This document shows, in pieces, positions 1-64,000 of a DNA stretch of 64,000 bases. The stretch is taken from positions 113,653 through 177,652 of the forward strand of contig JBMONO010000034.1 in assembly GCA_049323655.1 (NCBI GenBank). The letters are read 5' to 3'. Origin of the DNA: Thermodesulfobacteriota bacterium. GTDB lineage: Bacteria > Desulfobacterota > Desulfobulbia > Desulfobulbales > SURF-16. Every line of letters starts with the position of its first letter. Position 1 is the first letter of the stretch. A program made the position numbers and the translations under genes. The notes below the pieces were generated by a model, which was not told where the DNA came from, ran no database searches, and worked only from the letters and a program-made list of their open reading frames with translations.

Positions 1-356
1 AAATCGTCGCCTCTGCCGGTGTCAGCGGGATCATGGCCAATTTCCTCAACCTGCTCGCCCAGAAGAACCGGGTTGAGGTGTTGCCGGAAATCGCCACGAC
101 ATTTCAGGCCATGGTGGATGAAGAGCGCAACGTCTGCCAGGGTCTGATCATCACCGCGAAGGAATTACAACCGGCGTTGCAGGAAAAAACCAAGGCGACA
201 CTGGAAAAGATAACAGGCAAGCAGGTTGTTTTGAAGACCCAGGTCGATCCGACCATCATCGGTGGGATGATCGCCAAGGTGGGGGATCTTGTCCTGGACG
301 GCAGTATCAAAACACAGCTTGAGGGTTTAAAAGAGTCCATCAAAGGGAGCGAATAG
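1..356 (+). CDS. atpH: F1 ATP synthase delta (OSCP) subunit, 5' end cut by window edge
   Basis: The reading frame of ORF 33..356 stays open to position 1. C-terminal delta-type sequence (IIGGMIAKVGDLVLDGSIKTQL). Lies directly upstream of atpA in the order delta-alpha-gamma-beta-epsilon. Confidence 0.85.
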   Translation, partial: IVASAGVSGIMANFLNLLAQKNRVEVLPEIATTFQAMVDEERNVCQGLIITAKELQPALQEKTKATLEKITGKQVVLKTQVDPTIIGGMIAKVGDLVLDGSIKTQLEGLKESIKGSE

Positions 357-359
357 GCA

Positions 360-1883
360 ATGCAGATTAAAGCTGAAGAAATCAGTCAGATTATCAAGGG
401 GCAGATCAAGGATTACGAAGCAAAAATTGATCTGAGTGAAACTGGAACCGTCATTTCAGTCGGCGATGGTATTGCCAGGGTCCATGGCGTCGAAAACTGC
501 ATGGCCATGGAGCTGCTTGAGTTCCCCGGCGGCATTCTCGGGCTCGCCCTCAACCTGGAGGCCGACAACGTCGGTTGCGCCATCTTCGGTGATGTTAAAC
601 ACATCAAGGAAGGCGACATCGTCAAACGGACCGGTAGGATCGCCGAGGTGCCGGTTGGCCCGGAAATGGAAGGCCGCGTCGTGGACGGCGTCGGCAACCC
701 GATTGACGGCCAGGGACCGATCAATGCCAAGCATTTTTCCAAGATGGAGGTGCTGGCACCGGGCGTTATCGCCAGAAAGAGCGTGCATGAGCCCTGTTAC
801 ACCGGCAGCAAGGCCGTCGACGCCATGACCCCCGTTGGTCGCGGGCAGCGCGAGCTCATCATCGGCGACCGTCAGATCGGCAAAACCGCCCTCTGTGTCG
901 ATGCCATCATCGCCCAGAAAGAAACCGACATGCATTGCATTTATGTCGCCATCGGCCAGAAAAAATCCACCGTGGCCCTGGTTGTCGAAGCGCTGCGCAA
1001 ACACGGCGCCATGGAGTACACCACCGTGGTCGCCGCCTGCGCCTCCGACCCCGCGCCGATGCAGTACATCGCCGCCTTTGCCGGTTGCGCCATGGGCGAG
1101 TATTACCGGGACAACGGTCAGCACGCCCTCATCATCTATGACGATCTTTCCAAGCAGGCCGTCTCCTACCGCGAGCTTTCCCTGCTGCTACGGCGTCCGC
1201 CGGGACGTGAGGCCTTCCCTGGCGATATCTTCTTCAACCATTCGCGTCTGCTCGAGCGCGCCTCCAAGGTGAGTGACGCTCTCGGCGCCGGCTCGCTGAC
1301 CGCACTGCCGATCATTGAAACCCAGGCCGGTGACGTTTCCGCCTTTATTCCGACCAACGTAATCTCCATTACCGACGGGCAGGTTTATCTTGAACCGAAC
1401 CTCTTCTTCTCTGGCGTTCGTCCGGCGATCAACGTCGGTCTTTCCGTATCGAGGGTTGGTGGCGCGGCGCAGGTCAAGGCAATGAAACAGGTTGCCGGTA
1501 CCCTGCGTCTCGATCTGGCTCAGTACCGCGAGCTGGCCGCTTTTGCCGGTTTCGGTTCCGATCTCGACGCCGCCACCCAGGCCCAGCTGACCCGCGGCGC
1601 CCGTCTGGTCGAGATCCTCAAGCAGCCCCAGTACCAGCCGCTGCCCATGGAAAAACAAGTGTCCATCATCTTCGCCGGCACCAAGGGCTATCTCGACACC
1701 TTGCCCCTCAATGTCCTTGCTGATTATGAAGCGGATCTGTACTCCTATATCGCCGCCAATGCTCCTGATATCTTTGATACCCTCAAGGAGAAGAAGGTCA
1801 TTGATAAGGATCTTGAGGCGAAAATGCACAGCACCATCAAGGCCTTCACCGAGACGTTCAAGGCGTCCAAGGGAATTCAATAA
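360..1883 (+). CDS. atpA: F1 ATP synthase alpha subunit
   Basis: 507 aa. Walker A GDRQIGKT. Alpha-type sequence throughout. Operon context. Confidence 0.97.
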
Positions 1884-1900
1884 ACCAGGAGTAGAACGTC

Positions 1901-2773
1901 ATGCCGAGTCTAAAAGATGTCAAAAGCCAGATAACTGGTGTGAAAAAGACATCACAGATCACCAAGGCGATGAACATGGTGTCTGCGGCCAAGCTGCGCG
2001 GCGCCCAGATGAAGATGGAGAATTTCCGTCCATATGCCACCAAGTTCAAAGAGGCACTTGGCAGCATCAGCGGCAACATGAAATCAAGCGAGTTTCCGCT
2101 GATGAAGGTCCGGGATGTGAAAAGTGTTGAGATTGTTGTCGTCACCTCCGATCGTGGTCTGTGCGGAAGTTTTAACAGCAATATCATGCGCATGGCTGAA
2201 AAGCTCATGCAGAAATACGAGGCTGAAGGCAAAAAGGTCAGCCTGGTCTGCGTAGGCAAGAAAGGGAGCCAGTATTTCAAGAAAACCGGCAAAATCCGCA
2301 AAAACTACCGCGATATCATGGGCAACTTCCAGATGTTCAATGCCCGTGAGATTGCCCAGGACGTAGCCGCGAATTTCATGGAAGGGGGCAGCGACGAGGT
2401 GCAGATTGTCTACGGCAGCTTCATCAGCGTCGCCAGGCAGGTGCCGGTCGCTCTCCACTATCTGCCGGTGAAACCGGTGGTGGCCGATCCCGGCGAGAAA
2501 AAGGGGCAGACCGGCGCCTATATCACCGAGCCCAGTCCTGAAGAGATCATGGACGTCCTCCTGCCGCTTTATATGAACGTCATGGTCTATAACGCCATGC
2601 TGGAGGTCGGCGCCAGCGAACATGCCGCCCGAATGACCGCCATGGACAATGCGACAAAGGCGTGCAAGGACATGATTCATAACCTGACCATGGTCTACAA
2701 CAAGGCCCGTCAGTCGGCGATTACCGGCGAGCTGATGGATATTGTCGGCGGTGCTGAGGCCCTCAAAGGATAA
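1901..2773 (+). CDS. atpG: F1 ATP synthase gamma subunit
   Basis: 290 aa. Gamma-type N-terminus (KKTSQITKAMNMVSAAKLR) and C-terminus (ITGELMDIVGGAEAL). Lies between atpA and atpD. Confidence 0.95.
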   Translation: MPSLKDVKSQITGVKKTSQITKAMNMVSAAKLRGAQMKMENFRPYATKFKEALGSISGNMKSSEFPLMKVRDVKSVEIVVVTSDRGLCGSFNSNIMRMAEKLMQKYEAEGKKVSLVCVGKKGSQYFKKTGKIRKNYRDIMGNFQMFNAREIAQDVAANFMEGGSDEVQIVYGSFISVARQVPVALHYLPVKPVVADPGEKKGQTGAYITEPSPEEIMDVLLPLYMNVMVYNAMLEVGASEHAARMTAMDNATKACKDMIHNLTMVYNKARQSAITGELMDIVGGAEALKG

Positions 2774-2794
2774 ATGAGTACGTTCCGCGTTTGA

Positions 2795-4267
<1,473 letters not shown>

Positions 4268-4287
4268 TTCTGCGAGGTTATTGACCA

Positions 4288-4707
4288 ATGGCTGAAACCA
4301 TACATTTAGAAGTTGTCACCCCTTCCGGGCCGGTGGTCAGCGAAGATGTTGATATCGTCAGCGCTCCCGGCTATGGGGGTGATTTCGGTGTCCTGGCGAA
4401 CCACGCTCCCTTTCTCAGCACCATTAAGATCGGCGGTCTGGTCTATAAGAAAGATGGTAAGGAAAATTATTTGATGGTCAGTGGCGGCTTCTGCGAGGTG
4501 TCGAATAACAAGATTACCTTTCTGGTTGAGTCAGCCGAGCCCGGTCATCTCATTGATGTCGACCGCGCCATGAGGGCCAAGGAAAGAGCGGAAAAGAGAA
4601 TCGCCGACGCCAAGACGCAGCAGGAAAAAATCAATATGGCTCGCGCTCAGGCCGCCCTGCAGCGGGCCTTGGCGCGTTTGAAAATTGCTGAAAAGGCGCC
4701 GAAATAA
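4288..4707 (+). CDS. atpC: F1 ATP synthase epsilon subunit
   Basis: 139 aa. Epsilon-type beta-sandwich N-terminus and helical Ala/Arg-rich C-terminus. Last gene of the atp cluster. Confidence 0.93.
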
Positions 4708-4884
4708 CCCCCTGGCAGTCGGTACCGGGAGACTCAGCACCGCAGTGCGTCCTGAAGATAAATTGATTATTTGCTCATCAGGTGGTGCAGACCTCGGAGC
4801 GATTGCCTGAACGGGTCAGAACAAAGCTGAGTTTTGCTCAGCGCCAGGCGGGTACGTCGATCCCTTTTCGTGCCCTCACATCCA

Positions 4885-4922
4885 TAAAAAAGGCCGGAAC
4901 ATTGTGTTCCGGCCTTTTTTAT
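4885..4922. terminator. Bidirectional rho-independent terminator between atpC and cheX-like gene
   Basis: AGGCCGGAAC / GTTCCGGCCT stem (4891-4900 / 4906-4915) flanked by an A-run on the left and a T-run on the right. Sits between convergent genes. Confidence 0.8.
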
Positions 4923-4963
4923 ATTCACCACCGCTGCGCGTCGCACGGCTTGGCATTCTCCGT

Positions 4964-5440
4964 CTACCCCTTTTTTGAGCCGAGATTGGCTTCGATGACG
5001 AAATCCCCATGTTCGGTGCTGAAGGGGATAACAATGGTAGGCACATCAGAGTAATAAGAAATCTCCACGTTTTTACCGACCACCATGGTGGGGGTCGCCA
5101 GGTCGAACTTGTAATCAAGTTTGGCAAGCTGGGCCTTGGCGCCGCCACAAATCATATTGGTGAGTTCACCCACGGCATCGACAATTTCATCATCGACTTT
5201 TTCCTTGGGCGCTTCCATCAACATGTTAGCTACGACATGGAGGATGCAGTTTTCCGAAAAACTGAGAATCATGCACCCAGCAATATCGTCGGAGACCATG
5301 CCAATGATACCGGTCACCTCTCCATACGTGAGGGAATTGTCCTTGAGACTCGGTTTTTTGGCCTTGACCTGGGTCTGGCACATGGTTTCCAGGACGTTCT
5401 TGGTGGCGTTCAAAAAGGGATTGATGAATTCGGCTTTCAT
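4964..5440 (-). CDS. CheX-like chemotaxis phosphatase family protein
   Basis: 158 aa. N-terminus MKAEFINPFLNATKNVLETM and the central GELTNMICGGAK block are typical of CheX/CheC-like proteins as I remember them. Confidence 0.7.
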   Translation of the reverse strand: MKAEFINPFLNATKNVLETMCQTQVKAKKPSLKDNSLTYGEVTGIIGMVSDDIAGCMILSFSENCILHVVANMLMEAPKEKVDDEIVDAVGELTNMICGGAKAQLAKLDYKFDLATPTMVVGKNVEISYYSDVPTIVIPFSTEHGDFVIEANLGSKKG

Positions 5441-5657
5441 GAAAGTCCTTCATTTCCGCGGAAGAAGATCTAAAAATAGGATGATTACCGTTCGACAAAT
5501 TATAGCACACGCTGATGGAGAAGCAACATGGGATTTCAAAACTCCGCCGATCCGGAAAAACAGTAAGTGGCTTTTGTTTTGGGGTGAAAATATTGGACAA
5601 AAATATTAAAAGACAAAACTGCAATAAGATCTGAACACAGTACACAGTGACGGCAAC

Positions 5658-7094
5658 ATGCTCAGAAAGAAGGAGGACGTTTGCGTGAAACCGAAGGAAA
5701 GACTTGCCATCGACCGCCAGAAACCCCGTGAACTTGATATTGCTGTTCGCATCAAAAATTTTGACGAGGTCGTCTTTGGCTATGATGAAGAAACCGCCAT
5801 TCGCGAGGCCAATCGCTGCCTGCAATGCAAAAAACCAACCTGCCGGGAGGGCTGCCCGATAGGCAACAACATACCGCAGTTCATCGAACAATTGCGCAAT
5901 CGACAGTTTGAAGAGGGGTACTGGACGATCCGGCAGACGAGCTCGCTGCCCGCAGTCTGTTCCCGTGTGTGTCCCCATGAGTTTCAGTGCGAGGGTGCAT
6001 GCATCCGTGGAAAAAAGGGCGATCCCGTAGCCATCGGCATGCTGGAGCGTTTTCTTGTCGACTGGATGGTAAAAAACAACAAAAACATAGCATCTCCTTG
6101 CGCGCTGCCGAAGAATAAAAAGGTGGCCGTCGTCGGATCCGGCCCGGCTGGCATGACAGCTGCCTATCATCTTGCTCACGAGGGCTATCACTGCACTATT
6201 TTTGAGAGTCTGTCCGTGTTCGGCGGCATGCTTGCTGTAGGCATTCCGCCCTACCGCCTGCCGCGGGATATCATTAACGCAGAGTTTGATGCCCTGAAAA
6301 ACTGCGGAGTGACGGTCCGCAACAACGTGGTCATCGGCAGGGACATCACCTTGACCCAGCTGAAGGAAAAAGAGGGATTCGACGCGATCTTCATCGGGGT
6401 CGGCGCCCATGTCAGCCGTAAGCTTGGCATCGAAGGCGAAGAGATGGATGGTGTCTATCATGGGGTGGATTACCTACGTCGGGTCTGCCTTGGTGAAAAG
6501 GTAAACATTGGCAAAAAGGTGGTGGTGGTGGGCGGCGGCAACGTGGCCATCGATGTGGCCCGCACCGCATTGCGCACCGGGTCTGATGACGTTTTTATCC
6601 TTTATCGGCGGACCAAAAAGGAAATGCCGGCCTCCATGGCGGAAATTCACCATCTGGAGGAGGAGGGCGTTCACGTCGAATATCTTGCGGCACCGCTCAG
6701 GCTGCACGGGGAAAATGGTCGGTTGCACCGGGTGGAGTGCCAGCGCATGCAGCTCGGCGAGTGCGATGCCTCAGGCCGCTGCCGGCCGGTGGTTGTCGAA
6801 GGCTCGGAATTTTTCATTGAGGCCGACGCAATCATTGCTGCCATCAGCCAGGATGTCGATCATACCGCCGACAGCGGCACCGACTTCGAGCTGACTCGCT
6901 GGCGAACCTACATTGTTGACCCGATAACCCTGCAGACTTCGGTCCCCTGGATCTTTTCCGGCGGGGATGCGGTTCTCGGGCCGCAGACAGCAGCCAAGGC
7001 AGTGTATCAGGGAAAGGTTGCGGCGGAATCAATTAAACGGTATTTAGAAGGGAGCGACCTGAAAGCGAACCGGGAAGTACGCAACGTATCATAG
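5658..7094 (+). CDS. GltD/NfnB-family NAD(P)H-dependent FAD/Fe-S oxidoreductase (glutamate synthase small-subunit-like)
   Basis: 478 aa. N-terminal Cys clusters (CLQCKKPTCREGCP, CSRVCPHEFQCEGAC). Two Rossmann motifs (VAVVGSGPAG, VVVVGGGNVAID). No large-subunit or NfnA partner lies adjacent. Confidence 0.8.
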   Translation: MLRKKEDVCVKPKERLAIDRQKPRELDIAVRIKNFDEVVFGYDEETAIREANRCLQCKKPTCREGCPIGNNIPQFIEQLRNRQFEEGYWTIRQTSSLPAVCSRVCPHEFQCEGACIRGKKGDPVAIGMLERFLVDWMVKNNKNIASPCALPKNKKVAVVGSGPAGMTAAYHLAHEGYHCTIFESLSVFGGMLAVGIPPYRLPRDIINAEFDALKNCGVTVRNNVVIGRDITLTQLKEKEGFDAIFIGVGAHVSRKLGIEGEEMDGVYHGVDYLRRVCLGEKVNIGKKVVVVGGGNVAIDVARTALRTGSDDVFILYRRTKKEMPASMAEIHHLEEEGVHVEYLAAPLRLHGENGRLHRVECQRMQLGECDASGRCRPVVVEGSEFFIEADAIIAAISQDVDHTADSGTDFELTRWRTYIVDPITLQTSVPWIFSGGDAVLGPQTAAKAVYQGKVAAESIKRYLEGSDLKANREVRNVS

Positions 7095-7121
7095 CAGAAA
7101 AAAAGGACAGCGCGAGGGCTC

Positions 7122-8795
7122 ATGACCGTATTTTTCGCCAAAAAGGAAAAGCTGGGGGATCTGCTGGTCAATAAGGGAAAACTCCAGCCAAACCAGCTGG
7201 AACGGGCCCTCACCCATCTGCAGTCGGTCCCCCAGGGGCTGGGAGATATTCTCGTGTCCCTGGGGTTCATCAGCGAAGAGGACCTGCTGGCCGCTCTGGC
7301 CGAGCAGCTCTCCCTGCCAATCTATACCCCGCAGGAAGATGACATCTTTCTGCCCCTGGCCATCACCAAAATTTTCCACCGTGAGCATCCCTTTGCCCTG
7401 ATCAGCCGGCAGGAGCGCATCATCCTCCTCTGCCACGATCCCATGGACGGCGATATTCTCTCGGCCGCGGCGGCGGAAACCACTGACCCATTTGAGGTGC
7501 AGATCGGTCTGGAAAAGGATGTCAAAAAAATCGTCGATGAACATTACGATCTCGGCCTGGAGGAAATCGAGCAGAATCCTTATCTGGTTGACGAGGCCGA
7601 TATCGACAAACTAAAGGACATGGCCTCCGAGGCGCCTGTCATCAAGTATGTCAACAATCTGATCGATACGGCGGTCAATCGGCGGGCCAGCGACATCCAT
7701 ATCGAATCGTACGAAGGCGGGCAACTTATCCGTTTCCGGATCGACGGCATCCTCCAGGATTACGAAATTCCGCCGCTCTCCATGCAGGCGGCCATCATCT
7801 CCCGCACCAAGCTCCTCGCCTCGCTGGACATCGCCGAGCGGCGCATTCCTCAGGACGGGAAGATCTCTATGCGTATCGGCGGCAAGGAAATCGATCTGCG
7901 CGTCTCCACCATGCCGTCGATTTATGGTGAAGGCGTGGTTATCCGCATTCTGGAGAAGGGGTCGATCATCCTTGACATGGGGCACCTCGGCATGGGTGAT
8001 GACATTGAGCGGAAGTTCAAGGAGCTCATTACCTATCCCAACGGCATCATCCTCGTAACCGGCCCCACCGGCAGCGGTAAGACCACCACCCTCTACTGTG
8101 CTCTGAATCAGATCAACACCGGCAGCAACAAGATTATTACCCTGGAGGATCCGGTTGAATACCAGCTCAAGGGCATCAACCAAACCCAGGTGCGCCCGGA
8201 GATCGGTCTCACCTTCGCCAAGGGGTTGCGTTCCATCGTCCGCCAGGATCCGGACATCATCATGGTGGGCGAGATCAGGGATCTCGATACCGCAGAAATC
8301 GCGGTACAGTCTTCCCTTACCGGGCACCTTGTCTTTTCCACCCTGCACACCAACGACGCCCTGTCCGCCGTCACCCGGATGATCGACATCGGGGTGGAAC
8401 ATTTTCTCATCTCCGCAGCCCTGCGCGGGGTGCTGGCCCAGCGGCTGGTTCGCCGAATCTGCACTCACTGCCGTACCAGTCTGGGCAATATCTCCGAACA
8501 TCTCGGCCATGTGCCGCGCGGCGGGGATTTTGAGATGTTTACCGGCGCCGGCTGCGGTCGATGTTCAGGCAGTGGCTACAGCGGTCGTATCGGCATCTAT
8601 GAGCTGCTTATCATGTCCGACGCCCTGAGTCGGGCGGTGGCAAAACGCAAGGATCTTGGTGAATTGAAAACGATCGCCTTGGCCGAAGGCTTCCAGGATA
8701 TGTATCACGACGGGCTGCGCAAGATCCGCGAGGGGCAGACCACGCTGGCCGAGGTCATCAGGGTGAGTCGGGGAGTTGCCGATGCCGCTCTTTAA
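7122..8795 (+). CDS. gspE: Type II secretion / type IV pilus assembly ATPase (GspE/PilB family)
   Basis: 557 aa. N-terminal T2SSE_N/MshEN-like repeat (LGDLLV..G.L...QLE.AL). Walker A GPTGSGKTTT. C-terminal tetracysteine CTHC...CGRC. Confidence 0.9.
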   Translation: MTVFFAKKEKLGDLLVNKGKLQPNQLERALTHLQSVPQGLGDILVSLGFISEEDLLAALAEQLSLPIYTPQEDDIFLPLAITKIFHREHPFALISRQERIILLCHDPMDGDILSAAAAETTDPFEVQIGLEKDVKKIVDEHYDLGLEEIEQNPYLVDEADIDKLKDMASEAPVIKYVNNLIDTAVNRRASDIHIESYEGGQLIRFRIDGILQDYEIPPLSMQAAIISRTKLLASLDIAERRIPQDGKISMRIGGKEIDLRVSTMPSIYGEGVVIRILEKGSIILDMGHLGMGDDIERKFKELITYPNGIILVTGPTGSGKTTTLYCALNQINTGSNKIITLEDPVEYQLKGINQTQVRPEIGLTFAKGLRSIVRQDPDIIMVGEIRDLDTAEIAVQSSLTGHLVFSTLHTNDALSAVTRMIDIGVEHFLISAALRGVLAQRLVRRICTHCRTSLGNISEHLGHVPRGGDFEMFTGAGCGRCSGSGYSGRIGIYELLIMSDALSRAVAKRKDLGELKTIALAEGFQDMYHDGLRKIREGQTTLAEVIRVSRGVADAAL

Positions 8796-10005
8796 GTACA
8801 AGGTGGCGGAGGGAAACCGATCGATCCGTGAGGGGGTGGTTGAAGAGGCGGACCGGGAGGCGGCAGCCCGTAAACTGATGTTGCAGGGACTGCGGCCGCT
8901 GGAGATCGCTCCATACAGTGGGAAAGGCGGGAAAAAGATCCGTCTGCCCACTTTTTTTGACAGGCAGGGCGGCAAGATCAGCACAATGGAGATCGAGTTT
9001 TTTACCAAACAGATCGCCATGCTGCTCAGTGCCGGTCTCTCCCTTGACGCTGCCCTGCGAGTGATGAAAAATCACAGTCAGAAAGAGGCATTCAAGGAGT
9101 TCTGCGGCTCGCTGGAACGCAAGCTCAAGGAGGGGAAATCCTTTTCGCAGGCACTGTCCGACTATCCTTATTTTTCGCCGATGTATGTTAATATCGTCAG
9201 AGCAGGAGAAGAGGGCGGCATCCTTCCTGCCATGCTGAACAGAATATCCGAATACCAGTCAACCTTTCAGGAGCTGCGCCAGTACATCATCTCGGCCTCG
9301 GTCTACCCGCTGATTCTGCTGATTGTCGGCGTCATTGCGGTCATCATACTCGTGACAACCATTTTGCCCAGATTTGAGGTGCTTTTCCAGGGAATCGGCC
9401 AGCAGTTGCCCGGCCATGTGGCACTGCTGATGGCGGTGGCAGGGTTTGTCTCAAACAATCTGCTGCTTACCCTGCTTCTCATCTTCGGTCCGATCGCCCT
9501 GGCGGTCTGGTATCTGCGCAGCCCGGAAGGCAGGCGCTTTTACCATCGGCAATCCCTGAAAGTCCCCGTTCTTTCCCTGTTCATCCGGGAACTGGAGACA
9601 ACCCGCATCTTCCGGACCCTTGAGGTGCTGGTCAACAACGGCGTCCACCTGGCCACGGCCTTGAAAATCTGCACCGGCATCGCGGTCAACGAGCAGTTTC
9701 AGCAGTTGCTGCACCGGGCCACTGAGGCACTGAAGGAAGGACAGCGGGTCAGCTCCAAACTGAAGGGTGAACCTTTGCTGCCAAGCCTGGCGGTGGATCT
9801 GCTCGCCATCGGCGAAGAGTCGGGGCGGGTTGGCGAGGTCTGCGGCCAGATTGCCGATCATTTCGATCAGGAGCTGCGCGCCCGGATCAAAAGGATCATT
9901 GCCCTGGTCGAACCGGCCTTTATTCTCGCCATCGCCCTGATCGCCGGCTACATTGTCGTCTCCATGCTGTCGGTCATCCTCGGCATCAACGATATCGCGG
10001 GCTGA
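8776..10005 (+). CDS. gspF: Type II secretion platform protein (GspF/PilC family)
   Basis: 409 aa. Two GspF repeats, three TM segments, N-terminus MPLFKYK. Overlaps the gspE stop, which suggests translational coupling. Confidence 0.9.
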   Translation: MPMPLFKYKVAEGNRSIREGVVEEADREAAARKLMLQGLRPLEIAPYSGKGGKKIRLPTFFDRQGGKISTMEIEFFTKQIAMLLSAGLSLDAALRVMKNHSQKEAFKEFCGSLERKLKEGKSFSQALSDYPYFSPMYVNIVRAGEEGGILPAMLNRISEYQSTFQELRQYIISASVYPLILLIVGVIAVIILVTTILPRFEVLFQGIGQQLPGHVALLMAVAGFVSNNLLLTLLLIFGPIALAVWYLRSPEGRRFYHRQSLKVPVLSLFIRELETTRIFRTLEVLVNNGVHLATALKICTGIAVNEQFQQLLHRATEALKEGQRVSSKLKGEPLLPSLAVDLLAIGEESGRVGEVCGQIADHFDQELRARIKRIIALVEPAFILAIALIAGYIVVSMLSVILGINDIAG

Positions 10006-10451
10006 TGGCAACGAGAGGCGCAGACTGGGAATGTGGTCACCGCCAGTGCGGTTTTTCCCTGCTCGAACTGCTCACCGTGCTGGTGCTGCTGGCGGTGGTG
10101 GCCGGAATCACCGCTCCTCAGCTGGGACGGTTGCTGAGCGGGCTTGATTTTCGTAAACAGACGGCAGCGATCACCGCCACGCTCCGGGGCATTCGTCTGC
10201 AAGCCATTGCCTCCGGCAGGGAGATCGCGGTCCGGATCGAGGAAAACCGCTTGCTGCTGTGGACCGGGCAGGAAGAGATGGAGGAGCGTTCTGTCGGTCT
10301 TGGTCCGGAGGATGAGCTGACGATGACGCCGGCAACCGTTTTTTTTTCCCCCCAGGCAACGGCAACGCCGGCGACGCTGACCTTTACCAGCGGTGGCCGG
10401 CGGCGCATCATTGTTCTTGATGCCCTGACCGGGCTGCCGATCATGGAGTGA
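10005..10451 (+). CDS. Minor pseudopilin, GspH/FimT-like
   Basis: Prepilin-type N-terminus ..QCG/FSLLELLTVLVLLAVVAG, followed by a GspH-like region (LRGIRLQAIASGREIAVRI). Confidence 0.7.
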   Translation: MATRGADWECGHRQCGFSLLELLTVLVLLAVVAGITAPQLGRLLSGLDFRKQTAAITATLRGIRLQAIASGREIAVRIEENRLLLWTGQEEMEERSVGLGPEDELTMTPATVFFSPQATATPATLTFTSGGRRRIIVLDALTGLPIME

Positions 10452-11050
10452 AGCCGGTTTTTGTCATGACGGACACGCGGGGGGTGAAAAACTGTTCGGC
10501 TCGGCAAGGGGGATTCACCCTTTTCGAGGTGATGGTGGCGGTGCTGCTGCTCGCCATGGTCTCCACCATGATCTACTCCATCCTTAATGTCAGTATCACC
10601 TTTTCGGAAAAGGGGGAAAAGCGGATTCTCGCCCTTGAACGCAAGCTGGGACTGCTTGGGCTGCTCGAGCGGCAGGTCAAATGCGCAGTGTATGATGACC
10701 GGCGCAAAGAGGTCGCTATGTCGGCGGATGACACTATTTTCCGGCTGACAACCAGGGCGCCGCTCCTCTATGCCCGAGCAGAGACGGTGCTGGCCGTCTA
10801 CCGTTTTGATCCGAACAGCAACGTTCTTTATTATCTGGAAAAACGCGATTTTTACAACGCCGATTATGAAGGGGACTACATTCCGGATTTCGAGGAGATG
10901 ACGGTGCTGATTCCGGACAGCCCGCCCCTTTCCTTTTCTTACGAGGAAGGGGAGAGTGCTGTTCTGATTATTGTTGATGGGGAGGAACATGTCTTTACGC
11001 CGTGGTGTCAGATCGAAAAAAGAGAGTCTGTTCGAGATGACGAGATGTGA
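10448..11050 (+). CDS. Minor pseudopilin, GspJ-like
   Basis: Prepilin-type N-terminus RQGG/FTLFEVMVAVLLLAMV. About 200 aa. Start could instead be ATG 10466. Confidence 0.6.
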   Translation: MKPVFVMTDTRGVKNCSARQGGFTLFEVMVAVLLLAMVSTMIYSILNVSITFSEKGEKRILALERKLGLLGLLERQVKCAVYDDRRKEVAMSADDTIFRLTTRAPLLYARAETVLAVYRFDPNSNVLYYLEKRDFYNADYEGDYIPDFEEMTVLIPDSPPLSFSYEEGESAVLIIVDGEEHVFTPWCQIEKRESVRDDEM

Positions 11051-11378
11051 GCGGCATGCCGGGCCGATGGAGCAGGGGTTCACCCTGCTTGAGGTGCTGG
11101 CCGCGGTCCTTATCCTGGGACTGGCCTATGTCGCCACCCTGGAGAGCTTTTCCGTTGCCATGCGCAATATCGGCAAGGCGGAAACAAAGCGATCCCTGTT
11201 GCTGGCGGAGATGGCCGCTTTTTGCCAGGATGTGCGGTTTGTCGGGACAGAGGCTTTCCCGGCGGCGGAGGAGGAAGAGGAGGGTGTTCTCTACCTGGAA
11301 GGACGAAAACTGCGATTGCTGGTGGTACGCAGCGAAAGCGGGGAATTGATATCGTTGCGGCTTGGGCCTGTACTGTAA
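11037..11378 (+). CDS. Minor pseudopilin, GspI-like
   Basis: Prepilin-type N-terminus MEQG/FTLLEVLAAVLILGLAYV. Start chosen at ATG 11037 (alternative 11067) rather than the ORF-track 10971, which overlaps the upstream gene. Confidence 0.6.
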   Translation: MTRCERHAGPMEQGFTLLEVLAAVLILGLAYVATLESFSVAMRNIGKAETKRSLLLAEMAAFCQDVRFVGTEAFPAAEEEEEGVLYLEGRKLRLLVVRSESGELISLRLGPVL

Positions 11379-11393
11379 AGGCGAATTTGAGAC

Positions 11394-12383
11394 ATGCAAT
11401 CACCCGATAACGAGAAAGCCCGATCATTCTCGGCCCAGCATGGCTTTGCTCTGGTGGTGGTCATTGTCATCATGCTGCTGATCTCGTTTCTTGCCGGCCA
11501 ACTCATCATGAACGTCCGGGCCGAGCTACGGGTGGCGGCTAACAGCAGGGATCGGGCCGCCGGACTGGCGCTGGCCCATGCCGGGGTCAATCTGGCCCTG
11601 TTCAGAATCCTCGACAAGCCGGTTGAAATTCTCGGGGACGATGAGGAAATTTTCGTCGAAGGATATGCATATGACGGCTTTCTCCCCACCGGGCATTTCC
11701 GCTATTATGTCGTGAACGAATCTGGTAAAATCGACTTGAATGCCTTCAACCCTACCCTGCTGGAATATTTTCTCGAATATATGCAGATCGACGCCCCGGA
11801 AAGGGAAATCATCATCGATTCACTTTATGACTGGCAGGACAGTGATAGTCTCCATCGCCTGCAGGGCGCAGAACTCGAAACCTACCAGGAGTTGGACGAC
11901 CCGTATATCCCCCGCAACGGCAAGATGGTCGAGCCTTCGGAATTCTTTCTGGTGCATGGCACCGCTTCGCTGGCCGGCAGATTTGTGGCGGGCGACGTCT
12001 TTACCACCCGCAACCGCACGGATAAGGTGAATTTCAACAGCCTCACCCCTCTTATGCTGGATTTTCTGACAGAAAACGACGAGGAGAAAAAGAAGGCTTA
12101 CCGAGAAGCCCAGGAGCTTTACGGCAACCTGACTGAGGCCCAGGCCAGGCAGATCCTCGGAGAGACACGGTTCAGTCAGATCGGTGATGCTCTCGTTTAC
12201 AGCGCCGGCAACAATAAATTTTACACGGTTGTGGTCCGCGGCGAACCGGGTGTGGATGAGCAGACCCTGATCGATCGGGAGGAAGAGGGGATCGCTCCGC
12301 CGGTGGGGCATGAGGTGCGCGCTCTTTTCGAACTGCGCGGCAGCAGGATAACCTATTATGGCTGGCAGGAAGGATGGTCATGA
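11394..12383 (+). CDS. GspK-like pseudopilin
   Basis: 329 aa. N-terminus QHG/FALVVVIVIMLLISFLAGQL lacks the Glu5 equivalent, as in GspK. Position after the H/J/I-like genes fits. Confidence 0.7.
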   Translation: MQSPDNEKARSFSAQHGFALVVVIVIMLLISFLAGQLIMNVRAELRVAANSRDRAAGLALAHAGVNLALFRILDKPVEILGDDEEIFVEGYAYDGFLPTGHFRYYVVNESGKIDLNAFNPTLLEYFLEYMQIDAPEREIIIDSLYDWQDSDSLHRLQGAELETYQELDDPYIPRNGKMVEPSEFFLVHGTASLAGRFVAGDVFTTRNRTDKVNFNSLTPLMLDFLTENDEEKKKAYREAQELYGNLTEAQARQILGETRFSQIGDALVYSAGNNKFYTVVVRGEPGVDEQTLIDREEEGIAPPVGHEVRALFELRGSRITYYGWQEGWS

Positions 12384-13522
12384 AGGAGGGCGTCGAGATC
12401 TTCATTCGGCCCCATGACCTTGAAATGCGGGCGTCCTTCAAAAAGGAGACGGAGACTGTTGCCTTGCCGGTCAGCGACATCGGTGCCCTGCTCACCGGTT
12501 TCTGTGCCCCGAGAAATCCTGCCGGACTGCGCGCCACCTTTTACCTGTCCGAGGATCTCCTGTTTTTTAAGAAATTCGGCCTGCCGCTGAAAACCAGCGA
12601 TATCCGCGAAGCGGTGGGCTATCAACTGACCATGCTCGCCCCTTTTGAGGGTAGAGTGCTCCATGGGTATGCCGCCAGCCGGGGCAAGCAGGAGTATACC
12701 GTCTGCCTGTATGTCCTGCCCGAGGAGAAGGCGCTTCCCTGGTTGGAAGAGGCGGCGGCGCTGGGTTTTCACCTGGACGGGCTCTTCCCGGAGAGCCAGC
12801 GCTATGTCACCCGGCACGGCAAAAAAAGAAACTGGAGCCTGCTGCTGCCCGGTCGTTTTCCCATGCTCTTCCTCTTTTCCGACGCTACCATCCGTGACCG
12901 GATTCTTTGTCATGACCTGCCGAGCGCCGATCAGCTCAGCAAACTCGAACCAGGTGAGGTAATTTACTCTCCTGAACCTCCACCCGAAAGCACCTTTCAG
13001 GACAGCGCTCCGTTGCTGGCCGAGGCGCCGCTGCACAAGGAATTCAATCTGCTGCCCGCTTCCTTCCGCCGGCCGGATTATCTGCGCTATGCGCTTGTAA
13101 CCCTCTGCCTGCTCAATGTCATTGCCTTGGTGATGGTAGGCGTGATCAAGGAGCATTCCCTGCTTTCGCAACTGCGGATGGTGGAGGAAGAGATAGCCGC
13201 CCTGGAGCCGCAGATCGAGGAGGTGGAGAAGCTTCGTCTTCAGGAAAACAGCCTGAGCGAAGCAATTCAACGCATTGAGGGGATCGGGCAGAATTTTGAT
13301 ATGATCGGTTTTTTTGATAAGGTCACCCAGACCCTGCCGAAAAACAGCTATCTCGATCAGGTCCGCATGGATGAAAAAACGGGGGCCATCCAGTTGCAGG
13401 GCTACACCGATGATATCGCCGAACTGACCAGCCAGCTCGATGCCCTCAATCAGGCCAAGTTAAAATCGACCAGCCGCCGCAAGAACCAGACGTATTTTCA
13501 TGTGGAGGTCGGCGGCAAATGA
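12374..13522 (+). CDS. GspL-like / PilM-PilN-like fusion inner-membrane assembly protein
   Basis: 382 aa. Cytoplasmic N-domain, a single TM (YALVTLCLLNVIALVMVGVI), then a coiled coil and a PilN-like periplasmic domain. The call rests mainly on architecture and position. Confidence 0.5.
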   Translation: MVMKEGVEIFIRPHDLEMRASFKKETETVALPVSDIGALLTGFCAPRNPAGLRATFYLSEDLLFFKKFGLPLKTSDIREAVGYQLTMLAPFEGRVLHGYAASRGKQEYTVCLYVLPEEKALPWLEEAAALGFHLDGLFPESQRYVTRHGKKRNWSLLLPGRFPMLFLFSDATIRDRILCHDLPSADQLSKLEPGEVIYSPEPPPESTFQDSAPLLAEAPLHKEFNLLPASFRRPDYLRYALVTLCLLNVIALVMVGVIKEHSLLSQLRMVEEEIAALEPQIEEVEKLRLQENSLSEAIQRIEGIGQNFDMIGFFDKVTQTLPKNSYLDQVRMDEKTGAIQLQGYTDDIAELTSQLDALNQAKLKSTSRRKNQTYFHVEVGGK

Positions 13523-14094
13523 ACCGGCTCTTTCTCTTTATCCAGGGGCTTGATCGCAAGGCGCTCCTGCTCATCCTCGGCGCCCTGCTGCTGGTCTTCA
13601 ACCTCGGGCGGCTGGCATGGGGGACATACCAGGGGCAGCTGGAAGAATTGCAGGCCAAGCATGATCTCCTCGCCCAGTATCAGGAAACCGTCTTTTCTCT
13701 TCCGGCCCTGAAGAAAAAGGTGGCGCGGTTGCAACAGCGGTCGGACCAGCTGAAAAAAAAGCTGTTCGTCGCCGCCTCCGAAGAGGAGGTTTCCTCCATC
13801 ATGCAGATCATGTTGCAGGAACTGGTGACAAAAAGCGGACTGGAGCCGGAATCGATCAGACCGCTGATCACGGGCGGCAAAAGCGCACCCCGCGATTTTC
13901 ATGAAATCGCGATCAAGATGCGGCTGTCGGGAACCATGAACCAGTTCATGGCATTCATCAGCGACCTGTACCGTTCCGACCGGCTGTTTCGGATTGAAAG
14001 TTTCACCTTGAAGCCTTACAAAAAAGCAGAGATGAAAGTTTTTCTCGATATCAAGGGGTATTACGCACTCTCGGGGCAGGCTGTAACAGAATAG
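13519..14094 (+). CDS. GspM/PilO-like assembly protein
   Basis: 191 aa. N-terminal TM, coiled coil, and a C-terminal ferredoxin-like block (IAIKMRLSGTMNQFMAFISDLYRSDRLFRIESFTL). ATGA overlap with the upstream gene. Confidence 0.55.
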   Translation: MNRLFLFIQGLDRKALLLILGALLLVFNLGRLAWGTYQGQLEELQAKHDLLAQYQETVFSLPALKKKVARLQQRSDQLKKKLFVAASEEEVSSIMQIMLQELVTKSGLEPESIRPLITGGKSAPRDFHEIAIKMRLSGTMNQFMAFISDLYRSDRLFRIESFTLKPYKKAEMKVFLDIKGYYALSGQAVTE

Positions 14095-14145
14095 GCAGCG
14101 ATTTGCCCCGCGATAAACCGTTGGAAATAAAAAACGATAACATTC

Positions 14146-14190
14146 TTCATTGTCGGAATCGTAAGAAGCCACGATTCCGAACGGCCCCTG
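14146..14190 (-). repeat. Y-type short hairpin repeat (inverted copy)
   Basis: The plus strand reads TTCATTGTCGGAATCGTAAGAAGCCACGATTCCGAACGGCCCC. Stem TCGGAATCG / CGATTCCGA. Its reverse complement aligns with the 15093-15134 copy. Confidence 0.65.
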
Positions 14191-14226
14191 AGTCCCCTGC
14201 GTGACCACGGGGTTTCGGGTACATTA

Positions 14227-14994
14227 ATGGTTAAAGTCATCGCAATCGTTATTCTGGCTCTCTCGTTTCTTCTTTTGCTCAGGGAGGCGTTCATGTCCGC
14301 TCGCCCTGAGGATGGGGCCGACGGGCCACCTGTTGCCGCCAAGAGCAAACCGCAGCCGGTGGTGCCGCAGGAAAAATCATTGCCCTTTTACCCGCCGGTG
14401 CCGACGGTCCTGCCTGATTTGAATCAGGGTTATCTGTTTAACGCGGAACGATTTCTGCCGGGGGAAAAGGACAGCGTTACACCTGCCGAGGAAGACGGGG
14501 AAGCAGGCACCGAGGTGGCGGTCGATATCGAAACCATGTTTTACGCGGGCTCCATCATCACTGGTGATGTTCGTAAGGGGCTGATTGTCTATCCTGCTCT
14601 GGCCGGGCCGGCAACACCGGCGCAAAAAGGAGAACCTGTTGTCGCAGCGGCCTCGCCCCAAAAGCCCAGGAAGTATGCGGAAATTGCGCCGGGGGACACG
14701 GTCAGCGGCTACTCGGTCGTAGCGGTTGAAGCGGATCGCCTTGTCCTGCAAAAAGGTGAGGAAACCATCGAGAAACTGCTGAACGATCCGAAAAAAGAGC
14801 GGATTGTCCCACCACCACCGCCGAAACCCCAGGCTGCGCCAAAACCGGCGGCCCCTCCGGCAGCAACACCTGCGGTGACCCGTGCCACCGGAGTGTCGCC
14901 CGCGGTTCGGAGAACGCCGCCGACGCAACGTGTTAATGCGCCGCGGCGGCTGCCGGCCAACATGTCGATACAGGTGCCCGGCTCGCCGCGATGA
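14227..14994 (+). CDS. GspC/PilP-like periplasmic protein with Pro/Ala-rich tail
   Basis: 255 aa. N-terminal TM. Central block GDTVSGYSVVAVEADRLVLQKGEE resembles the GspC HR / PilP domain. PPPPPKPQAAPKPAAPPAA tail. Confidence 0.45.
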   Translation: MVKVIAIVILALSFLLLLREAFMSARPEDGADGPPVAAKSKPQPVVPQEKSLPFYPPVPTVLPDLNQGYLFNAERFLPGEKDSVTPAEEDGEAGTEVAVDIETMFYAGSIITGDVRKGLIVYPALAGPATPAQKGEPVVAAASPQKPRKYAEIAPGDTVSGYSVVAVEADRLVLQKGEETIEKLLNDPKKERIVPPPPPKPQAAPKPAAPPAATPAVTRATGVSPAVRRTPPTQRVNAPRRLPANMSIQVPGSPR

Positions 14995-15018
14995 CAGGAG
15001 AGACGAACTGCTCTTCCT

Positions 15019-15100
15019 GAAAAGATGATGGTCTTGCAAAATCCCGCAATACATGGCAGGCAGAAATGTGAAAACAACGAATTACAAAACATGGCCCTTC
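15019..15100 (+). repeat. X-type intergenic repeat, copy 1
   Basis: GAAAAGATGATGGTCTTGCAAAATCCCGCAATACATGGCAGGCAGAAATGTGAAAACAACGAATTACAAAACATGGCCCTTC. Alignable by eye with 36570-36650. Confidence 0.75.
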
Positions 15101-15134
15101 GGCATCGTGGTGTATTACGATTTCGACAAAAGAT
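15093..15134 (+). repeat. Y-type short hairpin repeat
   Basis: GGCCCTTCGGCATCGTGGTGTATTACGATTTCGACAAAAGATG. Joins X copy 1 to Z copy 1. Confidence 0.65.
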
Positions 15135-15137
15135 GAT

Positions 15138-15262
15138 GAAATCGTAATAACTGAAAATTAACCACAGAGACCGCAGAGCGCACAGAGATAACTTGTCGTA
15201 ACCAAAGATATTTTCTCTGCGCCCGTAACTCTTTCTGTGGTGAAAAAAGACTTTTTACGGGT
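15138..15262 (+). repeat. Z-type palindromic intergenic repeat, copy 1
   Basis: GAAATCGTAATAACTGAAAATTAACCACAGAGACCGCAGAGCGCACAGAG ... CTCTGCGCCC..TTTCTGTGGTGAAAAAAGACTTTTTACGG. Lies between the gspC-like gene and the secretin. Confidence 0.85.
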
Positions 15263-15281
15263 TTGTCAAAAAAGGTACCTT

Positions 15282-17519
15282 ATGGAAAGAAGCGCAAGCA
15301 CCCTGATCTCGTCGTCCCACCGAGGAGCGCATGCCGTCCCGGCCCTTCTTGTTCTCATCGGTCTTCTGCTGCTGGCCGGTTGCGCCGGCCGCTCCCGGAT
15401 CGACATGCCGGAAATCGACTTAAAGAGCGCCAGCGAGTCCATTGCCCGTGATCCCAGCAGGTCTCCCATGCTGGAAGTTGAGGAAGAACGGGCCAAGCGG
15501 CAGCCGCCGCCCAGGGTTCGTGATATTGACCTAACCCGGACCAAGGGGGGGGGGGACGAGGGTGCAGTCACGGCGAGAAGCTTGCAACGTGACGAGAGTG
15601 CTGAAAAAGAGACAAAGGCAGAGGCGGAAGAGGGGATCATGCTCAATTTCGACAATGCCGACATCTATGAAGTCATCCAGATCATTGCCGCCACCCTGAA
15701 TATCAACTATATCATCGATCCCCAGGTCAAGGGTGTCGTCAATATTCATTCCGGCAGCAAGATTCCCAAGGATCAGCTGCCGGCCGTCTTCAGGAAGATC
15801 CTCCATATCAATGGTCTGGATATCCGCAGCGAAGGCGATTATGAATATATTTACGTCGCCAAGCGGGCCGGGGCGCAGATCGTCAACAGCCCGGACAGCA
15901 TTGCGAAACTCAGCGATTCGCCCCGCTTCATCACTCAGGTCATTTCGCTTTCCCATGTCGCCTCGGCTGAGGCCTTTAAAATCGTGGAACCCTATCTCTC
16001 GGCGCAGGGGTCGGTCTATGATCTGACTGACCAGAACACCCTGCTGGTCAGCGATTTTGAAAGCAAGGTGGTGGATGTTCTGCGCCTGCTTGCCAAAATC
16101 GACGTCTCAGCCCTTGCCTCCCTGCACATCAAACTGGTTCGGGTTGATAACGCTCCGGTTTTCGATTTGCGTGATGAACTGACCGAGATCTTCATTGCTC
16201 TGAAAATCAATCGGAAGGATTATGAAGGCATTTCCGTCGTCCCTCTGGAGCGAATCAACTCGCTGATGCTGATCAGCAATGATCCTGAGCAGCTCGAAAA
16301 CGGCGTGACCTGGATCAGGGAACTCGATGTCGAGCCGTCCCAGGACCGGGACAACATCTATATCTATAATGTCCGGAATTCGGTGGCCTCCGAACTGTCC
16401 GAGCTGATCAACGAACTGCTCACCGAAAAGGAGCCGCAGTCCAGTGAGACTGTGGCGCGGACGAGCAAGGATCCCCTCTCGTCATCTCTCCCTGACCGGG
16501 ATGACCCGGCCGCCGCCAGAGCAAAAGCAACAACACAGCAGAGTGCCCGGAAAAAAACCACTGCCGAAGGCGGGAAGGCGCCGTTGTCAAGCCTGCGGTT
16601 TGTCGGCACGCCGGTGGTTTTTGCCAATGACGACCGGAATATCATCCTCATCCGCGCCCTGCCGGCTGATTACAGCCGCATCGTCAAACTGCTGGAACGG
16701 CTTGACAACCTGCCGCGCCAGGTGCTGGTTGAGGTGCTCATTGCCGAAATCGAGCTGCAGAATGAACTGGAACTGGGGGTCGAATGGTTTGTCTCCAGCC
16801 AGAAATGGTCCCTCGGCACCCAGTTCTCCGCCGTCGGAATGACCGGCGAAAATGCCTTTCCAAGTGGTTTTTCCTATGCCTTCAGTTACGGCGATGTCGA
16901 GGGTTTCCTCCAGGCGCTCGCGACCAAGAGCGATTTCGCCATCCTCTCCTCCCCCCAGGTGCTGGTGCTCAACAACGAAAAGGCAACGGTCAACGTCGGC
17001 AAGCAGGTGCCCATCGTCACCACGGTAACGGAAAACATCACCACTACCAGCCAGGTGGATAAAACCGTCCAGTACCAGGACACCGGCGTCATTCTTGAGG
17101 TCACCCCCCAGATCAACTACAACGGCATTATTCTTCTCGAAGTAAGCCAGACGGTCAGCAAGGCCCAGGAAAACACTACCTCGGACATCAGCTCCCCCGA
17201 GATTTCCAAGCGCGAGTTGACAACCAAGCTGGCGGTCAAAAACGGGCAGACCATACTGATGGGCGGCATGATCGATAAAAATACCTCGACGATCAAAAGC
17301 GGCGTTCCGCTCCTCATGGACATTCCGCTATTGGGCAATATTTTTAAATATCAGAAGGATACCACCCGGAAGACGGAACTGCTTATCATCATCACTCCGT
17401 TTGTAATTGAATCCGAGGATGTGCTTGATCAGTACGTTCGAGCTTTTGAGGAAAGGATGGCCCGGCTGCGCCCCCATCTGCACGAGCCCATTGGCGACAA
17501 CCCACGACAACAATGGTAA
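15282..17519 (+). CDS. gspD: Outer-membrane secretin (GspD/PilQ family), probable lipoprotein
   Basis: Secretin C-domain signature (GVPLLMDIPLLGNIFKY...ELLIIITPFVI) and N-domains. Start moved to ATG 15282 because the ORF-track start 15237 lies inside a repeat element. Lipobox LLLAGC. Confidence 0.9.
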   Translation: MERSASTLISSSHRGAHAVPALLVLIGLLLLAGCAGRSRIDMPEIDLKSASESIARDPSRSPMLEVEEERAKRQPPPRVRDIDLTRTKGGGDEGAVTARSLQRDESAEKETKAEAEEGIMLNFDNADIYEVIQIIAATLNINYIIDPQVKGVVNIHSGSKIPKDQLPAVFRKILHINGLDIRSEGDYEYIYVAKRAGAQIVNSPDSIAKLSDSPRFITQVISLSHVASAEAFKIVEPYLSAQGSVYDLTDQNTLLVSDFESKVVDVLRLLAKIDVSALASLHIKLVRVDNAPVFDLRDELTEIFIALKINRKDYEGISVVPLERINSLMLISNDPEQLENGVTWIRELDVEPSQDRDNIYIYNVRNSVASELSELINELLTEKEPQSSETVARTSKDPLSSSLPDRDDPAAARAKATTQQSARKKTTAEGGKAPLSSLRFVGTPVVFANDDRNIILIRALPADYSRIVKLLERLDNLPRQVLVEVLIAEIELQNELELGVEWFVSSQKWSLGTQFSAVGMTGENAFPSGFSYAFSYGDVEGFLQALATKSDFAILSSPQVLVLNNEKATVNVGKQVPIVTTVTENITTTSQVDKTVQYQDTGVILEVTPQINYNGIILLEVSQTVSKAQENTTSDISSPEISKRELTTKLAVKNGQTILMGGMIDKNTSTIKSGVPLLMDIPLLGNIFKYQKDTTRKTELLIIITPFVIESEDVLDQYVRAFEERMARLRPHLHEPIGDNPRQQW

Positions 17520-17526
17520 AAACGAT

Positions 17527-17859
17527 ATGAGACAGATAGTCATCGATGAACTCAGCCCGGAGGAACGGGCCAATCTTGACAGCTACCTGAAGAGGACGGT
17601 CAAACAGGGAGGAATGGAGGGGATGTTCTGGCTTGCCGTGCCGGATGATCTGCTTGCTTCCGCCCAGCAGGGCCATGAAGAATGCGGCCCGTTTTTTTTC
17701 GGCATTGAGCTGGCGGAGAAAAAACTCATTGTCGAGCTGCTGGTCCGCAGTCAGAGTAATCTCCATTGCTCGTGCATCAGTTACGCCAGCCCGGCCCAGC
17801 GAAATTTTCTCCTTGAATTCCTCGATCGGATGCTGACCGAAGAACGGATCAGGGCCTGA
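17527..17859 (+). CDS. Hypothetical 110-aa protein appended to the secretion cluster
   Basis: ATG 8 nt after the secretin stop. I do not recognise a family. The ORF-track start 17407 overlaps the secretin. Confidence 0.5.
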   Translation: MRQIVIDELSPEERANLDSYLKRTVKQGGMEGMFWLAVPDDLLASAQQGHEECGPFFFGIELAEKKLIVELLVRSQSNLHCSCISYASPAQRNFLLEFLDRMLTEERIRA

Positions 17860-17875
17860 TGGTTTGAACGAACCG

Positions 17876-17909
17876 AAAAAAAACTCCCGTCGGAGAGTTC
17901 CGACGGGAG
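17876..17909 (-). terminator. Rho-independent terminator of the tusA-dsrE-chp operon (hairpin usable from both strands)
   Basis: CTCCCGTCGG / CCGACGGGAG stem (17884-17893 / 17900-17909). The A8 run at 17876-17883 gives a T8 tail on the minus strand. Confidence 0.7.
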
Positions 17910-17954
17910 TCATGGCCCACCCGCAAGGGCGTCACCCTTGCGTGACTTATTTTC

Positions 17955-18128
17955 TCACCACCAGCAGATGGTCTGATCTGCCGCATAAAGCATGTCGACC
18001 AGCTTGTCGTAATCCGGGGACTCGACGTTGAGGTTGAAGGATTCGTTTTCACGTCCTTCGGAGACGATCGCCACCAGTTTTTTGACCTCATCATTGGGCT
18101 CGGAACGGTATACATGAAGGATTTTCAT
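17955..18128 (-). CDS. 57-aa TusB/DsrH-like mini protein (chp2 of the YTD-type cluster); absent from the ORF track
   Basis: ATG 18128 with AGGAGA upstream, TGA at 17955-17957. Translation: MKILHVYRSEPNDEVKKLVAIVSEGRENESFNLNVESPDYDKLVDMLYAADQTICWW. Both ends resemble TusB/DsrH (MLHTLHRSP...LLSEGDE ... DYTDFVRL...W). Confidence 0.6.
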   Translation of the reverse strand: MKILHVYRSEPNDEVKKLVAIVSEGRENESFNLNVESPDYDKLVDMLYAADQTICWW

Positions 18129-18167
18129 AGCGTGCTGTTCTCCTGGTAAAATCTTCAGTGAATCACA

Positions 18168-18488
18168 TCAGCTCTTGTCGCTGCGCATGATGCCGTAGGG
18201 AACGATGACATCCATTTCCCGCAGTTTCTGGCCGAGCTCCTCGAGGGTGATCTTGACCAGGCCGTACTTTTCGACATTGCCGTCGGGAATGCTGTAGATT
18301 TCGCCTTCCATGTCGCGGATCCAGTCGATGTTTTCCTTGTGGTATTCCGTCATCTGCTCTTCTTCGATTTCGTTGTTGATGACGACGCCGTAGGCGTACA
18401 TGTTTTCAACGGCAAGGCCAAGGGCGGATCTGACGCCATCCAGGATATACTCGCGGCTGGGGTACATAAAGCAAACTTTTTTTGACAT
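18168..18488 (-). CDS. DsrE/DsrF-fold protein (chp1 of the YTD-type cluster, DsrF/TusC-like)
   Basis: 106 aa. ALGLAVENMYAYGVVI block typical of the DsrE/F/H fold. No obvious active-site Cys. Lies between the dsrE-like gene and the mini dsrH-like gene. Confidence 0.6.
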   Translation of the reverse strand: MSKKVCFMYPSREYILDGVRSALGLAVENMYAYGVVINNEIEEEQMTEYHKENIDWIRDMEGEIYSIPDGNVEKYGLVKITLEELGQKLREMDVIVPYGIMRSDKS

Positions 18489-18498
18489 CGTCGCCTCC

Positions 18499-18816
18499 TT
18501 ATAAGGTCAGGTAGCAGTCATAGTCTTCGACAATGGCGCCATGCTGGGCCTGGGTCGCCATCTTTTCCTGGGTCAGACCGGCCGGAATATCGGCGACATC
18601 ATAGCCCATTTTCTTGTAACTGTCGGCGCAGATGGAGACATCGACGTTGTCCATGTCACAAAGCTGCTTGAACGTCGGACACTTGGTCAGATGGGTCGAC
18701 ATCCAGGTAAAGAACACCTTAACCTTCGCCCCCTTGGCAACACCGGCCTTGGTGATGCCGAGGATGTGTCGCATGTTCTGGGGAGACGTTACAAAAATCC
18801 CGATACTTTTTGCCAT
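18499..18816 (-). CDS. DsrE-like sulfur-relay protein
   Basis: 105 aa. DsrE/TusD-like fold with a conserved Cys in VDVSICADSYKKMGY. Adjacent to tusA. Confidence 0.75.
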   Translation of the reverse strand: MAKSIGIFVTSPQNMRHILGITKAGVAKGAKVKVFFTWMSTHLTKCPTFKQLCDMDNVDVSICADSYKKMGYDVADIPAGLTQEKMATQAQHGAIVEDYDCYLTL

Positions 18817-18906
18817 TTGCTTCCTCCATGTAGTTCAAATGATCGAACGACGCGACCAGCGCGGGTCGTGCCGCTCCGTCCGCCAAACAGGTGAGGGGTC
18901 AGTCAC

Positions 18907-19164
18907 CTATTTTTTCTTGATGAAGAAACGGAAGTAGCCGGATTCTTCTTTCTCGCCCACGAACTCATGACCGGCCCTGGTGCACCAGCCCGGCAGGTCG
19001 TTGCGGGAACCGGGATCGGTGCCGAGGATTTCGAGGATCTGGCCGGAGCTGATTTTGTCGATTTCCTTTTTGGTCCGCAGCAGGGGCATGGGGCAGCTCA
19101 ATCCTTTCGCGTCAAGGGTACGATCTGCTTTGATATCGGCCGGTGCTTGTTTAAAGTCGCTCAT
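18907..19164 (-). CDS. tusA: TusA-family sulfurtransferase
   Basis: 85 aa. Canonical LDAKGLSCPMPLLRTKK motif (CPxP). Confidence 0.9.
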   Translation of the reverse strand: MSDFKQAPADIKADRTLDAKGLSCPMPLLRTKKEIDKISSGQILEILGTDPGSRNDLPGWCTRAGHEFVGEKEESGYFRFFIKKK

Positions 19165-19549
19165 TGATTCCTCCTTAACAACGGGTTTTCATTAACTAGC
19201 ATTTGCGCTTCCACAAAGCCTGGCGAAAGATCACTCTGTGCACCAGGCAGCCATGATTGACAAACATTTCAGCGAAAATAACGACAAAAAATCACTTAAC
19301 AAGAAAGAAATGTTCTGTCAAGGCGAAAAATGAACGGTAATTCAGGCCTGGCCGAAACCTGTTGTTTGTACCTATTTCCTGAACGAAATCCCATTGATAA
19401 ACTTACTTGACAAATTTTTTTGCCGAGAGTAAAGGAGTTTGAATGACAAGTTTGGCACTTTATTAATGAGTTCCTTTGAGGAGAGGTTCAGGCGGGAGTG
19501 GCACCCCGTCTCGAGAGGAAACATTAATTCAATAATGGGAGAGAAGAGT

Positions 19550-20794
19550 ATGAGCGAGGAAAGCGTTTTCGGCAGCAAAGTGAAGGGGCTGTACAAGGCC
19601 CTCTGCCAGGAGGAGTGGAATGCCACGATGACCGGCATCATGGTGGCCCTGTTCTCCATCCTGATCATGGCGTGGTGGCGACCATGGGGGGCGGTGGGTG
19701 CCATCCGCAACTGGGGCGACTGGATCCTCTACGGCGTGGCCAGCGGTCTCGGCACCGAGGCTGGCTTCTTCACCTATTTCAGCGAAGCGCCGTCCGGCAT
19801 TTTATCAAATACCGGCTCGGTCATCGGTATCGGTTTTGTTGCCGGCGCCTTTATTTCGGCCTGCCTGGGCAATGATTTCGCCCTGCGCATTCCGCCGGTG
19901 CTGGAGATGTGCAAGGCCCTGGTCGCCGGTGTTTTCATGGGTATCGGCGCTGCCCTGGCCGGCGGCTGTAATGTCGGCGGTTTTTACAACGCCATCGGCA
20001 ATCTGTCCGCCCATGGCTTTGCCATGTGGCTCGGTCTCGTTATCGGTGTTATCATCGGTCTGAAATACATCTACTGGGAGATGGAGAACATCAGCTGGGG
20101 CAGCGGCGGTGCGAAGACCATTGAATTTCCCAAAGGGTTGAACGGGCTGCTGGGCGTCGTCGCCCTGGTTGCCCTGATCGCCGGCGCCTATATCTACGCC
20201 GGCAACGAGGACAGCGACTACATGGCCTCCCTCGGCGGCATCATCCTCATCGCCGCCGGACTCGGCTACTCCATGCAGCGCGGCCGCTGGTGCATGATCC
20301 AGGGTTTCCGTGAGCCGCACATGACCGGCAACTGCACCATGGCCAAATCCGTGGCACTGAGCATCTTTATCGTCGCCCTTGGTGCGGTGGTGCTCAAATA
20401 CGGGGTGCCGGTTCGGCTGGACGGCGATCCGGTCCTCGGCCCCATGAATTACGTCCGCGGCACCTTCGGCTGGGGCGGCGTGGTCGGCGGCATTGTTTTC
20501 GGTTTCGGCGCCATGCTGGCCGGCGGTTGCGGTACCGGCACCCTGTGGCGGGTCGGCGAAGGTCAGATCAAGCTGTGGATTGTCGTGCCGGTTTTTGCCG
20601 TCAGCAACTCCATCATCACCGCCTGGTTCATTGACCGCGAATTCGAGGCGGACGGTGTCCTTGGGAAGTATGTATTTCTGCCCGATGTCTTCGGTTTCGG
20701 CGGTACCCTTTTTCTCATCGGTGGCTTTCTGCTCGCCTGGTATCTCATTGTCGACTGGAACGAGGAATCGAACAAGTTGATCGTCGAGATGTAA
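19550..20794 (+). CDS. yedE: YeeE/YedE-family sulfur-compound transporter
   Basis: Polytopic membrane protein with repeated GGC(N/G)xG motifs (LAGGCNVGG, LAGGCGTGT). Start moved to ATG 19550, which follows GGAGAG. Confidence 0.85.
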   Translation: MSEESVFGSKVKGLYKALCQEEWNATMTGIMVALFSILIMAWWRPWGAVGAIRNWGDWILYGVASGLGTEAGFFTYFSEAPSGILSNTGSVIGIGFVAGAFISACLGNDFALRIPPVLEMCKALVAGVFMGIGAALAGGCNVGGFYNAIGNLSAHGFAMWLGLVIGVIIGLKYIYWEMENISWGSGGAKTIEFPKGLNGLLGVVALVALIAGAYIYAGNEDSDYMASLGGIILIAAGLGYSMQRGRWCMIQGFREPHMTGNCTMAKSVALSIFIVALGAVVLKYGVPVRLDGDPVLGPMNYVRGTFGWGGVVGGIVFGFGAMLAGGCGTGTLWRVGEGQIKLWIVVPVFAVSNSIITAWFIDREFEADGVLGKYVFLPDVFGFGGTLFLIGGFLLAWYLIVDWNEESNKLIVEM

Positions 20795-20831
20795 CCAAGG
20801 TCAGCCGGCTGTGCCGGCGGGGCTTGCGAAA

Positions 20832-20871
20832 AGTCGCATTTTCGGTATTGCCGGAAATGCGACTTTTTTTT
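20832..20871 (+). terminator. Rho-independent terminator after yedE
   Basis: AGTCGCATTTTCGG / CCGGAAATGCGACT stem followed by T8. Confidence 0.75.
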
Positions 20872-20960
20872 GGCCTTGACAGGGGCGCGCTGATGCGGGC
20901 ACAGTGTGGAGAACAGCAGTATTGCAGGTAATGACCATTCTGCTGAATACCTGACGATAA

Positions 20961-22811
20961 TTGATACCCATGAGAGGACCAAATTCGGGGCTGCGCCCCT
21001 TCATAACAGTCTCGGCGGACAAGCTGCTTTACGGCAACGAGGTGATCGCCATCGTCGATGACGAGATTGCCATTCGTGAGCCGCTGAAGATCTACTTCGA
21101 GCAACAGGGATTTCCCGTGGTTGATGCCATGGGAGGTGCGGAGCTGATGGACCTGCTGACCCGGCACAACATCGCCCTGATCCTGCTTGATATCGGCCTG
21201 CCGGATATGCAAGGCACCGCCCTGCTGCCCCAGATCAAAAGCAGCCATCCTGACACCTCCATCATCATGCTGTCAGGCCAGGCGGACATTCAGGTCGCCC
21301 TCGACTGTATCCGGAACGGCGCCGATGACTACATCACCAAACCGGTACAGTTCAACGAGATCCTGGTGGCGGTCAAAAAAAACCTGGAAAAGCGGCGACT
21401 CCTCGTGGAAAACCGCTCCTATCAGGAGGATCTGGAACAGGCTTATTTCCGCATCCAGTTGCTTCACCAACTCTCAGTGAAGATGAACTCCGTCTATCTC
21501 AGCTCCGGAGAACTTGACGAAATCCTTCGCGCCATTCTGGTCGGCATCACTGCCAATGAAGGACTGCGTTTCAACCGCGCCTTTCTCGCCATGCTTGACG
21601 ACCGGAATCAGCTACTGCAAGGGGCAATGGCCATCGGCCCGGGCTGTCGGGAGGAGGCTGCCAAGATCTGGACGGAAATGCGTGCCAAGGATCTGCAGTT
21701 CATCGATATCGTCAACAATCTCGGTAAAAATTGCGCCTTTGAAGACGACACGGTGAATCGGATTGTCAAGACGCTGCGTATCCCGACGGCCCGGGCTGAT
21801 CATATTCTGATCAGATCGGCGGCGGAGCGGGTCAGTTTCAAAGTGACAAACGGCTTGTCAACGATTCCGGTACCCGAGGACCTCATTGCCCTTCTTAACG
21901 AAGATACCTTTGTCGTGGTACCGCTGTTTGCACCCGGGCGCTCGATTGGTGTTATTATCGCCGATAATTACGTAACCAGAAAACCCATACCGGACGGCCA
22001 TGTCGGCGCTTTGGAGCTCTTTGCCAGCCAGGCAAGCCTGGCTATCGAGCAGAGTCGCTTGCAGCATGACATGCAGCGGAAGATAGTCGAGCTCGAAGAG
22101 GTGACCCACGAGCTCGACAAAAACAAGGATCTGCTGGTGGAGGCGGAGCGGTATGCCGCCCTCGGCCAGATGGCGGCTCAGATGGTGCATATCATCAGAA
22201 ATCCGATCACCTCGATCGGAGGAGTGGCACGGATCCTGGCGCGTAAAATAACCGGTGACGAGTGGAAGAAATATCTCGACGTCATGGTCAAGGAAACCGA
22301 TCGACTGGAGGCAACCCTGACCGAACTGTTCGATTTTGTCAGTCAACCCCAGGCGGAAAAGCAGATCGGCCCACTCTATCCGGTGATCAAAAAGACGTTG
22401 ATGCTGCTTCGCACCAGTCTGGTAAAGCAGAATATCACCTGGGATCTCCAGCTCCCCGAGCCGGATCCGCTGATCTGCATGGACAGCAAGCAGATTCGCC
22501 GGGTTTTTCTCAATATTTTACGTAATGCCATGGAGGCCATGCCTTACGGCGGCGTCCTGCGGATCAGTGCCAGCGTAGACGAAGAGATGGCACATATCTC
22601 CTTTCGCGATACTGGTACCGGCCTCAATGGCGCCTATCTCAGCAAGGCGGTGGAACCGTTTTTCACGACCAAAACGTATGGGACCGGCATGGGGTTGACC
22701 CTGGTCGACCGATTTGTCAAGGCCCATGGCGGGAATTTTACCCTGATACGCCACGATGACGGATTGGAGGTTCTGATCCATCTGCCGGTTGCCAAGCATG
22801 AAAATCTCTGA
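20961..22811 (+). CDS. Hybrid signalling protein: receiver - GAF - histidine kinase
   Basis: 616 aa. N-terminal REC domain (IVDDE...LLDIGLPDMQG). Central GAF-like region. H-box MVHIIRNP. HATPase motifs (RNAMEAM, DTGTGL, GTGMGL). Confidence 0.85.
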   Translation: MIPMRGPNSGLRPFITVSADKLLYGNEVIAIVDDEIAIREPLKIYFEQQGFPVVDAMGGAELMDLLTRHNIALILLDIGLPDMQGTALLPQIKSSHPDTSIIMLSGQADIQVALDCIRNGADDYITKPVQFNEILVAVKKNLEKRRLLVENRSYQEDLEQAYFRIQLLHQLSVKMNSVYLSSGELDEILRAILVGITANEGLRFNRAFLAMLDDRNQLLQGAMAIGPGCREEAAKIWTEMRAKDLQFIDIVNNLGKNCAFEDDTVNRIVKTLRIPTARADHILIRSAAERVSFKVTNGLSTIPVPEDLIALLNEDTFVVVPLFAPGRSIGVIIADNYVTRKPIPDGHVGALELFASQASLAIEQSRLQHDMQRKIVELEEVTHELDKNKDLLVEAERYAALGQMAAQMVHIIRNPITSIGGVARILARKITGDEWKKYLDVMVKETDRLEATLTELFDFVSQPQAEKQIGPLYPVIKKTLMLLRTSLVKQNITWDLQLPEPDPLICMDSKQIRRVFLNILRNAMEAMPYGGVLRISASVDEEMAHISFRDTGTGLNGAYLSKAVEPFFTTKTYGTGMGLTLVDRFVKAHGGNFTLIRHDDGLEVLIHLPVAKHENL

Positions 22812-23835
22812 AATTCTCCATCCTCGGGCCGGCAGTTCGACGCAGTCTGCGCCAGCCGCCAACTCCGCGACAGGACAAGTGGGCGCGGAGACAGCCCGTT
22901 TTGCCGTCGGCGATCTGATCAAGGCCAGGGTGTTGGCGGTGGAGGGCGACGGCCGCGTCACCCTTGACGTCAACGGCGTGACCCTCTCCGCTCGCAGTGC
23001 GGTTCCTCTGACGGTGGGAAGAGAACTCTGGCTGGAAATAGGGGCCGGCGGCAGTTTACCGTTGCTTGCCCTCGCTGCCAAGAAGGGGGCGGTACAGGAC
23101 CTGTTGAAACTTCTGCTTTCCCCAGGCCTTGCGCCGGCATCAGGGGGGGAGAAAGCAAAGGCCGATCCTGCTCTTCCGGTCGCTTCCGGCACCCAGCTGG
23201 TCGGTCTCAGAGTGCCAGCCGGGGCGCTCGCCGTTCCTGTCGGCGAGAATGCCGCGCCCGAACGGGTGAAGATGCTTGTCTCGCTGCTGAGCCGGCAGCT
23301 TTCGCCGGAAGAAGATCGAGGTGGGTTGCTTGCCGCGCTTGCCGGGCGCACGACACGGGCGGATCCTTCTTCGACTGCGACAGACCTGTTTGTTCGCATC
23401 CTGACTGCTCACCAGGAAGTGAACAGCCAGCCTCCCCAGTCGGGCAATCAGAATTTTTTTCTTTTTCCCTGTTTTTTTACCGGCAGCGAAGGATGGGGTG
23501 AATGGGTTTTTTCTCCGGAAAAAGCCGATGCCCAGGAGAATCCGTCATACAGTGTCAGCTTTTTTCTTGAGATGAGCGCACTTGGCCCCCTGTCGATTCA
23601 TGCCAGTGTCAGGGGTGCCGCCATCAGCGGTGAACTCTGTCCAGGGTCGGAAAAAGCCCGGCTTTTCATCTCGGAACGATTGCCGGAACTCAGTGGGGCG
23701 CTTGCCGATCTGGGCTACCGGCCCGTTGCCTTGTCGTGCCGGCTGCAGTCGAAAGCCCTGGTTGCTCAGCTGGCTGAAAAGCTCGAACAAAAGGCCTCAC
23801 TGAAGCGGTTTTCTCTTGTCGATCTCAATGTTTGA
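22789..23835 (+). CDS. FliK-like (flagellar hook-length control C-domain-like) protein
   Basis: 348 aa, Ala/Pro-rich. The C-terminal block FFLEMSALGPLSIHASVRG..ISGEL....KARLFISERLPELSGALADLGY resembles the Flg_hook domain. Overlaps the kinase gene by 23 nt. Confidence 0.45.
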   Translation: MPSMKISEILHPRAGSSTQSAPAANSATGQVGAETARFAVGDLIKARVLAVEGDGRVTLDVNGVTLSARSAVPLTVGRELWLEIGAGGSLPLLALAAKKGAVQDLLKLLLSPGLAPASGGEKAKADPALPVASGTQLVGLRVPAGALAVPVGENAAPERVKMLVSLLSRQLSPEEDRGGLLAALAGRTTRADPSSTATDLFVRILTAHQEVNSQPPQSGNQNFFLFPCFFTGSEGWGEWVFSPEKADAQENPSYSVSFFLEMSALGPLSIHASVRGAAISGELCPGSEKARLFISERLPELSGALADLGYRPVALSCRLQSKALVAQLAEKLEQKASLKRFSLVDLNV

Positions 23836-25254
23836 TTCCAACTTTCCGGGCTGGCCGGCCGGCCGTTGCCAGGACAAATAGACAGCCAGCAATCCGACCA
23901 GAAAAAAGATAAAAAAGGTTGCCCGCATTGCCTGGCAGAAAGATGCTGCCATATGCGGTTGGTAATGCTGTAGGTCATAACCTCCCGATGCGTGCCGAAA
24001 AAAAGAGGAAAACAGGCCGCCGGACATGGCCACACCCAGCATCATCCCGAGGTTGCGGGCGGTTGCCAGCAGTGCTGCCGCGGTGCCGCTTTTTTTGTTG
24101 GTCAGTCGGCCGAGGACGGAGGCGCTGTTGGGCGAGAGGAACATACCCTGGCCGATGCCGAAAAGGGCAAGACGGGCTGCTACCGATCGAGGTGACGAGT
24201 CGGGGGTCAGGGTGGCGAGGAGAAGCAGGCCGCAGCAGGAGCTGGCAAGTCCGGCGGTGGAGAGGAGCCGTGCGCCGAAAATGTCGGAGAGGGAGCCGGC
24301 GAGTGGCGCCACAAGCAGGACGGTCAGGGGGATGGTCAGCATGACCAGGCCGATCCGTGAAGGGTTCAAGCCGACGACCCGGTCGAGAAAAAAGGGGATC
24401 AGGATCAGAACGGCGAAAAGAATGAGAAATGAGAAGAGGGCGCTTGCCACGCCGATGGAAAAAAAGGGGAGCTGCAGCAGGGGAAGGGGAAGGATCGGAT
24501 CCTGGGCCGCGGCTTCGACCCGCAGCAGCAGAGCGGCAACCACAGCGACGCCGCCGACTGCCAAAGCGGCGGCCCACCAGGAGATACCGTGCGGTCCGGC
24601 ATGGGTGAGGAAAGAGGAGATCCCGGTCAACAGCAGGGTCCAGAGGAAAACACCTGGCCAGTCGAAAGATGATGTGGCGCTCCGGCTCGAGATGGTGGCC
24701 GGCAGGATGAGTTGGGAAAAAAAGGTGAGGAGGAAGCAGATGGGCAAGGAAAGAAAAAAAACGGCGCGCCAGGAGAGAAATTCGACGAGATAGCCGCCGA
24801 TCACCGGACCAGACATCAGACCGAGGGAAATGGGAATCCCGAGCAGGCCCATGCCGTGGCCCAGTTTTTCAGGGGGGAATGACTGGCGGATGAGGGCCGG
24901 GCCGTTTGCCATGAGCATGGCTGCGCCGATGGCCTGAAAAAAACGAGCGGCAATCAGTACGTTTAACGTGCCGGCAAGAGAGCAGAGCAGCGAGCCGGTG
25001 CCAAAGATAAAAAAGCCGAGACCGTAAAAGCGGTTGCGTCCCCAGCGGTCGGAAAAATGGCCCCAGAGCAGCAGGGTGGTGCTGGTGGTCAGCAGATAGG
25101 CGATCACCACCCATTCGGTTTTATGCAACGGCGAGTCGAATTCGGCCATAATCGTCGGCAGGGCGATATTGACCATGGAGCTGTCCAGGGTGGAGAGAAA
25201 GACTCCCAGGCTGACGACCAGAAAAATCAGCCATTTTCGGTTGCCGTCACTCAC
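23797..25254 (-). CDS. MFS transporter, DHA2 (EmrB/QacA-like, 14-TMS) family
   Basis: Motif LDSSMVNIALPTI near TM1 and many TM segments. Start placed at GTG 25254 (GAGG upstream), because the first ~56 codons of the ORF-track version look like translated intergenic sequence. Confidence 0.8.
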   Translation of the reverse strand: MSDGNRKWLIFLVVSLGVFLSTLDSSMVNIALPTIMAEFDSPLHKTEWVVIAYLLTTSTTLLLWGHFSDRWGRNRFYGLGFFIFGTGSLLCSLAGTLNVLIAARFFQAIGAAMLMANGPALIRQSFPPEKLGHGMGLLGIPISLGLMSGPVIGGYLVEFLSWRAVFFLSLPICFLLTFFSQLILPATISSRSATSSFDWPGVFLWTLLLTGISSFLTHAGPHGISWWAAALAVGGVAVVAALLLRVEAAAQDPILPLPLLQLPFFSIGVASALFSFLILFAVLILIPFFLDRVVGLNPSRIGLVMLTIPLTVLLVAPLAGSLSDIFGARLLSTAGLASSCCGLLLLATLTPDSSPRSVAARLALFGIGQGMFLSPNSASVLGRLTNKKSGTAAALLATARNLGMMLGVAMSGGLFSSFFRHASGGYDLQHYQPHMAASFCQAMRATFFIFFLVGLLAVYLSWQRPAGQPGKLESNIEIDKRKPLQ

Positions 25255-25404
25255 GAGTGCCTCGCTGTTTCGGGGAATGATCTTTTTGTTGACATGAAAG
25301 GAACCTTGCGGGTATTTTAGGTGTCTCTTAATTTGTGTCTTTTTGGGAATCAATGCGGGGATCAAGTCTTCTATTCTCCGTCTTCTACTGCATATGGTGA
25401 AAGA

Positions 25405-25902
25405 ATGAAAAAAGAAATACAAAAAAAATTCCGTCTCGCCTGTTTTGTCCTGTTTTTTTCAGCCCTGTTCTCCTTCTCCGCTCTGGCCGCCACCGCCATG
25501 CCAAGTTTCACCCTCGAATCCGCCAATGACGGGAAAAGCATCGACAGCGCGCAGTTCAAGGGGAAGGTCGTACTCGTCACTTTCTTTGCCACCTGGTGCC
25601 CTCCCTGCATGCAGGAAATTCCCTCCCTCATCAGCCTGCAGGACGAGTATGGCAAAAGCGGCTTTTCCGTGGTGGCCATTTCCGTTGACCAGGGTGGAGC
25701 CAGACCGGTGAAACGGGTTATGGAAAAGACCGGTATCAACTACCCCGTGCTGATGGCAGACAACAAGGTCACCCGTGATTTCGGCGGTATCGTCGGCATC
25801 CCCACCTCTTTTCTGATCAACCGGGACGGCAATATCGTCAAAAGCTATCCGGGGTATGTGACCCATTCGGTGCTGGCTGCGGATATCAAGCAGATTCTTT
25901 AA
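25405..25902 (+). CDS. Secreted TlpA/ResA-like thiol:disulfide oxidoreductase
   Basis: Signal peptide MKKEIQKKFRLACFVLFFSALFSFSALA. Thioredoxin motif FFATWCPPCMQEIP. Confidence 0.85.
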   Translation: MKKEIQKKFRLACFVLFFSALFSFSALAATAMPSFTLESANDGKSIDSAQFKGKVVLVTFFATWCPPCMQEIPSLISLQDEYGKSGFSVVAISVDQGGARPVKRVMEKTGINYPVLMADNKVTRDFGGIVGIPTSFLINRDGNIVKSYPGYVTHSVLAADIKQIL

Positions 25903-26038
25903 GAGTTTAAAGGTGCGGCGGCGTCGTGAAAGCGGAGGCGGAAAAATGGTGCGTTTCGCATTCCGCGATCCCGCCGCAAAGGCGGCGACCGGACTTTTTT
26001 GCGACGCCATCTAAAATGAGAACCGATTCATTTTCCGG

Positions 26039-26066
26039 TTGACATCTGGTCAGGAGCCGGTATAGT
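26039..26066 (+). promoter_or_regulatory. Sigma-70-type promoter for the small secreted-protein gene
   Basis: TTGACA (26039-26044), a 16-nt spacer, then TATAGT (26061-26066), about 60 nt upstream of ATG 26128. Confidence 0.5.
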
Positions 26067-26127
26067 TATTGCCATAGGCTTTCCTGGTAGGAAATTTTCG
26101 ATCCGAACATCAGCAAAGGAGAAAGAA

Positions 26128-26334
26128 ATGAGCAAAAAACTTTTGACTCTGGCCCTGGCAGCAGTTTTTCTTGCAAGCACCGCATCCGTTTCTCTGGCTG
26201 CAAAAATTAAATGCACTGTCGACAGCGTTGAAGGCGACAAGGTAACCATGACCTGCTCCGGCGCCGATGACCTGAAGGCCGGTGATAATGTTGAAGTAAA
26301 AGCTAAAAAAGGCAAAGCGATCGAAGGTTGCTAA
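26128..26334 (+). CDS. Small secreted Cys-containing protein (68 aa precursor)
   Basis: Signal peptide MSKKLLTLALAAVFLASTASVSLA. About 45-aa mature part with 3 Cys, ending AIEGC. GGAG RBS, its own promoter and its own terminator. Confidence 0.6.
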   Translation: MSKKLLTLALAAVFLASTASVSLAAKIKCTVDSVEGDKVTMTCSGADDLKAGDNVEVKAKKGKAIEGC

Positions 26335-26364
26335 TTCCCCCCGCTTCCTTCTCGAATACCAGCA

Positions 26365-26403
26365 AAAGACCGTTTGATCTTCGGATGAAACGGTCTTTTT
26401 TTT
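26365..26403 (+). terminator. Rho-independent terminator
   Basis: AAAGACCGTTT / AAACGGTCTTT stem followed by a T-run that extends to 26403. Confidence 0.8.
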
Positions 26404-26461
26404 GTTGTACGGACAACGGTATGGGCTTACAGCACAACGACGATCACCGGACGAGGGTCGT

Positions 26462-27271
26462 GTGAATCTCCTTTATGCCGCCTTTCTCGGCATCCTCCAG
26501 GGTGCCACGGAATTTCTGCCGGTATCGAGCTCCGGTCATCTGGCCCTGGCCGAGGCCTTTTTTCAGATTGAAGAGGCGGGGTTGCCTTTTGACGTTGCCC
26601 TGCACATGGGAACCCTGATCGCGATCCTTATCTATTTTCGCAAGGATTTTCGCGAACTGCTGTTCGCCTTTGTTTCGCGGACCGACGACGCGGAAACATG
26701 CCGCCAGCGGCGGATGTGCTGGTATATCGCCTTGGGCACTTTGCCGGCGGTGGCAGCCGGTCTGCTCCTCGAGCATGCTGCCGAACACTATCTGCGCGGG
26801 CCGGCCACTGTCGCCTTTTCCCTGTCCGGTGCCGGTTTTTTTCTCTGGCTGGCGGAAAAAAAGGGGAGCAAAAGCCGAAATTTTGCGGCCATCACCCTGC
26901 GTGATGCCCTTCTTATCGGCTTCTGTCAGGCTTTTGCCCTGATTCCCGGTGTTTCGCGCAGCGGCAGCACCATCACCGCCGGGCTTTTTCTCGGACTGAG
27001 CCGCTCAGCCAGCGCCCGGTTTTCCTTTTTATTGTCCGCGCCGATTATCTTCGGGGCCGGGGTCTACAAAATTCCCAAAATTCTTGGCCAGGGGCTTGAC
27101 CGCAACGAAATTCTTTTTTATCTATCGGGTTTTTTTGCTGCAGCACTCTCCGGATACGCCGTCATTGCCCTGCTCATGCGTTTTGTCCGTACCCGCAGTC
27201 TGGCCGTTTTTGCCTATTACCGTTTCGCCTTGTCAGCAGTGGTGGTGGTCGCCCTGCTGCTTGGTTGCTGA
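26462..27271 (+). CDS. uppP: Undecaprenyl-diphosphate phosphatase
   Basis: BacA/UppP motifs (GILQGATEFLPVSSSGHL, PGVSRSGSTI). Start placed at GTG 26462, giving the usual N-terminus. Confidence 0.9.
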   Translation: MNLLYAAFLGILQGATEFLPVSSSGHLALAEAFFQIEEAGLPFDVALHMGTLIAILIYFRKDFRELLFAFVSRTDDAETCRQRRMCWYIALGTLPAVAAGLLLEHAAEHYLRGPATVAFSLSGAGFFLWLAEKKGSKSRNFAAITLRDALLIGFCQAFALIPGVSRSGSTITAGLFLGLSRSASARFSFLLSAPIIFGAGVYKIPKILGQGLDRNEILFYLSGFFAAALSGYAVIALLMRFVRTRSLAVFAYYRFALSAVVVVALLLGC

Positions 27272-27347
27272 ATGGGCAATGTTCGCCGACGTCGCGAACC
27301 ACTTGCGCGATGCCGGCTCCATTTCACTCTGACACCAGGTATCTGAC

Positions 27348-28037
27348 GTGGAAGCACACCATCTCCCCGAGTCGGCGCAGGCCGCCTTGAAAAGAATCAG
27401 AAAACAGTACAAAGTCGGTTTTGAGCCCCTGCGGATCAGGGATATCGAGCTCCATATTCTCCAGGTGACCGACCTCGAACATCTGCTCGCCGGTCGCGAT
27501 CCCTTTGCCGATGTTGCCAGCTTCCCCTTCTGGGTGAAACTGTGGGAGGCCTCGTTGATGCTGGCCGATATCATGGCCACCATCCCCGCCGAACCTGGGC
27601 AGCGGGTGCTCGAGCTGGGCGCCGGCCTGGCCGCCCCCGGTCTCGTAGCCGCGGCCCGCGGTTACCAGGTCACCTTGAGCGATTACGAACCCCATATCCT
27701 TGATTTTCAAAGGGTCAGTGCGGCGGCAAGTGGTCTCGCCGGCGTTGAGTTTCGTATCATCGACTGGAAAAACCCCCCGCAACTCGAACCCTTTGATATC
27801 ATCCTCGGCGCCGAGATCCTTTTCCGTGCTGAGTTCTTCCAGCCTCTGCTCACCGTCTTTGACCGCTATCTCGCCCCCGAGGGAACCATTTACATCGCCC
27901 ATGACGTCCGGCGCAAGAGTGTGCCGCAATTTCTCGAACTGGCGCAAAAGAACTATCAAATCGCCGTTTCCGCCCGCAAGATGACCACTGGCGACGGTGA
28001 GCTGACCATCCTCGTCAATCGATTACGGAAAAAATAA
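27348..28037 (+). CDS. Class I SAM-dependent methyltransferase (Methyltransf_16-like)
   Basis: Motif I VLELGAGLAAPGLVAA, followed by an acidic post-I residue (LSDYE). Confidence 0.7.
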   Translation: MEAHHLPESAQAALKRIRKQYKVGFEPLRIRDIELHILQVTDLEHLLAGRDPFADVASFPFWVKLWEASLMLADIMATIPAEPGQRVLELGAGLAAPGLVAAARGYQVTLSDYEPHILDFQRVSAAASGLAGVEFRIIDWKNPPQLEPFDIILGAEILFRAEFFQPLLTVFDRYLAPEGTIYIAHDVRRKSVPQFLELAQKNYQIAVSARKMTTGDGELTILVNRLRKK

Positions 28038-28044
28038 CGTCACC

Positions 28045-28359
28045 ATGCCGCTTTACGAGTATGAACATATCGAGGAAAAATGTAGTCTTGGTCTTCGTTT
28101 CGAGTTGACCCAGTCGTTGTCCAGCCCACGGCTGACCGTCTGCCCGCAGTGCGGGGCGCCGGTCCGGCGCCTTATCTCCCTGTGCTCGGTCAGCACGCCG
28201 AAGACCAACAGCGACCTGAAAAATCTCGGCTTCACCAAGCTGGTCCGTCGTGACGACGGTGTCTATGAAAATGTCACCGCCACCGGCAAGGAGAGTAAAA
28301 TCTGGGACGCGTGCAAGCCGGAGACCATGCCGGATCTGCGTTCCAAGATCCGTGACTGA
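28045..28359 (+). CDS. FmdB-family zinc-ribbon protein
   Basis: N-terminus MPLYEYEH...CPQCGAPVRRLIS matches the FmdB/CxxC_CxxC_SSSS pattern, although the first CxxC knuckle is degenerate. Confidence 0.65.
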   Translation: MPLYEYEHIEEKCSLGLRFELTQSLSSPRLTVCPQCGAPVRRLISLCSVSTPKTNSDLKNLGFTKLVRRDDGVYENVTATGKESKIWDACKPETMPDLRSKIRD

Positions 28360-28489
28360 AATGATGATGGTTTCGCAAAAACGGAAAATTAACCACAGAG
28401 ATCACTGCACGCCAAGAGGTAACTGTTTGTAATTTATAAAGTTTTTTTTATGCTCTCTCTGTTTTCTGTGGTAAAAAAGACCTTTTACG
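28360..28489 (+). repeat. Z-type repeat, copy 2 (more diverged core)
   Basis: AAATGATGATGGTTTCGCAAAAACGGAAAATTAACCACAGAG ... TTTTCTGTGGTAAAAAAGACCTTTTACG. Starts right after the stop of the FmdB-like gene. Confidence 0.8.
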
Positions 28490-28490
28490 A

Positions 28491-28530
28491 TTGTCGGAAT
28501 CGTAAAAAGCCGCCATTCCGACAAAAGATG
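28491..28530 (+). repeat. Y-type short hairpin repeat
   Basis: TTGTCGGAATCGTAAAAAGCCGCCATTCCGACAAAAGATG, with a perfect 10-bp stem TTGTCGGAAT / ATTCCGACAA. Directly follows Z copy 2. Confidence 0.7.
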
Positions 28531-28540
28531 GAGATCTGCC

Positions 28541-29350
28541 ATGCGCCTTGACGACATCGACTGGAATGCCATGTGGCAGGAGGCGCGGCAGCGCAAAAGC
28601 TGGAAAAAAAAGAACAGCGCCGACTGGGATCGGCGGGCGGCGGGCTTTGCCCGGCGCAACATCGATTCGGACTATGCCGCGGCCTTTCTCTCCCTGCTGC
28701 GGCCTGAACCTGACTGGCGGATCCTCGATGTCGGCTGTGGCCCCGGCACCCTGGCCCTGCCCTTGGCGCGGCGGGTCCGCGAGGTGACGGCCCTGGACTT
28801 CTCCGCCGCCATGCTGGAGGAACTGGGCAACAGGGCCGCGGCGGAAAACATCGGTTCCATCCGGATGGTACAGGGAAGCTGGACCGATGACTGGCAGGCG
28901 CTTGCCATCCCACCCCACGAAGTAGTCATCAGTTCCCGCTCCCTTGCCGTGTCCGATCTGGGCGCGGCCCTGGAAAAACTTGACCGCTGGGCCACAATCA
29001 GGGTCGTTGTCGCCGATCGGGTCGGCAGCGGCCCCTTTGATCCGGAGCTGTTCGCAGCCGTCGGCCGCCCCTTTGATCCCGGGCCCGACTATATTTACAC
29101 AGTCAATCTCTTGTACCGGATGGGGATTCATCCTACAATCAACTATATCGCAATGAATCCGATCCGTCTTTTCAGCGACCGGAACCAGGCCCTGGCCAGC
29201 TGCCGCTGGATGATTGATGATTTGAGCGCGGACGAGGAAAAAAAACTGAGCCACTATCTCGATGAGCGGCTGGAGCCCGACCCGGCGGGGATGTGGCGGC
29301 TGACCCGCAGCACGCCGGTGAAGTGGGCTGTGATTTCCTGGGAAAAATAG
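28541..29350 (+). CDS. Class I SAM-dependent methyltransferase
   Basis: Motif I ILDVGCGPGTLALPLA, followed by VTALDFS. Confidence 0.75.
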   Translation: MRLDDIDWNAMWQEARQRKSWKKKNSADWDRRAAGFARRNIDSDYAAAFLSLLRPEPDWRILDVGCGPGTLALPLARRVREVTALDFSAAMLEELGNRAAAENIGSIRMVQGSWTDDWQALAIPPHEVVISSRSLAVSDLGAALEKLDRWATIRVVVADRVGSGPFDPELFAAVGRPFDPGPDYIYTVNLLYRMGIHPTINYIAMNPIRLFSDRNQALASCRWMIDDLSADEEKKLSHYLDERLEPDPAGMWRLTRSTPVKWAVISWEK

Positions 29351-29360
29351 GACGACTGCC

Positions 29361-30707
29361 ATGCGGATCATGATCGTCGGTGCCGGACAGGTCGGCCACT
29401 ATCTCTGCGAAAAACTCTCGGTCGAAGGCCAGGAGGTGGTGCTGGTTGACAGTGACGAAAACAAGTTGCGCAAACTCGAACGGGATCTCAATATCCTGCC
29501 CATGCGGGGCAGCGGTGCGTCAGCCCGGGTCCTCGAAGAGGCGGGGATCAAACAGACCGATCTTTTCATTGCCGTCACCGACAGTGACGAGGTCAATCTC
29601 ATCGCCTGCATCCTCTCCAAGCAGTACAATGTCAAACGCCGCATCGCCCGGGTGCGCAACGAGGATTTTTACACCTCCGGCGAGGCGCTGAATGAAAAGG
29701 CGCTCGGCATCGACTTGCTCATCAGTCCTGATATCGCCATGGCGGACGAGATCATGACCCTCAGCCAGCTCTCCAACGCCTTTGCCGTGGCCGAATTTGC
29801 CGGCGGCCAGGTTGAACTGCTCGGCTACGAGGTCTACAAGGGCAACCCGATGATCGGCGTTACCCTGCATCAGATGCAGGCCGCGAAAAAGCGCCACACC
29901 TTCATCATCGTCGCCATCATCCGCGATGGGGAAACCATCATCCCGCGCGGCGACGATCGCCTGGCTTCCGGCGACAGGATTTTTCTCGTTGCCCGGAAAA
30001 AGGACATCCATGAGGTGGAGGCCCTTTTTCATTTCACCAGTCGGGCGCCGAAAAGGGTCTTTATCATCGGCGGTGGCACCATTGGCTTTCAGGTGGCGAA
30101 AAGGATGGAGCGTAAGAAGGTGCGGGTCAGCGTGGTGGACCGTGATCCGAAACGGTGCGAGTTTCTCACCGAACAGCTGGCCCACTCCGTGATCCTTAAC
30201 TTCGACGGTCTGGATTCCCACGAATTGCTGCAGGAGGGTATCGATCAGGCCGACCTGGTCATTGCCGCAACCCACAGCGACACCACCAACATCCTCTCCA
30301 GTCTGCTGGCCAAGCATCACGGCGTGCGCAAATGCATCACCAAGATCACCCGGCCCGACTTTCTTCCCCTGCTGGGCAAGCTCGGCATCGACGCGCCCCT
30401 GAGTCCGCGGCTGGTGGCGGCAAATATGATCCTTCGTTTTGTCCGCGGCTCCGGCAATATCGTCGCCGTTGCCACCCTGCTCGGCAGTGACGCCGAGGTC
30501 ATGGAGCTGCATGTCGGACCTGATGCAAAATTCATCGGCCAGGCCCTCAAGGAAATGAAGTTCCCGCAGAATGCGGTACTCGGCGCCGTGGTGCGTAAGG
30601 GCCGGGTTATCATTCCATCCGGTGAGACGACCCTGGAGGAAGGAGATAATCTGGTGGTCTTTTTCACCAGGGAGGCCCTTGCCCGGGTCGAAGAGTTTTT
30701 CCGGTAA
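29361..30707 (+). CDS. trkA: Trk potassium uptake system NAD-binding subunit
   Basis: 448 aa. Two Rossmann domains (IVGAGQVG, IIGGGTIG), each followed by an RCK_C domain. Confidence 0.9.
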   Translation: MRIMIVGAGQVGHYLCEKLSVEGQEVVLVDSDENKLRKLERDLNILPMRGSGASARVLEEAGIKQTDLFIAVTDSDEVNLIACILSKQYNVKRRIARVRNEDFYTSGEALNEKALGIDLLISPDIAMADEIMTLSQLSNAFAVAEFAGGQVELLGYEVYKGNPMIGVTLHQMQAAKKRHTFIIVAIIRDGETIIPRGDDRLASGDRIFLVARKKDIHEVEALFHFTSRAPKRVFIIGGGTIGFQVAKRMERKKVRVSVVDRDPKRCEFLTEQLAHSVILNFDGLDSHELLQEGIDQADLVIAATHSDTTNILSSLLAKHHGVRKCITKITRPDFLPLLGKLGIDAPLSPRLVAANMILRFVRGSGNIVAVATLLGSDAEVMELHVGPDAKFIGQALKEMKFPQNAVLGAVVRKGRVIIPSGETTLEEGDNLVVFFTREALARVEEFFR

Positions 30708-30758
30708 CCTGCTTCTGCCGGCGGCCACCTTTCCTTAAACAGCGAAAAATAAAAAACC

Positions 30759-32285
30759 ATGCGGACCGGCGGTGTTCTCAATATACTCGGCAAACTGCTG
30801 ATTCTGATCTCCCTCTTTCTCCTGACGCCGATTCCGTTCAGCTTTGTCTTTCAGGACGGCATGGTCCCGGTTTTTCTCCTCTGCGCCCTGATCGGCGCGG
30901 GTCTCGGCGGCCTGATCGTAGCGATCTTCGTCCCGGAAAAGGATCTGGGCTATCGCGACGGCTTTGCCGTTGTCGTCCTGAGCTGGCTCGGGCTCGCCTT
31001 CCTCGGCTCGCTGCCCTATTATTTCTGCGGCGTCATGCCCGCCTATGTCGATTGTTTTTTCGAGTCCATGTCAGGCTTCACCACCACCGGCTCAACCATT
31101 CTGTCCGAGGTTGAAGTCCTGCCTGAAAGCATCCTTTTCTGGCGGGCAACGACTCACTGGATAGGGGGGATGGGCATTATCGTCCTTTCGCTGGCCATTC
31201 TCCCCCTGCTCGGCGTCGGCGGCACCCAGCTTTTTCAGGCGGAGATGCCGGGGCCGACCAAGGACCGGCTGGCGCCGCGCATCCAGGATACCGCCCGCAT
31301 CCTCTGGGCGGTCTATGTCCTCTTCACCCTGATCGAAATTCTGTTGCTGCTGCTCGGCGGCATGAGTTTTTTCAACGCCGTTTGCCACGCTTTCGCCACC
31401 CTGGCCACCGGCGGCTTCTCCACCCATACGGCAAGCGCTGCCTTTTACTCCGCCTCCTCGATTCATTATGTGCTCATCGTCTTCATGTTTCTGGCCGGGG
31501 TCAACTTTTCCCTGCACCATAAGGTGCTGATGAGCGGCAGGCTCGCCGATTACTGGGAGAACGAGGAGTTTCGCCTCTATCTGCTGCTCATCGGACTTAC
31601 CACTGGCATCATCCTGGCCGCCAACCTGGCCGCCGATATCCATGAAGACGTGCTGCTCGGCTTCCGCGATGTCCTCTTTCAGGTGGTCTCCATCCAGACC
31701 ACCACCGGTTTCGGTAGCGCGGATTTTGACCAGTGGCCGCCGGTTTGCAAGGTGTTGCTGGTATCGCTGATGTTCGTCGGCGGCTGCGCCGGTTCAACCG
31801 GCGGCGGCATCAAGGTGGTGCGTATTCTCCTTTTTTTCAAGTACGCCCGGCTCCAGTTGCACAGCCTGGTCCATCCCCGCTCGGTCGGCACCATCAAACT
31901 CGGCAGCCAGAAGGTGCCCAAGGAGATCATGATCGCCATCCTCGGTTTTTTCGCCCTCTATATCAGCTTTTTCCTGTTGGCCAGCCTGGTGGTGACCGGG
32001 CTCGGCGTTGATCTGGTGACCGGGATGACCGCAGTGGTTGCCACCCTGAACAATATCGGTCCCGGCCTCAATAAGGTCGGGCCGGCCTGTAATTTCGGCT
32101 CGTTGCCGGCCCTCGCCAAATGGGTGCTCAGCTTCTGCATGCTGGCCGGACGTCTGGAACTCTATGCCGTTGTCGTGCTGCTTTCTCCGGATTTCTGGAA
32201 GATGGCCCGTAAACCGCGGCTGCGCTGGCGCGTGGCGGCCGGCAAACCCGGCGCAGGAACGTCGTGCGAAGAAAGATGCCGATGA
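30759..32285 (+). CDS. trkH: Trk potassium uptake membrane subunit
   Basis: 508 aa polytopic protein with TrkH selectivity-like motifs (SGFTTTG, TGGFST, TTTGFG, STGGGIK). Confidence 0.9.
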   Translation: MRTGGVLNILGKLLILISLFLLTPIPFSFVFQDGMVPVFLLCALIGAGLGGLIVAIFVPEKDLGYRDGFAVVVLSWLGLAFLGSLPYYFCGVMPAYVDCFFESMSGFTTTGSTILSEVEVLPESILFWRATTHWIGGMGIIVLSLAILPLLGVGGTQLFQAEMPGPTKDRLAPRIQDTARILWAVYVLFTLIEILLLLLGGMSFFNAVCHAFATLATGGFSTHTASAAFYSASSIHYVLIVFMFLAGVNFSLHHKVLMSGRLADYWENEEFRLYLLLIGLTTGIILAANLAADIHEDVLLGFRDVLFQVVSIQTTTGFGSADFDQWPPVCKVLLVSLMFVGGCAGSTGGGIKVVRILLFFKYARLQLHSLVHPRSVGTIKLGSQKVPKEIMIAILGFFALYISFFLLASLVVTGLGVDLVTGMTAVVATLNNIGPGLNKVGPACNFGSLPALAKWVLSFCMLAGRLELYAVVVLLSPDFWKMARKPRLRWRVAAGKPGAGTSCEERCR

Positions 32286-32309
32286 TGAATCCGACCAAGA
32301 GGAGTCTCT

Positions 32310-34175
32310 ATGAACAATTATGACGTCATCGTCATCGGCGCCGGCCATGCCGGCTGTGAGGCGGCCTTGGCTGCGGCCCGGATGGGTTGCCGCACCGCTG
32401 TGCTCGTCATCAACGCCGATACCATCGGCGCCATGTCCTGCAATCCTGCCATCGGCGGTCTCGCCAAGGGCCATTTGGTCAAGGAGATCGACGCCCTGGG
32501 CGGCGAGATGGCAAAAAATATCGATGCCACTGCCATCCAGTTCCGCCGGCTCAATACCAGCAAGGGACCGGCGGTCTGGTCCTCCCGGGCCCAGGCCGAT
32601 CGGCTCCTCTACCGGCTGCGGATGAAAAAGGTGCTGGAAAACCAGCAAAACCTTGATATCAGGCAGGCCTTTGCCGATCGTCTGCTGGTGGCAAACGGCC
32701 GAATCTGCGGGGTAGTTACCTCGCTGGAGGAGACTCTGACCTGCCGGGCGGTGGTCATAGCCACCGGCACCTTTTTGAACGGCCTGATCCACATCGGCCT
32801 CAAATCCTTTCCGGCCGGCCGCCAGGGTGACGCCCCATCCGTCTCGCTGGCGCACAGTCTGGCGGAAATCGGTTTTGCCATGGGCCGCATGAAAACCGGC
32901 ACCACCCCGCGTCTGGACGGCACCACCATCAACTATGAGGGGCTTGAACCGCAGGAAAGCGACGATCCGCCCACTTTCTTCTCCTATTCCTCCGCCGGCC
33001 ATCCGCCGCTGCCGCAGCGGCCCTGCCATATCACCTACACCAACGAGAAAACCCATGCCCTCATCCGGGCCGGTACCGACCGTTCCCCCATGTATACCGG
33101 CATTATCGAGGGGGTGGGGGCGCGGTACTGCCCCTCCATTGAGGACAAGGTGATGCGCTTCCCGGATAAGCCCCGTCATCAGATCTTTCTCGAACCGGAA
33201 GGAATCGACACGGTGGAGGTGTACCCGAACGGCATCCCCACCAGTCTGCCGGTGGATGTGCAGCTTGCCATGCTGCACAGTATCAAGGGACTGGAGCAGG
33301 TGAAGATGATCCGGCCCGGTTATGCCATTGAATACGACTATGTCGATCCCCTCGAACTCCACCCGTCGCTGGAGACCAAACGGGTTGCCGGTCTCTTTCT
33401 CGCCGGCCAGATCAACGGCACCTCAGGCTACGAGGAGGCGGCGGCCCAGGGTCTGGTGGCCGGCATCAACGCCGTCAATTGTTGTCGGGGAGTGGAACCC
33501 CTCGTTCTCGACCGCTCCCAGGCCTACATCGGGGTGCTGATCGACGATCTCGTCACCCGCGGCACCCGCGAGCCGTACCGCCTGTTCACCTCCCGGGCCG
33601 AATACCGCCTGCTGCTGCGGGAGGACAACGCCGATCTCCGACTGCGCGACATCGGGTATGCGCTTGGCCTGGTCGATGAGGGGACCTACGGCGCCTTCTG
33701 TCGCAAGCGAACGGCCATCGACACGGCTTTCTCCTGGCTCACCGCCACCAGGGTCAAGCCCGGCGCGGAGGTTAACCGGCGACTGGCGGAGGGGGGGCAG
33801 GCGCCATTGAAGCAGATGGTCTCCATGGCCGACCTGCTGCGGCGGCCGGAGCTTTCCCTGGCGGATCTTGAGGGGATCACCGGCATGGCGATCGAGGTTG
33901 ACCCTGCCGTCGCCATCGAGGTGCAGCTCCAGATTAAATACGAGGGCTATATCCGACGGCAGCTGGAGCAGGTGGAACGGTTCCGGAAGCTGGAAAACAT
34001 CACCCTGCCGGAGGATATGGACTATACCGGCCTGCCGGGGCTCTCCAACGAGGTGGTGGAGAAACTCAACCGGATCAAACCGCGATCACTCGGGCAGGCA
34101 TCGCGCATCTCCGGCATCACCCCGGCCGCCATCTCCGTCTTGCAGGTACACCTGAAAAAAGAGGGCCTGCTGTAG
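32310..34175 (+). CDS. mnmG: tRNA uridine-5-carboxymethylaminomethyl modification enzyme
   Basis: 621 aa. N-terminus [23 protein letters not shown] and GidA signatures throughout. Confidence 0.97.
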
Positions 34176-34386
34176 ACGGCTGTCGACATTTTTGTCGAGG
34201 GGAGCGGGAAATGTCGAAGTGGCGGGCGGGGTGGCCGGCGAGATCCACTGAAACACCATCACTCCGGCCTCTCCCTGGTTGTGGCGTGAATTTTGCTGTA
34301 ATATGCCGGTAAAGATCATAGGAAGCGCGAAGACAGGAGTCAGCAGGCAGAATTTGGCGAGGATTGGGGATAGTTGCGGAAAAAAA

Positions 34387-34497
34387 TGAAAAATTAATCA
34401 CAGAGACCACAGAGCTTGCTCTGGTAACTTGCTGTAATTCAAGATGTTTTCTCTGTGTTCTCAGTGCGCTCCGTGGTAAAAAAAGACTTTTTACGGG
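34387..34497 (+). repeat. Z-type repeat, copy 3
   Basis: TGAAAAATTAATCACAGAGACCACAGAGC ... GTGCGCTCCGTGGTAAAAAAAGACTTTTTACGGG. Lies in the 400-nt gap after mnmG. Confidence 0.85.
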
Positions 34498-34583
34498 GGC
34501 GTCATTGATTTGATGCCGTTTGCTTCTGGCTCTTGACTGCTCTCAGGAAACAAACTCATATTGCCACAACCCGGAAACGTGAA

Positions 34584-35018
34584 ATGAAACCGTGGATTTT
34601 TGTCATCCTCAGCCTGCTCATGCTGCCGACCGGCGCGATCGGGGCGGAATTTTTCCTGCGCGGTCGGGTGATTGCCATCGACCGTCAGCAGGGGGAGATA
34701 ACCGTCCGTCCCTTGCCGTGCCGGCAATGCCTGCCGGGCGGGATGGATGCCCGGATCATTGAGCCGCCCCTGGCGGCCGGTGCGGGCGATGGGCAGACCT
34801 GGCGAGTGAGCACGGATTTCATCCCGCCCTGCGTGGTGCCTGACGCTGTGGTCCATATCTGGAGTGAAGCCGCACCGGACAACGACAACCGCCTGACCGC
34901 AACGCGGATCACCGGTCCGGGCTGGCGTCACGACGAGGACTCCACCGGCGTCCGCTCCCGAATCCGCAAACGCTGCCTGATGCGGCAGGACCACCATCCG
35001 CCGCCCGGAGTCGAATAG
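34584..35018 (+). CDS. Secreted hypothetical protein upstream of the two-component pair
   Basis: Signal peptide MKPWIFVILSLLMLPTGAIGA. No family recognised. The stop is 3 nt before the kinase gene. Confidence 0.5.
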   Translation: MKPWIFVILSLLMLPTGAIGAEFFLRGRVIAIDRQQGEITVRPLPCRQCLPGGMDARIIEPPLAAGAGDGQTWRVSTDFIPPCVVPDAVVHIWSEAAPDNDNRLTATRITGPGWRHDEDSTGVRSRIRKRCLMRQDHHPPPGVE

Positions 35019-35020
35019 TC

Positions 35021-36553
35021 GTGCCGGCCATGCCCACCCCGCCGGAAAGCGGAGACACCAGTACTACCCTCGGCCCCTCATGGAAAATCAACCTGCTGAT
35101 CATCGGCGGTTCAATTCTTCTTGTCCTTGCCTACTCGCTTTGGCAGGTCGGCCAGCTTCGCGGTAATTTTCATAAGTATGCCCGCATGCATGCCAAGGTG
35201 GTGAGCGGCGTCATCGAGCAGAACACGAAAACCGCCATCTTGGCCGAAGACGCTCTGCAGCAGACGATCACCACTTTTCTTGCCAATACCGCCCGCTTTA
35301 TTGATTATCTGGACGCAGTGGAGCCCTTTTCCGGACCGGAACTCGATGCCTTTGCCGGAGAAACGGGACTGACCGCCATCCTCATCATCGGTCCGGCCGG
35401 TACCCGGGTCAGCACCGGTAATGGCCTGCTTGCCGCCTATGTCTGCCGAGCCGGAGATGCAACCCTCGATTCGGTGCCGGAGAAGCAACTTTATGTCATG
35501 AGCTGGCCCCGGCCAGGAGGGGGCTGCATTCTGCTCGGGTTTTCCGCCGTTCATATCGAGAAACTGCATCAGCAGCTGCGGATGCCGGCCCTGCTCGAAG
35601 CCCTCTCCGCCCTGCCTGGCATTGCCTACGTTACCCTGGCAGACGAAAACGGTGGGCCGCCGGTCGGCCAGATCGTCGAGCAGCGCATCAGGGCCGGCGG
35701 CACCGAACTGCGGGTCGGCTTCGATCCCGGCCAGTATACGATGCGCGTCCGCCAGATCTGGCGCAACATGCTGCTCTTCACCCTGGCGCTCTCCGTGCTT
35801 GGGATCTTTTTTTCCTGGCTCCTTTATCGCTATCAGAAAACCTATCTGCGCAAAATCACCGATTATGAGCGCCGGCTGGCCCGGGAGCGGGAAGATGCGG
35901 CCCTGGGGCGGGCCACCGCCACCATCACCCATGAGATCCGCAACCCTTTGAACGCCATCAGCATGGGGCTGCAACGTATCGAGATCGAGGCCGAGAACTT
36001 GAGCCATGAACATCGGGAGCTGGCCGTCAGTATGCGGCAGGCGGTCCGGCGCACCGATGCCATTATCGGCAATCTGCTGCGCTATACCAGACCGGTGGCG
36101 GTGCGGCCGGCAGCGGTGGATCCCGCCGCCCTGCTCGACGCCGTCCTCACCCTCTACCAGCCCCAGTGTCTGGAAAAGGGCATTGAGCTACGCCGGGATA
36201 TCCGGCTGCCGGCCGTCCTTGTCGGTGATGGCGAGCTGCTCGGCCAGTTGTTTGAAAACTGCATAAAAAACGCGGTTGAAGCGCAGCCGGACGGTGGGTA
36301 TATAAACGTGACAGCGGTGGCGGACAAGAACAACATGGCCCGGGTTGTGGTGGAAAATGCCAGCAGTCAACCCCTTCCCGGCGATCCGGCCCGTTTCCTG
36401 GAGCCCTATTGCACGACCAAGACCTGGGGCACCGGTCTCGGGCTGGCCATTGCCCGGCGGATTGCACTGGCCCACGGCGGCGGCCTTACGGTTGAGACGC
36501 CGGACAGTGCTACTTTTCGCACCATCATCATGCTCCCGTTGGATCTGCCATGA
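35021..36553 (+). CDS. Membrane sensor histidine kinase
   Basis: Two TM segments flank a periplasmic domain. H-box ITHEIRNPLNAI. HATPase motifs (NAVEA, GTGLGL). Confidence 0.85.
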   Translation: MPAMPTPPESGDTSTTLGPSWKINLLIIGGSILLVLAYSLWQVGQLRGNFHKYARMHAKVVSGVIEQNTKTAILAEDALQQTITTFLANTARFIDYLDAVEPFSGPELDAFAGETGLTAILIIGPAGTRVSTGNGLLAAYVCRAGDATLDSVPEKQLYVMSWPRPGGGCILLGFSAVHIEKLHQQLRMPALLEALSALPGIAYVTLADENGGPPVGQIVEQRIRAGGTELRVGFDPGQYTMRVRQIWRNMLLFTLALSVLGIFFSWLLYRYQKTYLRKITDYERRLAREREDAALGRATATITHEIRNPLNAISMGLQRIEIEAENLSHEHRELAVSMRQAVRRTDAIIGNLLRYTRPVAVRPAAVDPAALLDAVLTLYQPQCLEKGIELRRDIRLPAVLVGDGELLGQLFENCIKNAVEAQPDGGYINVTAVADKNNMARVVVENASSQPLPGDPARFLEPYCTTKTWGTGLGLAIARRIALAHGGGLTVETPDSATFRTIIMLPLDLP

Positions 36554-36569
36554 CGCCATGATCACCACG

Positions 36570-36650
36570 AAAAAGTGAAGGTCTCGCAAAAACCCGAAAA
36601 ACATGGCAGGCGGGAAAGCGAAAACAATGTTTTACAAACACGGCCCGTCG
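36570..36650 (+). repeat. X-type intergenic repeat, copy 2
   Basis: GAAAAAGTGAAGGTCTCGCAAAAACCCGAAAAACATGGCAGGCGGGAAAGCGAAAACAATGTTTTACAAACACGGCCCGTCG. Lies between the kinase and the sigma-54 regulator. Confidence 0.75.
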
Positions 36651-36681
36651 GAATCGCCGTTTTTTCCTATTTCGGCAAAAT

Positions 36682-38022
36682 GTGATGCCCATGAAGATAC
36701 TCCTGGTTGACGATGAGAAAATGCAGCGGGAAACCCTGCAGGGTTTTCTGGAAAAAAAGGGATACCAGACCTTTGCCGCGGAAAACGGGGCCGATGCCCT
36801 GCGACTGTTCGCCCTGCACCCGGTGCAACTGGTGCTGCTCGATCATCGCATGCCGGACATGAACGGCGACGAGGTGCTCGCCCGGATGAAGGAGATCAAT
36901 CCCCTGGTGCATGCCATCATGATCACCGCATACGGGGCGGTGGACACCGCGGTGCGGGTCATGCGGCTCGGGGCCGACGATTTTTTGGAAAAGCCGGTCG
37001 ATCTGCTCGAACTGCTGGCCAAGATCGAACGGATAGAACAGCAGACCGCCATGGAGGAGGATGTCGCGGCGGTGACCGAGACCATCGACCACCAGGATCT
37101 GCCCCTCAAAGTGATCGGCGACAGCCCGGCGATGCGCAATCTGCTTTCCACCGTCCAGCGCGTCTCCCAGACCCCGTGGACTGTGCTTATCCGCGGCGAA
37201 ACCGGCACCGGCAAGGAGTTGATCGCCCGGCTTATCCATCTGCTCAGCTCGCGCGGGGAGGGGCCGTTCATCGAAGTCAACTGTGCGGCGGTGCCGGAAA
37301 ATCTCTTTGAATCCGAGTTGTTCGGCCACGAAAAGGGATCGTTCACCGGCGCCACCGGTCGCCGCAAGGGCCGTTTTGAGCTGGCCCAGTCCGGGATCCT
37401 CTTTCTCGACGAGGTCGGCGAGCTGCCGCTCACCATGCAGGCCAAGCTGCTGCGCGCCCTCCAGGAAAAAAAGATCAGTCGGGTGGGCAGTGAAACCGAC
37501 ATCGAAGTGGATGTGCGGGTGCTGGCCGCCACCAACCGCAACCTCAAGGAGTTGGCCGGTGAGGGCAAGTTCCGCGAGGATCTCTACTACCGGCTTAATG
37601 TCCTGGAGATCGAGGTCCCGCCCCTGCGCCAGCGCAGGGAGGACATTCCGCTCCTCGTTGATTTTTTCCTGGCGCGGTACGCGTCCCGGCCGGTGCGCTT
37701 TGACCCGGAGGCAATGGCCACCCTGGTCAAATATTCTTTCCCCGGCAACGTCCGGGAGCTGGAGCACGTCATCCAGCGCACCGTCACCATGCTGCGCGGC
37801 TCGGTGGTGCGGGTGGCCGATCTGCCGGCGGAAATGCGGCTCGGCCCCTCAGGAGGTGAATCCGGCAATTTGACCGATCGGCTGGAGGCGGTGGAACGGG
37901 AGATGATCAGCGCTGCCCTGGAGGAGCATGACTGGGTGCAGACCCGGGCTGCAGAGGCGCTCGGCATCAGTGAACGGGTACTGCGTTATAAGATGGGCAA
38001 ATACGGCATCCGGAAAAAATGA
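36682..38022 (+). CDS. Sigma-54-dependent response regulator (NtrC family)
   Basis: REC domain (MKILLVDDE), AAA+ domain (GETGTGKE, ESELFGHEKGSFTGA) and a C-terminal Fis-type HTH. The true start may be ATG 36685 or 36691. Confidence 0.93.
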   Translation: MMPMKILLVDDEKMQRETLQGFLEKKGYQTFAAENGADALRLFALHPVQLVLLDHRMPDMNGDEVLARMKEINPLVHAIMITAYGAVDTAVRVMRLGADDFLEKPVDLLELLAKIERIEQQTAMEEDVAAVTETIDHQDLPLKVIGDSPAMRNLLSTVQRVSQTPWTVLIRGETGTGKELIARLIHLLSSRGEGPFIEVNCAAVPENLFESELFGHEKGSFTGATGRRKGRFELAQSGILFLDEVGELPLTMQAKLLRALQEKKISRVGSETDIEVDVRVLAATNRNLKELAGEGKFREDLYYRLNVLEIEVPPLRQRREDIPLLVDFFLARYASRPVRFDPEAMATLVKYSFPGNVRELEHVIQRTVTMLRGSVVRVADLPAEMRLGPSGGESGNLTDRLEAVEREMISAALEEHDWVQTRAAEALGISERVLRYKMGKYGIRKK

Positions 38023-38029
38023 CAAACCC

Positions 38030-38142
38030 GCAAAAAGTTTTTTTACCACAGAGCGCACAGAGGATGCAGAGAAAACATCTTTTATTACAATTGGTTACCT
38101 ATGCGCGCTCTGCGGTCTCTGTGGTTGATTTTCACTTTTTAC
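38030..38142 (-). repeat. Z-type repeat, copy 4 (inverted orientation)
   Basis: The reverse complement reads GTAAAAAGTGAAAATCAACCACAGAGACCGCAGAGCGCGC ... CTCTGTGCGCTCTGTGGTAAAAAAACTTTTTGC. Lies between convergent genes. Confidence 0.85.
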
Positions 38143-38204
38143 AAGACCATTAAAAATGACGCGTGGCACGGGCCAAACAGGGCGGCGGCGTTACCGGATT
38201 GCGG

Positions 38205-41200
38205 TCAGTCGTCGTTTTGCAGCGCCCGGCGAACACTGTTGGCCAGATCCCGCCGATTGATGGGTTTGAGGATGAGTTCGCGGATGCCGGCCCTGTTGAT
38301 CTCGTCCAGGGGCAGGCCGGCATCAAAACCGGTGCAGAGCAGGACAGGCAGGTCCGGGCGAATCTCACGTGCCCTGATGGCCAGCGTGATACCGGTCATG
38401 CCCGGCATGGTGTAATCGGTGATGAGCAGATCGATCTCATCGGCATGCTGGCGGACATAGGCAAGCGCCTCCCGGCTGTCGGTGATGCCGGCCACCCGGT
38501 AGCCGAGCATTTCCAGGATCTGCCGGTTGACATCGACGAGCAGCTCCTCGTCATCAACAAAGAGAATCCGCTCGGTGCCGCCCGGGATACCGGTGTCGCT
38601 CGGCACCATGTTCGCCCCCGGCTGGCCGTGGTACCGCGGCAAATAGACGGCAAATGAACTGCCCATCCCGAGCTCGCTGTGGACGGTGATGGTGCCGCCC
38701 AGCCGCTGGACAATGCCGTGCACCACAGCCAGGCCCATGCCGGTGCCCTCACCCTCGCCCTTGGTGGTGAAAAAAGGCTCGAAGATCCGCTCGGTCATCT
38801 CCGCCGTCATGCCGTGCCCGGTGTCGCTGACTGTCAGCCGGATAAAGGGCCCGGGCACGATGCGGGGATGCAGCCGGGCAAAATCGGCATCAAGCTCGAC
38901 ATCGATCAGGGAAATATCGAGGATGCCGCCATCCGGCCCCATGGCGTGGGCGGCATTGGCGCAGAGGTTCATGATGATCTGATGGAGTGAGGTGGGGTCG
39001 GCGACCACCACCGACTCGGAGGAAAAATCGGACCGGATGACGATGGTTGAGGGCAACGATGCCTTCAGCAGCTTCATCGTCTCTTTGGCGATGATCATGG
39101 GCTGGATCGGCTGCGGCTGCATATCGGTGCGGCGACTGAAGGCGAGGATCTGTTTGACGAGATCCCGGGCACGACCGGCGGCCTCGAGAATCCTGGTCAC
39201 GCAGCGACCGGGGCGGGATTCGGCCCCGACGTCGAGACGGGCGATCTCGGCAAAACCGAAAATGGCGGCCAGGATATTGTTGAAGTCATGGGCAATGCCG
39301 CCGGCCAGGGTGCCGATGGCCTCCATTTTCTGGGACTGGCGGAACATCGCCTCCACCCTGAGCTGTTCAGTGACATCACGCATGACAAAGACATAGCCCA
39401 TCCGTTCGCCGTGCGCATCGACAATGGGCGAGACGGTACTGTCCGCCTCGATGGAGCGTCCGTCCCTGCAACGGCCGGTCAAGCGGCCGCGCCACACTGT
39501 TCCCTCCTGTATCGTTTCCCACAATGTCGCAAAACGAGGGTCCTTGTTGTCTTCTGCCAGAAAATGATAGGGCTGGCCTGCGGCCTCTTCCGCATCATAG
39601 CCGGTGATGGCGGTAAAGGCCGGATTGACATAGCCGATGACGCCGCTGTTATCGGTAATGACAATCTCCTCCGCCGCCTGCTCAATGGCCGAGGCCAGGC
39701 GGACCAGCTGTCGTTCCGCCTGTTTGCGGGCGCTGATGTCCCGAACGATGGCCTGTTGCAGTGTGGTGCCGCCGAGTCGCAGCACCGAGAGACTCACCTC
39801 GGCTTCAAAAAGGGTGCCATCCTTTTTTTTGCACAGCCATTCAAAGAACTGTTGCTTTTCGGAGAGGGTGCGTCGGAGGCGAATACGTGCCTGGTCGCGG
39901 GATGAGGTGCCGTCCGGCTGGATGGCGGGCGAAAAGTCCTCGGGCCGGGCGTCGATCATTTGTTCGCGGCTGACCCCGAAGAGATGCAACGCTTTGGCGT
40001 TGCAGTCGAGGCAGTGGCCGTCCTGCAGGATGATAATAGCGTCGCTGGCCGACTCAAAAAGGGAACGGTATCGCTCTTCCTTTACGGCCAGTTCTTCCAT
40101 GACTCGATTGCGTTCGGCGACCATCCGGTTTGCCGCCGCGGCCATCCGCTGGAATTCGGTGTATTCCAGAGCATCGGGATCAATGGCATGGATGCCGGAG
40201 GCGGCGCGTTCAAAAAAGGCGGTAAGGGTGGCAATGGTGTCGTATGTTTTTCTGCTGATCCGGTGGGCGATGAAAAAAGAGATGGCAAGAAAGCTGGCCA
40301 GGACGACAAGGATACTGACCAGATTATCCTCCATGCGCTCCCGCATGGACTGCCGGGCCTGCCGGAGGGCGATGTCGATGTCGTCGAGAAGCTCGCCGGC
40401 ACCGATATACCAGTGCCAATCCTCCACCGGCAGCACATAACTGCTTTTGATCCCTCCGGGCATATCGGCAAATTCGGGCATCTCGTAATAGATGTGGCCG
40501 CCGCCGGTGCGGGCGAGATCGATGAGCTCGCCGACCACACGTCTGGCGCGCGCATCGCCGGTTTGCAGGATGTTTTCGCCGCGGCCCGGACCGGCAATGA
40601 TGAGTCCGTCCCACTGGCCGGCGAAGACGTAGCCCTGGCGGCCGAAACGGAGCTGGCTCATCCACTGGGCCACCTCCTGCCGGATCGCGGTTTCCATGTC
40701 CTCCTGATAGGCGCCGGTACCGATGAACCAGTCAAACGGGGCAAAATGCTTGATATAGGATATTTTCCTGAAGGTGTCGCCCTGGTGGCCCGGTCGGGTC
40801 CAGTTGTAAGAGTAAAAGCCCTCCCCTTTTTTTCTGACAATGGCGATCATATCACGGATCACATAGGCGCCGTCCGTATCCTGCAGATCAAGGAGATTTT
40901 TCCCTTCCAGCTCCGGCCGGTCGGCGAAAAGCATCTCAATGCCGTCAAGCGATGTGATGAAATAGTAGCCCTGGTCGTTGTCGTAGCGCAGGGGCCGCAA
41001 GGCCTCGCGGATCATCTCCTTGAGTTCTGCCGCGGATCTGTCGTGCTGGTAGGTGGCATAGAGATGTGAGGCAAGGGCATGGGCCTCATTGACCCTGGCC
41101 CGGATGGAAGTCCGAAGCCGCTCCTCGGTCTGTGATCGTTTAAAACGGATGAAGGCGGCAACGTCCTCCACCTGTTTTTTTATCTGTTCCTTGTGCCCGG

Positions 41201-41354
41201 CCAGCATGCGGGCCCGGGTCACGTCCGCCTCGCGGTTCAGGCGGGAATATTCCTGGAAAATCCAGACGCCGCCGAGCAGACCGATGGGAAGGGCAACCAG
41301 CAGGCCCATGTAGAGGGCCAGGGTGCGGGAAAAACTGCGCGGGGTGATGGACAT
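38205..41354 (-). CDS. Hybrid sensor histidine kinase (Cache-like periplasmic domain, PAS repeats, HisKA/HATPase, C-terminal receiver)
   Basis: 1049 aa. Two TM segments around a Cache-like domain. Several PAS blocks. H-box GIAHDFNNIL. G-boxes. REC domain (ILFVDDEE...DYTMPGMTG). Confidence 0.9.
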   Translation of the reverse strand: MSITPRSFSRTLALYMGLLVALPIGLLGGVWIFQEYSRLNREADVTRARMLAGHKEQIKKQVEDVAAFIRFKRSQTEERLRTSIRARVNEAHALASHLYATYQHDRSAAELKEMIREALRPLRYDNDQGYYFITSLDGIEMLFADRPELEGKNLLDLQDTDGAYVIRDMIAIVRKKGEGFYSYNWTRPGHQGDTFRKISYIKHFAPFDWFIGTGAYQEDMETAIRQEVAQWMSQLRFGRQGYVFAGQWDGLIIAGPGRGENILQTGDARARRVVGELIDLARTGGGHIYYEMPEFADMPGGIKSSYVLPVEDWHWYIGAGELLDDIDIALRQARQSMRERMEDNLVSILVVLASFLAISFFIAHRISRKTYDTIATLTAFFERAASGIHAIDPDALEYTEFQRMAAAANRMVAERNRVMEELAVKEERYRSLFESASDAIIILQDGHCLDCNAKALHLFGVSREQMIDARPEDFSPAIQPDGTSSRDQARIRLRRTLSEKQQFFEWLCKKKDGTLFEAEVSLSVLRLGGTTLQQAIVRDISARKQAERQLVRLASAIEQAAEEIVITDNSGVIGYVNPAFTAITGYDAEEAAGQPYHFLAEDNKDPRFATLWETIQEGTVWRGRLTGRCRDGRSIEADSTVSPIVDAHGERMGYVFVMRDVTEQLRVEAMFRQSQKMEAIGTLAGGIAHDFNNILAAIFGFAEIARLDVGAESRPGRCVTRILEAAGRARDLVKQILAFSRRTDMQPQPIQPMIIAKETMKLLKASLPSTIVIRSDFSSESVVVADPTSLHQIIMNLCANAAHAMGPDGGILDISLIDVELDADFARLHPRIVPGPFIRLTVSDTGHGMTAEMTERIFEPFFTTKGEGEGTGMGLAVVHGIVQRLGGTITVHSELGMGSSFAVYLPRYHGQPGANMVPSDTGIPGGTERILFVDDEELLVDVNRQILEMLGYRVAGITDSREALAYVRQHADEIDLLITDYTMPGMTGITLAIRAREIRPDLPVLLCTGFDAGLPLDEINRAGIRELILKPINRRDLANSVRRALQNDD

Positions 41355-41509
41355 GAATGACCTTGGGCAGGCTGGATTTTTCCGGAGTTACGCCACGTCG
41401 CCGCCGGCTGTAACGGTGAATAGCCGGCACCTTTTATTGTAGTTCCTGCCGGTGGATTTTGTATATGTTTTTTGCAAGGAGACGGCATATCGAGCCGGAA
41501 AAGGGCGTA

Positions 41510-43171
41510 TCAGGAATCGGGAGCTTCGCCCTTGGCCAGGGCGATCAACGCCGCTCCCAGGGCGTTGCCCACCTGATAGTGGTCGGGAAAGACGACTGTA
41601 GTGCCCAGTCGTTCGGCCACCTCGGGCAACAAATACCGGGCGGCGGCGCCGATGCCGACCATGGGCAGGCGGGCGGTGAAGCGCAGATCGAGCAGGGTGC
41701 TGGTCCGGTAGCCCGGATAAAACCCGGAGAGGGTTTTGCCCGTCTCGATCGTCAGCAGATGATCGACAATGGCGTCCTCGATTTTTCTTTCCACCGCGGC
41801 AAGCACCCGGTGGCAGAGTTCCTCCGTCTCGATACCCAGTTCCGCAGCCAGTCGACGGGCGCCGGCAAGGGCGGCGGTACGGTTGCCGAGCTCAAGCCGG
41901 CCGAGAACGTGAAGGGCATCGGTAGGGGTGAAGCCGGTTTCGATGATGAGCTGGAGACGGCCCAGCTCCTTGAGGTGGTCGACCAGGGTGATTTCCGCCA
42001 GGTCGAAATGCTCTTTCAGGTGCTGCGGGGTGGCCGGACCATGCTCGACCAGATAGGCAAGCACCTTGTCGTGGCGTGCCTCCGCCGGGGTGATGTCCTG
42101 GTCGGCCGCCACGCAGCGATCGGCCAGGCCCCGACCGAGCCACTGTTCAGGGCCGGCGGTGCTGGCTGACATGGCCAGCGGCGTCACCCGGCGGGAGCTG
42201 AGCTGGAGGTTGCCCCAGCGGTCGACCGCGGCGTGGCTGTCGCCGCCTGCCCCCACCGTACTCATCTGGACCGCGTCGACATGGGTGTGCCATTCGCCGA
42301 TCAGGCTGCCCTCGGTATCGAGCAGCGGCTTGCCGGCCCGGATCACGGTGATGTCGGTGGTGGTGCCGCCGACATCGACGATGAGGGCATCGGGAGTGGG
42401 GGAGAAGGAGAGGCCGAACCAGGCGGTGGCCGCCGGCCCGCTGGCCACGGTCGAGGCGGCCCGTTTGTGGGTCTGGCTGATATCCATGGGGGTGGCGTCT
42501 CCGCGGATAATGGCGACCCGGCCGGCCATGCCCAGGGTGGTGAGGGAATCCTGCATGCCGGCGAGAAAGCTCTCCATCACCGGCATCAGCCGGGCATTGA
42601 GGACACAGGTGGCGGCCCGCTCTTTGATGCCGGGCCGATCGCTTATCTCATGGGAACAGAAGACCGGTTTGCCGGGGTCGATCAGGCTGATCGCCTTGGC
42701 CATGATCATTTCATGGGCCGGATTGATGATGCTCATGGCGGCGCAGACGGCATAGGCGTCTACCTGGCCGGCGATATTACGCACCGCATCGACCAGCGTT
42801 TCCATGTCGAGCTTTTCCGCCTCTTCGCCGAGATGATTGTGCCCGCCTCGCATGAAGTTGACGGAAACCACCGGCAGGTTAAAATGCTTGGCCGGCCCGG
42901 CCACCAGCAGGGCGACGTCGGCGCCCTTGCCTTCCACCACCGCGTTGGTGGCAAGGGTGGTGGAAACGGCGACCAGATCCACCCTGGCCGGATGAATGCC
43001 GGAGAGACGGAAAAGCTCGGCCAGACATTTCGAGATGCCGAGGCTGAGCTGGTGATGGGTGGTGGGATACTTGGCCGAGGCCGTCAGCCGGCCGCTCGAC
43101 CGCGCCAGCAGCACCGCATCCGTATAGGTGCCGCCGGTGTCAATGCCGATGATGTATGTCGTTTCGTTCAT
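41510..43171 (-). CDS. Hydantoinase/oxoprolinase (Hydantoinase_A, ASKHA-fold) family protein
   Basis: N-terminus IGIDTGGTYTDAVLL and a second phosphate motif VDVGGTTTDI. Contains an internal wHTH-like stretch. Confidence 0.7.
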   Translation of the reverse strand: MNETTYIIGIDTGGTYTDAVLLARSSGRLTASAKYPTTHHQLSLGISKCLAELFRLSGIHPARVDLVAVSTTLATNAVVEGKGADVALLVAGPAKHFNLPVVSVNFMRGGHNHLGEEAEKLDMETLVDAVRNIAGQVDAYAVCAAMSIINPAHEMIMAKAISLIDPGKPVFCSHEISDRPGIKERAATCVLNARLMPVMESFLAGMQDSLTTLGMAGRVAIIRGDATPMDISQTHKRAASTVASGPAATAWFGLSFSPTPDALIVDVGGTTTDITVIRAGKPLLDTEGSLIGEWHTHVDAVQMSTVGAGGDSHAAVDRWGNLQLSSRRVTPLAMSASTAGPEQWLGRGLADRCVAADQDITPAEARHDKVLAYLVEHGPATPQHLKEHFDLAEITLVDHLKELGRLQLIIETGFTPTDALHVLGRLELGNRTAALAGARRLAAELGIETEELCHRVLAAVERKIEDAIVDHLLTIETGKTLSGFYPGYRTSTLLDLRFTARLPMVGIGAAARYLLPEVAERLGTTVVFPDHYQVGNALGAALIALAKGEAPDS

Positions 43172-43248
43172 GTCATATCCTGTTGTCGTTGTGCGGGCGA
43201 CGATCCATGATACAAGTTGTATATGCCGCTTGCCATGCGTCGCATTGC

Positions 43249-43277
43249 TTGACCCGAGATCGGGAACATACTATGAT
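43249..43277 (+). promoter_or_regulatory. Sigma-70-type promoter upstream of the HDOD gene
   Basis: TTGACC (43249-43254), a 17-nt spacer, then TATGAT (43272-43277). Confidence 0.45.
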
Positions 43278-43318
43278 GATCCTTATTTTCCGCTTGGTTA
43301 TAAAAAATCGGGAAGGCA

Positions 43319-44206
43319 ATGGCAAACTCTTTAGACACCAAAGAAGATCTTTTCAACCAGATCCGCGACTTCATCGATCGCATGCCGAGTCTGTCCACCA
43401 CGGTGACCAAGGTCATGGAGGTGTGCAATCAGCCCAACACCTCGCCCAATGACCTCAATCGGGTCATCTCCCTCGATCCCGTCCTTACCGGTCAGGTGCT
43501 GAAGCTGATCAACTCCGCCTATTACTCCCTGCCCAATCAGGTCACCTCGCTGACTCGCGCCATCATCATGCTGGGGCTCAACACCGTCAAAAACCTGGCC
43601 TTGAGCACCGCTATCCTCGGCACCATCGGCAAGGAAAAATCCCGCTGCCTTTCCATGGACACCTTCTGGACCCACTCCATCTGCGTCGGGGTCACTGCCA
43701 AGGCGTTGGCCGTTGAAAAAAATATTCCGCCGACCAACCGGGAGGAATACTTTGTCGCCGGCCTTCTGCATGATCTCGGCAAGATTCCCCTGTCCAACTG
43801 TTTTCCCGATGAATACCAGCAGGCTCTGGAGCTGGCCCGCCTGCAGCGTTGCTCGCTGGTGCGGGCGGAAAAGATGATCTTCGGGTTCGACCATCGAGTC
43901 ACCGGCAGGATCATCGGCGAAAAATGGCAGCTCAACCAGGCGATGATCGCCTCCCTCACCCATCACCATAATCCGGGCGCCTTGCCGGAGGATAAACGGG
44001 AGCTGGTCGCCTCCATCGGTCTGGCCAATCTCTATGCCAATATCTTTGAAATCGGTTCGGCCGGCGATCAGTATCAGGAGATTCCCCTGGTGGATCAGAC
44101 CATCGCCGCCGCCGGCATCGCGTGGCCCCGGGTCTCTGCCCTGCAGTCAACGGTGGAGGAAGAGATCGCCAAGGCCCAGATCTTTCTACAGATGACCAGG
44201 GAATGA
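43319..44206 (+). CDS. HDOD-domain signalling protein
   Basis: 295 aa. HDOD pattern (MPSLSTTVTKVMEV..., GLLHDLGKIPL). Confidence 0.8.
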   Translation: MANSLDTKEDLFNQIRDFIDRMPSLSTTVTKVMEVCNQPNTSPNDLNRVISLDPVLTGQVLKLINSAYYSLPNQVTSLTRAIIMLGLNTVKNLALSTAILGTIGKEKSRCLSMDTFWTHSICVGVTAKALAVEKNIPPTNREEYFVAGLLHDLGKIPLSNCFPDEYQQALELARLQRCSLVRAEKMIFGFDHRVTGRIIGEKWQLNQAMIASLTHHHNPGALPEDKRELVASIGLANLYANIFEIGSAGDQYQEIPLVDQTIAAAGIAWPRVSALQSTVEEEIAKAQIFLQMTRE

Positions 44207-44229
44207 CCCTGCCGGAAAAGGAAACGCGC

Positions 44230-45147
44230 ATGAAGGTGAAATTCTGGGGCGTTCGCGGCTCCATCCCCTGTCCCGGCCCGCTCACCATGAAATACGGCGG
44301 CAACACGCCCTGTCTGGAGCTGCGTTTCCCGGAGATAAACCGTCTCATCATCATCGACGCCGGCTCCGGTATCCGTGAGCTCGGTAACTTCATGATGAAA
44401 CACGATCTGCCCAAGGGCCCGATCAGGACGGAAATCTTTCTTTCCCATACCCACTGGGATCATATCATGGGCTTTCCCTTTTTCACGCCGATCTACATTC
44501 CCGGGACCCGGCTCACCGTTTACGGTCCGGTATCGTATGAGCAGGATACCCTGGAAAAGATCGTCGGCGGCCAGCTCACCTATCGCTATTTCCCGGTGCG
44601 GGGGGAGGAACTGGGGGCCGCCATCCGCTATATTGACCTCAAGGAGGGGCGTTACAATCTCGGCGACGGCATCAGGCTGACCACCAAGTACCTCAACCAT
44701 CCCATCCTCTGCCTGGGTTACCGTTTCGAGTACCAGGGCAAGGTCTTCTGCACCGCTTACGACACCGAACCCTTCCGTAATCTCTTTGTTACCGATCCGG
44801 CTGATCCTTCCTATGATGCGGCCATGGCCGAGGAGGGCGAGCTGGCGGCCCGGGAACAGAACGAGGTGGTGGAAAATTTTGTCGCCGGCGCCGATCTGCT
44901 CGTCTACGACTGCCAGTACACCGCGGCAGAGTATGAGGCGGGCAAGAAGGGATGGGGCCATTCCTTTTTCGAGTATGTCTGCCCAATGGCGGCCCGCAAC
45001 CGGGTCAAACGGCTGGCCCTGTTTCACCACGAACCGATGCGCACCGACGAGCAGCTGGACGGCCTGGCGGTGATTCATTGCGCAAAAGGCGCCTACGGCG
45101 ACACCGAGATTTTTTTCGCCAGAGAGGGCGAGGAGATCATGCTTTGA
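44230..45147 (+). CDS. MBL-fold metallo-hydrolase
   Basis: MKVKFWGVRGS N-terminus and the HxHxDH motif (SHTHWDH). An alternative start at 44203 overlaps the HDOD stop. Confidence 0.75.
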   Translation: MKVKFWGVRGSIPCPGPLTMKYGGNTPCLELRFPEINRLIIIDAGSGIRELGNFMMKHDLPKGPIRTEIFLSHTHWDHIMGFPFFTPIYIPGTRLTVYGPVSYEQDTLEKIVGGQLTYRYFPVRGEELGAAIRYIDLKEGRYNLGDGIRLTTKYLNHPILCLGYRFEYQGKVFCTAYDTEPFRNLFVTDPADPSYDAAMAEEGELAAREQNEVVENFVAGADLLVYDCQYTAAEYEAGKKGWGHSFFEYVCPMAARNRVKRLALFHHEPMRTDEQLDGLAVIHCAKGAYGDTEIFFAREGEEIML

Positions 45148-45149
45148 TA

Positions 45150-45262
45150 CGGTTCGTAAGAACTGAGAATCAACTACGCCCACCGAGCACCCGGAGATAG
45201 CACTGACAGTCATTCAACATGTTTTCGCTGTGTCCTCCGTGGTTAAAAAGATTTTTTGCGAC
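45150..45262 (+). repeat. Z-type repeat, copy 5 (diverged)
   Basis: CGGTTCGTAAGAACTGAGAATCAACTACGCCCACCGAGCACCCGGAGATAGCACTGACAGTCATTCAACATGTTTTCGCTGTGTCCTCCGTGGTTAAAAAGATTTTTTGCG. Aligns best with copy 6. Confidence 0.7.
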
Positions 45263-45291
45263 GCCATCTTCTTTGCAATAGCGAAAACAGC

Positions 45292-47481
45292 ATGCCCCGG
45301 GACGAGACGCTGACCACCATCACAGGCATCCTTGAGCGTATCACCTTCCATTCCGAGGAAAACGGCTACTGTGTTGCCCGTCTGCGCGAAGAGGGAGAGG
45401 CCGGGGAACCGACCACCGTGGTCGGTCATCTGGCCGGGCTGCCGGTGGGCTCCACCCTCTCCCTGTCCGGCCGCTGGGTCGTTGACAGCCGCCACGGCCG
45501 GCAATTTAAGGTGGAGCGGTATGCCCTGGAAAAACCGAACACGATCAACGGTCTGGAGCGCTATCTCGGTTCCGGGCTGATCAAGGGCATCGGTCCCCGC
45601 TTTGCCGCCCGTATCGTCCGACGCTTCGGCCTGGCGACCCTCGATATCCTGGAAAAGGAGCCTGAGCGGCTGGCCGAGGTGGAGGGGCTCGGTCCACAGC
45701 GCGTCGCCCGCATCACCGCCGCCTGGCAGCAGCAGAAAGATATCCATGCCATCATGGTCTTTCTCCAGGGGCACAACATCTCCGCCGCCTTTGCCGTCCG
45801 CATTTTCAAGGCCTACGGCAAAGATGCCATGCGGGCGGTGACGGACAATCCGTACCGGCTGGCCGAGGAGATCCGCGGCATCGGTTTTAAAAACGCCGAC
45901 CGCATTGCCCTGGCCATGGGCTTTGCCCTGCATGATCCCCGCCGGGCGCGGGCCGCCATCCTTTTTGTCTTAAACGAGGCAGCCGGAGATGGGCACTGTT
46001 ATCTGCCGGAGCCCGCGCTGCTTGCCCGGTGCCGGACCATGATCGATCCGCACGAGGAGGTGACCGGGCTGGTCGAGATGCTGGCTGCCGAGATTCTCCG
46101 GCTCTCCGGGGATGGGCGGATCGCCCGGGATCATGGTTGTGTCTATCCCGCCCCCCTCTATTATGCCGAGGTGGGCGCTGCCTCCAGTCTCGCCCTGCTG
46201 GCCCGCCATCGCCCACCGTCCCCGGTTGCTTCCCTCGACGCCGCCCTGACGCGGGCCGCGAAAACCATGGGGGTCAATCTTGCGCCCGAACAGCGCCAGG
46301 CCCTGACAACCGCTTTGACAAACCGGGTAACGATCATCACCGGCGGTCCCGGTACCGGCAAGAGCACCATTCTTAAGGGCCTTCTTCTCCTGCTTGCCGC
46401 CGATCAGCGCCGTGTTGCCCTGGCCGCGCCCACCGGACGGGCGGCGAAACGGCTCGGCGAGGCCTGCGGCCGCGAGGCGAAAACCATTCATCGCCTGCTC
46501 GAATACGACCCGACTCTGCGCGGGTTCCGGCGCAGCGGCGACCATCCCCTCGATGCCGATGTCGTGGTCATTGACGAGGCCTCGATGATGGACATCGCGC
46601 TGGCCAATGCCCTCTTCAAGGCCATTTCTCCCGGAGCCTCCCTGCTGCTGGTCGGTGATGTGGATCAGCTGCCCTCGGTGGGACCGGGCAATGTCCTGCG
46701 CGACTGTATCGAGTCCGGTGTCTTTCCCGTGGTGCGACTGGAACGGATCTACCGACAGAGTGAGGGGTCACTCATCAGTATCAACGCCGCCCGCATCAAC
46801 CATGGGGAGGCGCTGGAGCTGCTGCCCGCCTATCAGGGCGACAAGGATTTTTATTTCATCCGCCGTGAGACGCCGGAGGAGATCGCCGCCGAGATTGCCA
46901 GTCTCTGCGGCGGCCGGCTCAGCGGGAAGTTCGGCTTCGATCCCATGCGCGATATCCAGGTCCTCACCCCGATGCGCAAGGGAATCATCGGCAGCGACGG
47001 CCTTAACCGGACCCTGCAGGATCTCCTGGTGCCCGCGGTTAACCATGGCGCCCCCCGCACCGATGGACGTGCGGGCGGTTTCCGGCATCGCGATAAAGTT
47101 ATGCAGATTCGCAACAACTACGACCTCGATGTCCTCAACGGCGATATTGGTTTTGTCGTTGCCGTTGACGAGGAAGACGGCCGCGTCGTCATCGATTTTG
47201 ACGGCCGCCGGGTGGCGTGCTCCGGCACCGAACTGGCCGATGTCGTGCTTGCCTATGCCATCACCGTTCATAAATCCCAGGGGTCGGAATTCCCCTGTGT
47301 CATTCTGCCGGTGCATACCTGCCATTATCCCCTTTTGCAGCGCAATCTCCTCTATACCGCCGTTACCCGCGGCAAGAAACTCGTCATCGTCATCGGCAGC
47401 GCCCGAGCGGTGACCATGGCCATCGGCAACAACAGCATCGAGGCGCGCAACAGCCGATTGCGCGAGCGGCTTCGGCAATAG
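45292..47481 (+). CDS. recD2: RecD2-type SF1 ATP-dependent DNA helicase
   Basis: N-terminal OB/HhH region. Walker A GGPGTGKST. DEASM Walker B. C-terminal YAITVHKSQGSE motif. Confidence 0.9.
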   Translation: MPRDETLTTITGILERITFHSEENGYCVARLREEGEAGEPTTVVGHLAGLPVGSTLSLSGRWVVDSRHGRQFKVERYALEKPNTINGLERYLGSGLIKGIGPRFAARIVRRFGLATLDILEKEPERLAEVEGLGPQRVARITAAWQQQKDIHAIMVFLQGHNISAAFAVRIFKAYGKDAMRAVTDNPYRLAEEIRGIGFKNADRIALAMGFALHDPRRARAAILFVLNEAAGDGHCYLPEPALLARCRTMIDPHEEVTGLVEMLAAEILRLSGDGRIARDHGCVYPAPLYYAEVGAASSLALLARHRPPSPVASLDAALTRAAKTMGVNLAPEQRQALTTALTNRVTIITGGPGTGKSTILKGLLLLLAADQRRVALAAPTGRAAKRLGEACGREAKTIHRLLEYDPTLRGFRRSGDHPLDADVVVIDEASMMDIALANALFKAISPGASLLLVGDVDQLPSVGPGNVLRDCIESGVFPVVRLERIYRQSEGSLISINAARINHGEALELLPAYQGDKDFYFIRRETPEEIAAEIASLCGGRLSGKFGFDPMRDIQVLTPMRKGIIGSDGLNRTLQDLLVPAVNHGAPRTDGRAGGFRHRDKVMQIRNNYDLDVLNGDIGFVVAVDEEDGRVVIDFDGRRVACSGTELADVVLAYAITVHKSQGSEFPCVILPVHTCHYPLLQRNLLYTAVTRGKKLVIVIGSARAVTMAIGNNSIEARNSRLRERLRQ

Positions 47482-47499
47482 AGTCGGGAGGCAAACGAC

Positions 47500-47925
47500 A
47501 TGGTTATCTCCGAGGAAGTCAAGTTCCCCCGTCCCCCCCGTATCGATACCGGTGAATCACGACTCACCCCGCGGGAGATCGCCGGCATTGATCCGGTCCT
47601 GCCCATCAGATACATCACCAGAAAATGGCGCCGCGGCGAGCGGCGACCCTTTGGCGAAGAGTCGGTGGAAGGTCTGAGCAATGAGGCGGAAAAAGATCTG
47701 CACCTGCTTGTGCATCGGGTCAATGCCGATCTGGAAAAGGCGAACGTTCCCATTCATCTCGGCCTGATACGCGAGGAGCGCGGCTATGCGCTCGATATCT
47801 ACGACTGCACCGACGGCCTGGCCTGCCGGATCGTCCGCGCCGAGGCGATCCACATCAGGGATCTGCCCGCCATGCTGAAAAATCTCCAGCAGGAAGCGGG
47901 ATTGCTGATTGATATCCAGGTCTAG
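47500..47925 (+). CDS. FlaG-like hypothetical protein
   Basis: The C-terminal block (L..IREERGYALDIYDCTDGLACRIVRAEAIHIRDLPAMLKNLQQEAGLLIDIQV) resembles FlaG family ends. Weak call. Confidence 0.4.
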   Translation: MVISEEVKFPRPPRIDTGESRLTPREIAGIDPVLPIRYITRKWRRGERRPFGEESVEGLSNEAEKDLHLLVHRVNADLEKANVPIHLGLIREERGYALDIYDCTDGLACRIVRAEAIHIRDLPAMLKNLQQEAGLLIDIQV

Positions 47926-48036
47926 GTAGATCTTGTTTTTTTCATTGAAAATTAAAAACAAATGTGATAACCAAGGCTTTCAGAATATGAATGGTCATTC
48001 ATCTTTTTAGGTATCTTTACTGATTGGGCGGGCTGT

Positions 48037-48621
48037 ATGGGGAAAAAACTGGAAAAGATGCTCCAGGAAAAACGCGATGAGATCCTGGAAAAGTGGGAAA
48101 CCAGCGTGTTGAGCTGCTATGCGCCGGACACCATCCGTATTTTCAAGCAGCAGCAGAATCAGTTTGCCAATCCAATCGGCTATAAAACCCGGACCGGTCT
48201 GGCCGAACTCTTCGATGTCCTCTGTGACGGCAGTGAGGAGGAGGTGCTGACTCCCCACCTGCAGGAACTGGTCAAGGTTCGCGCCGTGCAGAAGATATCC
48301 GCGACCGACGCCGTTGCTTTTGTTTTCAAGCTCAAAGAGATCGTCCGCGACCTGCTCGGCAAAAAAGGGGTGACCGAGGCCTACAAGGAGTGGCTGGCCT
48401 TTGAGGCACGAGTCGACGCGGCGGCATTGGCGATTTTCAATATGTACGTTGACAGCAGGGAACAGCTTTATCTGGTGCGGATCAATGAGTTCAAACAGAA
48501 TCGGCACATTCTGGCCGACGGCTCCGTCTGCCCGTCCAAACTTCTGCGCAGCAAGCAGGAGCTGCCGATGGCGGCAGACGATCCGGTGACGCTTGCCGCC
48601 CAGGGCAACAGCGCAGGTTGA
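48037..48621 (+). CDS. Hypothetical helical protein upstream of dsrM (possibly RsbRD N-terminal-domain-like)
   Basis: 194 aa, soluble. N-terminus KRDEILEKWETSVLSCY. Family assignment is from memory only. Confidence 0.4.
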   Translation: MGKKLEKMLQEKRDEILEKWETSVLSCYAPDTIRIFKQQQNQFANPIGYKTRTGLAELFDVLCDGSEEEVLTPHLQELVKVRAVQKISATDAVAFVFKLKEIVRDLLGKKGVTEAYKEWLAFEARVDAAALAIFNMYVDSREQLYLVRINEFKQNRHILADGSVCPSKLLRSKQELPMAADDPVTLAAQGNSAG

Positions 48622-48733
48622 GAGGGCGGTCCGCGGCTTGCCGCGGGCTGATAAAATTGAGGCTCCGCATCCTGCCGACCGGCAGTCGGTGCGGGAATGT
48701 AAACACATTTAACGTGAGGCGAGGTAACGGTAA

Positions 48734-49729
48734 ATGAGAGTCCTGTATCCCTTCATTGCAGTCTTAGCACTGATCGCGGTTGCCTTCTTGGGAGGGAAGG
48801 TAACGGGTCTGCAGTATCTGTTGGGGGTGGTGCTACCCTACCTGGCATTCGGTGTGTTCATTGTCGGTTTTGTCAACCGGGTCGTGCAGTGGGCAAAATC
48901 ACCGGTGCCATTCCGGATTCCGACGACATGCGGGCAGGAGAAATCGCTGCCTTGGATCAAGCGGAACAGGTTTGAATGTCCGCACACCAAGCTGGAGGTG
49001 GCAGTGCGAATGTTCCTGGAAATCGTGCTGTTCAGGTCTCTGTTCCGCAACACCAAGGCGGAGATCCATGACGGGCCGAAACTGGTGTACGGCTCCAGCA
49101 AATTTCTTTGGCTCTTTGCCCTGCTCTTTCACTACTCCTTTCTGGTCATCGTTCTTCGCCACCTGCGGCTCTTTACCGAGCCCATTCCCTTTTTCGTCCC
49201 CCTGATCGAGTTTGCCGACGGCATGCTGCAGATCGGCGCCCCGCGTCTCTATCAAACCGACATCATCTTTCTCGGGGCCCTGGCCTTCCTTTTCCTTCGC
49301 CGGGTGTCGCTGCGGCAGATCCGCTACATTTCCCTGCCGGCCGATTATTTTCCGCTCTTTCTCATCTTCGCCATCGGCGTCACCGGTCTGCTGATGCGGT
49401 ATGTCTACCGGGTGGACATCGCTGCGGTGAAGATGATCACCGCTGGGTTGGCCTCCTTTTCCCCGACCCTGCCGGAAGGCATTCACCCGATCTTCTTCAT
49501 CCATGTCGCCCTGGTGTGCACATTGATGATCTACTTCCCGTTCAGTAAGCTGATGCACATGGGCGGCGTCTTTTTGAGCCCGACCCGCAACATGTCCAAC
49601 AACAGCCGTGAGGTACGGCACATCAACCCGTGGAACGATCCGGCAATCAAGCCCCATTCTTATGCGGCCTACGAAGATGAGTTCAGAGAATTCATGAAAG
49701 GTGCCGACATCCCAGTGGAAAAGGAATAA
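48734..49729 (+). CDS. dsrM: DsrM, membrane di-heme b subunit (NarI-like) of the DsrMKJOP complex
   Basis: 331 aa polytopic NarI-like protein, immediately upstream of dsrK. Confidence 0.9.
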   Translation: MRVLYPFIAVLALIAVAFLGGKVTGLQYLLGVVLPYLAFGVFIVGFVNRVVQWAKSPVPFRIPTTCGQEKSLPWIKRNRFECPHTKLEVAVRMFLEIVLFRSLFRNTKAEIHDGPKLVYGSSKFLWLFALLFHYSFLVIVLRHLRLFTEPIPFFVPLIEFADGMLQIGAPRLYQTDIIFLGALAFLFLRRVSLRQIRYISLPADYFPLFLIFAIGVTGLLMRYVYRVDIAAVKMITAGLASFSPTLPEGIHPIFFIHVALVCTLMIYFPFSKLMHMGGVFLSPTRNMSNNSREVRHINPWNDPAIKPHSYAAYEDEFREFMKGADIPVEKE

Positions 49730-49734
49730 GGAAA

Positions 49735-51360
49735 ATGGCGATTCCAAAAGCAAATCAATTAGGTGTGAGTGTGGTAAGGGAGCCATCCCTTATGACCGGC
49801 GCCATCCCGAAAGAGGATTGGATGGATGTGCCGGCGGTTTTCAGGGAGGGCAATTTCTGTTACCCGGCAAAGAAATCCATTGTCGAATATCATAAGTTTC
49901 CGAACCCGCGCGAGTGGAGCCCCGATCAGGACGACTGGAAACTGCCGGAAGGCTGGGAAGAGATCATCCTGAAAGGCCTCAAGGAACGGCTCGACAAGTT
50001 CCGTTCCCTGCGCCTGTTCATGGACATCTGTGTCCGTTGCGGCGCCTGCGCCGACAAGTGCCACTTCTTCCTCGGCACCGGCGACCCGAAAAACATGCCG
50101 GTGCTGCGGGCCGAACTGCTGCGCTCGGTTTACCGTAACGACTTCACCACCGCCGGCAAGCTGCTCGGCAAGATGGCCGGCGGCCGGCCCATGACCTTCG
50201 GCGTGCTGAAGGAATGGTTCATGTACGCTTATCAGTGCACGGAATGTCGGCGCTGTTCGGTCTTCTGCCCCTACGGCATCGACACCGCCGAGGTGACCAT
50301 GATGCTGCGCGAGCTGCTCCACCTGGTCGGGGTCGGCACCAACTGGATCCTCGAGCCGGCGGCCAACTCGAACCGCACCGGCAACCACATGGGCCTCCAG
50401 CCCCATACCTTCAAGGACAACATCGGCTACCTGTGCGACGATATCGAGACCATCACCGGCATCAAGATCACCCCGACCTTTAACCGGAAGGGTGCCGAGG
50501 TGCTTTTCATCACCCCGTCGGCCGATGTCTTCGCCGATCCGGGCATTTACACCGCCATGGGCTACCTGCTGCTCTTTGAGCACATCGGCCTTGATTATAC
50601 CTGGTCGACCTATGCCTCAGAGGGCGGCAACTTCGGTCTCTTCACTTCGAACGAGATGATGAAGAAGCTCAACGCCAAGCAGTACGCCGAGGCCAAGCGG
50701 CTCGGGGTCAAGTGGATCCTCGGCGGCGAGTGCGGCCACATGTGGCGGGTGCTCCATCAGTACATGGACACCATGAACGGGCCGGCCGATTTCCTTGAGG
50801 TGCCGAAATCGCCGATCACCAACACGGTGTTCGACAACGCCGCCTCCACCAAGATGATCCATATCAGCGAGTTTACCGCTGACCTGATCAGAAACAACAA
50901 GCTCAAAATCGATCCGACCCGCAATGCCCACCGCATCCCCACCTGGCACGACTCCTGTAACACGGCCCGCGCCATGGGTCTGCTCGAGGAGCCGCGCTAC
51001 ATCCTTGACCACGTTGTTCCCAAATGGCACGAGATGCCGGAAAACACCATCCGGGAAAAGACCTTTTGCTGCGGCTCCGGCACCGGCCTCAACACCGGCG
51101 AGATCATGGAACTCCGCATGCGTTCCGGTCTGCCCAGGGCCAATGCGGTGCGTCACGTCGCCGACCGCTTCGGGGTCAACACCCTGGCCTGTGTCTGCGC
51201 CATCGACCGCGCCACCCTGTCGGCTCTGATGGATTATTGGAACCCGGATGTCAAGGTGTGCGGTCTTTCGGAACTGGTGGGTAACTCGCTCATCATGGAC
51301 GGCGAAAAAGTCAGGGAAACGGATCTGCGTTTTGATCCCCTGGTAGGAATGGAGGGATAA
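49735..51360 (+). CDS. dsrK: DsrK, HdrD-like catalytic Fe-S subunit
   Basis: 541 aa. Ferredoxin-type clusters (CVRCGACADKC, CTECRRCSVFCP) and CCG-domain cysteines (FCCGSGTG). Confidence 0.92.
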   Translation: MAIPKANQLGVSVVREPSLMTGAIPKEDWMDVPAVFREGNFCYPAKKSIVEYHKFPNPREWSPDQDDWKLPEGWEEIILKGLKERLDKFRSLRLFMDICVRCGACADKCHFFLGTGDPKNMPVLRAELLRSVYRNDFTTAGKLLGKMAGGRPMTFGVLKEWFMYAYQCTECRRCSVFCPYGIDTAEVTMMLRELLHLVGVGTNWILEPAANSNRTGNHMGLQPHTFKDNIGYLCDDIETITGIKITPTFNRKGAEVLFITPSADVFADPGIYTAMGYLLLFEHIGLDYTWSTYASEGGNFGLFTSNEMMKKLNAKQYAEAKRLGVKWILGGECGHMWRVLHQYMDTMNGPADFLEVPKSPITNTVFDNAASTKMIHISEFTADLIRNNKLKIDPTRNAHRIPTWHDSCNTARAMGLLEEPRYILDHVVPKWHEMPENTIREKTFCCGSGTGLNTGEIMELRMRSGLPRANAVRHVADRFGVNTLACVCAIDRATLSALMDYWNPDVKVCGLSELVGNSLIMDGEKVRETDLRFDPLVGMEG

Positions 51361-51364
51361 TTTT

Positions 51365-51760
51365 ATGTACGATAAAGGGAAAATTATTCCCGGCCTGATT
51401 ATTTTCGTCGGCCTGATGTTGTTTGCCATCTTCAACAACGCCGGGAAGAAAGTGGAGGCGCCCAAGGTTGAAAAACCGGTCGGGTACAAGGAATGTGTGA
51501 AGCCGGTCAAGTACATGAAGGAATCACACATGGAACTGCTCAATGTATGGCGCGATGAAGTCATCCGTGAGGGAAAACGCGAAATGATTGAAGTTGAGGG
51601 CAAACTGTACGAGAAAAGCCTGCAGAACGGCTGTATGCATTGCCATACCAGCAAGAAGAAATTCTGTGATGTTTGCCATACCTTTGCTTCTGTGTATCCA
51701 TACTGCTGGGACTGCCATATCGCACCACTGGCGGACAAGGCACTTGAGGAGGCGAAATAA
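51365..51760 (+). CDS. dsrJ: DsrJ, periplasmic tri-heme cytochrome c
   Basis: 131 aa. N-terminal membrane anchor. Three CxxCH motifs (CMHCH, CDVCH, CWDCH). Confidence 0.88.
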   Translation: MYDKGKIIPGLIIFVGLMLFAIFNNAGKKVEAPKVEKPVGYKECVKPVKYMKESHMELLNVWRDEVIREGKREMIEVEGKLYEKSLQNGCMHCHTSKKKFCDVCHTFASVYPYCWDCHIAPLADKALEEAK

Positions 51761-52602
51761 TGGACAGCTCACGAAGAACATTCCTGAAGATCGCCGGGAT
51801 TTCCGCAGTGGCAGGCGTTGCCGCTCCGGCTGCCCTGAACATGCTGATGAATAAAAACGCCCAGGCCTCGGCCGGCGGCGGCCACGGCGCTCCGGCTGCC
51901 GGCGGCCATGGCGGCCATGGTGAACCGGTTCCCACCGGCAAGCGGTACGGTCTGGTCATCGATGCCCGGAAATTTCATGAAACACCCGGGCTGGCAGAGA
52001 AGTGCATCGAGGCCTGTCACACCTATCATAACGTTCCGGACTTCGGCAACAAGAAGGACGAGATCAAGTGGATCTGGCAGGAACCCTTCATCAACACCTT
52101 CCCGGACGAAAGCCATTACAAGAAGGACGAGCAGATACTCGCCATGAAGTTTCTGGTTACCTGCAACCACTGCGACAATCCGCCCTGCGTGCGTGCCTGC
52201 CCGACCAAGGCAACCTTCAGGAACGAGGACGGGGTGGTCATGATGGACTTTCATCGCTGCATCGGTTGCCGCTTCTGTATGGCCGCCTGTCCGTATGGTT
52301 CACGCAGCTTCAACTGGCGTGATCCGCGAGGATCGCAGGATGGCGTTCCTTTCATCAAGAACCTGGAACCCAAGTTTCCCACCAGGATGCGCGGTGTCGT
52401 CGAGAAGTGCAGTTTCTGCGCCCATCGGCTGGCGCACAATCAACTGCCTCTCTGCGTCGAGGCATGTGGAGATACGAAGGCTATGGTCTTTGGTGACATG
52501 AACGATCCGAACTCCGAGGTATCCCAGGTGCTGCGGTCGCGGTTCACCATTCAACGGAAACCCTCCTTGGGCACCAAGCCCTCGGTCTTTTACATCATCT
52601 AA
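51760..52602 (+). CDS. dsrO: DsrO, periplasmic Fe-S subunit (Tat-exported)
   Basis: Twin-arginine signal SRRTFLK. Multiple ferredoxin Cys clusters (CNHCDNPPCVRACP, CIGCRFCMAACP). Confidence 0.9.
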   Translation: MDSSRRTFLKIAGISAVAGVAAPAALNMLMNKNAQASAGGGHGAPAAGGHGGHGEPVPTGKRYGLVIDARKFHETPGLAEKCIEACHTYHNVPDFGNKKDEIKWIWQEPFINTFPDESHYKKDEQILAMKFLVTCNHCDNPPCVRACPTKATFRNEDGVVMMDFHRCIGCRFCMAACPYGSRSFNWRDPRGSQDGVPFIKNLEPKFPTRMRGVVEKCSFCAHRLAHNQLPLCVEACGDTKAMVFGDMNDPNSEVSQVLRSRFTIQRKPSLGTKPSVFYII

Positions 52603-52613
52603 GGTGATCCGAT

Positions 52614-53795
52614 ATGTTAGAAAAATCGCTCAAAGGTAACGTGGGATACTGGGCCTGGGTTCTGCTCCTGCTCAGTGTCATTGGCGTGGGCGTCATCTGC
52701 TATGTTGTCCAGTTCAATTACGGTCTTGGCGCCACCGGCATGAGCCGGGACGTGACCTGGGGGGTTTACATCTCCCAATTCACCTTCCTCGTTGGTGTCG
52801 CTGCCGGTGGTCTGATGCTGGTGCTGCCCTACTATCTTCATCACTACAAGGAATTCGGTCGGATCACCATTCTCGGTGAGTTCATGGCCATTGCCGCTGT
52901 CGCCATGTGTCTGCTCTTCATCATGGCCGATCTCGGTCAGCCCATGCGGGCGCTCAACGTGGTCCTTCACCCGACCCCGAACTCCATGCTGTTTTACGAC
53001 ATGATCGTTTTGAACGGCTACCTGCTGCTCAACATCATCTGTGGTTGGGTCATTCTTCACTCGGAGTACAAGGGCATCAAGTATCCTTCCTGGGTCAAGC
53101 CCTTTATTTACATCTCCATCCCCTGGGCCGTCAGTATCCACACCGTCACCGCCTTTCTGTACTGCGGTCTGCCCGGCCGCCATTTCTGGCTTACCGCCAT
53201 TCTGGCCCCTCGCTTTCTCGCCTCCGCCTTTGCCGCCGGTCCTTGCCTGCTGATGGTAATCGCATTGATCATGAAGCAGGTGACGAAGTTTGACGTCGGC
53301 CAGAAGGCGCAGGACAAGCTGGTGACCATTATCGGTTACGCCGCTATACTGAACTTCTTCTTTCTCGGCTGTGAGATGTTTGTCGCCTACTACAGCCAGA
53401 TCCCCGGGCACATGCATACCCTCGACTACCTGTTCTGGGGCCTGACCGATCACACCACCGGTGAGGTCTACAATAATCTGGTGCCCTTTATGCGCGCCTC
53501 GGTGGTCATGGGTTTTGCCGGCATCGGCCTCATTTTTGTCGCCCGCAACAAAAAATCGGACGGACTGCTTGCCCTCTCCTGTATCCTGATCTTTGTTTCC
53601 TTCTGGATCGATAAGGGGCTTGGGCTGGTGCTCGGGGGTTTTGTGCCGAACGGTCTTGAGCAGATCACCGAGTATTACCCAACCGCGGTGGAGCTCGGTA
53701 TTACCGCCGGTATCTGGGCGACCGGTTTTCTGATCATCACCGTGCTTTACAAAGTGGCGATATCCGTCAAGCTGGAAAACGAGAAAACTGCCTAA
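52614..53795 (+). CDS. dsrP: DsrP, NrfD/PsrC-like integral membrane subunit
   Basis: 393 aa with about 10 TM segments. Last gene of the dsrMKJOP order. Confidence 0.9.
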   Translation: MLEKSLKGNVGYWAWVLLLLSVIGVGVICYVVQFNYGLGATGMSRDVTWGVYISQFTFLVGVAAGGLMLVLPYYLHHYKEFGRITILGEFMAIAAVAMCLLFIMADLGQPMRALNVVLHPTPNSMLFYDMIVLNGYLLLNIICGWVILHSEYKGIKYPSWVKPFIYISIPWAVSIHTVTAFLYCGLPGRHFWLTAILAPRFLASAFAAGPCLLMVIALIMKQVTKFDVGQKAQDKLVTIIGYAAILNFFFLGCEMFVAYYSQIPGHMHTLDYLFWGLTDHTTGEVYNNLVPFMRASVVMGFAGIGLIFVARNKKSDGLLALSCILIFVSFWIDKGLGLVLGGFVPNGLEQITEYYPTAVELGITAGIWATGFLIITVLYKVAISVKLENEKTA

Positions 53796-53820
53796 TCGAC
53801 GCTATCGGATTCAAGCTGAT

Positions 53821-53861
53821 AAAAAACCGGAACAGGCCTGCTGGTCTGTTCCGGTTTTTTT
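53821..53861 (+). terminator. Rho-independent terminator after dsrP
   Basis: AACCGGAACAG / CTGTTCCGGTT stem followed by T7. Confidence 0.8.
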
Positions 53862-53919
53862 ATGCGATGGCACGAATTGTTTGCACTCTTCGATGCGGCA
53901 GCGCAAAATAAAAAAAAGG

Positions 53920-53947
53920 TTGACAAATTTTTTTCAAATGATAATCT
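53920..53947 (+). promoter_or_regulatory. Sigma-70-type promoter with extended -10
   Basis: TTGACA (53920-53925), a 16-nt spacer, then TGaTAATCT. The 15-mer TTGACAAATTTTTTT is identical to the one upstream of yedE. Confidence 0.45.
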
Positions 53948-53986
53948 TTCCTAAAAATAACAAAACCTACCGATGAGGAAAACAAA

Positions 53987-54217
53987 ATGACTTGCGCATG
54001 TCAAAAAAAAGATCAACTATCTTCAGAAAACAAAACAATTCTTGCCGCCATCTCGGCTATCGGCGGCCCGTGTGGCAGCAAGGAGATCGCCGAAAAAGCA
54101 GGACTTGATGGCAAAACAGTAACTAACAACCTGAAAAACCTTAAAAAATGCGGATTAATCGACAGCCCGGTGCGGTGTAAATATGCCATCACCGCTGCTG
54201 GCCAGTCTGCCCTCTAA
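53987..54217 (+). CDS. Small winged-helix (MarR/ArsR-like) DNA-binding protein
   Basis: 76 aa. wHTH-like SKEIAEKAGLDGKTVTNNLKNLKKCGLI. N-terminal CAC. Confidence 0.5.
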   Translation: MTCACQKKDQLSSENKTILAAISAIGGPCGSKEIAEKAGLDGKTVTNNLKNLKKCGLIDSPVRCKYAITAAGQSAL

Positions 54218-54241
54218 TCCCCGTATCCCGAGGTTGCTATC

Positions 54242-54571
54242 ATGCAGATACAGATTGATAAAAACGTCGTTGAGATGATGCCTGAAAACAACGATGAAAC
54301 CGCGGCCCTGAACGCGTTGTGGCGCATCATGGTTGACTGCATGGGTGAGAACAAGATGCTCAACCCCATCGGTGAATATATCCCGGAAAAGAAGAATCTT
54401 GCCCGTTTCGTCATTGAAGGGGTGCCGGGCGGTATCACCGAACGGGCCGTCGAACAGAGTGCGGCGACAGACGCTACCTACCTCTGCGCCATTTGTAACA
54501 AGTACATGAAGGTCAAGGCCGGCGAAAATCTGCCGATGTGCTGCGGCAGAATCATGGAAAATATCGACTGA
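54242..54571 (+). CDS. Hypothetical protein with C-terminal Cys knuckles
   Basis: 109 aa. C-terminal CAICNKY-x14-PMCCG suggests a zinc/iron-binding ribbon. No family recognised. Confidence 0.45.
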   Translation: MQIQIDKNVVEMMPENNDETAALNALWRIMVDCMGENKMLNPIGEYIPEKKNLARFVIEGVPGGITERAVEQSAATDATYLCAICNKYMKVKAGENLPMCCGRIMENID

Positions 54572-54629
54572 TACACGGTTGTTGAATGGAAACCAGAGGA
54601 AATGACTCTAAGCAGACAAGGAGGAGAAC

Positions 54630-54794
54630 ATGGCAAAATCAGACAAGTATGAGTGTCCCTGTGGTTATGTCTATGATCCGGCAGAAGGAGATTTCGAGCA
54701 TGGCGTCGAACCGGGTACCGCCTTCGAGGATCTGCCCGCGGATTGGGTATGCCCTAAATGCGGGGCTGAAAAGGAATATTTCAACAAGGTGTGA
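54630..54794 (+). CDS. rub: Rubredoxin (54 aa; absent from the ORF track)
   Basis: ATG 54630 behind AAGGAGGAG. Translation: [54 protein letters not shown]. Canonical rubredoxin core, except that the first knuckle is C-P-C-G. Confidence 0.85.
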
Positions 54795-54940
54795 GCGACC
54801 GGCGGGGTCACTCATGCTGTGAGAACCATGAAAGTCCGTTGCTGCGGGAATGTGCCGCCCGCACCGGCTTTTAGGAGAACGGCCGGCGAAGCCGTAACCA
54901 GATTCGCCACATGCTTCACTCTCTTTTTTCCCTCTCTCTC

Positions 54941-54976
54941 AGAAGGCGTCGGGTAACCGACGCCTTCTCCTTTTCC
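54941..54976 (+). terminator. Rho-independent terminator downstream of rubredoxin
   Basis: 12-bp stem AGAAGGCGTCGG / CCGACGCCTTCT, GTAA loop, then CCTTTTCC. Confidence 0.7.
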
Positions 54977-55202
54977 GCTTCTCATTCCACCAGGACTCAC
55001 GGTCCATCCCGGCTTTCCCCTTGACAGACCGGCCGTCACATTATAAGCAGAGGGATGATGTGCACAGGGCCGCCGATCGTCAGGAGACCGTCAGGCCCTG
55101 CCGCATCGGCAGGCAACGACCTGCCTTTTCCCCTGTCGGGCCTCGCGCGCTCGGCAGTCATCTCACCGTGCCCCGGCGGCACGAATCGGACCGGAACGGC
55201 TT

Positions 55203-57533
55203 ATGGAATACAAGAGCATCCTCGACCTGATCGGCAACACCCGAATTGTGCCCATCAACCGCCTCAACCCGCACAAGAGCGTTACGATCTACGTCAAACT
55301 CGAATCCGGTAATCCGGGCGGCTCGGTCAAGGACCGCATCGCCCTGTCCATGATCGAAACCGCCGAAGAGCGTGGAGAACTGACCCCTGACAAGATCGTT
55401 CTGGAGGCGACCAGCGGCAACACCGGCATCGGACTCGCCATGGTCTGCGCGGTTAAGGGTTACCGGTGCCAGCTGGTGATGCCGGAATCGGCCAGTATTG
55501 AGCGGCGAAAGATCATGGAGGCCTATGGGGCCGAAATTCTCCTGACCCCCGGCAAACGAGGTACCGACGGCGCCATCGAGCGTGCCTATGCCATGGCCCG
55601 TGAGCATCCGGACCAGTATTTTCTCACCGATCAGTTCAACAACGAGGCCAACTGGATGGCCCACGTCAAGACCACCGGGCCGGAGATCTGGGAGCAGACC
55701 AATGGCCGGGTGACCGATGTCGTCGCCACCCTGGGCACCACCGGCACGGTGATGGGGATCTGCCGCTACTTTGCCGACAACCATCCCGAGGTGCGGATTA
55801 CTGCGGTCGAGCCCTTCCTCGGCCATAAGATCCAGGGCCTGAAAAATATGAAAGAGTCGTATAAGCCTGGTATCTTTGATAAAACAAAACCATTCCAGAT
55901 CATCAACGTCCCGGACGAGGAGGCCTTCCGGTACGCCCGCCTGCTGGCTCGCAAGGAGGGAATATTTGCCGGCATGAGTTCCGGCGCGGCCATCTGCGCG
56001 GCGCTGGCGGTGGCGGATCAATTGGCGGAGGGTATGATTGTTGTTATCCTGCCGGACAGCGGCGACAAATATCTCAGCACTGAACTTTTCACCGCCAAAA
56101 AGGAAAAAAAGGCAAAGACCACCGAAGGGCTCCGTTTTTTCAATACCCTCAGCCGCAAAAAGGAAATCTTCCAGCCCCAGTCCGGCAATCGGGTCACCTT
56201 CTACGCCTGCGGCCCGACCGCCCATGAACTGGCCAACCTGGCCCACTGTCGCCGTTTTGTTGTCGCCGATCTCATTCATCGGCTTTTGCGGCAGAAAGGC
56301 TATGATGTCCAGTACTACATGAACTTCACCGATCTCGACGACAACACCATCAGCGGCGCGGCCCGGGCCGGTCGGCCGTTGGCCGAGTTCACCGGATTCT
56401 ATATCGAGGAATTCATGAAGGACATGGAGGCCCTCCGCCTGCTGCCGGCCACCGGCTATCCGCGTGCCTCGGAGCATGTCGAGGAGATGATCACCATCGC
56501 CCACGAGCTGGTCCACAAGGGCTATGCCTATGAACAGCACGGCTCGGTGTATTTCGATATCAGCAAGTTCAGGAAGTACGGCAAGCTGTCCCGGGTGCCG
56601 CTCGACAAGATCAAGGTCGGCATGACCGTTGATCTCGACGACTACGAAAAGAACAATCCGCTGGACTTCACCCTGATGAAGCGCTCTACCCTGGCGGAGC
56701 TGAAAAGCGGCGTCTTTTATCAGACCGACCGGGGCAACATGCGACCCGGCTGGCATATCGAGTGCGCGGCCATGACCCTCCACTATCTCGGCGAGACCAT
56801 GGATATTCACACCAGCGGCCGGGATCTGCTCTTTCCCCATCATGAAAACGAAAACGCCATTGCCGAGAGCCTGACCGGCAAGCCGCTGGCCAGATTCTGG
56901 ATCCACAGCGAGTTACTGCTGGTGGAGGGCCGCAAGATGAGCGCGGACAACAACAACGTCATCACCCTGCGCCAGCTTGTCGAGCAGGGCTATACCCCCC
57001 GGGAGATTCGTTTCTTTCTCATCCGCAACCACTATCGCAAGCCGATCGATTTTTCGGTGAAGAAGCTCGACAGCGCGCGGGTGAGTCTCAAACGCCTCGA
57101 CGAATTCACCCGCAAGCTCCAGTGCCTGCCGCCGGATATGCCTCATCCCAAGGTGGCGGCCTATGTCTCGGATATGGAGGAGTCCTTTCAGGCCGCCCTT
57201 GAAGACGACATGAACGTCTCCCGGGCGATCGGCGCCATCTTCGACTTTATCAAGAAAGTCAATCCCGTCATCAGCGCAGGTCAGCTCGACCGGGACCAGA
57301 AGGAGTATATCCGCGAATCCCTGGAAAAGATCAACGCCATCCTCAATGTCCTGCGCCTGGAGGAGTGTCCGCTCGCCCCGGAGATCGACAGGCTGATCCG
57401 GGAGCGGGAGCAGGCCCGCAAGGAAAAGGACTGGGCCAGGGCCGATGATGTCCGCAACCGGCTTGCCGAGCAGGGCATCACGGTGATCGACACCGCCAAG
57501 GGACCGGTCTGGAAGGAAAACGACCGGGAGTAA
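55203..57533 (+). CDS. Fusion protein: cysteine synthase (CysK/CysM-type PLP enzyme) + full-length CysRS-like domain with degenerate class I motifs
   Basis: 776 aa in one frame. aa 1-297 are CysK-like (PLP Lys in GGSVKDR, TSGNTGIGLA, GTTGT). A Lys-rich linker TAKKEKKAKTTEG follows. From aa ~310 the sequence is CysRS-like (LRFFNTLSRKKE, GWHIECAAM, DIHTSGRDLLFPHHENE, anticodon-binding tail), but HIGH reads NLAH and KMSKS reads KMSAD. Confidence 0.85.
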   Translation: MEYKSILDLIGNTRIVPINRLNPHKSVTIYVKLESGNPGGSVKDRIALSMIETAEERGELTPDKIVLEATSGNTGIGLAMVCAVKGYRCQLVMPESASIERRKIMEAYGAEILLTPGKRGTDGAIERAYAMAREHPDQYFLTDQFNNEANWMAHVKTTGPEIWEQTNGRVTDVVATLGTTGTVMGICRYFADNHPEVRITAVEPFLGHKIQGLKNMKESYKPGIFDKTKPFQIINVPDEEAFRYARLLARKEGIFAGMSSGAAICAALAVADQLAEGMIVVILPDSGDKYLSTELFTAKKEKKAKTTEGLRFFNTLSRKKEIFQPQSGNRVTFYACGPTAHELANLAHCRRFVVADLIHRLLRQKGYDVQYYMNFTDLDDNTISGAARAGRPLAEFTGFYIEEFMKDMEALRLLPATGYPRASEHVEEMITIAHELVHKGYAYEQHGSVYFDISKFRKYGKLSRVPLDKIKVGMTVDLDDYEKNNPLDFTLMKRSTLAELKSGVFYQTDRGNMRPGWHIECAAMTLHYLGETMDIHTSGRDLLFPHHENENAIAESLTGKPLARFWIHSELLLVEGRKMSADNNNVITLRQLVEQGYTPREIRFFLIRNHYRKPIDFSVKKLDSARVSLKRLDEFTRKLQCLPPDMPHPKVAAYVSDMEESFQAALEDDMNVSRAIGAIFDFIKKVNPVISAGQLDRDQKEYIRESLEKINAILNVLRLEECPLAPEIDRLIREREQARKEKDWARADDVRNRLAEQGITVIDTAKGPVWKENDRE

Positions 57534-57544
57534 GGGCCGGCCGA

Positions 57545-58813
57545 TTAGATGGCGCGGACCACGGGCAGATCCGACCAGCGGGTGGTGTAGGCCGGTGATT
57601 TCATCTGCTGCCGGTTGGCCCACGGCCGATTGACGGCGGCCACCGCATGGCGGATGGTGTGGCGGCCCCAGCGCTCGTTGATCGTGTCGAGGGCTGCCAT
57701 CAGCGGCCCGCTTTTGCGGTCCGGGGCTGTGAAGAGGCTGGGCTGGCGATGCTCTTCTCCCACCAGGCCGAAGAGGACGACGCCGGCCTTCTGGTAATGC
57801 AGGCCCGGCCGGTAAAGACGACCAAGGACGGCGAGGGCGTGGCGGATCAGCACCGTGCTGTTTGCCGTCGGAGTCGTCAGGGTGGCAACCTGCTGGCCAT
57901 AATAGTACGGCTCCGTCGGCCGGAAACGGTTGGTACAGAGATAGACCTGGAGGCTGCCGGCCAGGGCGCGACGACCGCGCAGCTTGACCGCGGCCTGTTC
58001 CACATAGGTGGCCAGCGCCTCCCGCAGATCGGCCAGCGTCTCCACCGGACAGCCGAAGGATTTCGAGCTGGTGATGGAGCGGTGGGCGAGCGGGCATTCC
58101 TCCGGCGCCAGGCAGGAAATGCCGCGCAGCTCCATGGCGGTCCGCAGGCCGGTGACGGTCAGATGACGCCGCAGCCACTCATCATCAGCATTTTTCAGAT
58201 CAAGGGCGGTCAGGATTGCCTGTCGCCGGAGCCGCTCGCCGTGGCGCGGGCCGATGCCCCAGACATCGGTGACCGGGCAGCGGCGCAACACGTCATCGTT
58301 CACCTCCTCCCCAAGCGTCTGGACCCCGCCGTACTCCTCCTGCTTTTTGGCGACCCGGTTGGCGATCTTGGCCAAAGTCCGGGTCGGGCCGATGCCGATG
58401 GAGACGGGAATGCCGGTGGCGTGCATGACCAGTTGCCTGATCTCCCGGCCGTACTGCCCGGGGTTGACACCGGGCGGCGGCATGAAACGCAGAAAGGCCT
58501 CGTCGATGGAATAGACCTCCACCTCCGGTTCGAGCTGGTGCAGCACCGCCATCACCCGGCGGGAGATGTCGCCGTACAAGGCGTAATTGGAGGAGAAAAC
58601 CGCGGTGTCGTGCCGGGCGAGCAGGCCCTTGCATTTGAAGTAGGGAGCGCCCATGACGATGCCCAGCTCCTTGGCTTCATTGGAGCGGGCGATGACGCAG
58701 CCGTCGTTGTTGGACAGCACCACCACCGGTCGGCCCTGCAGACGCGGCTGGAAGAGTCGTTCGCAGGAGACATAGAAGTTGTTGCAATCGACCAGGGCGA
58801 ACAGCTTTTGCAT
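57545..58813 (-). CDS. umuC: Y-family translesion DNA polymerase V catalytic subunit
   Basis: 422 aa. N-terminus FALVDCNNFYVSCERLFQP and Y-family motifs. Confidence 0.9.
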   Translation of the reverse strand: MQKLFALVDCNNFYVSCERLFQPRLQGRPVVVLSNNDGCVIARSNEAKELGIVMGAPYFKCKGLLARHDTAVFSSNYALYGDISRRVMAVLHQLEPEVEVYSIDEAFLRFMPPPGVNPGQYGREIRQLVMHATGIPVSIGIGPTRTLAKIANRVAKKQEEYGGVQTLGEEVNDDVLRRCPVTDVWGIGPRHGERLRRQAILTALDLKNADDEWLRRHLTVTGLRTAMELRGISCLAPEECPLAHRSITSSKSFGCPVETLADLREALATYVEQAAVKLRGRRALAGSLQVYLCTNRFRPTEPYYYGQQVATLTTPTANSTVLIRHALAVLGRLYRPGLHYQKAGVVLFGLVGEEHRQPSLFTAPDRKSGPLMAALDTINERWGRHTIRHAVAAVNRPWANRQQMKSPAYTTRWSDLPVVRAI

Positions 58814-58821
58814 GGTGTCAC

Positions 58822-59268
58822 CTACAGCTGGTGGATGGCGCAGGTCGCCACCCCCCAGATTTCAAGCTCCATGCCGGTCCGGATCTCGGTGGCGGGATAG
58901 TCGGGATTCTCCGCCTGCAGCCTGCAGCTGTCGCCGTTTTTCACCAGGCGTTTTACCGTCAGTTCCCCGTCCAGCACGGCTATGACGATGCGGCCGCTGG
59001 TCGGGGCAAGCGAGCGATCGACAATGAGAATGTCGTCGTGATTGATGCCGGCGCCGACCATTGAATCGCCAGCCACCCGGACGAAAAAGGTGGCAGCCGG
59101 ATTGGCGATCAGATACTCGTTGAGGTCAAGTTGCCGGTCGATGTAATCGTCGGCCGGTGAGGGGAAACCGGCGGAAACGCCGCTGGCAAAGAGAGGGCGG
59201 GGTAGATGGCTGCCGGGCTCGCAGCGGGCGATGCCGGCGATGGAGGAGGAAAGGCGGAGAGCGGACAT
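58822..59268 (-). CDS. umuD: UmuD / LexA-like S24 peptidase
   Basis: 148 aa. Ser-Lys dyad context (VAGDSM ... LTVKRL). Directly upstream of umuC. Confidence 0.88.
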   Translation of the reverse strand: MSALRLSSSIAGIARCEPGSHLPRPLFASGVSAGFPSPADDYIDRQLDLNEYLIANPAATFFVRVAGDSMVGAGINHDDILIVDRSLAPTSGRIVIAVLDGELTVKRLVKNGDSCRLQAENPDYPATEIRTGMELEIWGVATCAIHQL

Positions 59269-59412
59269 GGCTGGTGCTTCCTTTGCGGTGGATTGTTTAC
59301 GGGAGCAATCGTTTTATGCTATCCTGATGCCAAGAATACCAGAGGGGCCGGCTCCGGTCAACCGGGGGCAGGTTGGCGCCGGCCGTTCCATCGATGCCAC
59401 GAGGAGGATGCG

Positions 59413-60834
59413 ATGCGCACCCTGATGACCGCCACCCTTTTGCTGCTGCTGGCCGCCACGCCGGCCACGGCGGCAGACGAAATCGTCTCCACCGCCCGGG
59501 ACCAGCTGGGGGTTGCCGTTACCATATACAATGACGATCTCGCCCTGATCAAGGACCGGCGCACCGTCACCCTGCCGGAGGGGCGCGCAGTTCTCGCTTT
59601 TCGCGAGGTGAGCGGCCGGATCAGGCCGGAAACCGCCCTGCTGTCCGGCGAGGGCATGGCGGTGCTGGAGCAGAATTTCGAGTTCGATCTGCTCACCCCG
59701 GAGGCGCTGCTCGCCAAATACGTGGGCCGCGAGGTGACCCTGATCCGCACCCATCCCACCACCGGTGCGGAGAGCCGCGAACAGGCGCAGGTTTTGAGCG
59801 CCGCGGCCGGGGTGGTGCTCCGGCTCGGCGATCACATCGAAACCGGGGTGCCGGGCCGCCTCGTCTTTGCCGATGTGCCGGACAACCTGCGCGACCGGCC
59901 CACCCTGACCATGCTGACCGACAGCAGCACAGCCGGACCCCGCCAGCTGGAGTTGAGCTATCTCACCGGCGGGTTAGGCTGGCATGCCGACTATGTAGCC
60001 GAACTCGCTGCAGATGATGCCTCTCTTGATCTCAACGGCTGGGTCACCCTTACCAACGAAAGCGGGACAACCTATCATCAGGCTGATCTGCAACTGGTGG
60101 CCGGCGACGTTCATCGTCTGCCGCCGGAGGAGGGGCAGGGGCAGTACATGGAAAAGGCCATGCTGCGGGCCGCGCCGGTGGCGCCCGCCATGGTCGAGGA
60201 ATCGATGTTCACCTACCATCTCTACCGACTGGAACGGCCGACCACCATCCGCGACCGGCAGAGCAAACAGATCGCCCTGCTCGGCGCCGGTGGGGTTGCC
60301 TGTAAGAAGGAGCTGCTTCTGCAGGGCCGCGATGCCGCTTACAGTAGTCCGGCCGGGGAAACCGTCAGCAAGGTGAAGGTCGGCGTCTTTGTCGAGACGA
60401 CCAACAGCAAGAAGAACCGGCTCGGCCTGCCTCTGCCAAGGGGGGTGGTGCGGGTCTATAAAAAGGATGCCCGCGGCGGCCTGCAGTTTGTCGGCGAGGA
60501 TCGCATCGATCATACCCCGGAAAACGAGACGATTCGTCTCCGGCTCGGCGATTCCTTTGACGTGACGGCGTGGAAGAAACAGACGGAATTTAAAAAGGTT
60601 GCCGGCTTTTCCCTCTACAATTACGTCTATGAAAGCAGCCATGCGATCGAGCTGAAAAACGGCTCGGCCGAAGAGGTGACCGTCACGGTCAACGAACCGG
60701 TGCCGGGCGACTGGGAGATGCTGACCGAATCCCTGCCCCATGAAAAGGCGGCCAGCAATACGGCGGTATGGCGGGTGCCGGTGCCGTCGCACGGGGCAAC
60801 GACCCTGACCTACTCGGTGCGGGTGAAATTCTGA
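59413..60834 (+). CDS. Secreted DUF4139-like (MuiA-family-like) protein
   Basis: Start at ATG 59413 behind GAGGAGG. Signal peptide MRTLMTATLLLLLAATPATA. N-terminal VAVTIYNDDLALIKDRR pattern, as I recall it for DUF4139. Confidence 0.65.
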   Translation: MRTLMTATLLLLLAATPATAADEIVSTARDQLGVAVTIYNDDLALIKDRRTVTLPEGRAVLAFREVSGRIRPETALLSGEGMAVLEQNFEFDLLTPEALLAKYVGREVTLIRTHPTTGAESREQAQVLSAAAGVVLRLGDHIETGVPGRLVFADVPDNLRDRPTLTMLTDSSTAGPRQLELSYLTGGLGWHADYVAELAADDASLDLNGWVTLTNESGTTYHQADLQLVAGDVHRLPPEEGQGQYMEKAMLRAAPVAPAMVEESMFTYHLYRLERPTTIRDRQSKQIALLGAGGVACKKELLLQGRDAAYSSPAGETVSKVKVGVFVETTNSKKNRLGLPLPRGVVRVYKKDARGGLQFVGEDRIDHTPENETIRLRLGDSFDVTAWKKQTEFKKVAGFSLYNYVYESSHAIELKNGSAEEVTVTVNEPVPGDWEMLTESLPHEKAASNTAVWRVPVPSHGATTLTYSVRVKF

Positions 60835-61166
60835 CGTTTTTTCTTGACGGGTTTTCTGCGCATGCCGTCCAGCAGGTGCATGAAGGCCAGGAAGGGGTGA
60901 GAAAAGATCATGCCCGGTCCGATCGCGCGCATGACCTGCCTGATCCGCTCCCGCATCGCCGGCTTGTAACAGTGCACCGCGCAGTTGCCGCAGGTGGTTT
61001 TGCCCTCTTGAAACGGGCAGTGGCGCAGCCGCTTGCGGGCATAGGCGAGCAGCTCCCGGCAGTCCTGGCAGAGATCGTTACCCCCGCCGTGATGACGGCG
61101 GCAGTAGATCGCAATCATGGCGGCAATGGTGGTTTCCTCGCGCTGCATGCGTCTGAAGCTCAGCAT
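60810..61166 (-). CDS. Nitrous-oxide-stimulated-promoter family (YgbA_NO) Cys-rich protein
   Basis: 118 aa. Pattern YCRRHH...LCQDCRELLAYARKRLRHCPF...KTTCGNCAVHCY. Confidence 0.65.
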   Translation of the reverse strand: MLSFRRMQREETTIAAMIAIYCRRHHGGGNDLCQDCRELLAYARKRLRHCPFQEGKTTCGNCAVHCYKPAMRERIRQVMRAIGPGMIFSHPFLAFMHLLDGMRRKPVKKKRQNFTRTE

Positions 61167-61260
61167 GGTCTCAAGAAATACCAGAGGGATAGGGCGCCGT
61201 CAAGGGGGGAGGAATTGGGTTGCAAATTGTCGTGCCCCGTGCTAAGAAAGATGCACTCGT

Positions 61261-61360
61261 GAAAGTCCTTTTTTGCCGCGGAGAGCACAGGGAAAACATT
61301 TTGAATGACAGTCAGTTATCTCCGTGTGCTCCGTGGTTTTTTGTGGTTGATTTTCAGTTT
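61261..61360 (-). repeat. Z-type repeat, copy 6 (inverted), ends 2 nt before tRNA-Arg
   Basis: The reverse complement reads AAACTGAAAATCAACCACAAAAAACCACGGAGCACACGGAGATAACTGACTGTCATTCAAAATGTTTTCCCTGTGCTCTCCGCGGCAAAAAAGGACTTTC. Confidence 0.75.
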
Positions 61361-61362
61361 GC

Positions 61363-61439
61363 GCGCCCGTAGCTCAGCTGGATAGAGCACCGGCCTTCTA
61401 AGCCGTAGGTCGCAGGTTCGAATCCTGCCGGGCGCGCCA
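61363..61439 (+). tRNA. tRNA-Arg (anticodon TCT), CCA encoded
   Basis: The cloverleaf can be read directly: acceptor GCGCCCG/CGGGCGC, D arm GCTC-AGCTGGATA-GAGC, anticodon arm CCGGC-CTTCTAA-GCCGT, T arm GCAGG-TTCGAAT-CCTGC, discriminator G, then CCA. Confidence 0.93.
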
Positions 61440-61480
61440 GGAAAACCCGGGCTTTCCCGGAACTGAATGCCCTGCCGGGC

Positions 61481-61530
61481 AAAACCCCTCTGTCATCGGC
61501 TCCCTGCCGGCAGAGGGGTTTTTGTTTTGT
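61481..61530 (+). terminator. Probable terminator after tRNA-Arg
   Basis: CCCCTCTG (61485-61492) / CAGAGGGG (61511-61518) stem with a large loop, followed by TTTTTGTTTTG. Confidence 0.55.
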
Positions 61531-61548
61531 CTCAATAAATGATGAAAT

Positions 61549-61665
61549 CGCAAAAGGTCTTTTTTTACCACGGAGAGCACTGATGGCACAGAGAAAATAT
61601 CTTTAATTACAATTAGTTGATTCTGTGTGCTCTGCGGTCTTTATGGTTGATTTTCAGTTTTTACG
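61549..61665 (-). repeat. Z-type repeat, copy 7 (inverted), about 110 nt after tRNA-Arg
   Basis: The reverse complement reads CGTAAAAACTGAAAATCAACCATAAAGACCGCAGAGCACACAGAATC ... CAGTGCTCTCCGTGGTAAAAAAAGACCTTTTGCG. Confidence 0.85.
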
Positions 61666-61805
61666 ATTTCGTCAAGAAATGATGCGGAAAGAGAATATTG
61701 TTGCCTTTTTATGTGCCGGGGCATAACATATCATAATCATAACTGATGACGGGATGGATGCCTGAGTGTCGCGCAATGATTTCTGCGGGTTTCGGAGGAA
61801 GAGTG

Positions 61806-62402
61806 ATGAAGGGAGTAACCGGTTTGAGCAGGCCGCTGACACTGCTGTGTGGTCTGCTGGCATGGATCGCCTGCTGCAATGTTTCGCCGCTGTGGGGGCA
61901 GGAGGGGCGCGGCGATGAGAAAGATTATCTGATCGGCGTCGGTGACGTGCTGGAGGTCCAGGTCTGGCAGGAGCCCGACTTGTCGAGGACGGTGAAGGTG
62001 CGGCTTGATGGCAGGATATCTCTGCCTCTGACCGGCGATATCCAGGCGGCCGGCAAATCGGTGGAGGAACTGGATCGCCTGCTGGAGGAGAAGATCGCGG
62101 CCCTGGTTACCGAGCCGGCGGTCTCGGTGATCCTGGTGGAGAATCGTAGCCGCCGCTATTACGTGGTCGGCCAGGTCGGTCAGCCCGGTGAGTTTCCCAT
62201 CGAATACCCGCTGACCCTGCTCCAGGCCATTGCCCGCAGCGGCGGTTTTCAGGAGTGGGCCAAACGGGACCAGATCCGGGTTGTGCGTCGGATTGGCGAT
62301 AAGGAGGATCTGCTGCCCTTTGATTACGATGCCTTTGTCAAGGGCAAGGATCTTGGCCAGAACATTTTCATCGCCCCCGGTGACACCATTATCGTGCCCT
62401 GA
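61806..62402 (+). CDS. Polysaccharide export outer-membrane lipoprotein (Wza/Poly_export + SLBB)
   Basis: Lipobox LAWIAC. Poly_export motif YLIGVGDVLEVQVW. SLBB block YYVVGQVGQPGEF. Start moved to ATG 61806 behind GGAGG. Confidence 0.8.
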   Translation: MKGVTGLSRPLTLLCGLLAWIACCNVSPLWGQEGRGDEKDYLIGVGDVLEVQVWQEPDLSRTVKVRLDGRISLPLTGDIQAAGKSVEELDRLLEEKIAALVTEPAVSVILVENRSRRYYVVGQVGQPGEFPIEYPLTLLQAIARSGGFQEWAKRDQIRVVRRIGDKEDLLPFDYDAFVKGKDLGQNIFIAPGDTIIVP

Positions 62403-62419
62403 CCGGGGCAGACTGCAAC

Positions 62420-63919
62420 GTGGTGGGGTTCAGCGTGAAGAAAAAAAATTTTTATGTGCTCGGCGGCGCTGGTGTTCTCCTGCTGACGATTCCTCCTGCG
62501 CTTGCCCAGGCGCGGCAGACGATGCTTGCCGGCAGCGTTGCCATGGGGCAGGAGTATGACTCGAATATTTTCGAGGAGGACCGTGACCGGCAGGGGCGCT
62601 GGGTCAGTTCGCTGGCGCCGGCGCTCACTCTGACCAGTGAAGGCGAGCAGGACATCCTCTCTCTAGCCGTTAATTCCGATCTGAGCTGGGACCAGCGCCT
62701 CGATGATCATGATTTCAGCCATGGCCTGGCCCTCTCTCTCAGCCGGGAAATTTCCCAGCGCCTGAAAGTCAACCTGACCAATAATTATTCCTATAACGAC
62801 ATGGCGCCGGAGCGGGACATGGAGCCCGATCTCAGTCTGAACCGCCGCTTCCAGCGGGCGGATGCCTATGCCCAGACCGAGGTTGCCCGACTACTCTTCC
62901 CCGAGTTCGACTATGACCCGGACCGGCATTATCTTCAGGTTTTGGCCGAGCTCGACAGGCGCTATGACCAGGCCGCTCCTGCGGTTCAGCTGCAGGTGGA
63001 TCGCTATCTTTCCAATACCGACAGCCGGCGGCGACAGTGGGACAACGAACTGGCCGTGGGGGCGGAATACGAGTTTGCCAGGGACAGCATCATCAGTCTG
63101 GGATATCGCTATTTTGTGAATGACGACAGAACGTCGGGGTTGGAAGGGGTGGCGCGGGGCGGCGGTTATTTTGATGAGTATGACGAACATTCCCCCTATG
63201 TCGGTCTGTCCTACCGTTTCAACCCGCAATGGGCCGCCTCGATCCATTACCAGTTCACCAAGGCCCAGCATGACGTGGCCAGCGATCTGACCGAGAACGA
63301 TACCCTGTTGAACCTCGATTATACCGTAAGCCAGACGGACCGCTTCAGCGCCTCCTATGGCTGGATCACCTCCCGTTACACCGGTCTGCAGGACGACATG
63401 GACGAACAGACCGCGATGCTGGCCTGGAATCATGATTTCAATCCCCGGCTGCGCCTGACGACTTCCCTGGACGGCAGCTATCTTGCCCGGGAGGATCTCT
63501 CTGGCGATGAACGGGAATTCGGTCTTGATGTCGGTTTGTCCCGTCTCCTGCAACGGGGAAGCCTCGCCATCCGGGCTGAGGCGACCATGGCCGAGGCCAA
63601 GGAGGAGGGCTCGTGGGACGATCTCCGCCAGAGCTGGGGTCTGGACGGGGCAATCACCTGGAACCTGCGGGAGAATCTGACCGGCAGCGTCACTGCCGCC
63701 TATGAAAAACGGTACCAGTGGCAGCTGGTCGGTGACAAGGCGACCTATGACGATTACGAAGCGGGCATTGGCCTCAGCTATACATTCTGGCGCTGGTTTT
63801 CCCTCTCCTGCCGGTATACCTACAGCACCCTGGACAGCAGCACCGATCTGATCCCTGATTATCACGAGCATCTCGTTGTCGTCTCCCTGTCGGCGGCAAA
63901 GGAACTGATGCGCTGGTAG
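62420..63919 (+). CDS. Putative outer-membrane beta-barrel protein of the exopolysaccharide locus
   Basis: Signal peptide ending ALAQA. Alternating-polarity strands rich in Y/D/S/L. C-terminal aromatic residue (W). Position next to the wza-like gene. Confidence 0.5.
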   Translation: MVGFSVKKKNFYVLGGAGVLLLTIPPALAQARQTMLAGSVAMGQEYDSNIFEEDRDRQGRWVSSLAPALTLTSEGEQDILSLAVNSDLSWDQRLDDHDFSHGLALSLSREISQRLKVNLTNNYSYNDMAPERDMEPDLSLNRRFQRADAYAQTEVARLLFPEFDYDPDRHYLQVLAELDRRYDQAAPAVQLQVDRYLSNTDSRRRQWDNELAVGAEYEFARDSIISLGYRYFVNDDRTSGLEGVARGGGYFDEYDEHSPYVGLSYRFNPQWAASIHYQFTKAQHDVASDLTENDTLLNLDYTVSQTDRFSASYGWITSRYTGLQDDMDEQTAMLAWNHDFNPRLRLTTSLDGSYLAREDLSGDEREFGLDVGLSRLLQRGSLAIRAEATMAEAKEEGSWDDLRQSWGLDGAITWNLRENLTGSVTAAYEKRYQWQLVGDKATYDDYEAGIGLSYTFWRWFSLSCRYTYSTLDSSTDLIPDYHEHLVVVSLSAAKELMRW

Positions 63920-64000
63920 GACAGGGTTTCACCCTTTCCGCATCTGCGGCGACATCACGACAATCATCTTATGGAACAACAGCAGCGTCAGCTCATCAAG

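Follow-up and report, generated by a model that had tools for sequence, protein, structure and literature searches.

Repeat copies and their neighbouring genes

Seven copies of a repeat, here termed class A, lie between the genes of the 64-kb window (the whole stretch of DNA that was analysed). An nhmmer search with a profile derived from the seven stretches gave seven full matches (E 1e-31 to 2e-39), four on the forward and three on the reverse strand as originally stated, and the only other matches in the window were the reverse strands of the copies themselves. The core pattern was matched ten times in the window, against 2.1 +/- 1.3 times in shuffles. The repeat family is thus real, but its members measure approximately 135 nt rather than the 110-125 nt first claimed, with true ends some 5-10 nt further out than had been placed. 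The description of the copies as strictly intergenic stands in so far as all seven lie between genes, but c4 and c5 overlap the upstream stop codon and an open reading frame (ORF) runs into c6.

Copy c1 (15134-15268, + strand; E 9.7e-39) is full length (TGATGAAATCG...GGGTTTGTCA), is flanked by the 4-mers AAGA and AAAA, and is located in the secretion operon, as had been noted, with a 255-aa gene on one side and the secretin gene gspD on the other. The GTG at 15237, suspected of being a spurious start codon, falls within this copy, and gspD in fact starts with the ATG at 15282. Copy c2 (28365-28495, +; E 3.8e-35) has its right end joined to, or overlapping, a class C mini-hairpin, and this copy is also present in the Logan contigs L001-L005. 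Copy c3 (34368-34504, +; E 1.4e-36), downstream of mnmG, has a degenerate left terminus (GGATAGTTGCGG; alignments A1 and A2). Between two convergent genes lies c4 (38020-38152, -; E 1.8e-39), with perfectly matching flanking 4-mers (TTTT/TTTT) and a terminal TGA (38020-38022) which is the stop codon of a sigma-54 response-regulator gene. The most diverged copy, c5 (45145-45269, +; E 5.4e-31), separates recD2 from an MBL-fold gene, and here too the terminal TGA (45145-45147) serves as stop codon for the gene upstream. Copy c6 (61248-61362, -; E 5.9e-31) has lost its left terminus and adjoins the 5' end of tRNA-Arg(TCT) (61363-61439), and the ORF upstream of it ends inside the element after reading approximately 15 nt into it. 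Finally, c7 (61540-61674, -; E 3.6e-39) is a full-length copy whose termini are near-perfect (TGACGAAATCGTAAAAA / TGATGAAATCGCAAAAG), and it follows the tRNA terminator and precedes a Wza-like gene.

Pairwise identity among the window copies is 61-78 %, and the three conserved blocks described previously are evident in the alignment of the seven copies (A1). A restrictive exact pattern recovered at least 33 distinct copies in one related metagenome-assembled genome (MAG), and short-read assemblies of the source organism break inside a class A element. A large genome-wide family is supported only indirectly, by these two observations. No match to the class A core was found in 5,426 E. coli genomes. 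Closeness to a single consensus is 0.74 between genomes and 0.69-0.80 within them, and column conservation is uneven, with GAAAATYAACCAC, TGTAAT and GTGGTGAAAAAA almost invariant. Both features could also result from selection acting on the sequence instead of from a conserved master copy.

Termini, sibling elements and insertion sites

Class A extends from TGATGRNYTCGTAAAAA to TTTTTACGRRTYYRTCA, which form a 17-nt terminal inverted repeat with TG...CA tips. In an alignment of 63 copies, drawn from five or more Desulfobulbia MAGs as well as the window, conservation begins at TGATG and ends at GTCA. The left and right flanking 4 nt of 43 independent copies agree at 114/172 positions (permutation mean 57, sd 6.4, maximum 82 in 10,000), and 17 of these copies have perfect flanking 4-mers where 1.2 are expected. 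The position profile of the flanks identifies the duplicated stretch as A-NNNN-T, with examples including AAAGG, ATGTT, ACACT, AAGAG, AAACC and the TTTT of c4. Most duplications in the window are imperfect, that of c4 alone being perfect, with agreement at 3/4 positions in c1 and c5 and 2/4 in c7.

The outermost ends, previously taken to be the pairing base of a hairpin, are transposon termini and are common to other elements in the window. Three or four other short elements are of this kind: classes B and C and the candidate class D of the window, together with one more class in L130, combine the same ends with different interiors and occur in tandem with class A. A class B element (repeat family D4; 15026-15128, +) carries the termini TGATGGTCTTGCAAAA...CGATTTCGACA around an interior unrelated to that of class A (CATGGCAGGCAG...), and is followed in tandem by c1, with an AAAGA spacer recurring at each junction. 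A second D4 element (36576-36677, +), 75 % identical to 15002-15088, is found just upstream of the response-regulator gene, and further family members occur at L009:795, L062:3072, L074:4755 and 4647, and L083:1069; a B+A tandem is also present in L079. Class C mini-hairpins (repeat family D13) consist of the two termini alone (TGTCGGAATCGTAAGAAGCCACGATTCCGA). The window holds a 91 % identical pair (14151-14180 and, adjoining c2, 28492-28523), and the unit flanks copies in L040, L066, L070 and L079. A half-site scan yielded a candidate class D element (25920-26012), in which related termini (GGCGTCGTGAAAG...CTTTTTTGCGACGCCATCT) enclose a different interior; its terminus variant AGATGGCGTCGCAAAAA also forms the right end of c5. 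On an IMG/VR contig, a 228-bp element with perfect 17-bp copies of the class A termini encloses an unrelated interior and is bordered by a perfect duplication of AGCA.

Relatives provide two orthologous loci that lack an element and a third that holds half of one. In L103 (gspD 73 % identical) the c1 site is empty, with gspD lying 34 nt beyond the upstream gene, across CTCCTCAAAAAAGGTCACCCATGG; at the same A-run in the window, classes B and A are inserted with the spacers AAAGA/AAAGA/AAAAA. The c5 site is likewise empty in L113 (recD2 71 % identical), which has a 31-nt spacer, and in L112 (93 % identical) c5 is reduced to its left half. As the flanking proteins are only 71-73 % identical, the empty-site junctions cannot be aligned base for base.

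Hairpin folding and the inner module

All seven copies fold as a long imperfect hairpin on both strands, as had been proposed. Four have z-scores of approximately -3 to -5 relative to shuffles, the best being c4 (-41.1 kcal/mol, z -4.9), and the signal is weak for c2, c5 and c7. It had been suggested that the family is either MITE-like or a structured RNA. The termini, duplications, empty sites, half-deleted copy and siblings bear out the former, and the latter, in the form of a structured non-coding or cis-regulatory RNA family, is very improbable. The low folding energies of the four copies and the conserved unpaired apical block GGTAAC..TGTAAT..AAAGATG would suit such an RNA. However, on the explicit consensus hairpin, in which 84 % of cells pair, the covariation score is 0.118 versus 0.120 in shuffles, 344/500 of which score at least as high, and RNAalifold retains just four pairs, all invariant. 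The Rfam search of the window yielded nothing but the tRNA; no Rfam family reached the gathering threshold, and the E-value threshold gave only generic long-hairpin noise. Moreover, the two strands of the Desulfobulbia copies fold alike (-28.1 and -27.8 kcal/mol for top and bottom, p 0.56), copies decay and undergo partial deletion, and either orientation to transcription is equally common. Among 52 copies with gene calls, 38 host intergenic regions are co-directional, seven convergent and seven divergent, with 17 copies one way and 21 the other in the co-directional regions.

The inner hairpin, which is bounded by AAAAT(T/C)AA and T(D)AAAAA, has three CAC[AG]GA[GT] units in each arm. Its core, CCACAGAG, is not confined to this genome and recurs across phyla. 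Without the Desulfobulbia ends, the module was found in at least ten other bacterial phyla, with Bacteroidota, Verrucomicrobiota, Chloroflexota, Acidobacteriota, Ignavibacteria, Nitrospirota and Gemmatimonadota among the phyla and groups represented. The same architecture is seen in 28/36 pattern matches outside Desulfobulbia, in both isolates and MAGs, with three Pedobacter species, Bacteroides finegoldii and Gemmatirosa among them; this sample was chosen by a flank pattern, which imposed the flanks only and left the 9-mer arrays free. A lineage-specific MITE does not account for the presence of the inner module in many phyla.

The module might instead be a functional part under selection in many phyla, with the Desulfobulbia termini as merely one vehicle. 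It could act as a mobile one-directional terminator, an insulator, a transcript-end module or a binding-site array for a conserved protein. We consider this unlikely, although it would fit the wide distribution and several features of the cross-phylum set. Outer-stem positions change in step between the arms (AU 17 / GC 7; GC 13 / UA 7), and the heptamers are conserved, their intervening 2-nt spacers showing neither conservation nor complementarity. In 20/25 cases the A-rich strand coincides with the sense strand of the gene upstream (binomial p ~0.004, from crude longest-ORF gene calls), many copies begin at a stop codon or within a few nt of one, and the opposite strand, on which the hairpin ends with UUAAUUUU, folds better (-33.1 versus -30.3 kcal/mol, p 5e-4) and has more G-U pairs (58 versus 30). 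However, purging of insertions that terminate operon transcripts predicts the orientation bias equally well, and in-step change of inverted motif copies is also expected for transposase binding sites. The Bacteroides copies, with symmetric 34-nt inverted ends and variable interiors, look like ordinary MITEs, and one Gemmatirosa copy, sitting within a sister element's loop, points to mobility. In Desulfobulbia there is no orientation bias, strand asymmetry or covariation, and the c5 ortholog in L112 lost half its hairpin without replacement.

A probable composite MITE and comparable elements

The seven repeats are probably (at roughly three chances in four) copies of a non-autonomous, two-layer MITE of Desulfobulbia of approximately 135 bp, on the grounds of the duplications, empty sites, siblings with the same termini, random orientation, lack of compensatory evolution and lack of an Rfam match. 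They would constitute a new MITE family, an ordinary kind of bacterial junk DNA. The outer layer would be the inverted repeats of approximately 17 bp, recognised in trans by a transposase making 4-bp staggered cuts in an A/T-rich A|NNNN|T target, with 4 bp duplicated upon insertion. Each junction would again be target-like (TCA-NNNN-TGA), so that elements with these ends may accumulate beside or within one another. Only the TG...CA tips and 4-bp duplication suggest an IS3/IS481-like DDE enzyme, which stays hypothetical because the window and approximately 0.7 Mb of related loci yielded no autonomous insertion sequence bounded by these termini. The inner layer, a polar hairpin of approximately 95 bp (flank, three CACAGAG-type 9-mers, loop, three inverted 9-mers, flank), was apparently captured in a minimal end-only element and then spread as cargo. 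Inserted copies would decay neutrally and survive only intergenically or at the extreme 3' end of a gene, a position at which the TGA and TAA codons of the termini would stop translation immediately; the copies may also affect host transcripts.

Host-maintained REP/BIME-like extragenic palindromes, spread by a domesticated RAYT-type tyrosine transposase acting on single-stranded hairpins and with roles in mRNA stability or nucleoid structure, would explain the mosaic build, in which the ~30-nt end-only class C is combined with different linkers (A, B, D), as well as the tandem clusters, strictly extragenic location and frequent adjacency to stop codons. This alternative is improbable: REPs leave no target duplication, the class C mini-hairpin has no GTAG-type head, the TG...CA tips are typical of DDE enzymes, divergent promoter regions are occupied as often as expected (7/52 copies), and a non-exhaustive search of the window and related loci revealed no RAYT gene. 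E. coli BIME/REP and Streptococcus pneumoniae BOX/RUP/SPRITE elements also cluster and insert into or beside each other (PMC10969869, section 3.3). Like class A, they join a short palindromic unit to alternative linkers near stop codons, and in SPRITE there is a precedent for a terminator-like hairpin that is mobile. REPs, however, depend on RAYT enzymes and lack the target duplication, whereas class A has both duplications and TG...CA tips, and there is no sequence similarity to class A.

The Correia (NEMIS/CREE) elements of Neisseria and the ERIC/IRU elements of enterobacteria are non-coding, 100-150 bp long, have inverted ends and short target duplications, and are transcribed together with adjacent genes, forming long hairpins (PMC10969869, PMC3184786). 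Class A is similarly short, non-coding and inverted-ended with many intergenic copies, but belongs to a different host clade and is composite, with an inner module also found in other phyla. Correia termini are TATAG.GGATTAACAAAAATCAGGAC and its duplication is TA, whereas class A has TGATG..CGTAAAAA and a 4-bp A/T-rich duplication. To our knowledge, the cognate transposase of Correia and ERIC/IRU is not firmly known. [quoted passage not shown] It resembles class A in its variable copy size and in its formerly 'deltaproteobacterial' metal- or sulfur-cycling host, but is 178-235 bp long and reported from Geobacter only; the likeness is one of description and no relation is claimed. Tn3-derived TIMEs differ from class A in their termini, which start with GGGG, and in their 5-bp duplication. 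However, as in TIMEs and other MITE families using the ends of one transposase, unrelated interiors share common terminal repeats, and the several interiors found within the class A termini imply a single trans-acting enzyme.

Class A copies and their gene setting

A profile derived from alignment A1 recovered exactly seven full matches to the class A repeat in the window (E-values 5.9e-31 to 1.8e-39), with four copies on the forward strand, c1 (15134–15268), c2 (28365–28495), c3 (34368–34504) and c5 (45145–45269), and three on the reverse strand, c4 (38020–38152), c6 (61248–61362) and c7 (61540–61674), in agreement with the number and orientations of the original prediction. The only weaker profile matches in the window fell on the reverse strand of these seven sites, as the copies are palindromic, while the short core pattern occurred ten times in the window as opposed to 2.1 ± 1.3 times in shuffled sequences. 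The long imperfect hairpin that had been proposed for either strand was likewise observed for every copy in the window, with a stability of 3 to 5 standard deviations beyond shuffles in four of the seven and a weak one in c2, c5 and c7. The repeat was thus correctly recognised, but not its extent of 110–125 nt. In an alignment of 63 copies the conservation starts at TGATG and stops at GTCA, so that the element spans ~135 nt (115–135 bp among the window copies). [quoted passage not shown] This GTG, at position 15237, lies inside c1 as had been suspected, and the true start of gspD is at 15282.

The genes flanking the window copies are ordinary, and include gspD, a methyltransferase, mnmG, histidine kinases, a sigma-54 response regulator, recD2 and a Wza-like exporter. 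Both TGA and TAA codons are carried in the class A termini. The response-regulator gene takes its stop codon from the TGA tip of c4 (38020–38022) and a gene coding for an MBL-fold protein from that of c5 (45145–45147), while the ORF at 60768–61262 runs ~15 nt into c6 (61248–61262) and ends there. A tRNA-Arg(TCT) gene (61363–61439) is bracketed by c6 and c7 in the same orientation. Upstream of this gene c6 has lost its terminus, the truncation coinciding exactly with the 5' end of the tRNA, for which a terminator of its own is retained (61501–61518).

Termini, target sites and classification

The class A termini, 5'-TGATGRNYTCGTAAAAA and TTTTTACGRRTYYRTCA-3', take the inverted-repeat form TGA-N6-CGTAAAAA at both ends with TG...CA tips. 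They are complementary at 17/17 or 16/17 positions in c7, L032 and L130, where at least 10–15 bp are expected of MITE terminal inverted repeats, with the middle 5–6 nt differing both between copies and between the two ends of an element. The element is flanked by a target-site duplication, with the left 4 nt matching the right 4 nt at 114/172 positions among 43 independent copies, compared to 57 ± 6.4 matches (maximum 82 in 10,000 trials) when the flanks were randomly re-paired, and a perfect flanking 4-mer in 17/43 copies where 1.2 were expected. The duplications are direct rather than inverted (for example AAAGG, ATGTT, ACACT, AAGAG and AAACC), and the per-position profile delimits the duplicated stretch as A-NNNN-T. 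Within the window a perfect duplication is found only in c4 (TTTT), with c1 and c5 matching at three of four positions, which fits the old age of these copies as evidenced by their mutual identity. Furthermore, the contig 3300031571_000223 from IMG/VR (L130), which is classed as viral, incorporates a 228-nt element (4982–5209) whose interior is unrelated, whose ends are perfect 17-nt copies of the class A termini, and which is flanked by a perfect AGCA duplication.

Sites lacking the element were identified in two relatives, which are distant from the source organism (71–73 % protein identity). In L103, whose GspD is 73 % identical, the upstream gene is followed by 34 nt and gspD, through ...CTCCTCAAAAAAGGTCACCCATGG, with no element, while at the window gspD locus two elements are inserted in exactly this A-run (junctions AAAGA, AAAGA and AAAAA) and AAAAAGGTACC..ATG is kept before gspD. 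Similarly, the recD2 locus of a 71 % relative (L113) has a 31-nt spacer without the element, whereas in a 93 % relative (L112) c5 is reduced to its left half by a deletion of 66 nt that includes the terminus and arm on the right. A selfish element is predicted to behave in this way, inserting, persisting and losing its hairpin without constraint. Metagenomic relatives of the c2 locus were also considered as an empty site and rejected, given their 55–60 % identity and different arrangement. One metagenomic relative of the methyltransferase locus (L089, ~530–720) contains a ~190-nt intergenic palindrome of CCACGAAAT-type 9-mers, starting with TGATAGTCCG, which resembles the class A left terminus.

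When a restrictive exact pattern was scanned across one genome per species, the matches listed included copies in seven Desulfobulbia/Thermodesulfobacteriota metagenome-assembled genomes (MAGs; JBMONN01, CAZUZJ01, JACQYM01, JALNXE01, JAUWDC01, JAYEPA01 and JAHIVT01), with one related MAG contributing at least 33 distinct copies. The genome from which the window derives was not one of these MAGs, and alignment of the window to them at the DNA level recovered repeats only. The element is also present in a relative with an 89 % identical GspD, as the contig of this relative starts within the right end of the element. Three short-read assemblies of the source organism likewise begin inside the right end of c1, which forms the first 40 nt in all four independent short-read assemblies (L102, L104, L105 and L106). 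The class A repeat is thus a systematic assembly breakpoint for the source organism. Orthologous copies in two close MAGs are 96–99 % identical, with flanks at 93–98 %, the two MAGs being too close to resolve purifying selection. In the closely related MAGs L020 (~1960) and L080 (~3780), identity of 96–99 % extends as far as an orthologous class A copy and across it, and vanishes ~60 nt past it, and this break may represent a rearrangement breakpoint.

Elements with class A-type termini and other interiors accompany the class A copies. Two class B elements of ~103 nt (15026–15128 and 36576–36677) combine the class A termini with an interior (CATGGCAGGCGGGAAAG..., including ..CCGCAAACCATGGCAGGCGGGAAAGTGAAAACAAC..) which is unrelated to that of class A, and end in a class C-type hairpin. 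Members of this class, often placed in tandem with class A copies, occur in related MAGs at L009:795, L062:3072(-), L074:4755(-), L074:4647(-) and L083:1069. A sigma-54 promoter in class B was rejected by eye, as its GG/GC spacing does not fit TGGCAC-N5-TTGC, as was a link to sigma-54 regulators through a response-regulator paralogue in L085, where the site proved not to be class B. The class C mini-hairpins (14151–14180 and 28492–28523; ~30 nt, TGTCGGAATCGTAAAAAGCCACGATTCCGACA) consist of the two termini alone; these REP-sized units recur beside class A copies in related MAGs. A class D candidate (25920–26012) has the termini GGCGTCGTGAAAG...CTTTTTTGCGACGCCATCT around a G+C-rich interior, and its terminus variant is also that of the c5 right end. 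The classes are found in tandem in several orders, namely B-A (at gspD and in L079), B-B-A (L074), A-B (L055 and L076) and A-C (L040 and at c2). The junction …TCA-NNNN-TGA… re-creates the preferred target, so that the elements cluster.

The occurrence of unrelated interiors between common termini implies one trans-acting enzyme. An autonomous partner was not found, as neither the ~0.7 Mb of retrieved loci nor the window contained two termini around a stretch of transposase size. Pairs of termini spaced 400–5000 nt apart in all loci were neighbouring MITEs only, those occurring singly belonged to class B copies or matched coding regions by chance, and a scan of viral contigs gave mostly chance matches and one new non-autonomous element, that of L130. 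The TG...CA tips and 4-bp duplication are reminiscent of IS3/IS481-type DDE elements.

On the basis of their sequence, the repeats are classified as a new MITE family of the Desulfobulbia, or, in stricter terms, a superfamily delimited by its termini. The original MITE-like reading is thus borne out by the inverted termini, the duplications (43-copy flank statistics; AGCA in L130), the empty sites and the dispersed copies, with seven copies in 64 kb and presence/absence differences represented by L103, L113 and the half copy in L112. No MITE for the Desulfobulbia, and no description of the class A family or its core, was found in the literature searched, including MITE reviews and surveys. The papers on the 'multicopy nucleotide sequence' repeats of Geobacter and Pelobacter deal with other genera. 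The Desulfobulbia, an environmentally important and mostly uncultured class, thereby gain a well-delimited MITE superfamily, in which at least four different interiors are bounded by a single set of termini. The family explains the short-read assembly breaks at these sites, false ORF starts such as that at 15237 and genes ending in an element-borne TGA, and the repeats provide dense markers of lineage and rearrangement.

RNA, terminator and palindromic repeat readings

The alternative part of the original prediction, a structured-RNA family, is not supported in the Desulfobulbia. Only the tRNA-Arg was detected in the whole window at the Rfam gathering threshold, and a permissive E-value scan around c1 returned noise only. 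Compensatory base-pair changes were absent, with a covariation score of 0.118 on the consensus hairpin compared to a shuffle mean of 0.120. While 84 % of the cells in this hairpin pair, RNAalifold retained only CCAC:GTGG (four invariant pairs) among 56 copies. The pairing is inherited from a palindromic founder rather than maintained. The top and bottom strands of the Desulfobulbia copies fold equally well and orientation is similarly uninformative. A codon-usage score trained on long ORFs was used to call the flanking genes, a first context analysis on crude longest ORFs having been discarded as it miscalled known window genes. Of 52 copies, 38 occupy co-directional, seven convergent and seven divergent intergenic regions, and in the co-directional regions the element lies with transcription in 17 and against it in 21, indicating no orientation preference.

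Other known repeat types fit less well. Neither sigma-70 promoters nor terminators rose above shuffle level in or around the copies, and consensus scans for intrinsic terminators or SPRITE-type elements, which have a G+C-rich hairpin with a U-tract immediately behind it and lie in sense orientation downstream of genes, yielded trivial sub-hairpins only. REP/BIME elements are imperfect palindromes of 20–40 nt with a conserved GTAG-type head and no duplication, as opposed to the 135 nt and 4-nt duplications of class A, while the class C units have no such head. Inverted termini and duplications also separate the family from PATEs (IS200/IS605-derived), which lack both of these features, have a subterminal hairpin at either end and insert 3' of a fixed tetra- or pentanucleotide.

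The inner module in other phyla

The ~95-nt hairpin module inside class A has a wider distribution. Among the matches listed, the pattern scan returned 36 stretches outside the Desulfobulbia. Eight of these are chance matches (L019, L022, L028, L031, L039, L053, L069 and L077), while the remaining 28 share a core architecture which the pattern did not impose. The latter comprises AAAAT(T/C)AA, CCAC[AG]GA[GT], two more CAC[AG]GA[GT] units at 9–10-nt spacing, a loop, three inverted units and GTGG-T(D)AAAAA. A core of this kind, free of the Desulfobulbia termini, is carried by at least ten further phyla. The hosts include three Pedobacter species, Bacteroidales, Chitinophagales, Ferruginibacter, Verrucomicrobiota, several Chloroflexota, Pyrinomonadaceae, Ignavibacteria, Nitrospirota, Treponema, Abditibacterium and Desulfococcus. 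A BLAST search of plasmid-labelled records extended the list to Bacteroides finegoldii, B. ovatus and Gemmatirosa, the last having 14–21 arm matches per megaplasmid. Loci with the core but without these termini are L006, L007, L011, L013, L016, L017, L021, L024, L030, L033, L036, L037, L041, L042, L044, L046, L048, L052, L057–L060, L064, L067, L071, L075, L082 and L107–L111. Matches also occur in two gut phage-like contigs, and none was found in the E. coli genomes searched. The cross-phylum core is multi-copy and sometimes tandem (L011, L058 and L064), and its unit varies by lineage (CACAGAG, CACAGAT, CACGGAT or CACGGAG), with the opposite arm following. Two outer-stem pairs covary (AU 17/GC 7 and GC 13/UA 7) in an alignment that mixes lineage-specific subfamilies, and the 2-nt spacers between the units are neither conserved nor complementary.

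In large surveys prokaryotic MITEs are overwhelmingly genus-specific (PMC11602168), and the same flanks and three-unit arms would thus not be expected across seven phyla. Should this cross-phylum point hold, the Bacteroidota, Verrucomicrobiota, Chloroflexota, Acidobacteriota, Nitrospirota, Gemmatimonadota and Thermodesulfobacteriota share a hairpin module. The best reading of class A is that a minimal element made up of ends only would have acquired this module; with the module taken out, CGTAAAAAC...GACTTTTTACG closes into a class C-like hairpin. An IS1380/piggyBac-like origin of the core was considered on account of its TTAA-CC... ends and 4-bp A/T-rich targets, and was found to be unsupported. 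The A-rich flanks are part of the element and not of the target in both Pedobacter and the Desulfobulbia, and no transposase was found beside lone arms in the Bacteroides or Gemmatirosa records.

Several features of the cross-phylum copies could point to a function. In 20/25 loci (binomial p ~0.004), as counted on crude longest-ORF calls, the upstream gene has the A-rich strand as its sense strand, and many copies start at a stop codon or a few bases from it. The opposite strand, which ends the hairpin with UUAAUUUU as a terminator-like module might, folds better (-33.1 versus -30.3 kcal/mol; p 5e-4) and holds 58 G-U pairs as opposed to 30. It is conceivable, if rather unlikely, that the core is an ancient, horizontally spread and polar functional unit of at least ten bacterial phyla that a Desulfobulbia transposon captured, and not merely the inverted ends of a lineage-specific MITE. 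Such a unit, with the three units of each arm approximately one helical turn apart, could be a mobile one-directional terminator or insulator, through which operon transcripts would run while antisense or convergent transcription is stopped, or it could be an array of six sites to which a putative conserved DNA-binding protein would bind. Under the terminator reading, transcripts would be expected to end directly downstream of GUGGUUAAUUUU, and to do so on the bottom strand alone. As a rival account of class A itself, in which selection would have kept the core as a one-directional terminator or insulator, this function is more doubtful still, despite the orientation bias, stop-codon proximity and strand asymmetry in folding. 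The sample is biased by the flank pattern used to select it, and the Bacteroides copies lack polarity; both functional readings are therefore ranked low. A filter on insertions is the more economical reading, whereby those that terminate an operon would be purged and mismatches that weaken the sense-strand hairpin tolerated. At the gathering threshold, Rfam gave no match for 18 cross-phylum loci, and a permissive scan of a B. finegoldii copy returned sub-threshold microRNA-precursor hairpin models only.

The module is further elaborated in individual lineages. In plasmid 1 of Gemmatirosa kalamazoonensis (L108, 370–520) a CCACAGAG-type hairpin lies inside the loop of a larger CCGCAGAG-type hairpin, one sister element having been inserted into the other. 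The arms in B. finegoldii extend to a symmetric 34-nt inverted repeat (TTATTTCACCAC...) and enclose variable interiors, one of which has a canonical terminator. An unrelated ~140-nt perfect palindrome (GGGTCCAGGGTGAGGGGTGGTGAGGGTAGATTTATAAC...) is located in the same intergenic region of this species (L107, 3137–3277), 40 nt from a CCACAGAG hairpin.

Follow-up and report, generated by a model that had tools for sequence, protein, structure and literature searches.

The locus examined here raises two linked questions: what the two small hypothetical proteins encoded beside a tusA and a dsrE-like gene are, and which sulfur pathway the cluster serves. The locus lies in a 64,000-nt window (the whole stretch of DNA analysed) from the MAG of an uncultured Desulfobulbales bacterium. 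The original prediction had recognised in it the YTD cluster, whose definition we took from PMC13293266 and PMC12998232, and had proposed that the two hypothetical genes, named chp1 and chp2, encode DsrF/TusC-like and DsrH/TusB-like proteins, the operon thus comprising TusA plus a minimal DsrEFH-like relay. The YTD cluster has been renamed “DsrEFH type II” by Plum-Jensen et al. (ISME J, May 2026; PMC13293266), who reported it from Electronema aureum GS and 985 genomes; three subtypes of it have been published. The features of the present locus are as follows.

17882–17911, minus strand: intrinsic terminator of the tusA-dsrEFH(II) operon, stem-loop plus T-run
17955–18128, minus strand: predicted dsrH type II (chp2 of the original prediction), 57 aa, 6.7 kDa, ending in ICWW
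18168–18488, minus strand: predicted dsrF type II (chp1 of the original prediction), 106 aa, without a conserved cysteine
18499–18816, minus strand: predicted dsrE type II, 105 aa, active-site Cys63 in SICADS
18841–18880, minus strand: terminator-like stem-loop in the tusA-dsrE spacer, predicted hairpin
18907–19164, minus strand: tusA, 85 aa, Cys24 in SCPMP (CPMP motif)
19165–19549, no strand assigned: divergent AT-rich control region, 385 nt, two back-to-back σ70-like promoters
19294–19299 (−10, TTAAGT) and 19317–19322 (−35, TTGACA), minus strand: predicted tusA promoter, 17-nt spacer
19407–19412 (−35, TTGACA) and 19430–19435 (−10, TAAAGG), plus strand: predicted yedE promoter, 17-nt spacer
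19550–20794, plus strand: yedE-like gene for a YeeE/YedE-family membrane sulfur transporter, 414 aa, Pfam Sulf_transp
20961–22811, plus strand: hybrid sensor kinase, REC-GAF-HisKA-HATPase by Pfam domains
48734–53795, plus strand: dsrMKJOP, NCBIfam equivalogs, given for context only

Organization and conservation of the cluster

ORF calls and Pfam searches placed all five YTD genes side by side, with the yedE-like gene diverging from a tusA–dsrE–106-aa gene–57-aa gene operon that is read from 19164 to 17955. Gene set, strands, divergent arrangement and the AT-rich spacer of 385 nt were as predicted; GC content drops to 41–47% in the spacer from about 52–63% in the flanks. The mechanically called yedE ORF begins at TTG 19439, but the real start is ATG 19550, because it is served by a GGGAGAG ribosome-binding site and homologues start at the same MS... 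position; the spacer therefore spans 19165–19549. Inside the operon, 10 nt separate dsrE from the ORF of 106 aa, and 39 nt separate the latter from the 57-aa ORF.

Relatives are encoded in 336 genomes. The order tusA-dsrE-106aa-57aa was kept in 78 of the 80 related species-level genomes, with yedE adjacent in 73 of them and divergent in 67. In more distant operons the E-F-H trio was intact in all six sampled cases whose upstream region was included, and a DsrC-domain gene directly follows one distant operon. The 106-aa protein has 862 homologues, every one annotated as hypothetical; the 57-aa protein has 384, nearly all exactly 57 aa long, forming 195 representative clusters at 50% identity. 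Because of these homologue numbers, the uniform 57-aa length and the conserved order, the cluster genes are genuine and not chance ORFs. As regards annotation, NCBI labels this MAG's copy “hypothetical protein” and the closest DsrE homologues “peroxiredoxin”.

The sensor kinase gene lies directly downstream of yedE here and, in 48 of 80 loci, is a neighbour of the cluster, a position that makes it a possible regulator. A conserved, uncharacterized His/Cys protein is also encoded beside the cluster and is a further small addition to the published accounts cited here. The predicted presence of dsrMKJOP in the window was borne out, since all five subunits exceed their NCBIfam equivalog cut-offs (DsrM 518, DsrK 722, DsrJ 157, DsrO 292 and DsrP 463 bits); these genes lie 28 kb from the cluster, with unrelated genes between. 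DsrMKJOP is a membrane complex that acts on DsrC. Neither dsrAB nor dsrC was found within the 64-kb window.

TusA and the YedE-like transporter

The TusA assignment was clear: the Pfam domain was matched at 1e-26 (93 bits, where the cut-off is 28.6) and, in the alignment with E. coli TusA (3lvj, E 8e-14), Cys24 of the SCPMP motif falls on the active-site cysteine of RCPEP. This residue is present in 78 of 79 loci.

The transporter contains the Sulf_transp domain (Pfam 6.5e-41). Against NCBIfam YedE/FdhT it gave a full-length collinear match whose 100.9 bits are far under the cut-off of 350, and against TsuA it scored 85 bits where 645 are required, so that it is not a TsuA equivalog. The TsuB model scored 16 against a cut-off of 147.5. 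The protein also aligns with the YeeE structure 6LEO, its two halves being in swapped order, and because of this swap relative to YeeE we call it YedE-like. The three functional YeeE cysteine motifs were found (RGRWC248, GGC327 and GGC140), and Cys19, Cys140, Cys248 and Cys327 are invariant among relatives. Judged from these sequence features, the protein may work like a YeeE-family channel.

The three small proteins resemble DsrE, DsrF and DsrH

Profile searches, the check proposed with the prediction, gave a divided outcome. TusA and Sulf_transp matched Pfam as described, but the DsrE-like protein stayed below threshold (PF02635, E 6.9e-4, 20.2 bits under a gathering score of 22.7), and the 106-aa and 57-aa proteins had no sequence match in Pfam, NCBIfam or PDB. 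Their relatives behaved alike with Pfam DsrE/DsrH (PF02635, PF04077): 0 of 50 for chp1 and 1 of 135 for chp2. Relied on alone, the Pfam check would lead one to reject the DsrF/DsrH reading wrongly, because Pfam detects nothing in chp1 and chp2.

We therefore report profile-profile comparisons with hhalign, in which the family profiles were aligned with profiles of canonical DsrE, DsrF and DsrH, for which sequences of 80 metagenomic dsrEFH loci and of E. coli TusBCD were used; 60 column-shuffled profiles per subunit, and also reversed ones, served as null controls. Results showed scores of 40.4 for the E-E, 31.7 for the H-H and 21.8 for the F-F pair, against shuffled nulls of about 10–12 ± 2 with a maximum of 19.8. 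For none of the three subunits did any of the 60 shuffled controls, or a reversed one, reach the observed score.

The DsrE-like protein, whose cysteine in SICADS had been correctly singled out, aligned with canonical DsrE over 99 columns (90% probability, E 2e-6), and its Cys63 fell on Cys78 of canonical TusD/DsrE. This cysteine occurs without exception in 79 of 79 loci, and six distant operons retain it. The protein also shares 72% identity along its entire length with one of Desulfurivibrio alkaliphilus, a species whose strain AHT2 figures among the carriers as “TusA-DsrEFH type II” (PMC13293266).

For the 57-aa protein the match was to DsrH (84% probability, E 7e-6); it ran through a C-terminal DY..V......W block and was specific, with DsrE at 2.4% and DsrF at 0.6%. 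Its AF2 model (pLDDT 96) has a β-α-β-α-β fold, for which a Foldseek search of the PDB returned nothing specific. W56 and W57 are invariant; Cys55 lacks family-wide conservation.

The 106-aa protein had DsrF as its best canonical match over 94 collinear columns, although the match was weak (7% probability, E 0.005) and barely above that to DsrE; its null distribution was 11.6 ± 1.9. Its AF2 model (pLDDT 94) had DsrE/DsrF-like structures as top Foldseek matches in the PDB (3pnx, 2fb6, 2qs7 and 2pd2; probability 0.87–1.0, E 1e-3 to 0.16), and the canonical complexes 2HY5 and 2D1P were absent from its top 50. Its Cys6 is variable.

These comparisons, the Cys63/Cys78 alignment and the published work on the same family (PMC13293266) support the prediction that the 106-aa protein is DsrF-like, that the 57-aa protein is DsrH-like and that the operon would encode TusA plus a minimal DsrEFH-like relay. 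The DsrF/DsrH reading is correct but already published as DsrEFH type II, since Plum-Jensen et al. showed it in 2026 for the same family. The same authors termed the common ancestry of types I and II “difficult to infer” (PMC13293266), and evidence for a profile-level homology of the two types is what the present comparison adds to the published accounts cited here. The chp1 and chp2 labels call for a caution of another kind: in the protein list that Hashimoto 2022 gives for GF1_30690-30730 the entries are YedE, TusA and DsrE-2, then Chp2 and Chp1, and if that list follows locus-tag order, the labels used in the original prediction are swapped relative to earlier usage.

Relation to known systems

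Nothing essential distinguishes the cluster from DsrEFH type II of E. aureum. Both have the same five genes, with a tusA-dsrE-dsrF-dsrH operon beside yedE, and both have a single conserved DsrE cysteine and similar subunit sizes. In a comparison made by masses, the DsrH proteins are about 6.7–6.8 kDa (6814 Da in E. aureum) and E. aureum DsrF is 12.7 kDa; the subunits of the present locus are 6.7, 12.3 and 11.6 kDa, and their sum of 30.6 kDa compares with a published 33 kDa for the tagged E. aureum heterotrimer. The host belongs again to the Desulfobulbales, and the family occurs alongside reductive-type dsr genes.

Canonical DsrEFH type I (Allochromatium vinosum, 2HY5) shares the three paralogous α/β subunits and the equivalence of DsrE Cys63 with Cys78; it takes sulfur from TusA and gives it to DsrC, as the proteins of the present locus may do by analogy. 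The present proteins are smaller, however, with 105, 106 and 57 aa against medians of 130, 136 and 102 aa in 80 canonical loci, and they fall under Pfam thresholds. In addition, the genes are linked to yedE and tusA and do not lie inside dsrABEFHCMKLJOPNRS, and type II goes with reductive, not oxidative, DsrAB. The 57-aa protein keeps the N-terminal ILH..SP and the C-terminal DY..V....W blocks and has lost the centre, so that judged by sequence it looks like a canonical DsrH shortened by about 45 residues centrally with both terminal motifs kept.

Three further systems are related. E. coli TusBCD (2D1P) has the same fold family, subunit logic, TusA donor and equivalent cysteine (TusD Cys78), but it has larger subunits and no transporter partner and feeds TusE/MnmA for tRNA thiolation. 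YeeE/YeeD (TsuA/TsuB; 6LEO, 8J4C) shares the Sulf_transp channel, three conserved cysteines and an adjoining TusA-family gene, whereas here yedE is divergently transcribed with its halves swapped, and a true TusA, with DsrEFH after it, is the partner. Finally, DsrE3A-DsrE2B-TusA of Metallosphaera cuprina (PMC4175335) also encodes DsrE-family and TusA proteins together for cytoplasmic sulfur trafficking; it differs from the present cluster in that it transports tetrathionate-derived thiosulfonate, has Hdr-like genes linked to it and lacks DsrF/DsrH-like mini-subunits.

A probable sulfur relay toward DsrC and its alternatives

We consider it highly probable that the cluster encodes a YedE channel, TusA and a DsrEFH type II sulfur relay directed toward DsrC. 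Homology to YeeE and the conserved cysteines suggest that the YedE-like channel would import sulfane sulfur across the inner membrane along these cysteines, with polysulfide, persulfide and possibly thiosulfate as candidate substrates. Cys24 of TusA would accept the sulfur as a persulfide, as its E. aureum orthologue does in vitro, and by analogy with E. aureum would pass it to Cys63 of DsrE within a heterotrimer of DsrE, DsrF and DsrH (about 30.6 kDa), where the 106-aa and 57-aa proteins would be non-catalytic scaffold subunits. DsrE would then hand the sulfur to DsrC, which DsrMKJOP and DsrAB would process. Homology and the cysteine are the support that the present data give to this relay; the complex and the transfer are extrapolated from the cable-bacterium proteins of E. 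aureum, which were modelled with AlphaFold, co-purified as a 1:1:1 complex and carried out a Cys-dependent transfer TusA→DsrE(Cys67)→DsrC in vitro (PMC13293266). As for the direction of flux, the literature tentatively points to sulfur most likely being fed into a reversed, reductive-type DSR pathway, which would mean that sulfur is oxidized, also as the oxidative half of disproportionation.

The original prediction had also noted that the cluster is a proposed marker of sulfur disproportionation. This proposal exists (YTD, Umezawa 2020), and Novak 2026 favours the cluster as a candidate for a dedicated disproportionation module. All five proteins could be detected in D. dissulfuricans, each of them more abundant under thiosulfate disproportionation (PMC9751629); TusA is up in D. 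thermophilus, the cluster occurs in all surveyed S0 disproportionators of the Desulfobacterota and Nitrospirota, and close relatives of the present locus include the S0-disproportionating strain M19 and Desulfurivibrio. The marker role is contested, however. The cluster is present in no more than 25 of 63 cultured disproportionators and also in many sulfate reducers unable to disproportionate, and Plum-Jensen et al. argue against the marker reading (PMC13293266). Novak 2026 states that the cluster cannot be used as a marker alone, and cable bacteria express it during sulfide oxidation. We regard a dedicated and diagnostic module as rather unlikely; the two readings are not mutually exclusive, as a relay toward DsrC may act in the oxidative half of disproportionation.

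The other functions that the homologies bring to mind are less probable still. Assimilatory uptake of thiosulfate or sulfur in the manner of YeeE/YeeD, with the small proteins assisting biosynthetic delivery, would account for the three essential YeeE cysteines, the match to YeeE structures and the TusA-family gene that adjoins the transporter gene as in tsuAB. We judge it improbable given the TsuA and TsuB scores reported above and an architecture collinear with YedE, not YeeE; moreover, thiosulfate did not load TusA and DsrEFH of E. aureum, dsrAB co-occurs with the family in about 79% of genomes (PMC13293266), and a gene encoding a DsrC domain adjoins one operon. A relay that, like TusBCD, supplies sulfur for tRNA 2-thiouridine or for cofactors (TusA-TusBCD-TusE-MnmA in E. 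coli) draws on a subunit-wise homology to TusD, TusC and TusB that equals that to DsrE, DsrF and DsrH, and TusA is common to both pathways; it is nevertheless very improbable, because a membrane sulfur transporter gene, and no ribosomal or tRNA gene, is linked with the operon, mnmA and tusE are adjacent in 0 of 80 loci, the phyletic pattern tracks dissimilatory dsr genes and transfer to DsrC occurs in vitro (PMC13293266). Hardly credible is a YedE/YedF-type pair of selenium metabolism: YedE/FdhT is the best NCBIfam match of the transporter and TusA weakly matches YedF, but the scores are 101 against 350 bits and 41 against 79, TusA scores better on TusA itself, and no selD, selA, selB or selenoprotein genes lie nearby.

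Terminator, spacer hairpin and control region

The strong terminator predicted to close the operon at 17876-17909 was recovered at 17882–17911, as a stem of 13 bp that includes 8 G-C pairs and is capped by a 4-nt loop, with TTTTTTCGGT after it. A second, terminator-like stem-loop lies in the 90-nt spacer between tusA and dsrE (ΔG −20.2 kcal/mol) and stops 24 nt short of the dsrE start. Across 80 loci (79 related genomes plus the present window), a spacer hairpin of −10 kcal/mol or lower with a T-rich tail was found in 57, compared with 5 of 80 shuffled spacers, and the distance from its end to dsrE has a median of 26 nt (IQR 24–29). Stem sequences vary between clades. Such a hairpin probably lets TusA be produced in excess of DsrEFH and, as an attenuator, might respond to a signal; its conservation across the Desulfobulbales goes beyond the published accounts cited here. 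Taken jointly, the statements that DsrEFH types I and II share homology in their sequence profiles, that the 57-aa DsrH is a canonical DsrH minus its centre and that the tusA-dsrE hairpin is an intra-operon attenuator form a tentative reading, to which we give somewhat less than an even chance.

In the divergent control region no Rfam family was matched, and covariation and energy tests gave no support to leader hairpins. Both σ70-like promoters are conserved in the 10–13 closest genomes, and the divergent spacer is long in every relative, from 273 to 833 nt.

Gene anatomy of the YTD-type locus

The arrangement described in the original prediction, in which a yedE-like gene diverges from a four-gene minus-strand operon (tusA-dsrE-chp1-chp2) that ends at a strong terminator, with dsrMKJOP in the same window, was confirmed. 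Here chp1 and chp2 denote the genes for a 106-aa and a 57-aa protein, respectively. The features are located as follows.

17527-17859, plus strand: gene for a 110-aa protein, converging on the operon terminator
17882-17911, minus strand: terminator at the operon end, a G+C-rich hairpin of 13 bp and a T-run
17955-18128, minus strand: chp2, 57 aa, no Pfam or NCBIfam match
18168-18488, minus strand: chp1, 106 aa, no Pfam or NCBIfam match
18499-18816, minus strand: dsrE-like gene, 105 aa, Pfam DsrE 20.2 bits against a threshold of 22.7
18841-18880, minus strand: terminator-like hairpin in the tusA-dsrE spacer, ΔG −20.2 kcal/mol
18907-19164, minus strand: tusA, 85 aa, Cys24 in SCPMP, Pfam TusA 1e-26
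19550-20794, plus strand: yedE-like gene (YeeE/YedE family), Sulf_transp 6.5e-41
20961-22811, plus strand: hybrid sensor kinase, REC-GAF-HisKA-HATPase
48734-53795, plus strand: dsrMKJOP, each of the five subunits exceeding its NCBIfam equivalog cut-off

Judged from their sequences, TusA and the transporter are unambiguous members of their families. Pfam searches succeeded for these two proteins and fell short for the remaining three: of the DsrEFH-like subunits, two go undetected in standard Pfam and NCBIfam annotation and the third stays below threshold. The start of yedE was placed at ATG 19550, which is preceded by a GGGAGAG ribosome-binding site and corresponds to the start (MS...) of the homologues in nearly all related genomes; on both grounds TTG 19439, the mechanical ORF start, was rejected. 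The divergent spacer is therefore exactly 385 nt long (19165-19549) and, as predicted, AT-rich, with a GC content of 41-47% compared to ~52-63% in its flanks. The dsrMKJOP genes lie 28 kb from the cluster, with unrelated genes in between.

The two small ORFs are conserved genes

Database comparisons established that the 106-aa and 57-aa ORFs are genes. The 106-aa protein has 862 homologues, all annotated as hypothetical, one of them 100% identical and belonging to an NCBI MAG named "Thermodesulfobacteriota bacterium" (locus tag ACOY4H_10255). For the 57-aa protein we found 384 homologues, and a length of exactly 57 aa is shared by 118 of the best 120; an exhaustive profile search gave 195 cluster representatives at 50% identity, nearly all of 54-64 aa. 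When each species was represented by a single genome, a relative of the 106-aa protein was identified in 336 genomes. The 80 best of these are all Desulfobulbales-like; 78 have the order tusA-dsrE-106aa-57aa, and yedE diverges from the operon in 67 and points the same way in 6. Among the distant operons sampled through diverse 57-aa representatives, all six whose sequence includes the upstream region carried the E-F-H trio (88-108, 93-112 and 56-64 aa), and one of them looks archaeal.

Two of the distant loci deserve separate mention. In L084, a type II dsrE-dsrF-dsrH trio (3378-4171; 101, 97 and 56 aa) occurs without adjacent tusA or yedE in a neighbourhood that looks archaeal (HxlR, Memo, RNA ligase), in agreement with the remark of Plum-Jensen et al. 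(PMC13293266) that the archaeal arrangement differs. In L171, a protein of 218 aa that contains a DsrC domain (PF04358) is encoded at 608-1264, directly after the 57-aa dsrH homologue, which supports a link of DsrEFH type II with DsrC.

Conservation extends to individual residues. DsrE Cys63 was invariant (79 of 79 loci), and 78 of the 79 loci retain TusA Cys24. No cysteine is conserved in the 106-aa protein; for the 57-aa protein, the wider family has Ser or Thr in place of Cys55, and the terminal WW is invariant. Public records call many close homologues of the DsrE type II protein (18499-18816) "peroxiredoxin", probably a propagated misannotation, and where dsrF and dsrH type II homologues have been given a name, it is always "hypothetical protein".

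Relationship of the three small proteins to DsrE, DsrF and DsrH

The original prediction had read chp1 as DsrF-like and chp2 as DsrH-like. When 50 relatives of chp1 and 135 of chp2 were searched against Pfam and NCBIfam, a single stray DsrH match (E 0.013) was obtained, and HMMER profiles of all three small-protein families found nothing relevant among PDB sequences. Structure models were predicted with pLDDT 94 for the 106-aa protein and 96 for the 57-aa protein, the latter with a β-α-β-α-β fold. Foldseek placed the 106-aa model next to the DsrE/DsrF-like structures 3pnx, 2fb6, 2qs7 and 2pd2 (probability 0.87-1.0, TM 0.53-0.64), and for the 57-aa model it matched only generic α/β fragments.

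Because the HMMER and Pfam searches had failed and the 57-aa matches were generic, we built profiles of the canonical (type I) subunits and compared them by hhalign. The seeds were E. coli TusBCD (K-12 record) and A. vinosum DsrEFH (PDB alignments); two-sequence profiles proved too weak and were rebuilt from 80 metagenomic dsrEFH loci, with 48-68 sequences per subunit. The DsrE-like family aligned with canonical DsrE over 99 columns (90% probability, E 2e-6), Cys63 falling on Cys78. The 57-aa family matched DsrH (84%, E 7e-6) as opposed to DsrE (2.4%) or DsrF (0.6%). For the 106-aa family, whose profile was broadened with nine distant sequences, the best match was DsrF (7%, E 0.005, 94 collinear columns), followed by DsrE (2.1%) and DsrH (0.2%); for scale, the canonical DsrE and DsrF profiles reached only 1.8% against each other. 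Reversed-template controls stayed below 1%, and in each comparison none of 60 column-shuffled templates attained the observed score, which was 40.4 for E-E (shuffled null 12.2 ± 2.2), 31.7 for H-H (10.4 ± 2.0) and 21.8 for F-F (11.6 ± 1.9). By eye, the 57-aa protein resembles DsrH/TusB without its middle: its MKILHVYRSEP is similar to MLHTLHRSPW of DsrH/TusB, and its SPDYDKLVDMLYAADQTICWW to a 20-letter DsrH/TusB stretch. Profile-profile comparison can recover the relationship between type II and canonical subunits without structure prediction.

These tests, together with the work of Plum-Jensen et al. (PMC13293266), who named the trio of the YTD cluster DsrEFH type II, lead us to conclude that the DsrF/DsrH reading is correct and already published; the observation is confirmed and its interpretation supported. 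The locus itself adds little beyond one more carrier among uncultured Desulfobulbales, in which the genes still bear the label "hypothetical".

A YeeE-family-like transporter

In the match of the YedE-like protein to YeeE crystal structures, the order of its two halves is swapped, residues 233-349 corresponding to YeeE 7-113 and residues 60-170 to YeeE 212-319. The three essential YeeE cysteines have their equivalents in RGRWC248, GGC327 and GGC140, and Cys140, Cys248 and Cys327 are invariant in relatives of the protein, as is a fourth, extra cysteine near the N-terminus, Cys19. The protein is collinear with the YedE/FdhT model, yet scores far under every equivalog cut-off. On account of the swapped match, the cysteines and these scores, we describe it as a YeeE-family-like channel, which would work like YeeE-family sulfur channels, and file it neither as TsuA nor as YedE proper.

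Proposed sulfur relay and the disproportionation marker

The E. aureum proteins provide the biochemical background. The three Electronema aureum DsrEFH type II proteins co-purify 1:1:1, TusA persulfidates DsrE at Cys67 only, and sulfur is transferred from DsrEFH to DsrC, with no reverse transfer (PMC13293266). E. aureum DsrH and DsrF have masses of 6814 and 12725 Da (PMC13293266), compared to 6703 and 12320 Da here, and the DsrE of D. alkaliphilus, a listed type II carrier (PMC13293266), is 72% identical to the one in the window. Two homologues, P0380 and P0452, were considered as E. aureum DsrH because of the 6814 Da mass; neither comes from a cable-bacterium record and the agreement was dismissed as coincidence. 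The E. aureum Cys67Ser primers could be read as "RH-C-ADS", which would match SICADS here, and were set aside as evidence since their reading frame is ambiguous.

Our own data comprise gene anatomy, homology, conserved cysteines and synteny. In the mechanism that we propose, the YedE-like channel would import sulfane-sulfur species, a substrate assigned by inference, and TusA Cys24 would accept the sulfur from it. DsrE Cys63 would then take over the sulfur inside an E-F-H trimer of ~30 kDa, both complex and transfers having been demonstrated for the orthologues, and pass it to DsrC, whose bound sulfur would be processed by DsrMKJOP and by DsrAB; dsrAB and dsrC are presumed to lie outside the window. 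The sulfur delivered by the relay is most likely oxidised by a reductive-type DSR pathway that runs in reverse, which would include the oxidative half of disproportionation; this direction of flux in the organism is deduced. DsrEFH type II has been proposed to let "sulfate-reducer" gene sets run DSR backwards and oxidise sulfur, which, if true, changes the genome-based reading of around one in five known sulfate reducers and disproportionators. The syntenic trio is carried by 985 genomes of 20 phyla, ~74% of which also have reductive-type dsrAB (PMC13293266).

In 2020 the YTD cluster (yedE-related, tusA, dsrE-like and two conserved hypotheticals) was put forward as a marker of disproportionation (PMC13293266, PMC12998232), a role that the original prediction repeated. 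It is disputed by Plum-Jensen et al., who found the genes in just 25 of 63 cultured disproportionators, and many sulfate reducers that do not disproportionate carry them (PMC13293266). In its favour, all five proteins were up under thiosulfate disproportionation in the proteome of D. dissulfuricans (PMC9751629), and TusA was up in that of D. thermophilus. Novak et al. 2026 count YTD among the best disproportionation candidates and concede that it is not a marker alone.

Putative regulatory elements and neighbouring genes

Between tusA and dsrE there is consistently a long spacer (46-160 nt, mostly 67-106; 90 nt here, 18817-18906), and the dsrE-dsrF gap measures just 6-19 nt. A hairpin of −10 kcal/mol or lower with a T-rich tail occurred in this spacer in 57 of 80 loci (79 related genomes and the window) compared to 5 of 80 shuffled spacers, counts that are not independent because the loci are mutually related. 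It keeps a fixed distance from dsrE, ending 26 nt before the gene in the median, and its stem sequences vary between clades. Such a hairpin may act as an intra-operon attenuator that holds TusA above DsrEFH and so sets their ratio.

In the divergent spacer, two back-to-back promoters of the form TTGACA-N17-(−10-like hexamer) were located, for tusA at 19294-19322 (minus strand) and for yedE at 19407-19435 (plus strand), both conserved in the closest 10-13 genomes. Two leader blocks upstream of yedE, TAATGAsTTCCTT and GAGGAAACATTAA, are conserved in only ~10 close genomes. A structured RNA or riboswitch in the 385-nt spacer was considered and rejected: Rfam gave no match, folding z-scores were +0.56 and −0.04, and RNAalifold returned a positive covariation term for the leader, that is, no covariation support. 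We retain the conservation as promoter and leader.

The 110-aa protein is encoded beside the cluster in 37 of 80 loci and has invariant His50, Cys53, Cys81 and Cys83; no relative was found in Pfam, NCBIfam or PDB, and it might correspond to "chp3" of Novak 2026. Directly downstream of yedE in 48 of 80 loci lies the hybrid sensor kinase, a candidate regulator of the cluster. The conserved hairpin and this kinase offer testable leads on operon regulation.

Other genes in the window

A GltD/SudA-like NAD(P)H oxidoreductase (5658-7094, plus strand; Fer4_20 and Pyr_redox_2) is encoded with the ATP synthase genes on one side and a block of type II secretion or pilus genes on the other. SudhAB is among the candidates that have been discussed for disproportionation; a B subunit was not identified here. 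Finally, a 776-aa ORF (55203-57533, plus strand) represents an unusual fusion of a PALP cysteine-synthase-like PLP domain (9e-74) to a complete cysteinyl-tRNA synthetase (tRNA-synt_1e, DALR_2 and CysS_C).

Follow-up and report, generated by a model that had tools for sequence, protein, structure and literature searches.

A CysM-type cysteine synthase fused to a divergent CysRS-like module in Desulfobulbales

The fusion gene and its parts

The window, by which we mean the whole 64,000-nt stretch of DNA analyzed, carries a gene whose product begins with a complete PLP-dependent cysteine synthase of the CysM type, continues with a disordered linker of about 13 residues, and ends in a full-length CysRS-like module. 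The parts of the gene are the following.

55203..57533, + strand: whole fusion ORF, ATG start, uninterrupted, 776 residues plus stop (ORF listing and translation)
55203..56090, + strand: CysM-type PLP cysteine synthase half, residues 1-296 (PALP, E 9e-74; TIGR01136; Foldseek)
56091..56129, + strand: charged disordered linker TAKKEKKAKTTEG, residues 297-309 (pLDDT, variability, dN/dS)
56130..57122, + strand: CysRS-like class I catalytic domain with CP insertion, residues 310-640 (tRNA-synt_1e, Foldseek)
57186..57503, + strand: anticodon-binding region, DALR_2 and CysS_C (Pfam)

A sequence-only reading of this DNA had described one 776-codon frame joining a CysK/CysM-type PLP enzyme to a full-length CysRS-like protein, and the ORF, Pfam, and NCBIfam results confirmed it. 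On the 776-residue protein, Pfam placed PALP at residues 7-285 (E 9e-74), tRNA-synt_1e at 323-625 (E 2e-90), DALR_2 at 662-717, and CysS_C at 724-767. The linker was found between the halves as proposed; pLDDT falls below 50 at residues 289-307, and the linker sequence differs across the family.

The fusion and its altered motifs proved to be family-wide. All of the best 120 database clusters contain the full-length fusion (120/120), and the protein occurs in at least 80 species-representative Desulfobulbales genomes, including cultured strains, cable bacteria, and complete genomes, and more than 120 protein clusters show this architecture; an identical protein is also present on the Logan contig SRR28237300_98166. 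Identities across the Desulfobulbales broadly follow taxonomy, and the fusion is a core gene of the whole order. The dN/dS within Desulfobulbales was 0.061 in CysM, 0.074 and 0.075 in the catalytic and anticodon-binding parts of the CysRS-like half, respectively, and 0.18 in the linker. All four segments are well below 1 and thus under purifying selection, strongly so in the three domains (0.06-0.08). This pattern indicates that the CysRS-like half is functional and no relic.

Both halves match known folds. Foldseek aligned the N-terminal half to CysM 2jc3 (TM 0.91) and the CysRS-like half to 8qhp (TM 0.92, rmsd 1.9 Å), with 1u0b, a tRNA complex, also matched. The AlphaFold model of the fusion (pTM 0.57) predicts no interdomain geometry, as none of its contacts between the domains is confident.

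That the fusion is an artefact of sequencing or assembly, or contains a decaying pseudogene domain, is scarcely credible. Two split relatives (L092 and L093) do resemble frameshifted fusions in MAGs; against this stand the same architecture in at least 80 species-level genomes, complete ones among them, as well as in over 120 protein clusters, and a dN/dS of about 0.07 in both CysRS-like parts. Because of the number of genomes, the 120/120 best clusters, the purifying selection, and the Foldseek matches, the fusion is neither a chance product nor an assembly artefact, and a sequencing or assembly error as its source was ruled out.

The database entries examined all label the fusion "cysteine--tRNA ligase". 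No description of the fusion or of the paralog group was found in the searchable literature, and CysRS-like copies coupled to a cysteine synthase are apparently an undescribed group.

Genomic context

Upstream of the fusion, two further features were located.

54941..54976, + strand: terminator-like hairpin with T-rich tail downstream of the rubredoxin gene, lying between the upstream genes and the fusion
55021..55047, + strand: putative promoter-like TTGACA-N15-TATAAG, conserved with locus L003, whose N15 spacer falls outside the 16-18 nt range of the promoter scan

The sequence-only reading had connected the fusion with persulfide trafficking through the neighboring dsrMKJOP and rubredoxin genes. 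This connection was not supported: of the 82 loci, only 12 have dsrMKJOP beside the fusion, and these come from close relatives; a terminator-like hairpin stands between dsrP and the fusion. The adjacency is lineage-specific; an analogous hairpin and T-run follows dsrP in L002, L005, L008, L009, and L014. At other loci, the conserved neighbors are glnA, glnD, glnB, and amtB, and no thiol-pathway genes were found among the conserved neighbors.

Across 88 loci, none has a linked tRNA gene, and no second CysRS homolog occurs within the 64,000-nt window or within 10 kb at 82 loci. Seed searches for canonical cysS matched archaeal and Syntrophales enzymes only. The proteome table of D. dismutans has at most one cysteine--tRNA ligase row, which may stand for either type. 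The species also has a serine acetyltransferase and a cysteine synthase A encoded on its own.

The CysM half

The motifs of the N-terminal half are listed below; the first three are exactly those described from the sequence.

55317..55337, + strand: GGSVKDR with the PLP Schiff-base Lys43, invariant in 120 homologs and in all fused and split partners
55410..55439, + strand: Asn/substrate loop TSGNTGIGLA, residues 70-79 (homolog alignment, PALP partner comparison)
55734..55748, + strand: Gly loop GTTGT, residues 178-182, PLP phosphate binding (homolog alignment, PALP partner comparison)
55809..55880, + strand: subfamily-specific lid motif EPFLGHKIQGLKNMKESYKPGIFD, residues 203-226 (alignment, PALP partner comparison)

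GMSSGAA, the SSG motif, is also present and conserved. In NCBIfam, this half belongs to the cysKM subfamily (TIGR01136, 371 bits, above the cut-off of 344.15) and misses the CysM equivalog cut-offs (TIGR01138, 363.6 versus 394.2; NF008735, 353 versus 413). The closest solved structures are Salmonella and E. coli CysM (E 3e-81). Within the lid motif, Q211-Y220 is invariant in family alignment A1, and low pLDDT at 207-224 suggests a mobile loop. Judged by its motifs, the CysM half looks like a working, catalytically intact enzyme.

The CysRS-like half

The motif register was set by HMMER alignment to the solved CysRS structures 8qhp, 3tqo, and 1li5, and 125 CysRS representatives served as the canonical comparison set. 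Residue numbers of the form H37 or K269 are the canonical ones.

56205..56219, + strand: ACGPT, Cys336 = Zn ligand C28 (alignment)
56235..56246, + strand: NLAH in place of HIGH, residues 345-348 (HMMER alignment)
56343..56354, + strand: NTIS in place of KIIK, residues 381-384; Asn381 (= K73) and Thr382 invariant in the family
56610..56627, + strand: CP1 acceptor-end motif IKVGMT, Thr475 in place of R168 (clade synapomorphy)
56748..56765, + strand: GWHIEC, W517 = W205, C521 = Zn ligand C209 (alignment)
56808..56819, + strand: canonical HGGG loop, here reading HTSG, G226 to S
56832..56852, + strand: FPHHENE, H546 = H234 and E550 = E238, both Zn ligands (alignment)
56934..56948, + strand: KMSAD in place of KMSKS, residues 578-582 (HMMER alignment)

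The NLAH, NTIS, and KMSAD substitutions that had been noticed were upheld by profile alignment across the family, and the alignments to 8qhp, 3tqo, and 1li5 offered no alternative register with canonical HIGH, KIIK, or KMSKS residues. The first position of HIGH is N, H, T, D, or R in the family, and its final His is invariant. Only the first His is diagnostic, because 82 of the 125 canonical representatives have Asn at the fourth position; H37 itself is present in 124/125, and the fusion lacks it. In KMSKS, K266 is kept and position 270 nearly always carries an acidic residue (D or E); position 269 may be A, P, Q, R, S, K, T, or H, and the second Lys, canonical in 125/125, is absent from the fusion. 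Positions 37 and 269 are no longer under selection, since both vary freely within the family.

Besides K269 (125/125 canonical) and H37 (124/125), the sites replaced family-wide comprise G226 (125/125), Q241 (123/125), S270 (121/125), W194 (120/125), R168 (112/125), and K73 (117 K and 6 R of 125). W184 and G201 are changed as well, but both served as clade-defining criteria. The CP1 motif, which has a role in recognition of the first tRNACys base pair (PMC5389517), has K or R just before the Thr475 position in most of the family.

Other parts are preserved. As the sequence-only reading had it, the Zn/cysteine-binding residues are kept (C336, C521, H546, E550), together with W205; the ligand motifs are near-invariant in the Desulfobulbales family. 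The anticodon-binding region is likewise retained, according to Pfam, alignment, and its dN/dS, and the canonical C-terminal consensus residues are invariant in the family. Of 69 positions conserved at 90% or more in canonical CysRS, 56 are kept, including K266-M-S, D229, T68, and W205, so that the degenerate adenylation signatures still hold K266-M-S, D229, and one His of HIGH. Invariant new basic residues, R351 (= position 43) and K/R577 (= position 265), adjoin the two signatures and could be compensatory.

From the altered signatures, it had been concluded that aminoacylation should be crippled. The residue losses are real, but the conclusion is overstated. Human TyrRS is functional with KMSSS. 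The K73A, K76A, K266A, and K269A mutants of EcCysRS reportedly still sustain cell-free translation (PMC10655014). The mutant data also favor the main alternative, which is possible though less likely than the reading preferred below: the fusion would be a genuine CysRS with a remodeled ATP site, possibly the only one in these genomes, and CysM would pass newly made cysteine straight to charging. The fusion passes the cysS equivalog TIGR00435 (409.3 bits, cut-off 340), has every CysRS domain in CysRS-like geometry, and conserves the Zn pocket, T68, W205, D229, and K266-M-S. Selection on the anticodon-binding domain, the order-wide core status with identities broadly tracking taxonomy, and the single possible ligase row of D. 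dismutans point the same way. R351, K/R577, and a near-invariant acidic residue at 582 could offset the lost H37 and K269, e.g., through a bound metal. Against an active CysRS, however, K269 and H37, nearly universal in canonical enzymes, drift freely here, even to Pro, and about ten more near-invariant sites are replaced, G226 and the CP1 acceptor-end motif among them. K or R at position 265 is also common among canonical archaeal-type enzymes, so K/R577 is not a specific compensation.

The PALP-coupled clade

The CysRS-like half falls within a monophyletic clade (NJ bootstrap 79/100), which we read as an old lineage of CysRS paralogs. Among canonical enzymes, it is closest to the archaeal type (HIGN), not to the bacterial HIGH type. 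All clade members with a readable upstream context are fused to, or lie directly after, a PALP of one subfamily. P0121, P0285, and P0133 are fusions, L085 and L089 are clean two-gene versions, L092 and L093 are likely frameshifted fusions, and L091 is a fragment. The lid motif is common to all PALP partners of the clade, unlike Salmonella CysM.

The catalytic motifs of the PALP partner are intact in every case. In several clade lineages, the other partner has lost residues essential to an aaRS: C209 to S or A, E238 to V or T, W205 to L, K266 to Q, or the second half of KMSKS, which is deleted. The shared function of the pair cannot be tRNA charging, because only the CysRS-like partner decays. 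Sister branches without Zn ligands cannot be CysRS for that reason, which also weighs against an active CysRS in the fusion. Some other clade members keep the PALP coupling and have apparently lost recognizable anticodon-binding domains.

Coupling to a canonical CysRS does occur. A Nanoarchaeota PALP-CysRS fusion (P0127) is canonical at every diagnostic site and lies outside the clade in the tree, and P0167, a hexapeptide-repeat, possibly CysE-like, domain joined to CysRS, is also canonical at every diagnostic site. Both favor the active-CysRS alternative in that cysteine synthesis and charging can be coupled.

Interpretation

The clade copies suggest a role in helping or controlling cysteine synthesis, not in ordinary tRNA charging. 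We tentatively favor a CysRS-like half that acts as a HisZ-like accessory module binding cysteine and probably tRNACys, which is close to what had first been proposed, i.e., cysteine and perhaps tRNA binding without conventional charging. The PALP-coupled clade and the loss of aaRS essentials elsewhere in it speak for this. The CysRS-like half would most likely not be the ordinary cysteine-tRNA ligase of the cell. Product cysteine would be held in the preserved Zn pocket, tRNACys would probably be bound through the preserved anticodon-binding domain, and occupancy of pocket or tRNA site would regulate the PLP half or hand off the cysteine. Cysteine and tRNA binding, and weak or absent adenylation, are predicted from conserved and replaced residues; the output would be regulation or hand-off, and a separate housekeeping CysRS would presumably be present.

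The accessory reading draws on PALP motifs that stay intact while the CysRS-like partner decays, near-invariant canonical sites replaced in a monophyletic and always PALP-coupled clade, purifying selection on both CysRS-like parts with an invariant Zn/cysteine pocket, the separate cysteine pathway genes of D. dismutans, and, by analogy, the HisZ/HisG precedent. Against it are the passed TIGR00435 cut-off with 56/69 conserved positions retained, the strong selection on the anticodon-binding domain, possible compensation by R351 and K/R577, the seed searches, whose matches included no canonical cysS from a fusion-bearing genome, the at most one ligase row of D. dismutans, and a model without a confident interdomain contact.

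The conserved tRNA-binding parts also admit an unlikely alternative, in which the CysRS-like half holds aminoacyl-tRNACys and the PLP half acts by beta-replacement on the tRNA-bound residue, either making Cys-tRNACys from a precursor, as SepCysS does, or turning Cys-tRNACys into a persulfide or another derivative. One polypeptide here combines a Zn pocket, an anticodon-binding domain, an intact beta-replacement enzyme, and a flexible linker, and the CP1 acceptor-end motif is altered. Cyclodipeptide synthases offer a parallel, as they resemble class I aaRS and act on aa-tRNA with no need for ATP. Their class I aaRS ancestry has been predicted and their aa-tRNA substrates noted (PMC2922099). The tRNA-dependent synthesis of cysteine by a PLP enzyme also has precedent (PMC5424206). 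However, Parcubacteria and Chloroflexi were the only bacteria with SepRS reported in that survey, no locus-linked tRNA gene exists in 88 loci, other clade members keep the PALP coupling apparently without recognizable anticodon-binding domains, and the AlphaFold model predicts no interdomain geometry. That the fusion performs a bacterial, SepRS-independent, tRNA-linked cysteine chemistry, with fold-type II PLP beta-replacement on a tRNACys-docked residue, is quite improbable.

An MshC-like ATP-dependent cysteine ligase with a non-tRNA acceptor, e.g., for low-molecular-weight thiol synthesis, is very improbable. MshC is a known CysRS paralog, Foldseek matched the MshC structure 3c8z (TM 0.87), and the cysteine pocket is kept. 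On the other side, TIGR03447 gave 216.7 bits versus a cut-off of 485.1, and MshC retains the adenylation signatures that are degenerate here. Of the 477 residues of the CysRS-like query, the solved MshC chains (413-414 aa) cover only 10-341, the catalytic part, and the anticodon-binding region outside this alignment is retained under selection; the conserved neighbors give no hint of a thiol pathway.

If the fusion is a paralog with another role, its annotation across the order would be systematically wrong, because it is named "cysteine--tRNA ligase" and passes the cut-off of TIGR00435, which we take to be one of the GTDB bac120 markers, and it could be scored as that marker gene. The accessory reading, if true, would provide a second clear case after HisZ/HisG of an aaRS copy partnering the synthesis of its amino acid, and the kept tRNA-binding module raises the idea of cysteine synthesis tuned to tRNACys status. 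If the fusion is instead an active CysRS, its interest for enzymologists would lie in a class I synthetase that naturally works with neither the second lysine of KMSKS nor the first histidine of HIGH. Under either reading, it is a core gene of the Desulfobulbales, including cable bacteria and sulfur disproportionators, in which cysteine and sulfide handling is central. Were the tRNA-linked chemistry true, translation-coupled sulfur chemistry would be a dedicated encoded function in these sulfur-disproportionating and cable bacteria, yielding Cys-tRNACys from a precursor or persulfidated cysteinyl-tRNA.

Comparison with known systems

The N-terminal half resembles CysM/O-acetylserine sulfhydrylase B (2jc3, 2bhs), with about 47% identity and all PLP and substrate motifs. 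It differs in its lid (HKIQGLKNMKESY versus SSIPGIRRWPAEY in CysM), in its C-terminal CysRS-like partner, and in missing the CysM equivalog cut-off. The CysRS-like half shares fold, domain order, Zn ligands, W205, and the anticodon-binding domain with canonical CysRS (TIGR00435; 1li5, 1u0b, 8qhp), but H37, K73, R168, W184, W194, G201, G226, Q241, K269, and S270 are replaced, and the fusion to CysM is a further difference. The PALP and CysRS domains of P0127 stand in the same order as in the fusion, whereas in P0167 the domain N-terminal to CysRS is a different one.

MshC and the CysRS* of some Desulfobacterales are, like the fusion module, diverged CysRS copies with new roles; unlike it, neither has been reported as coupled to a cysteine synthase. 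The CysRS* enzymes described by Mukai et al. have no anticodon-binding domain and are linked to selC*/selB* (PMC5389517). CP1 motif changes occur in both CysRS* and the fusion. From the reported SelC* aminoacylation, CysRS* would retain its adenylation motifs. An identity with CysRS* was rejected, as the fusion has an anticodon-binding domain and no tRNA or selB nearby.

CysRS has also been described as a cysteine persulfide synthase (CPERS; Akaike et al., reviewed in PMC10655014), which, like the fusion, links CysRS, PLP, and sulfur chemistry. Of the four reported PLP-binding lysines, only K266 is reliably kept in the fusion family; Asn invariably takes the place of K73, and at the variable positions 76 and 269 Lys occurs in a minority of members only. 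The Cys ligands, reportedly dispensable for CPERS, are invariant in the fusion family. A CPERS-type CysRS was rejected on this account, the lost lysines and invariant Cys ligands being the opposite of the pattern expected of a CPERS-specialized enzyme.

The closest parallel to the accessory reading is the HisRS paralog HisZ, which has no adenylation activity and serves as the histidine-sensing regulatory subunit of HisG (PMC9437257). In both systems, and clade-wide in ours, an aaRS paralog is physically coupled to a biosynthetic enzyme of its cognate amino acid, the adenylation signatures are no longer conserved, and the amino-acid pocket is retained. HisZ is not known to have an anticodon-binding domain, whereas that of the fusion is retained under selection. 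The coupling here is usually covalent, and the partner is a PLP enzyme at the last step of the pathway, not the first. Adenylation loss and allostery, finally, are for the fusion predictions, unlike in HisZ/HisG.

Domain architecture of the fusion protein

The sequence-only reading described one uninterrupted frame joining a cysteine synthase to a CysRS-like protein. This was borne out by the analysis, in which the fusion is a single unbroken ATG-started ORF of 776 residues (55203-57533, +). The same reading held that the anticodon-binding region is kept, and Pfam agreed by matching both DALR_2 and CysS_C.

Pfam domains of the fusion protein (residues)
7-285, PALP (PLP-enzyme domain of cysteine synthase type), E 9e-74
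323-625, tRNA-synt_1e (CysRS catalytic domain), E 2e-90
662-717, DALR_2
724-767, CysS_C (CysRS anticodon-binding domain)

Against the NCBIfam models, the fusion scored 409 bits for the cysS equivalog (curated cut-off 340) and 371 bits for the cysKM subfamily (curated cut-off 344); the CysM equivalog cut-off was not reached. The MshC model gave 217 against a cut-off of 485, which makes it very improbable that the CysRS-like half is an MshC-like ligase.

The AlphaFold model, built from an input alignment of 52 sequences, had a mean pLDDT of 83.7, with two domains predicted confidently and the linker between them (residues 289-307) disordered. The orientation of the domains to each other carried no confidence (pTM 0.57); with the linker disordered, the interdomain geometry is thus uninformative. 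Foldseek matched the N-terminal half to a CysM structure (2jc3, TM 0.91) and the CysRS-like half to CysRS structures (8qhp, TM 0.92; 1u0b, with tRNA), and none of the matches was a solved structure spanning both halves.

Signature changes in the Desulfobulbales family

The HMMER alignment with solved CysRS upheld the altered signatures, with NLAH under HIGH, NTIS under KIIK, and KMSAD under KMSKS, as well as the retention of the Zn/cysteine ligands C28, C209, H234, and E238 (E. coli numbering), along with W205. We surveyed the motifs in 120 homologs of the family. At HIGH they have N/H/T/D/R-L-(S/G/A)-H, with the last His invariant and the first position free, and at KIIK they have N-T-I-x. 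KMSKS is replaced by K-M-S-x-(D/E), in which position 269 accepts almost any residue, Pro among them, and an acidic residue (D or E) nearly always occupies position 270. Essentially no variation occurs across these homologs in the Zn/cysteine motifs or in any of the CysM catalytic motifs, which had been read as intact in the window's protein.

The canonical comparison set comprised 125 representatives outside the PALP-coupled CysRS-like clade, which was defined solely by two CP-domain residues (the W184 and G201 changes) and not by the signature motifs. The residues replaced family-wide are K269 and G226 (each present in 125/125 canonical sequences), H37 (124/125), Q241 (123/125), S270 (121/125), W194 (120/125), K73 (117 K and 6 R), and R168 (112/125). 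Of the 69 positions with at least 90% conservation among canonical CysRS, 56 are retained in the family. New invariant basic residues adjoin both signatures (HIGH and KMSKS), namely R351 (position 43) and K/R577 (position 265); K/R at position 265 is also common among canonical archaeal-type CysRS.

Spread and selection

The best 120 protein clusters were all full-length fusions with 69-90% identity from Desulfobulbia and Thermodesulfobacteriota, and the source names shown for them were always "cysteine--tRNA ligase" or "cysteinyl-tRNA synthetase". The spread of the fusion, which the earlier reading had proposed to follow by homology search, reached at least 80 species-representative genomes at 60-85% identity. 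The carriers include Desulfopila sp. IMCC35008, Desulfogranum marinum DSM 2058, Desulfocapsa, Desulfofustis, Desulforhopalus, Desulfobulbus, Ca. Electrothrix, and Ca. Electronema; Desulfobulbaceae bacterium DB1 belongs to the 90% cluster of the window's own protein.

From 74 full-length coding sequences, the median dN/dS was 0.061 for the CysM half, 0.074 for the CysRS-like catalytic part, 0.075 for the anticodon-binding part, and 0.176 for the linker, all rough values with dS near saturation. Decay of the CysRS-like half is clearly contradicted by these values. An assembly error as the source of the fusion is contradicted by the species carriers, the 120 fusion clusters, and the low dN/dS, and the probability of an artefact is negligible.

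The PALP-coupled CysRS-like clade

With the CysRS-like half as query, HMMER was run exhaustively against 1.84 billion representatives, and relatives with progressively degenerate signatures ranked ahead of canonical CysRS. The changes common to the clade are R168->T, W184->L/M/F, W194->Y/F, G201->V/M/I, S210->A, G226->S, Q241->I/V/M, and K269->R or other residues. In the NJ bootstrap (100 sequences, 448 columns), support was 79% for the clade and 100% for the Desulfobulbales family, and the clade branches were about 25% longer than the canonical ones. The nearest relatives with canonical motifs are archaeal-type CysRS.

Among the clade members, P0121, P0285, and P0133 are fusions, and P0122 is a fragment. 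For all standalone clade members with readable upstream DNA, a PALP gene lies directly 5' on the same strand.

PALP genes 5' of standalone CysRS-like genes (locus, CysRS-like protein, spacing)
L085, P0277, 4-bp gap: cleanly split into two genes
L089, P0129, 2-bp gap: cleanly split into two genes
L091, P0131, 1-bp gap: only a PALP fragment, where the contig ends
L092, P0145, 20-bp overlap: truncated PALP; likely a fusion broken by a frameshift
L093, P0144, 99-bp gap: PALP ORF extends into CysRS-like sequence; likely a fusion broken by a frameshift

The PALP partners form one subfamily with 57-66% identity to the window's N-terminal half, with catalytic motifs intact in every partner and a distinctive common lid motif, EP[FY]LGHKIQGLKN[ML]KE[SA]Y.PGIF. 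Among the CysRS-like partners, C209->S/A occurs in P0126, P0133, P0163, and P0266; E238 is changed to V/T/I/A, P0144 has W205->L and K266->Q, and the second half of KMSKS is deleted in P0131. Since the PALP motifs are always intact and aaRS essentials are lost in several branches, the aminoacylation machinery is dispensable in the pair. As judged from these sequences, its constant feature is a working cysteine-synthase-type enzyme with a CysRS-fold partner.

Loci L083 (fused P0287) and L093 (the apparently frameshifted P0144) both carry tmk followed by PALP/CysRS-like, with nusG and HU nearby, and this common synteny indicates that the pair was inherited vertically in a second bacterial lineage. 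A surE gene is found near the fusion in L083 and L084. In a 'Deltaproteobacteria bacterium' MAG (L088:2698-6621), the fusion P0285 lies between a HAD-family hydrolase (PF12710, to which phosphoserine phosphatases belong) and a CDP-alcohol phosphatidyltransferase; both neighbours may be serine-related, or the placement may be by chance.

Ordinary CysRS was also found in fused form. A PALP-CysRS fusion from a Nanoarchaeota MAG (P0127, L086:10001-12307) falls outside the clade in the NJ tree, and the 711-aa P0167 joins a hexapeptide-repeat, possibly serine-acetyltransferase-like, region to CysRS. Both are canonical at all diagnostic sites and, by their motifs, appear to be independent fusions to ordinary CysRS. 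The 858-aa P0134 has an extra DALR_2 domain before a complete, fully canonical CysRS.

Surroundings of the fusion gene

Features around the fusion in the window
48734-53795: dsrMKJOP, upstream of the fusion, preceded by an RsbRD_N protein
53987-54217 (+): MarR-like winged-helix protein, 76 aa, common to the window and L003 (44% identity)
54242-54571 (+): Cys-rich protein, 109 aa, without family match, in the window and an identical Logan contig only
54630-54794: rubredoxin, after the two small ORFs, upstream of the fusion
54941-54976: terminator-like hairpin between rubredoxin and fusion
55021-55047: promoter-like TTGACA-N15-TATAAG, conserved with L003
57545-59268 (-): umuC-like (422 aa) and umuD/LexA-like (148 aa) pair, convergent, immediately 3' of the fusion, in L003 and L004 only

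The earlier suggestion of a role tied to the dsrMKJOP/rubredoxin neighbourhood did not survive. Of the 82 loci, only 12 have the fusion next to dsr; identity is 69% or higher in each of these 12, and in them a hairpin and T-run follow dsrP. An operon or functional link was rejected on this count, on the terminator-like hairpin between dsrP and the fusion, and on the other neighbours found elsewhere. In D. dismutans (RS12150-RS12225; PMC12142623, table S1), hisA, HDOD, MBL, a hypothetical gene, RsbRD, and dsrMKJOP are kept as in L002, and pgeF, nusB, uvrA, and secB follow dsrP where the fusion would stand; the fusion was therefore relocated or lost there. From this order and the adjacency pattern, the sulfur-respiration context is synteny by descent, without a functional link. 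In a comparison with L013 for a clean deletion, the genes there proved to be different.

In other Desulfobulbales, a protein of about 160 aa, glnA, glnD, glnB, and amtB are conserved upstream of the fusion, and no downstream genes are conserved across the Desulfobulbales fusion loci. The 408-bp upstream gap gave no Rfam match for an RNA leader, and its fold was unremarkable (z = -1.3).

Several single-lineage arrangements were observed. L085:4209-7293 is a tight same-strand array of PALP, the CysRS-like gene, and a MoeB/UbaA-type E1 of the ThiF family (best NCBIfam match MoeB, 252 bits, below cut-off), which may point, for that lineage, to a protein thiocarboxylate as the sulfur donor. This link was rejected as a general feature, being restricted to L085; no E1 homolog was found in the window or any other collected locus. 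In L013:10907-13406, a znuA-like gene, whose start overlaps with the end of the fusion at its stop, precedes a znuB-like (ABC-3) gene; a zinc-uptake operon directly 3' of a Zn-dependent domain is a curious placement.

In the window, 35 kb from the fusion, a TusA gene (18907-19164, -) adjoins a YeeE/YedE-type 'sulphur transport' membrane protein (19439-20794, +), presumably the "sulfur-relay cluster" of the first reading; an unassigned 106-aa ORF lies at 18168-18488 (-). YeeE-type proteins are thiosulfate importers, and thiosulfate is a CysM substrate. The window also holds a 1049-aa ORF of high GC3 (0.76; 38205-41354, -) and, as its sole tRNA gene, tRNA-Arg(TCT) (61363-61439, +).

Search for a canonical cysS and tRNACys in the same genomes

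No second CysRS homolog was detected by tblastn in the window or within 10 kb in 82 loci, and no tRNA-Cys gene was present in 1.3 Mb of collected loci. Homology searches seeded with P0128 led to archaeal CysRS and those seeded with P0155 to Syntrophales CysRS; neither reached a standalone Desulfobulbales CysRS. The D. dismutans proteome table (PMC12142623) apparently holds, by subtraction, at most one cysteine--tRNA ligase row, with fused and standalone forms not distinguished. A text look-up in the supplements of PMC13047784, PMC12545173, and PMC6976610 gave no match for cysS rows of fusion-bearing genomes.

In the main alternative, possible if rather doubtful, the protein would still be a true CysRS whose ATP site has been remodelled; it may be the sole one of its genome and would receive cysteine directly from CysM. 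An active CysRS is supported by the equivalog score, the conservation of K266-M-S, D229, T68, and W205, the anticodon-binding domain under selection, the order-wide core status of the gene, and the apparently single D. dismutans row, to be weighed with the family-wide replacements and the losses elsewhere in the clade. Human TyrRS is functional with KMSSS. The EcCysRS mutants K73A, K76A, K266A, and K269A reportedly still support cell-free translation (PMC10655014). Chemistry on tRNA-bound substrates is an improbable further alternative.

Comparison with known systems

Searches of the open literature yielded no account of a CysRS-like protein fused to CysM or CysK; in practice, the fusion protein is annotated uniformly as cysteine--tRNA ligase. 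A 2022 review of aaRS paralogs gives, for CysRS, solely MshC and CysRS* without the anticodon-binding domain. We class the fusion with aaRS paralogs that have been drawn into the synthesis of their own amino acid. The reading that we favour, tentatively, is a HisZ-like role, in which the CysRS-like half would be an accessory of the synthase. Its Zn pocket, which is invariant, would bind cysteine, and in Desulfobulbales its anticodon-binding domain under selection would probably bind tRNACys as well; it would either regulate the CysM half, possibly by allostery, or hand off the product of that half. The precedent is HisZ, a HisRS paralog without adenylation activity, which carries histidine feedback onto HisG (PMC9437257).
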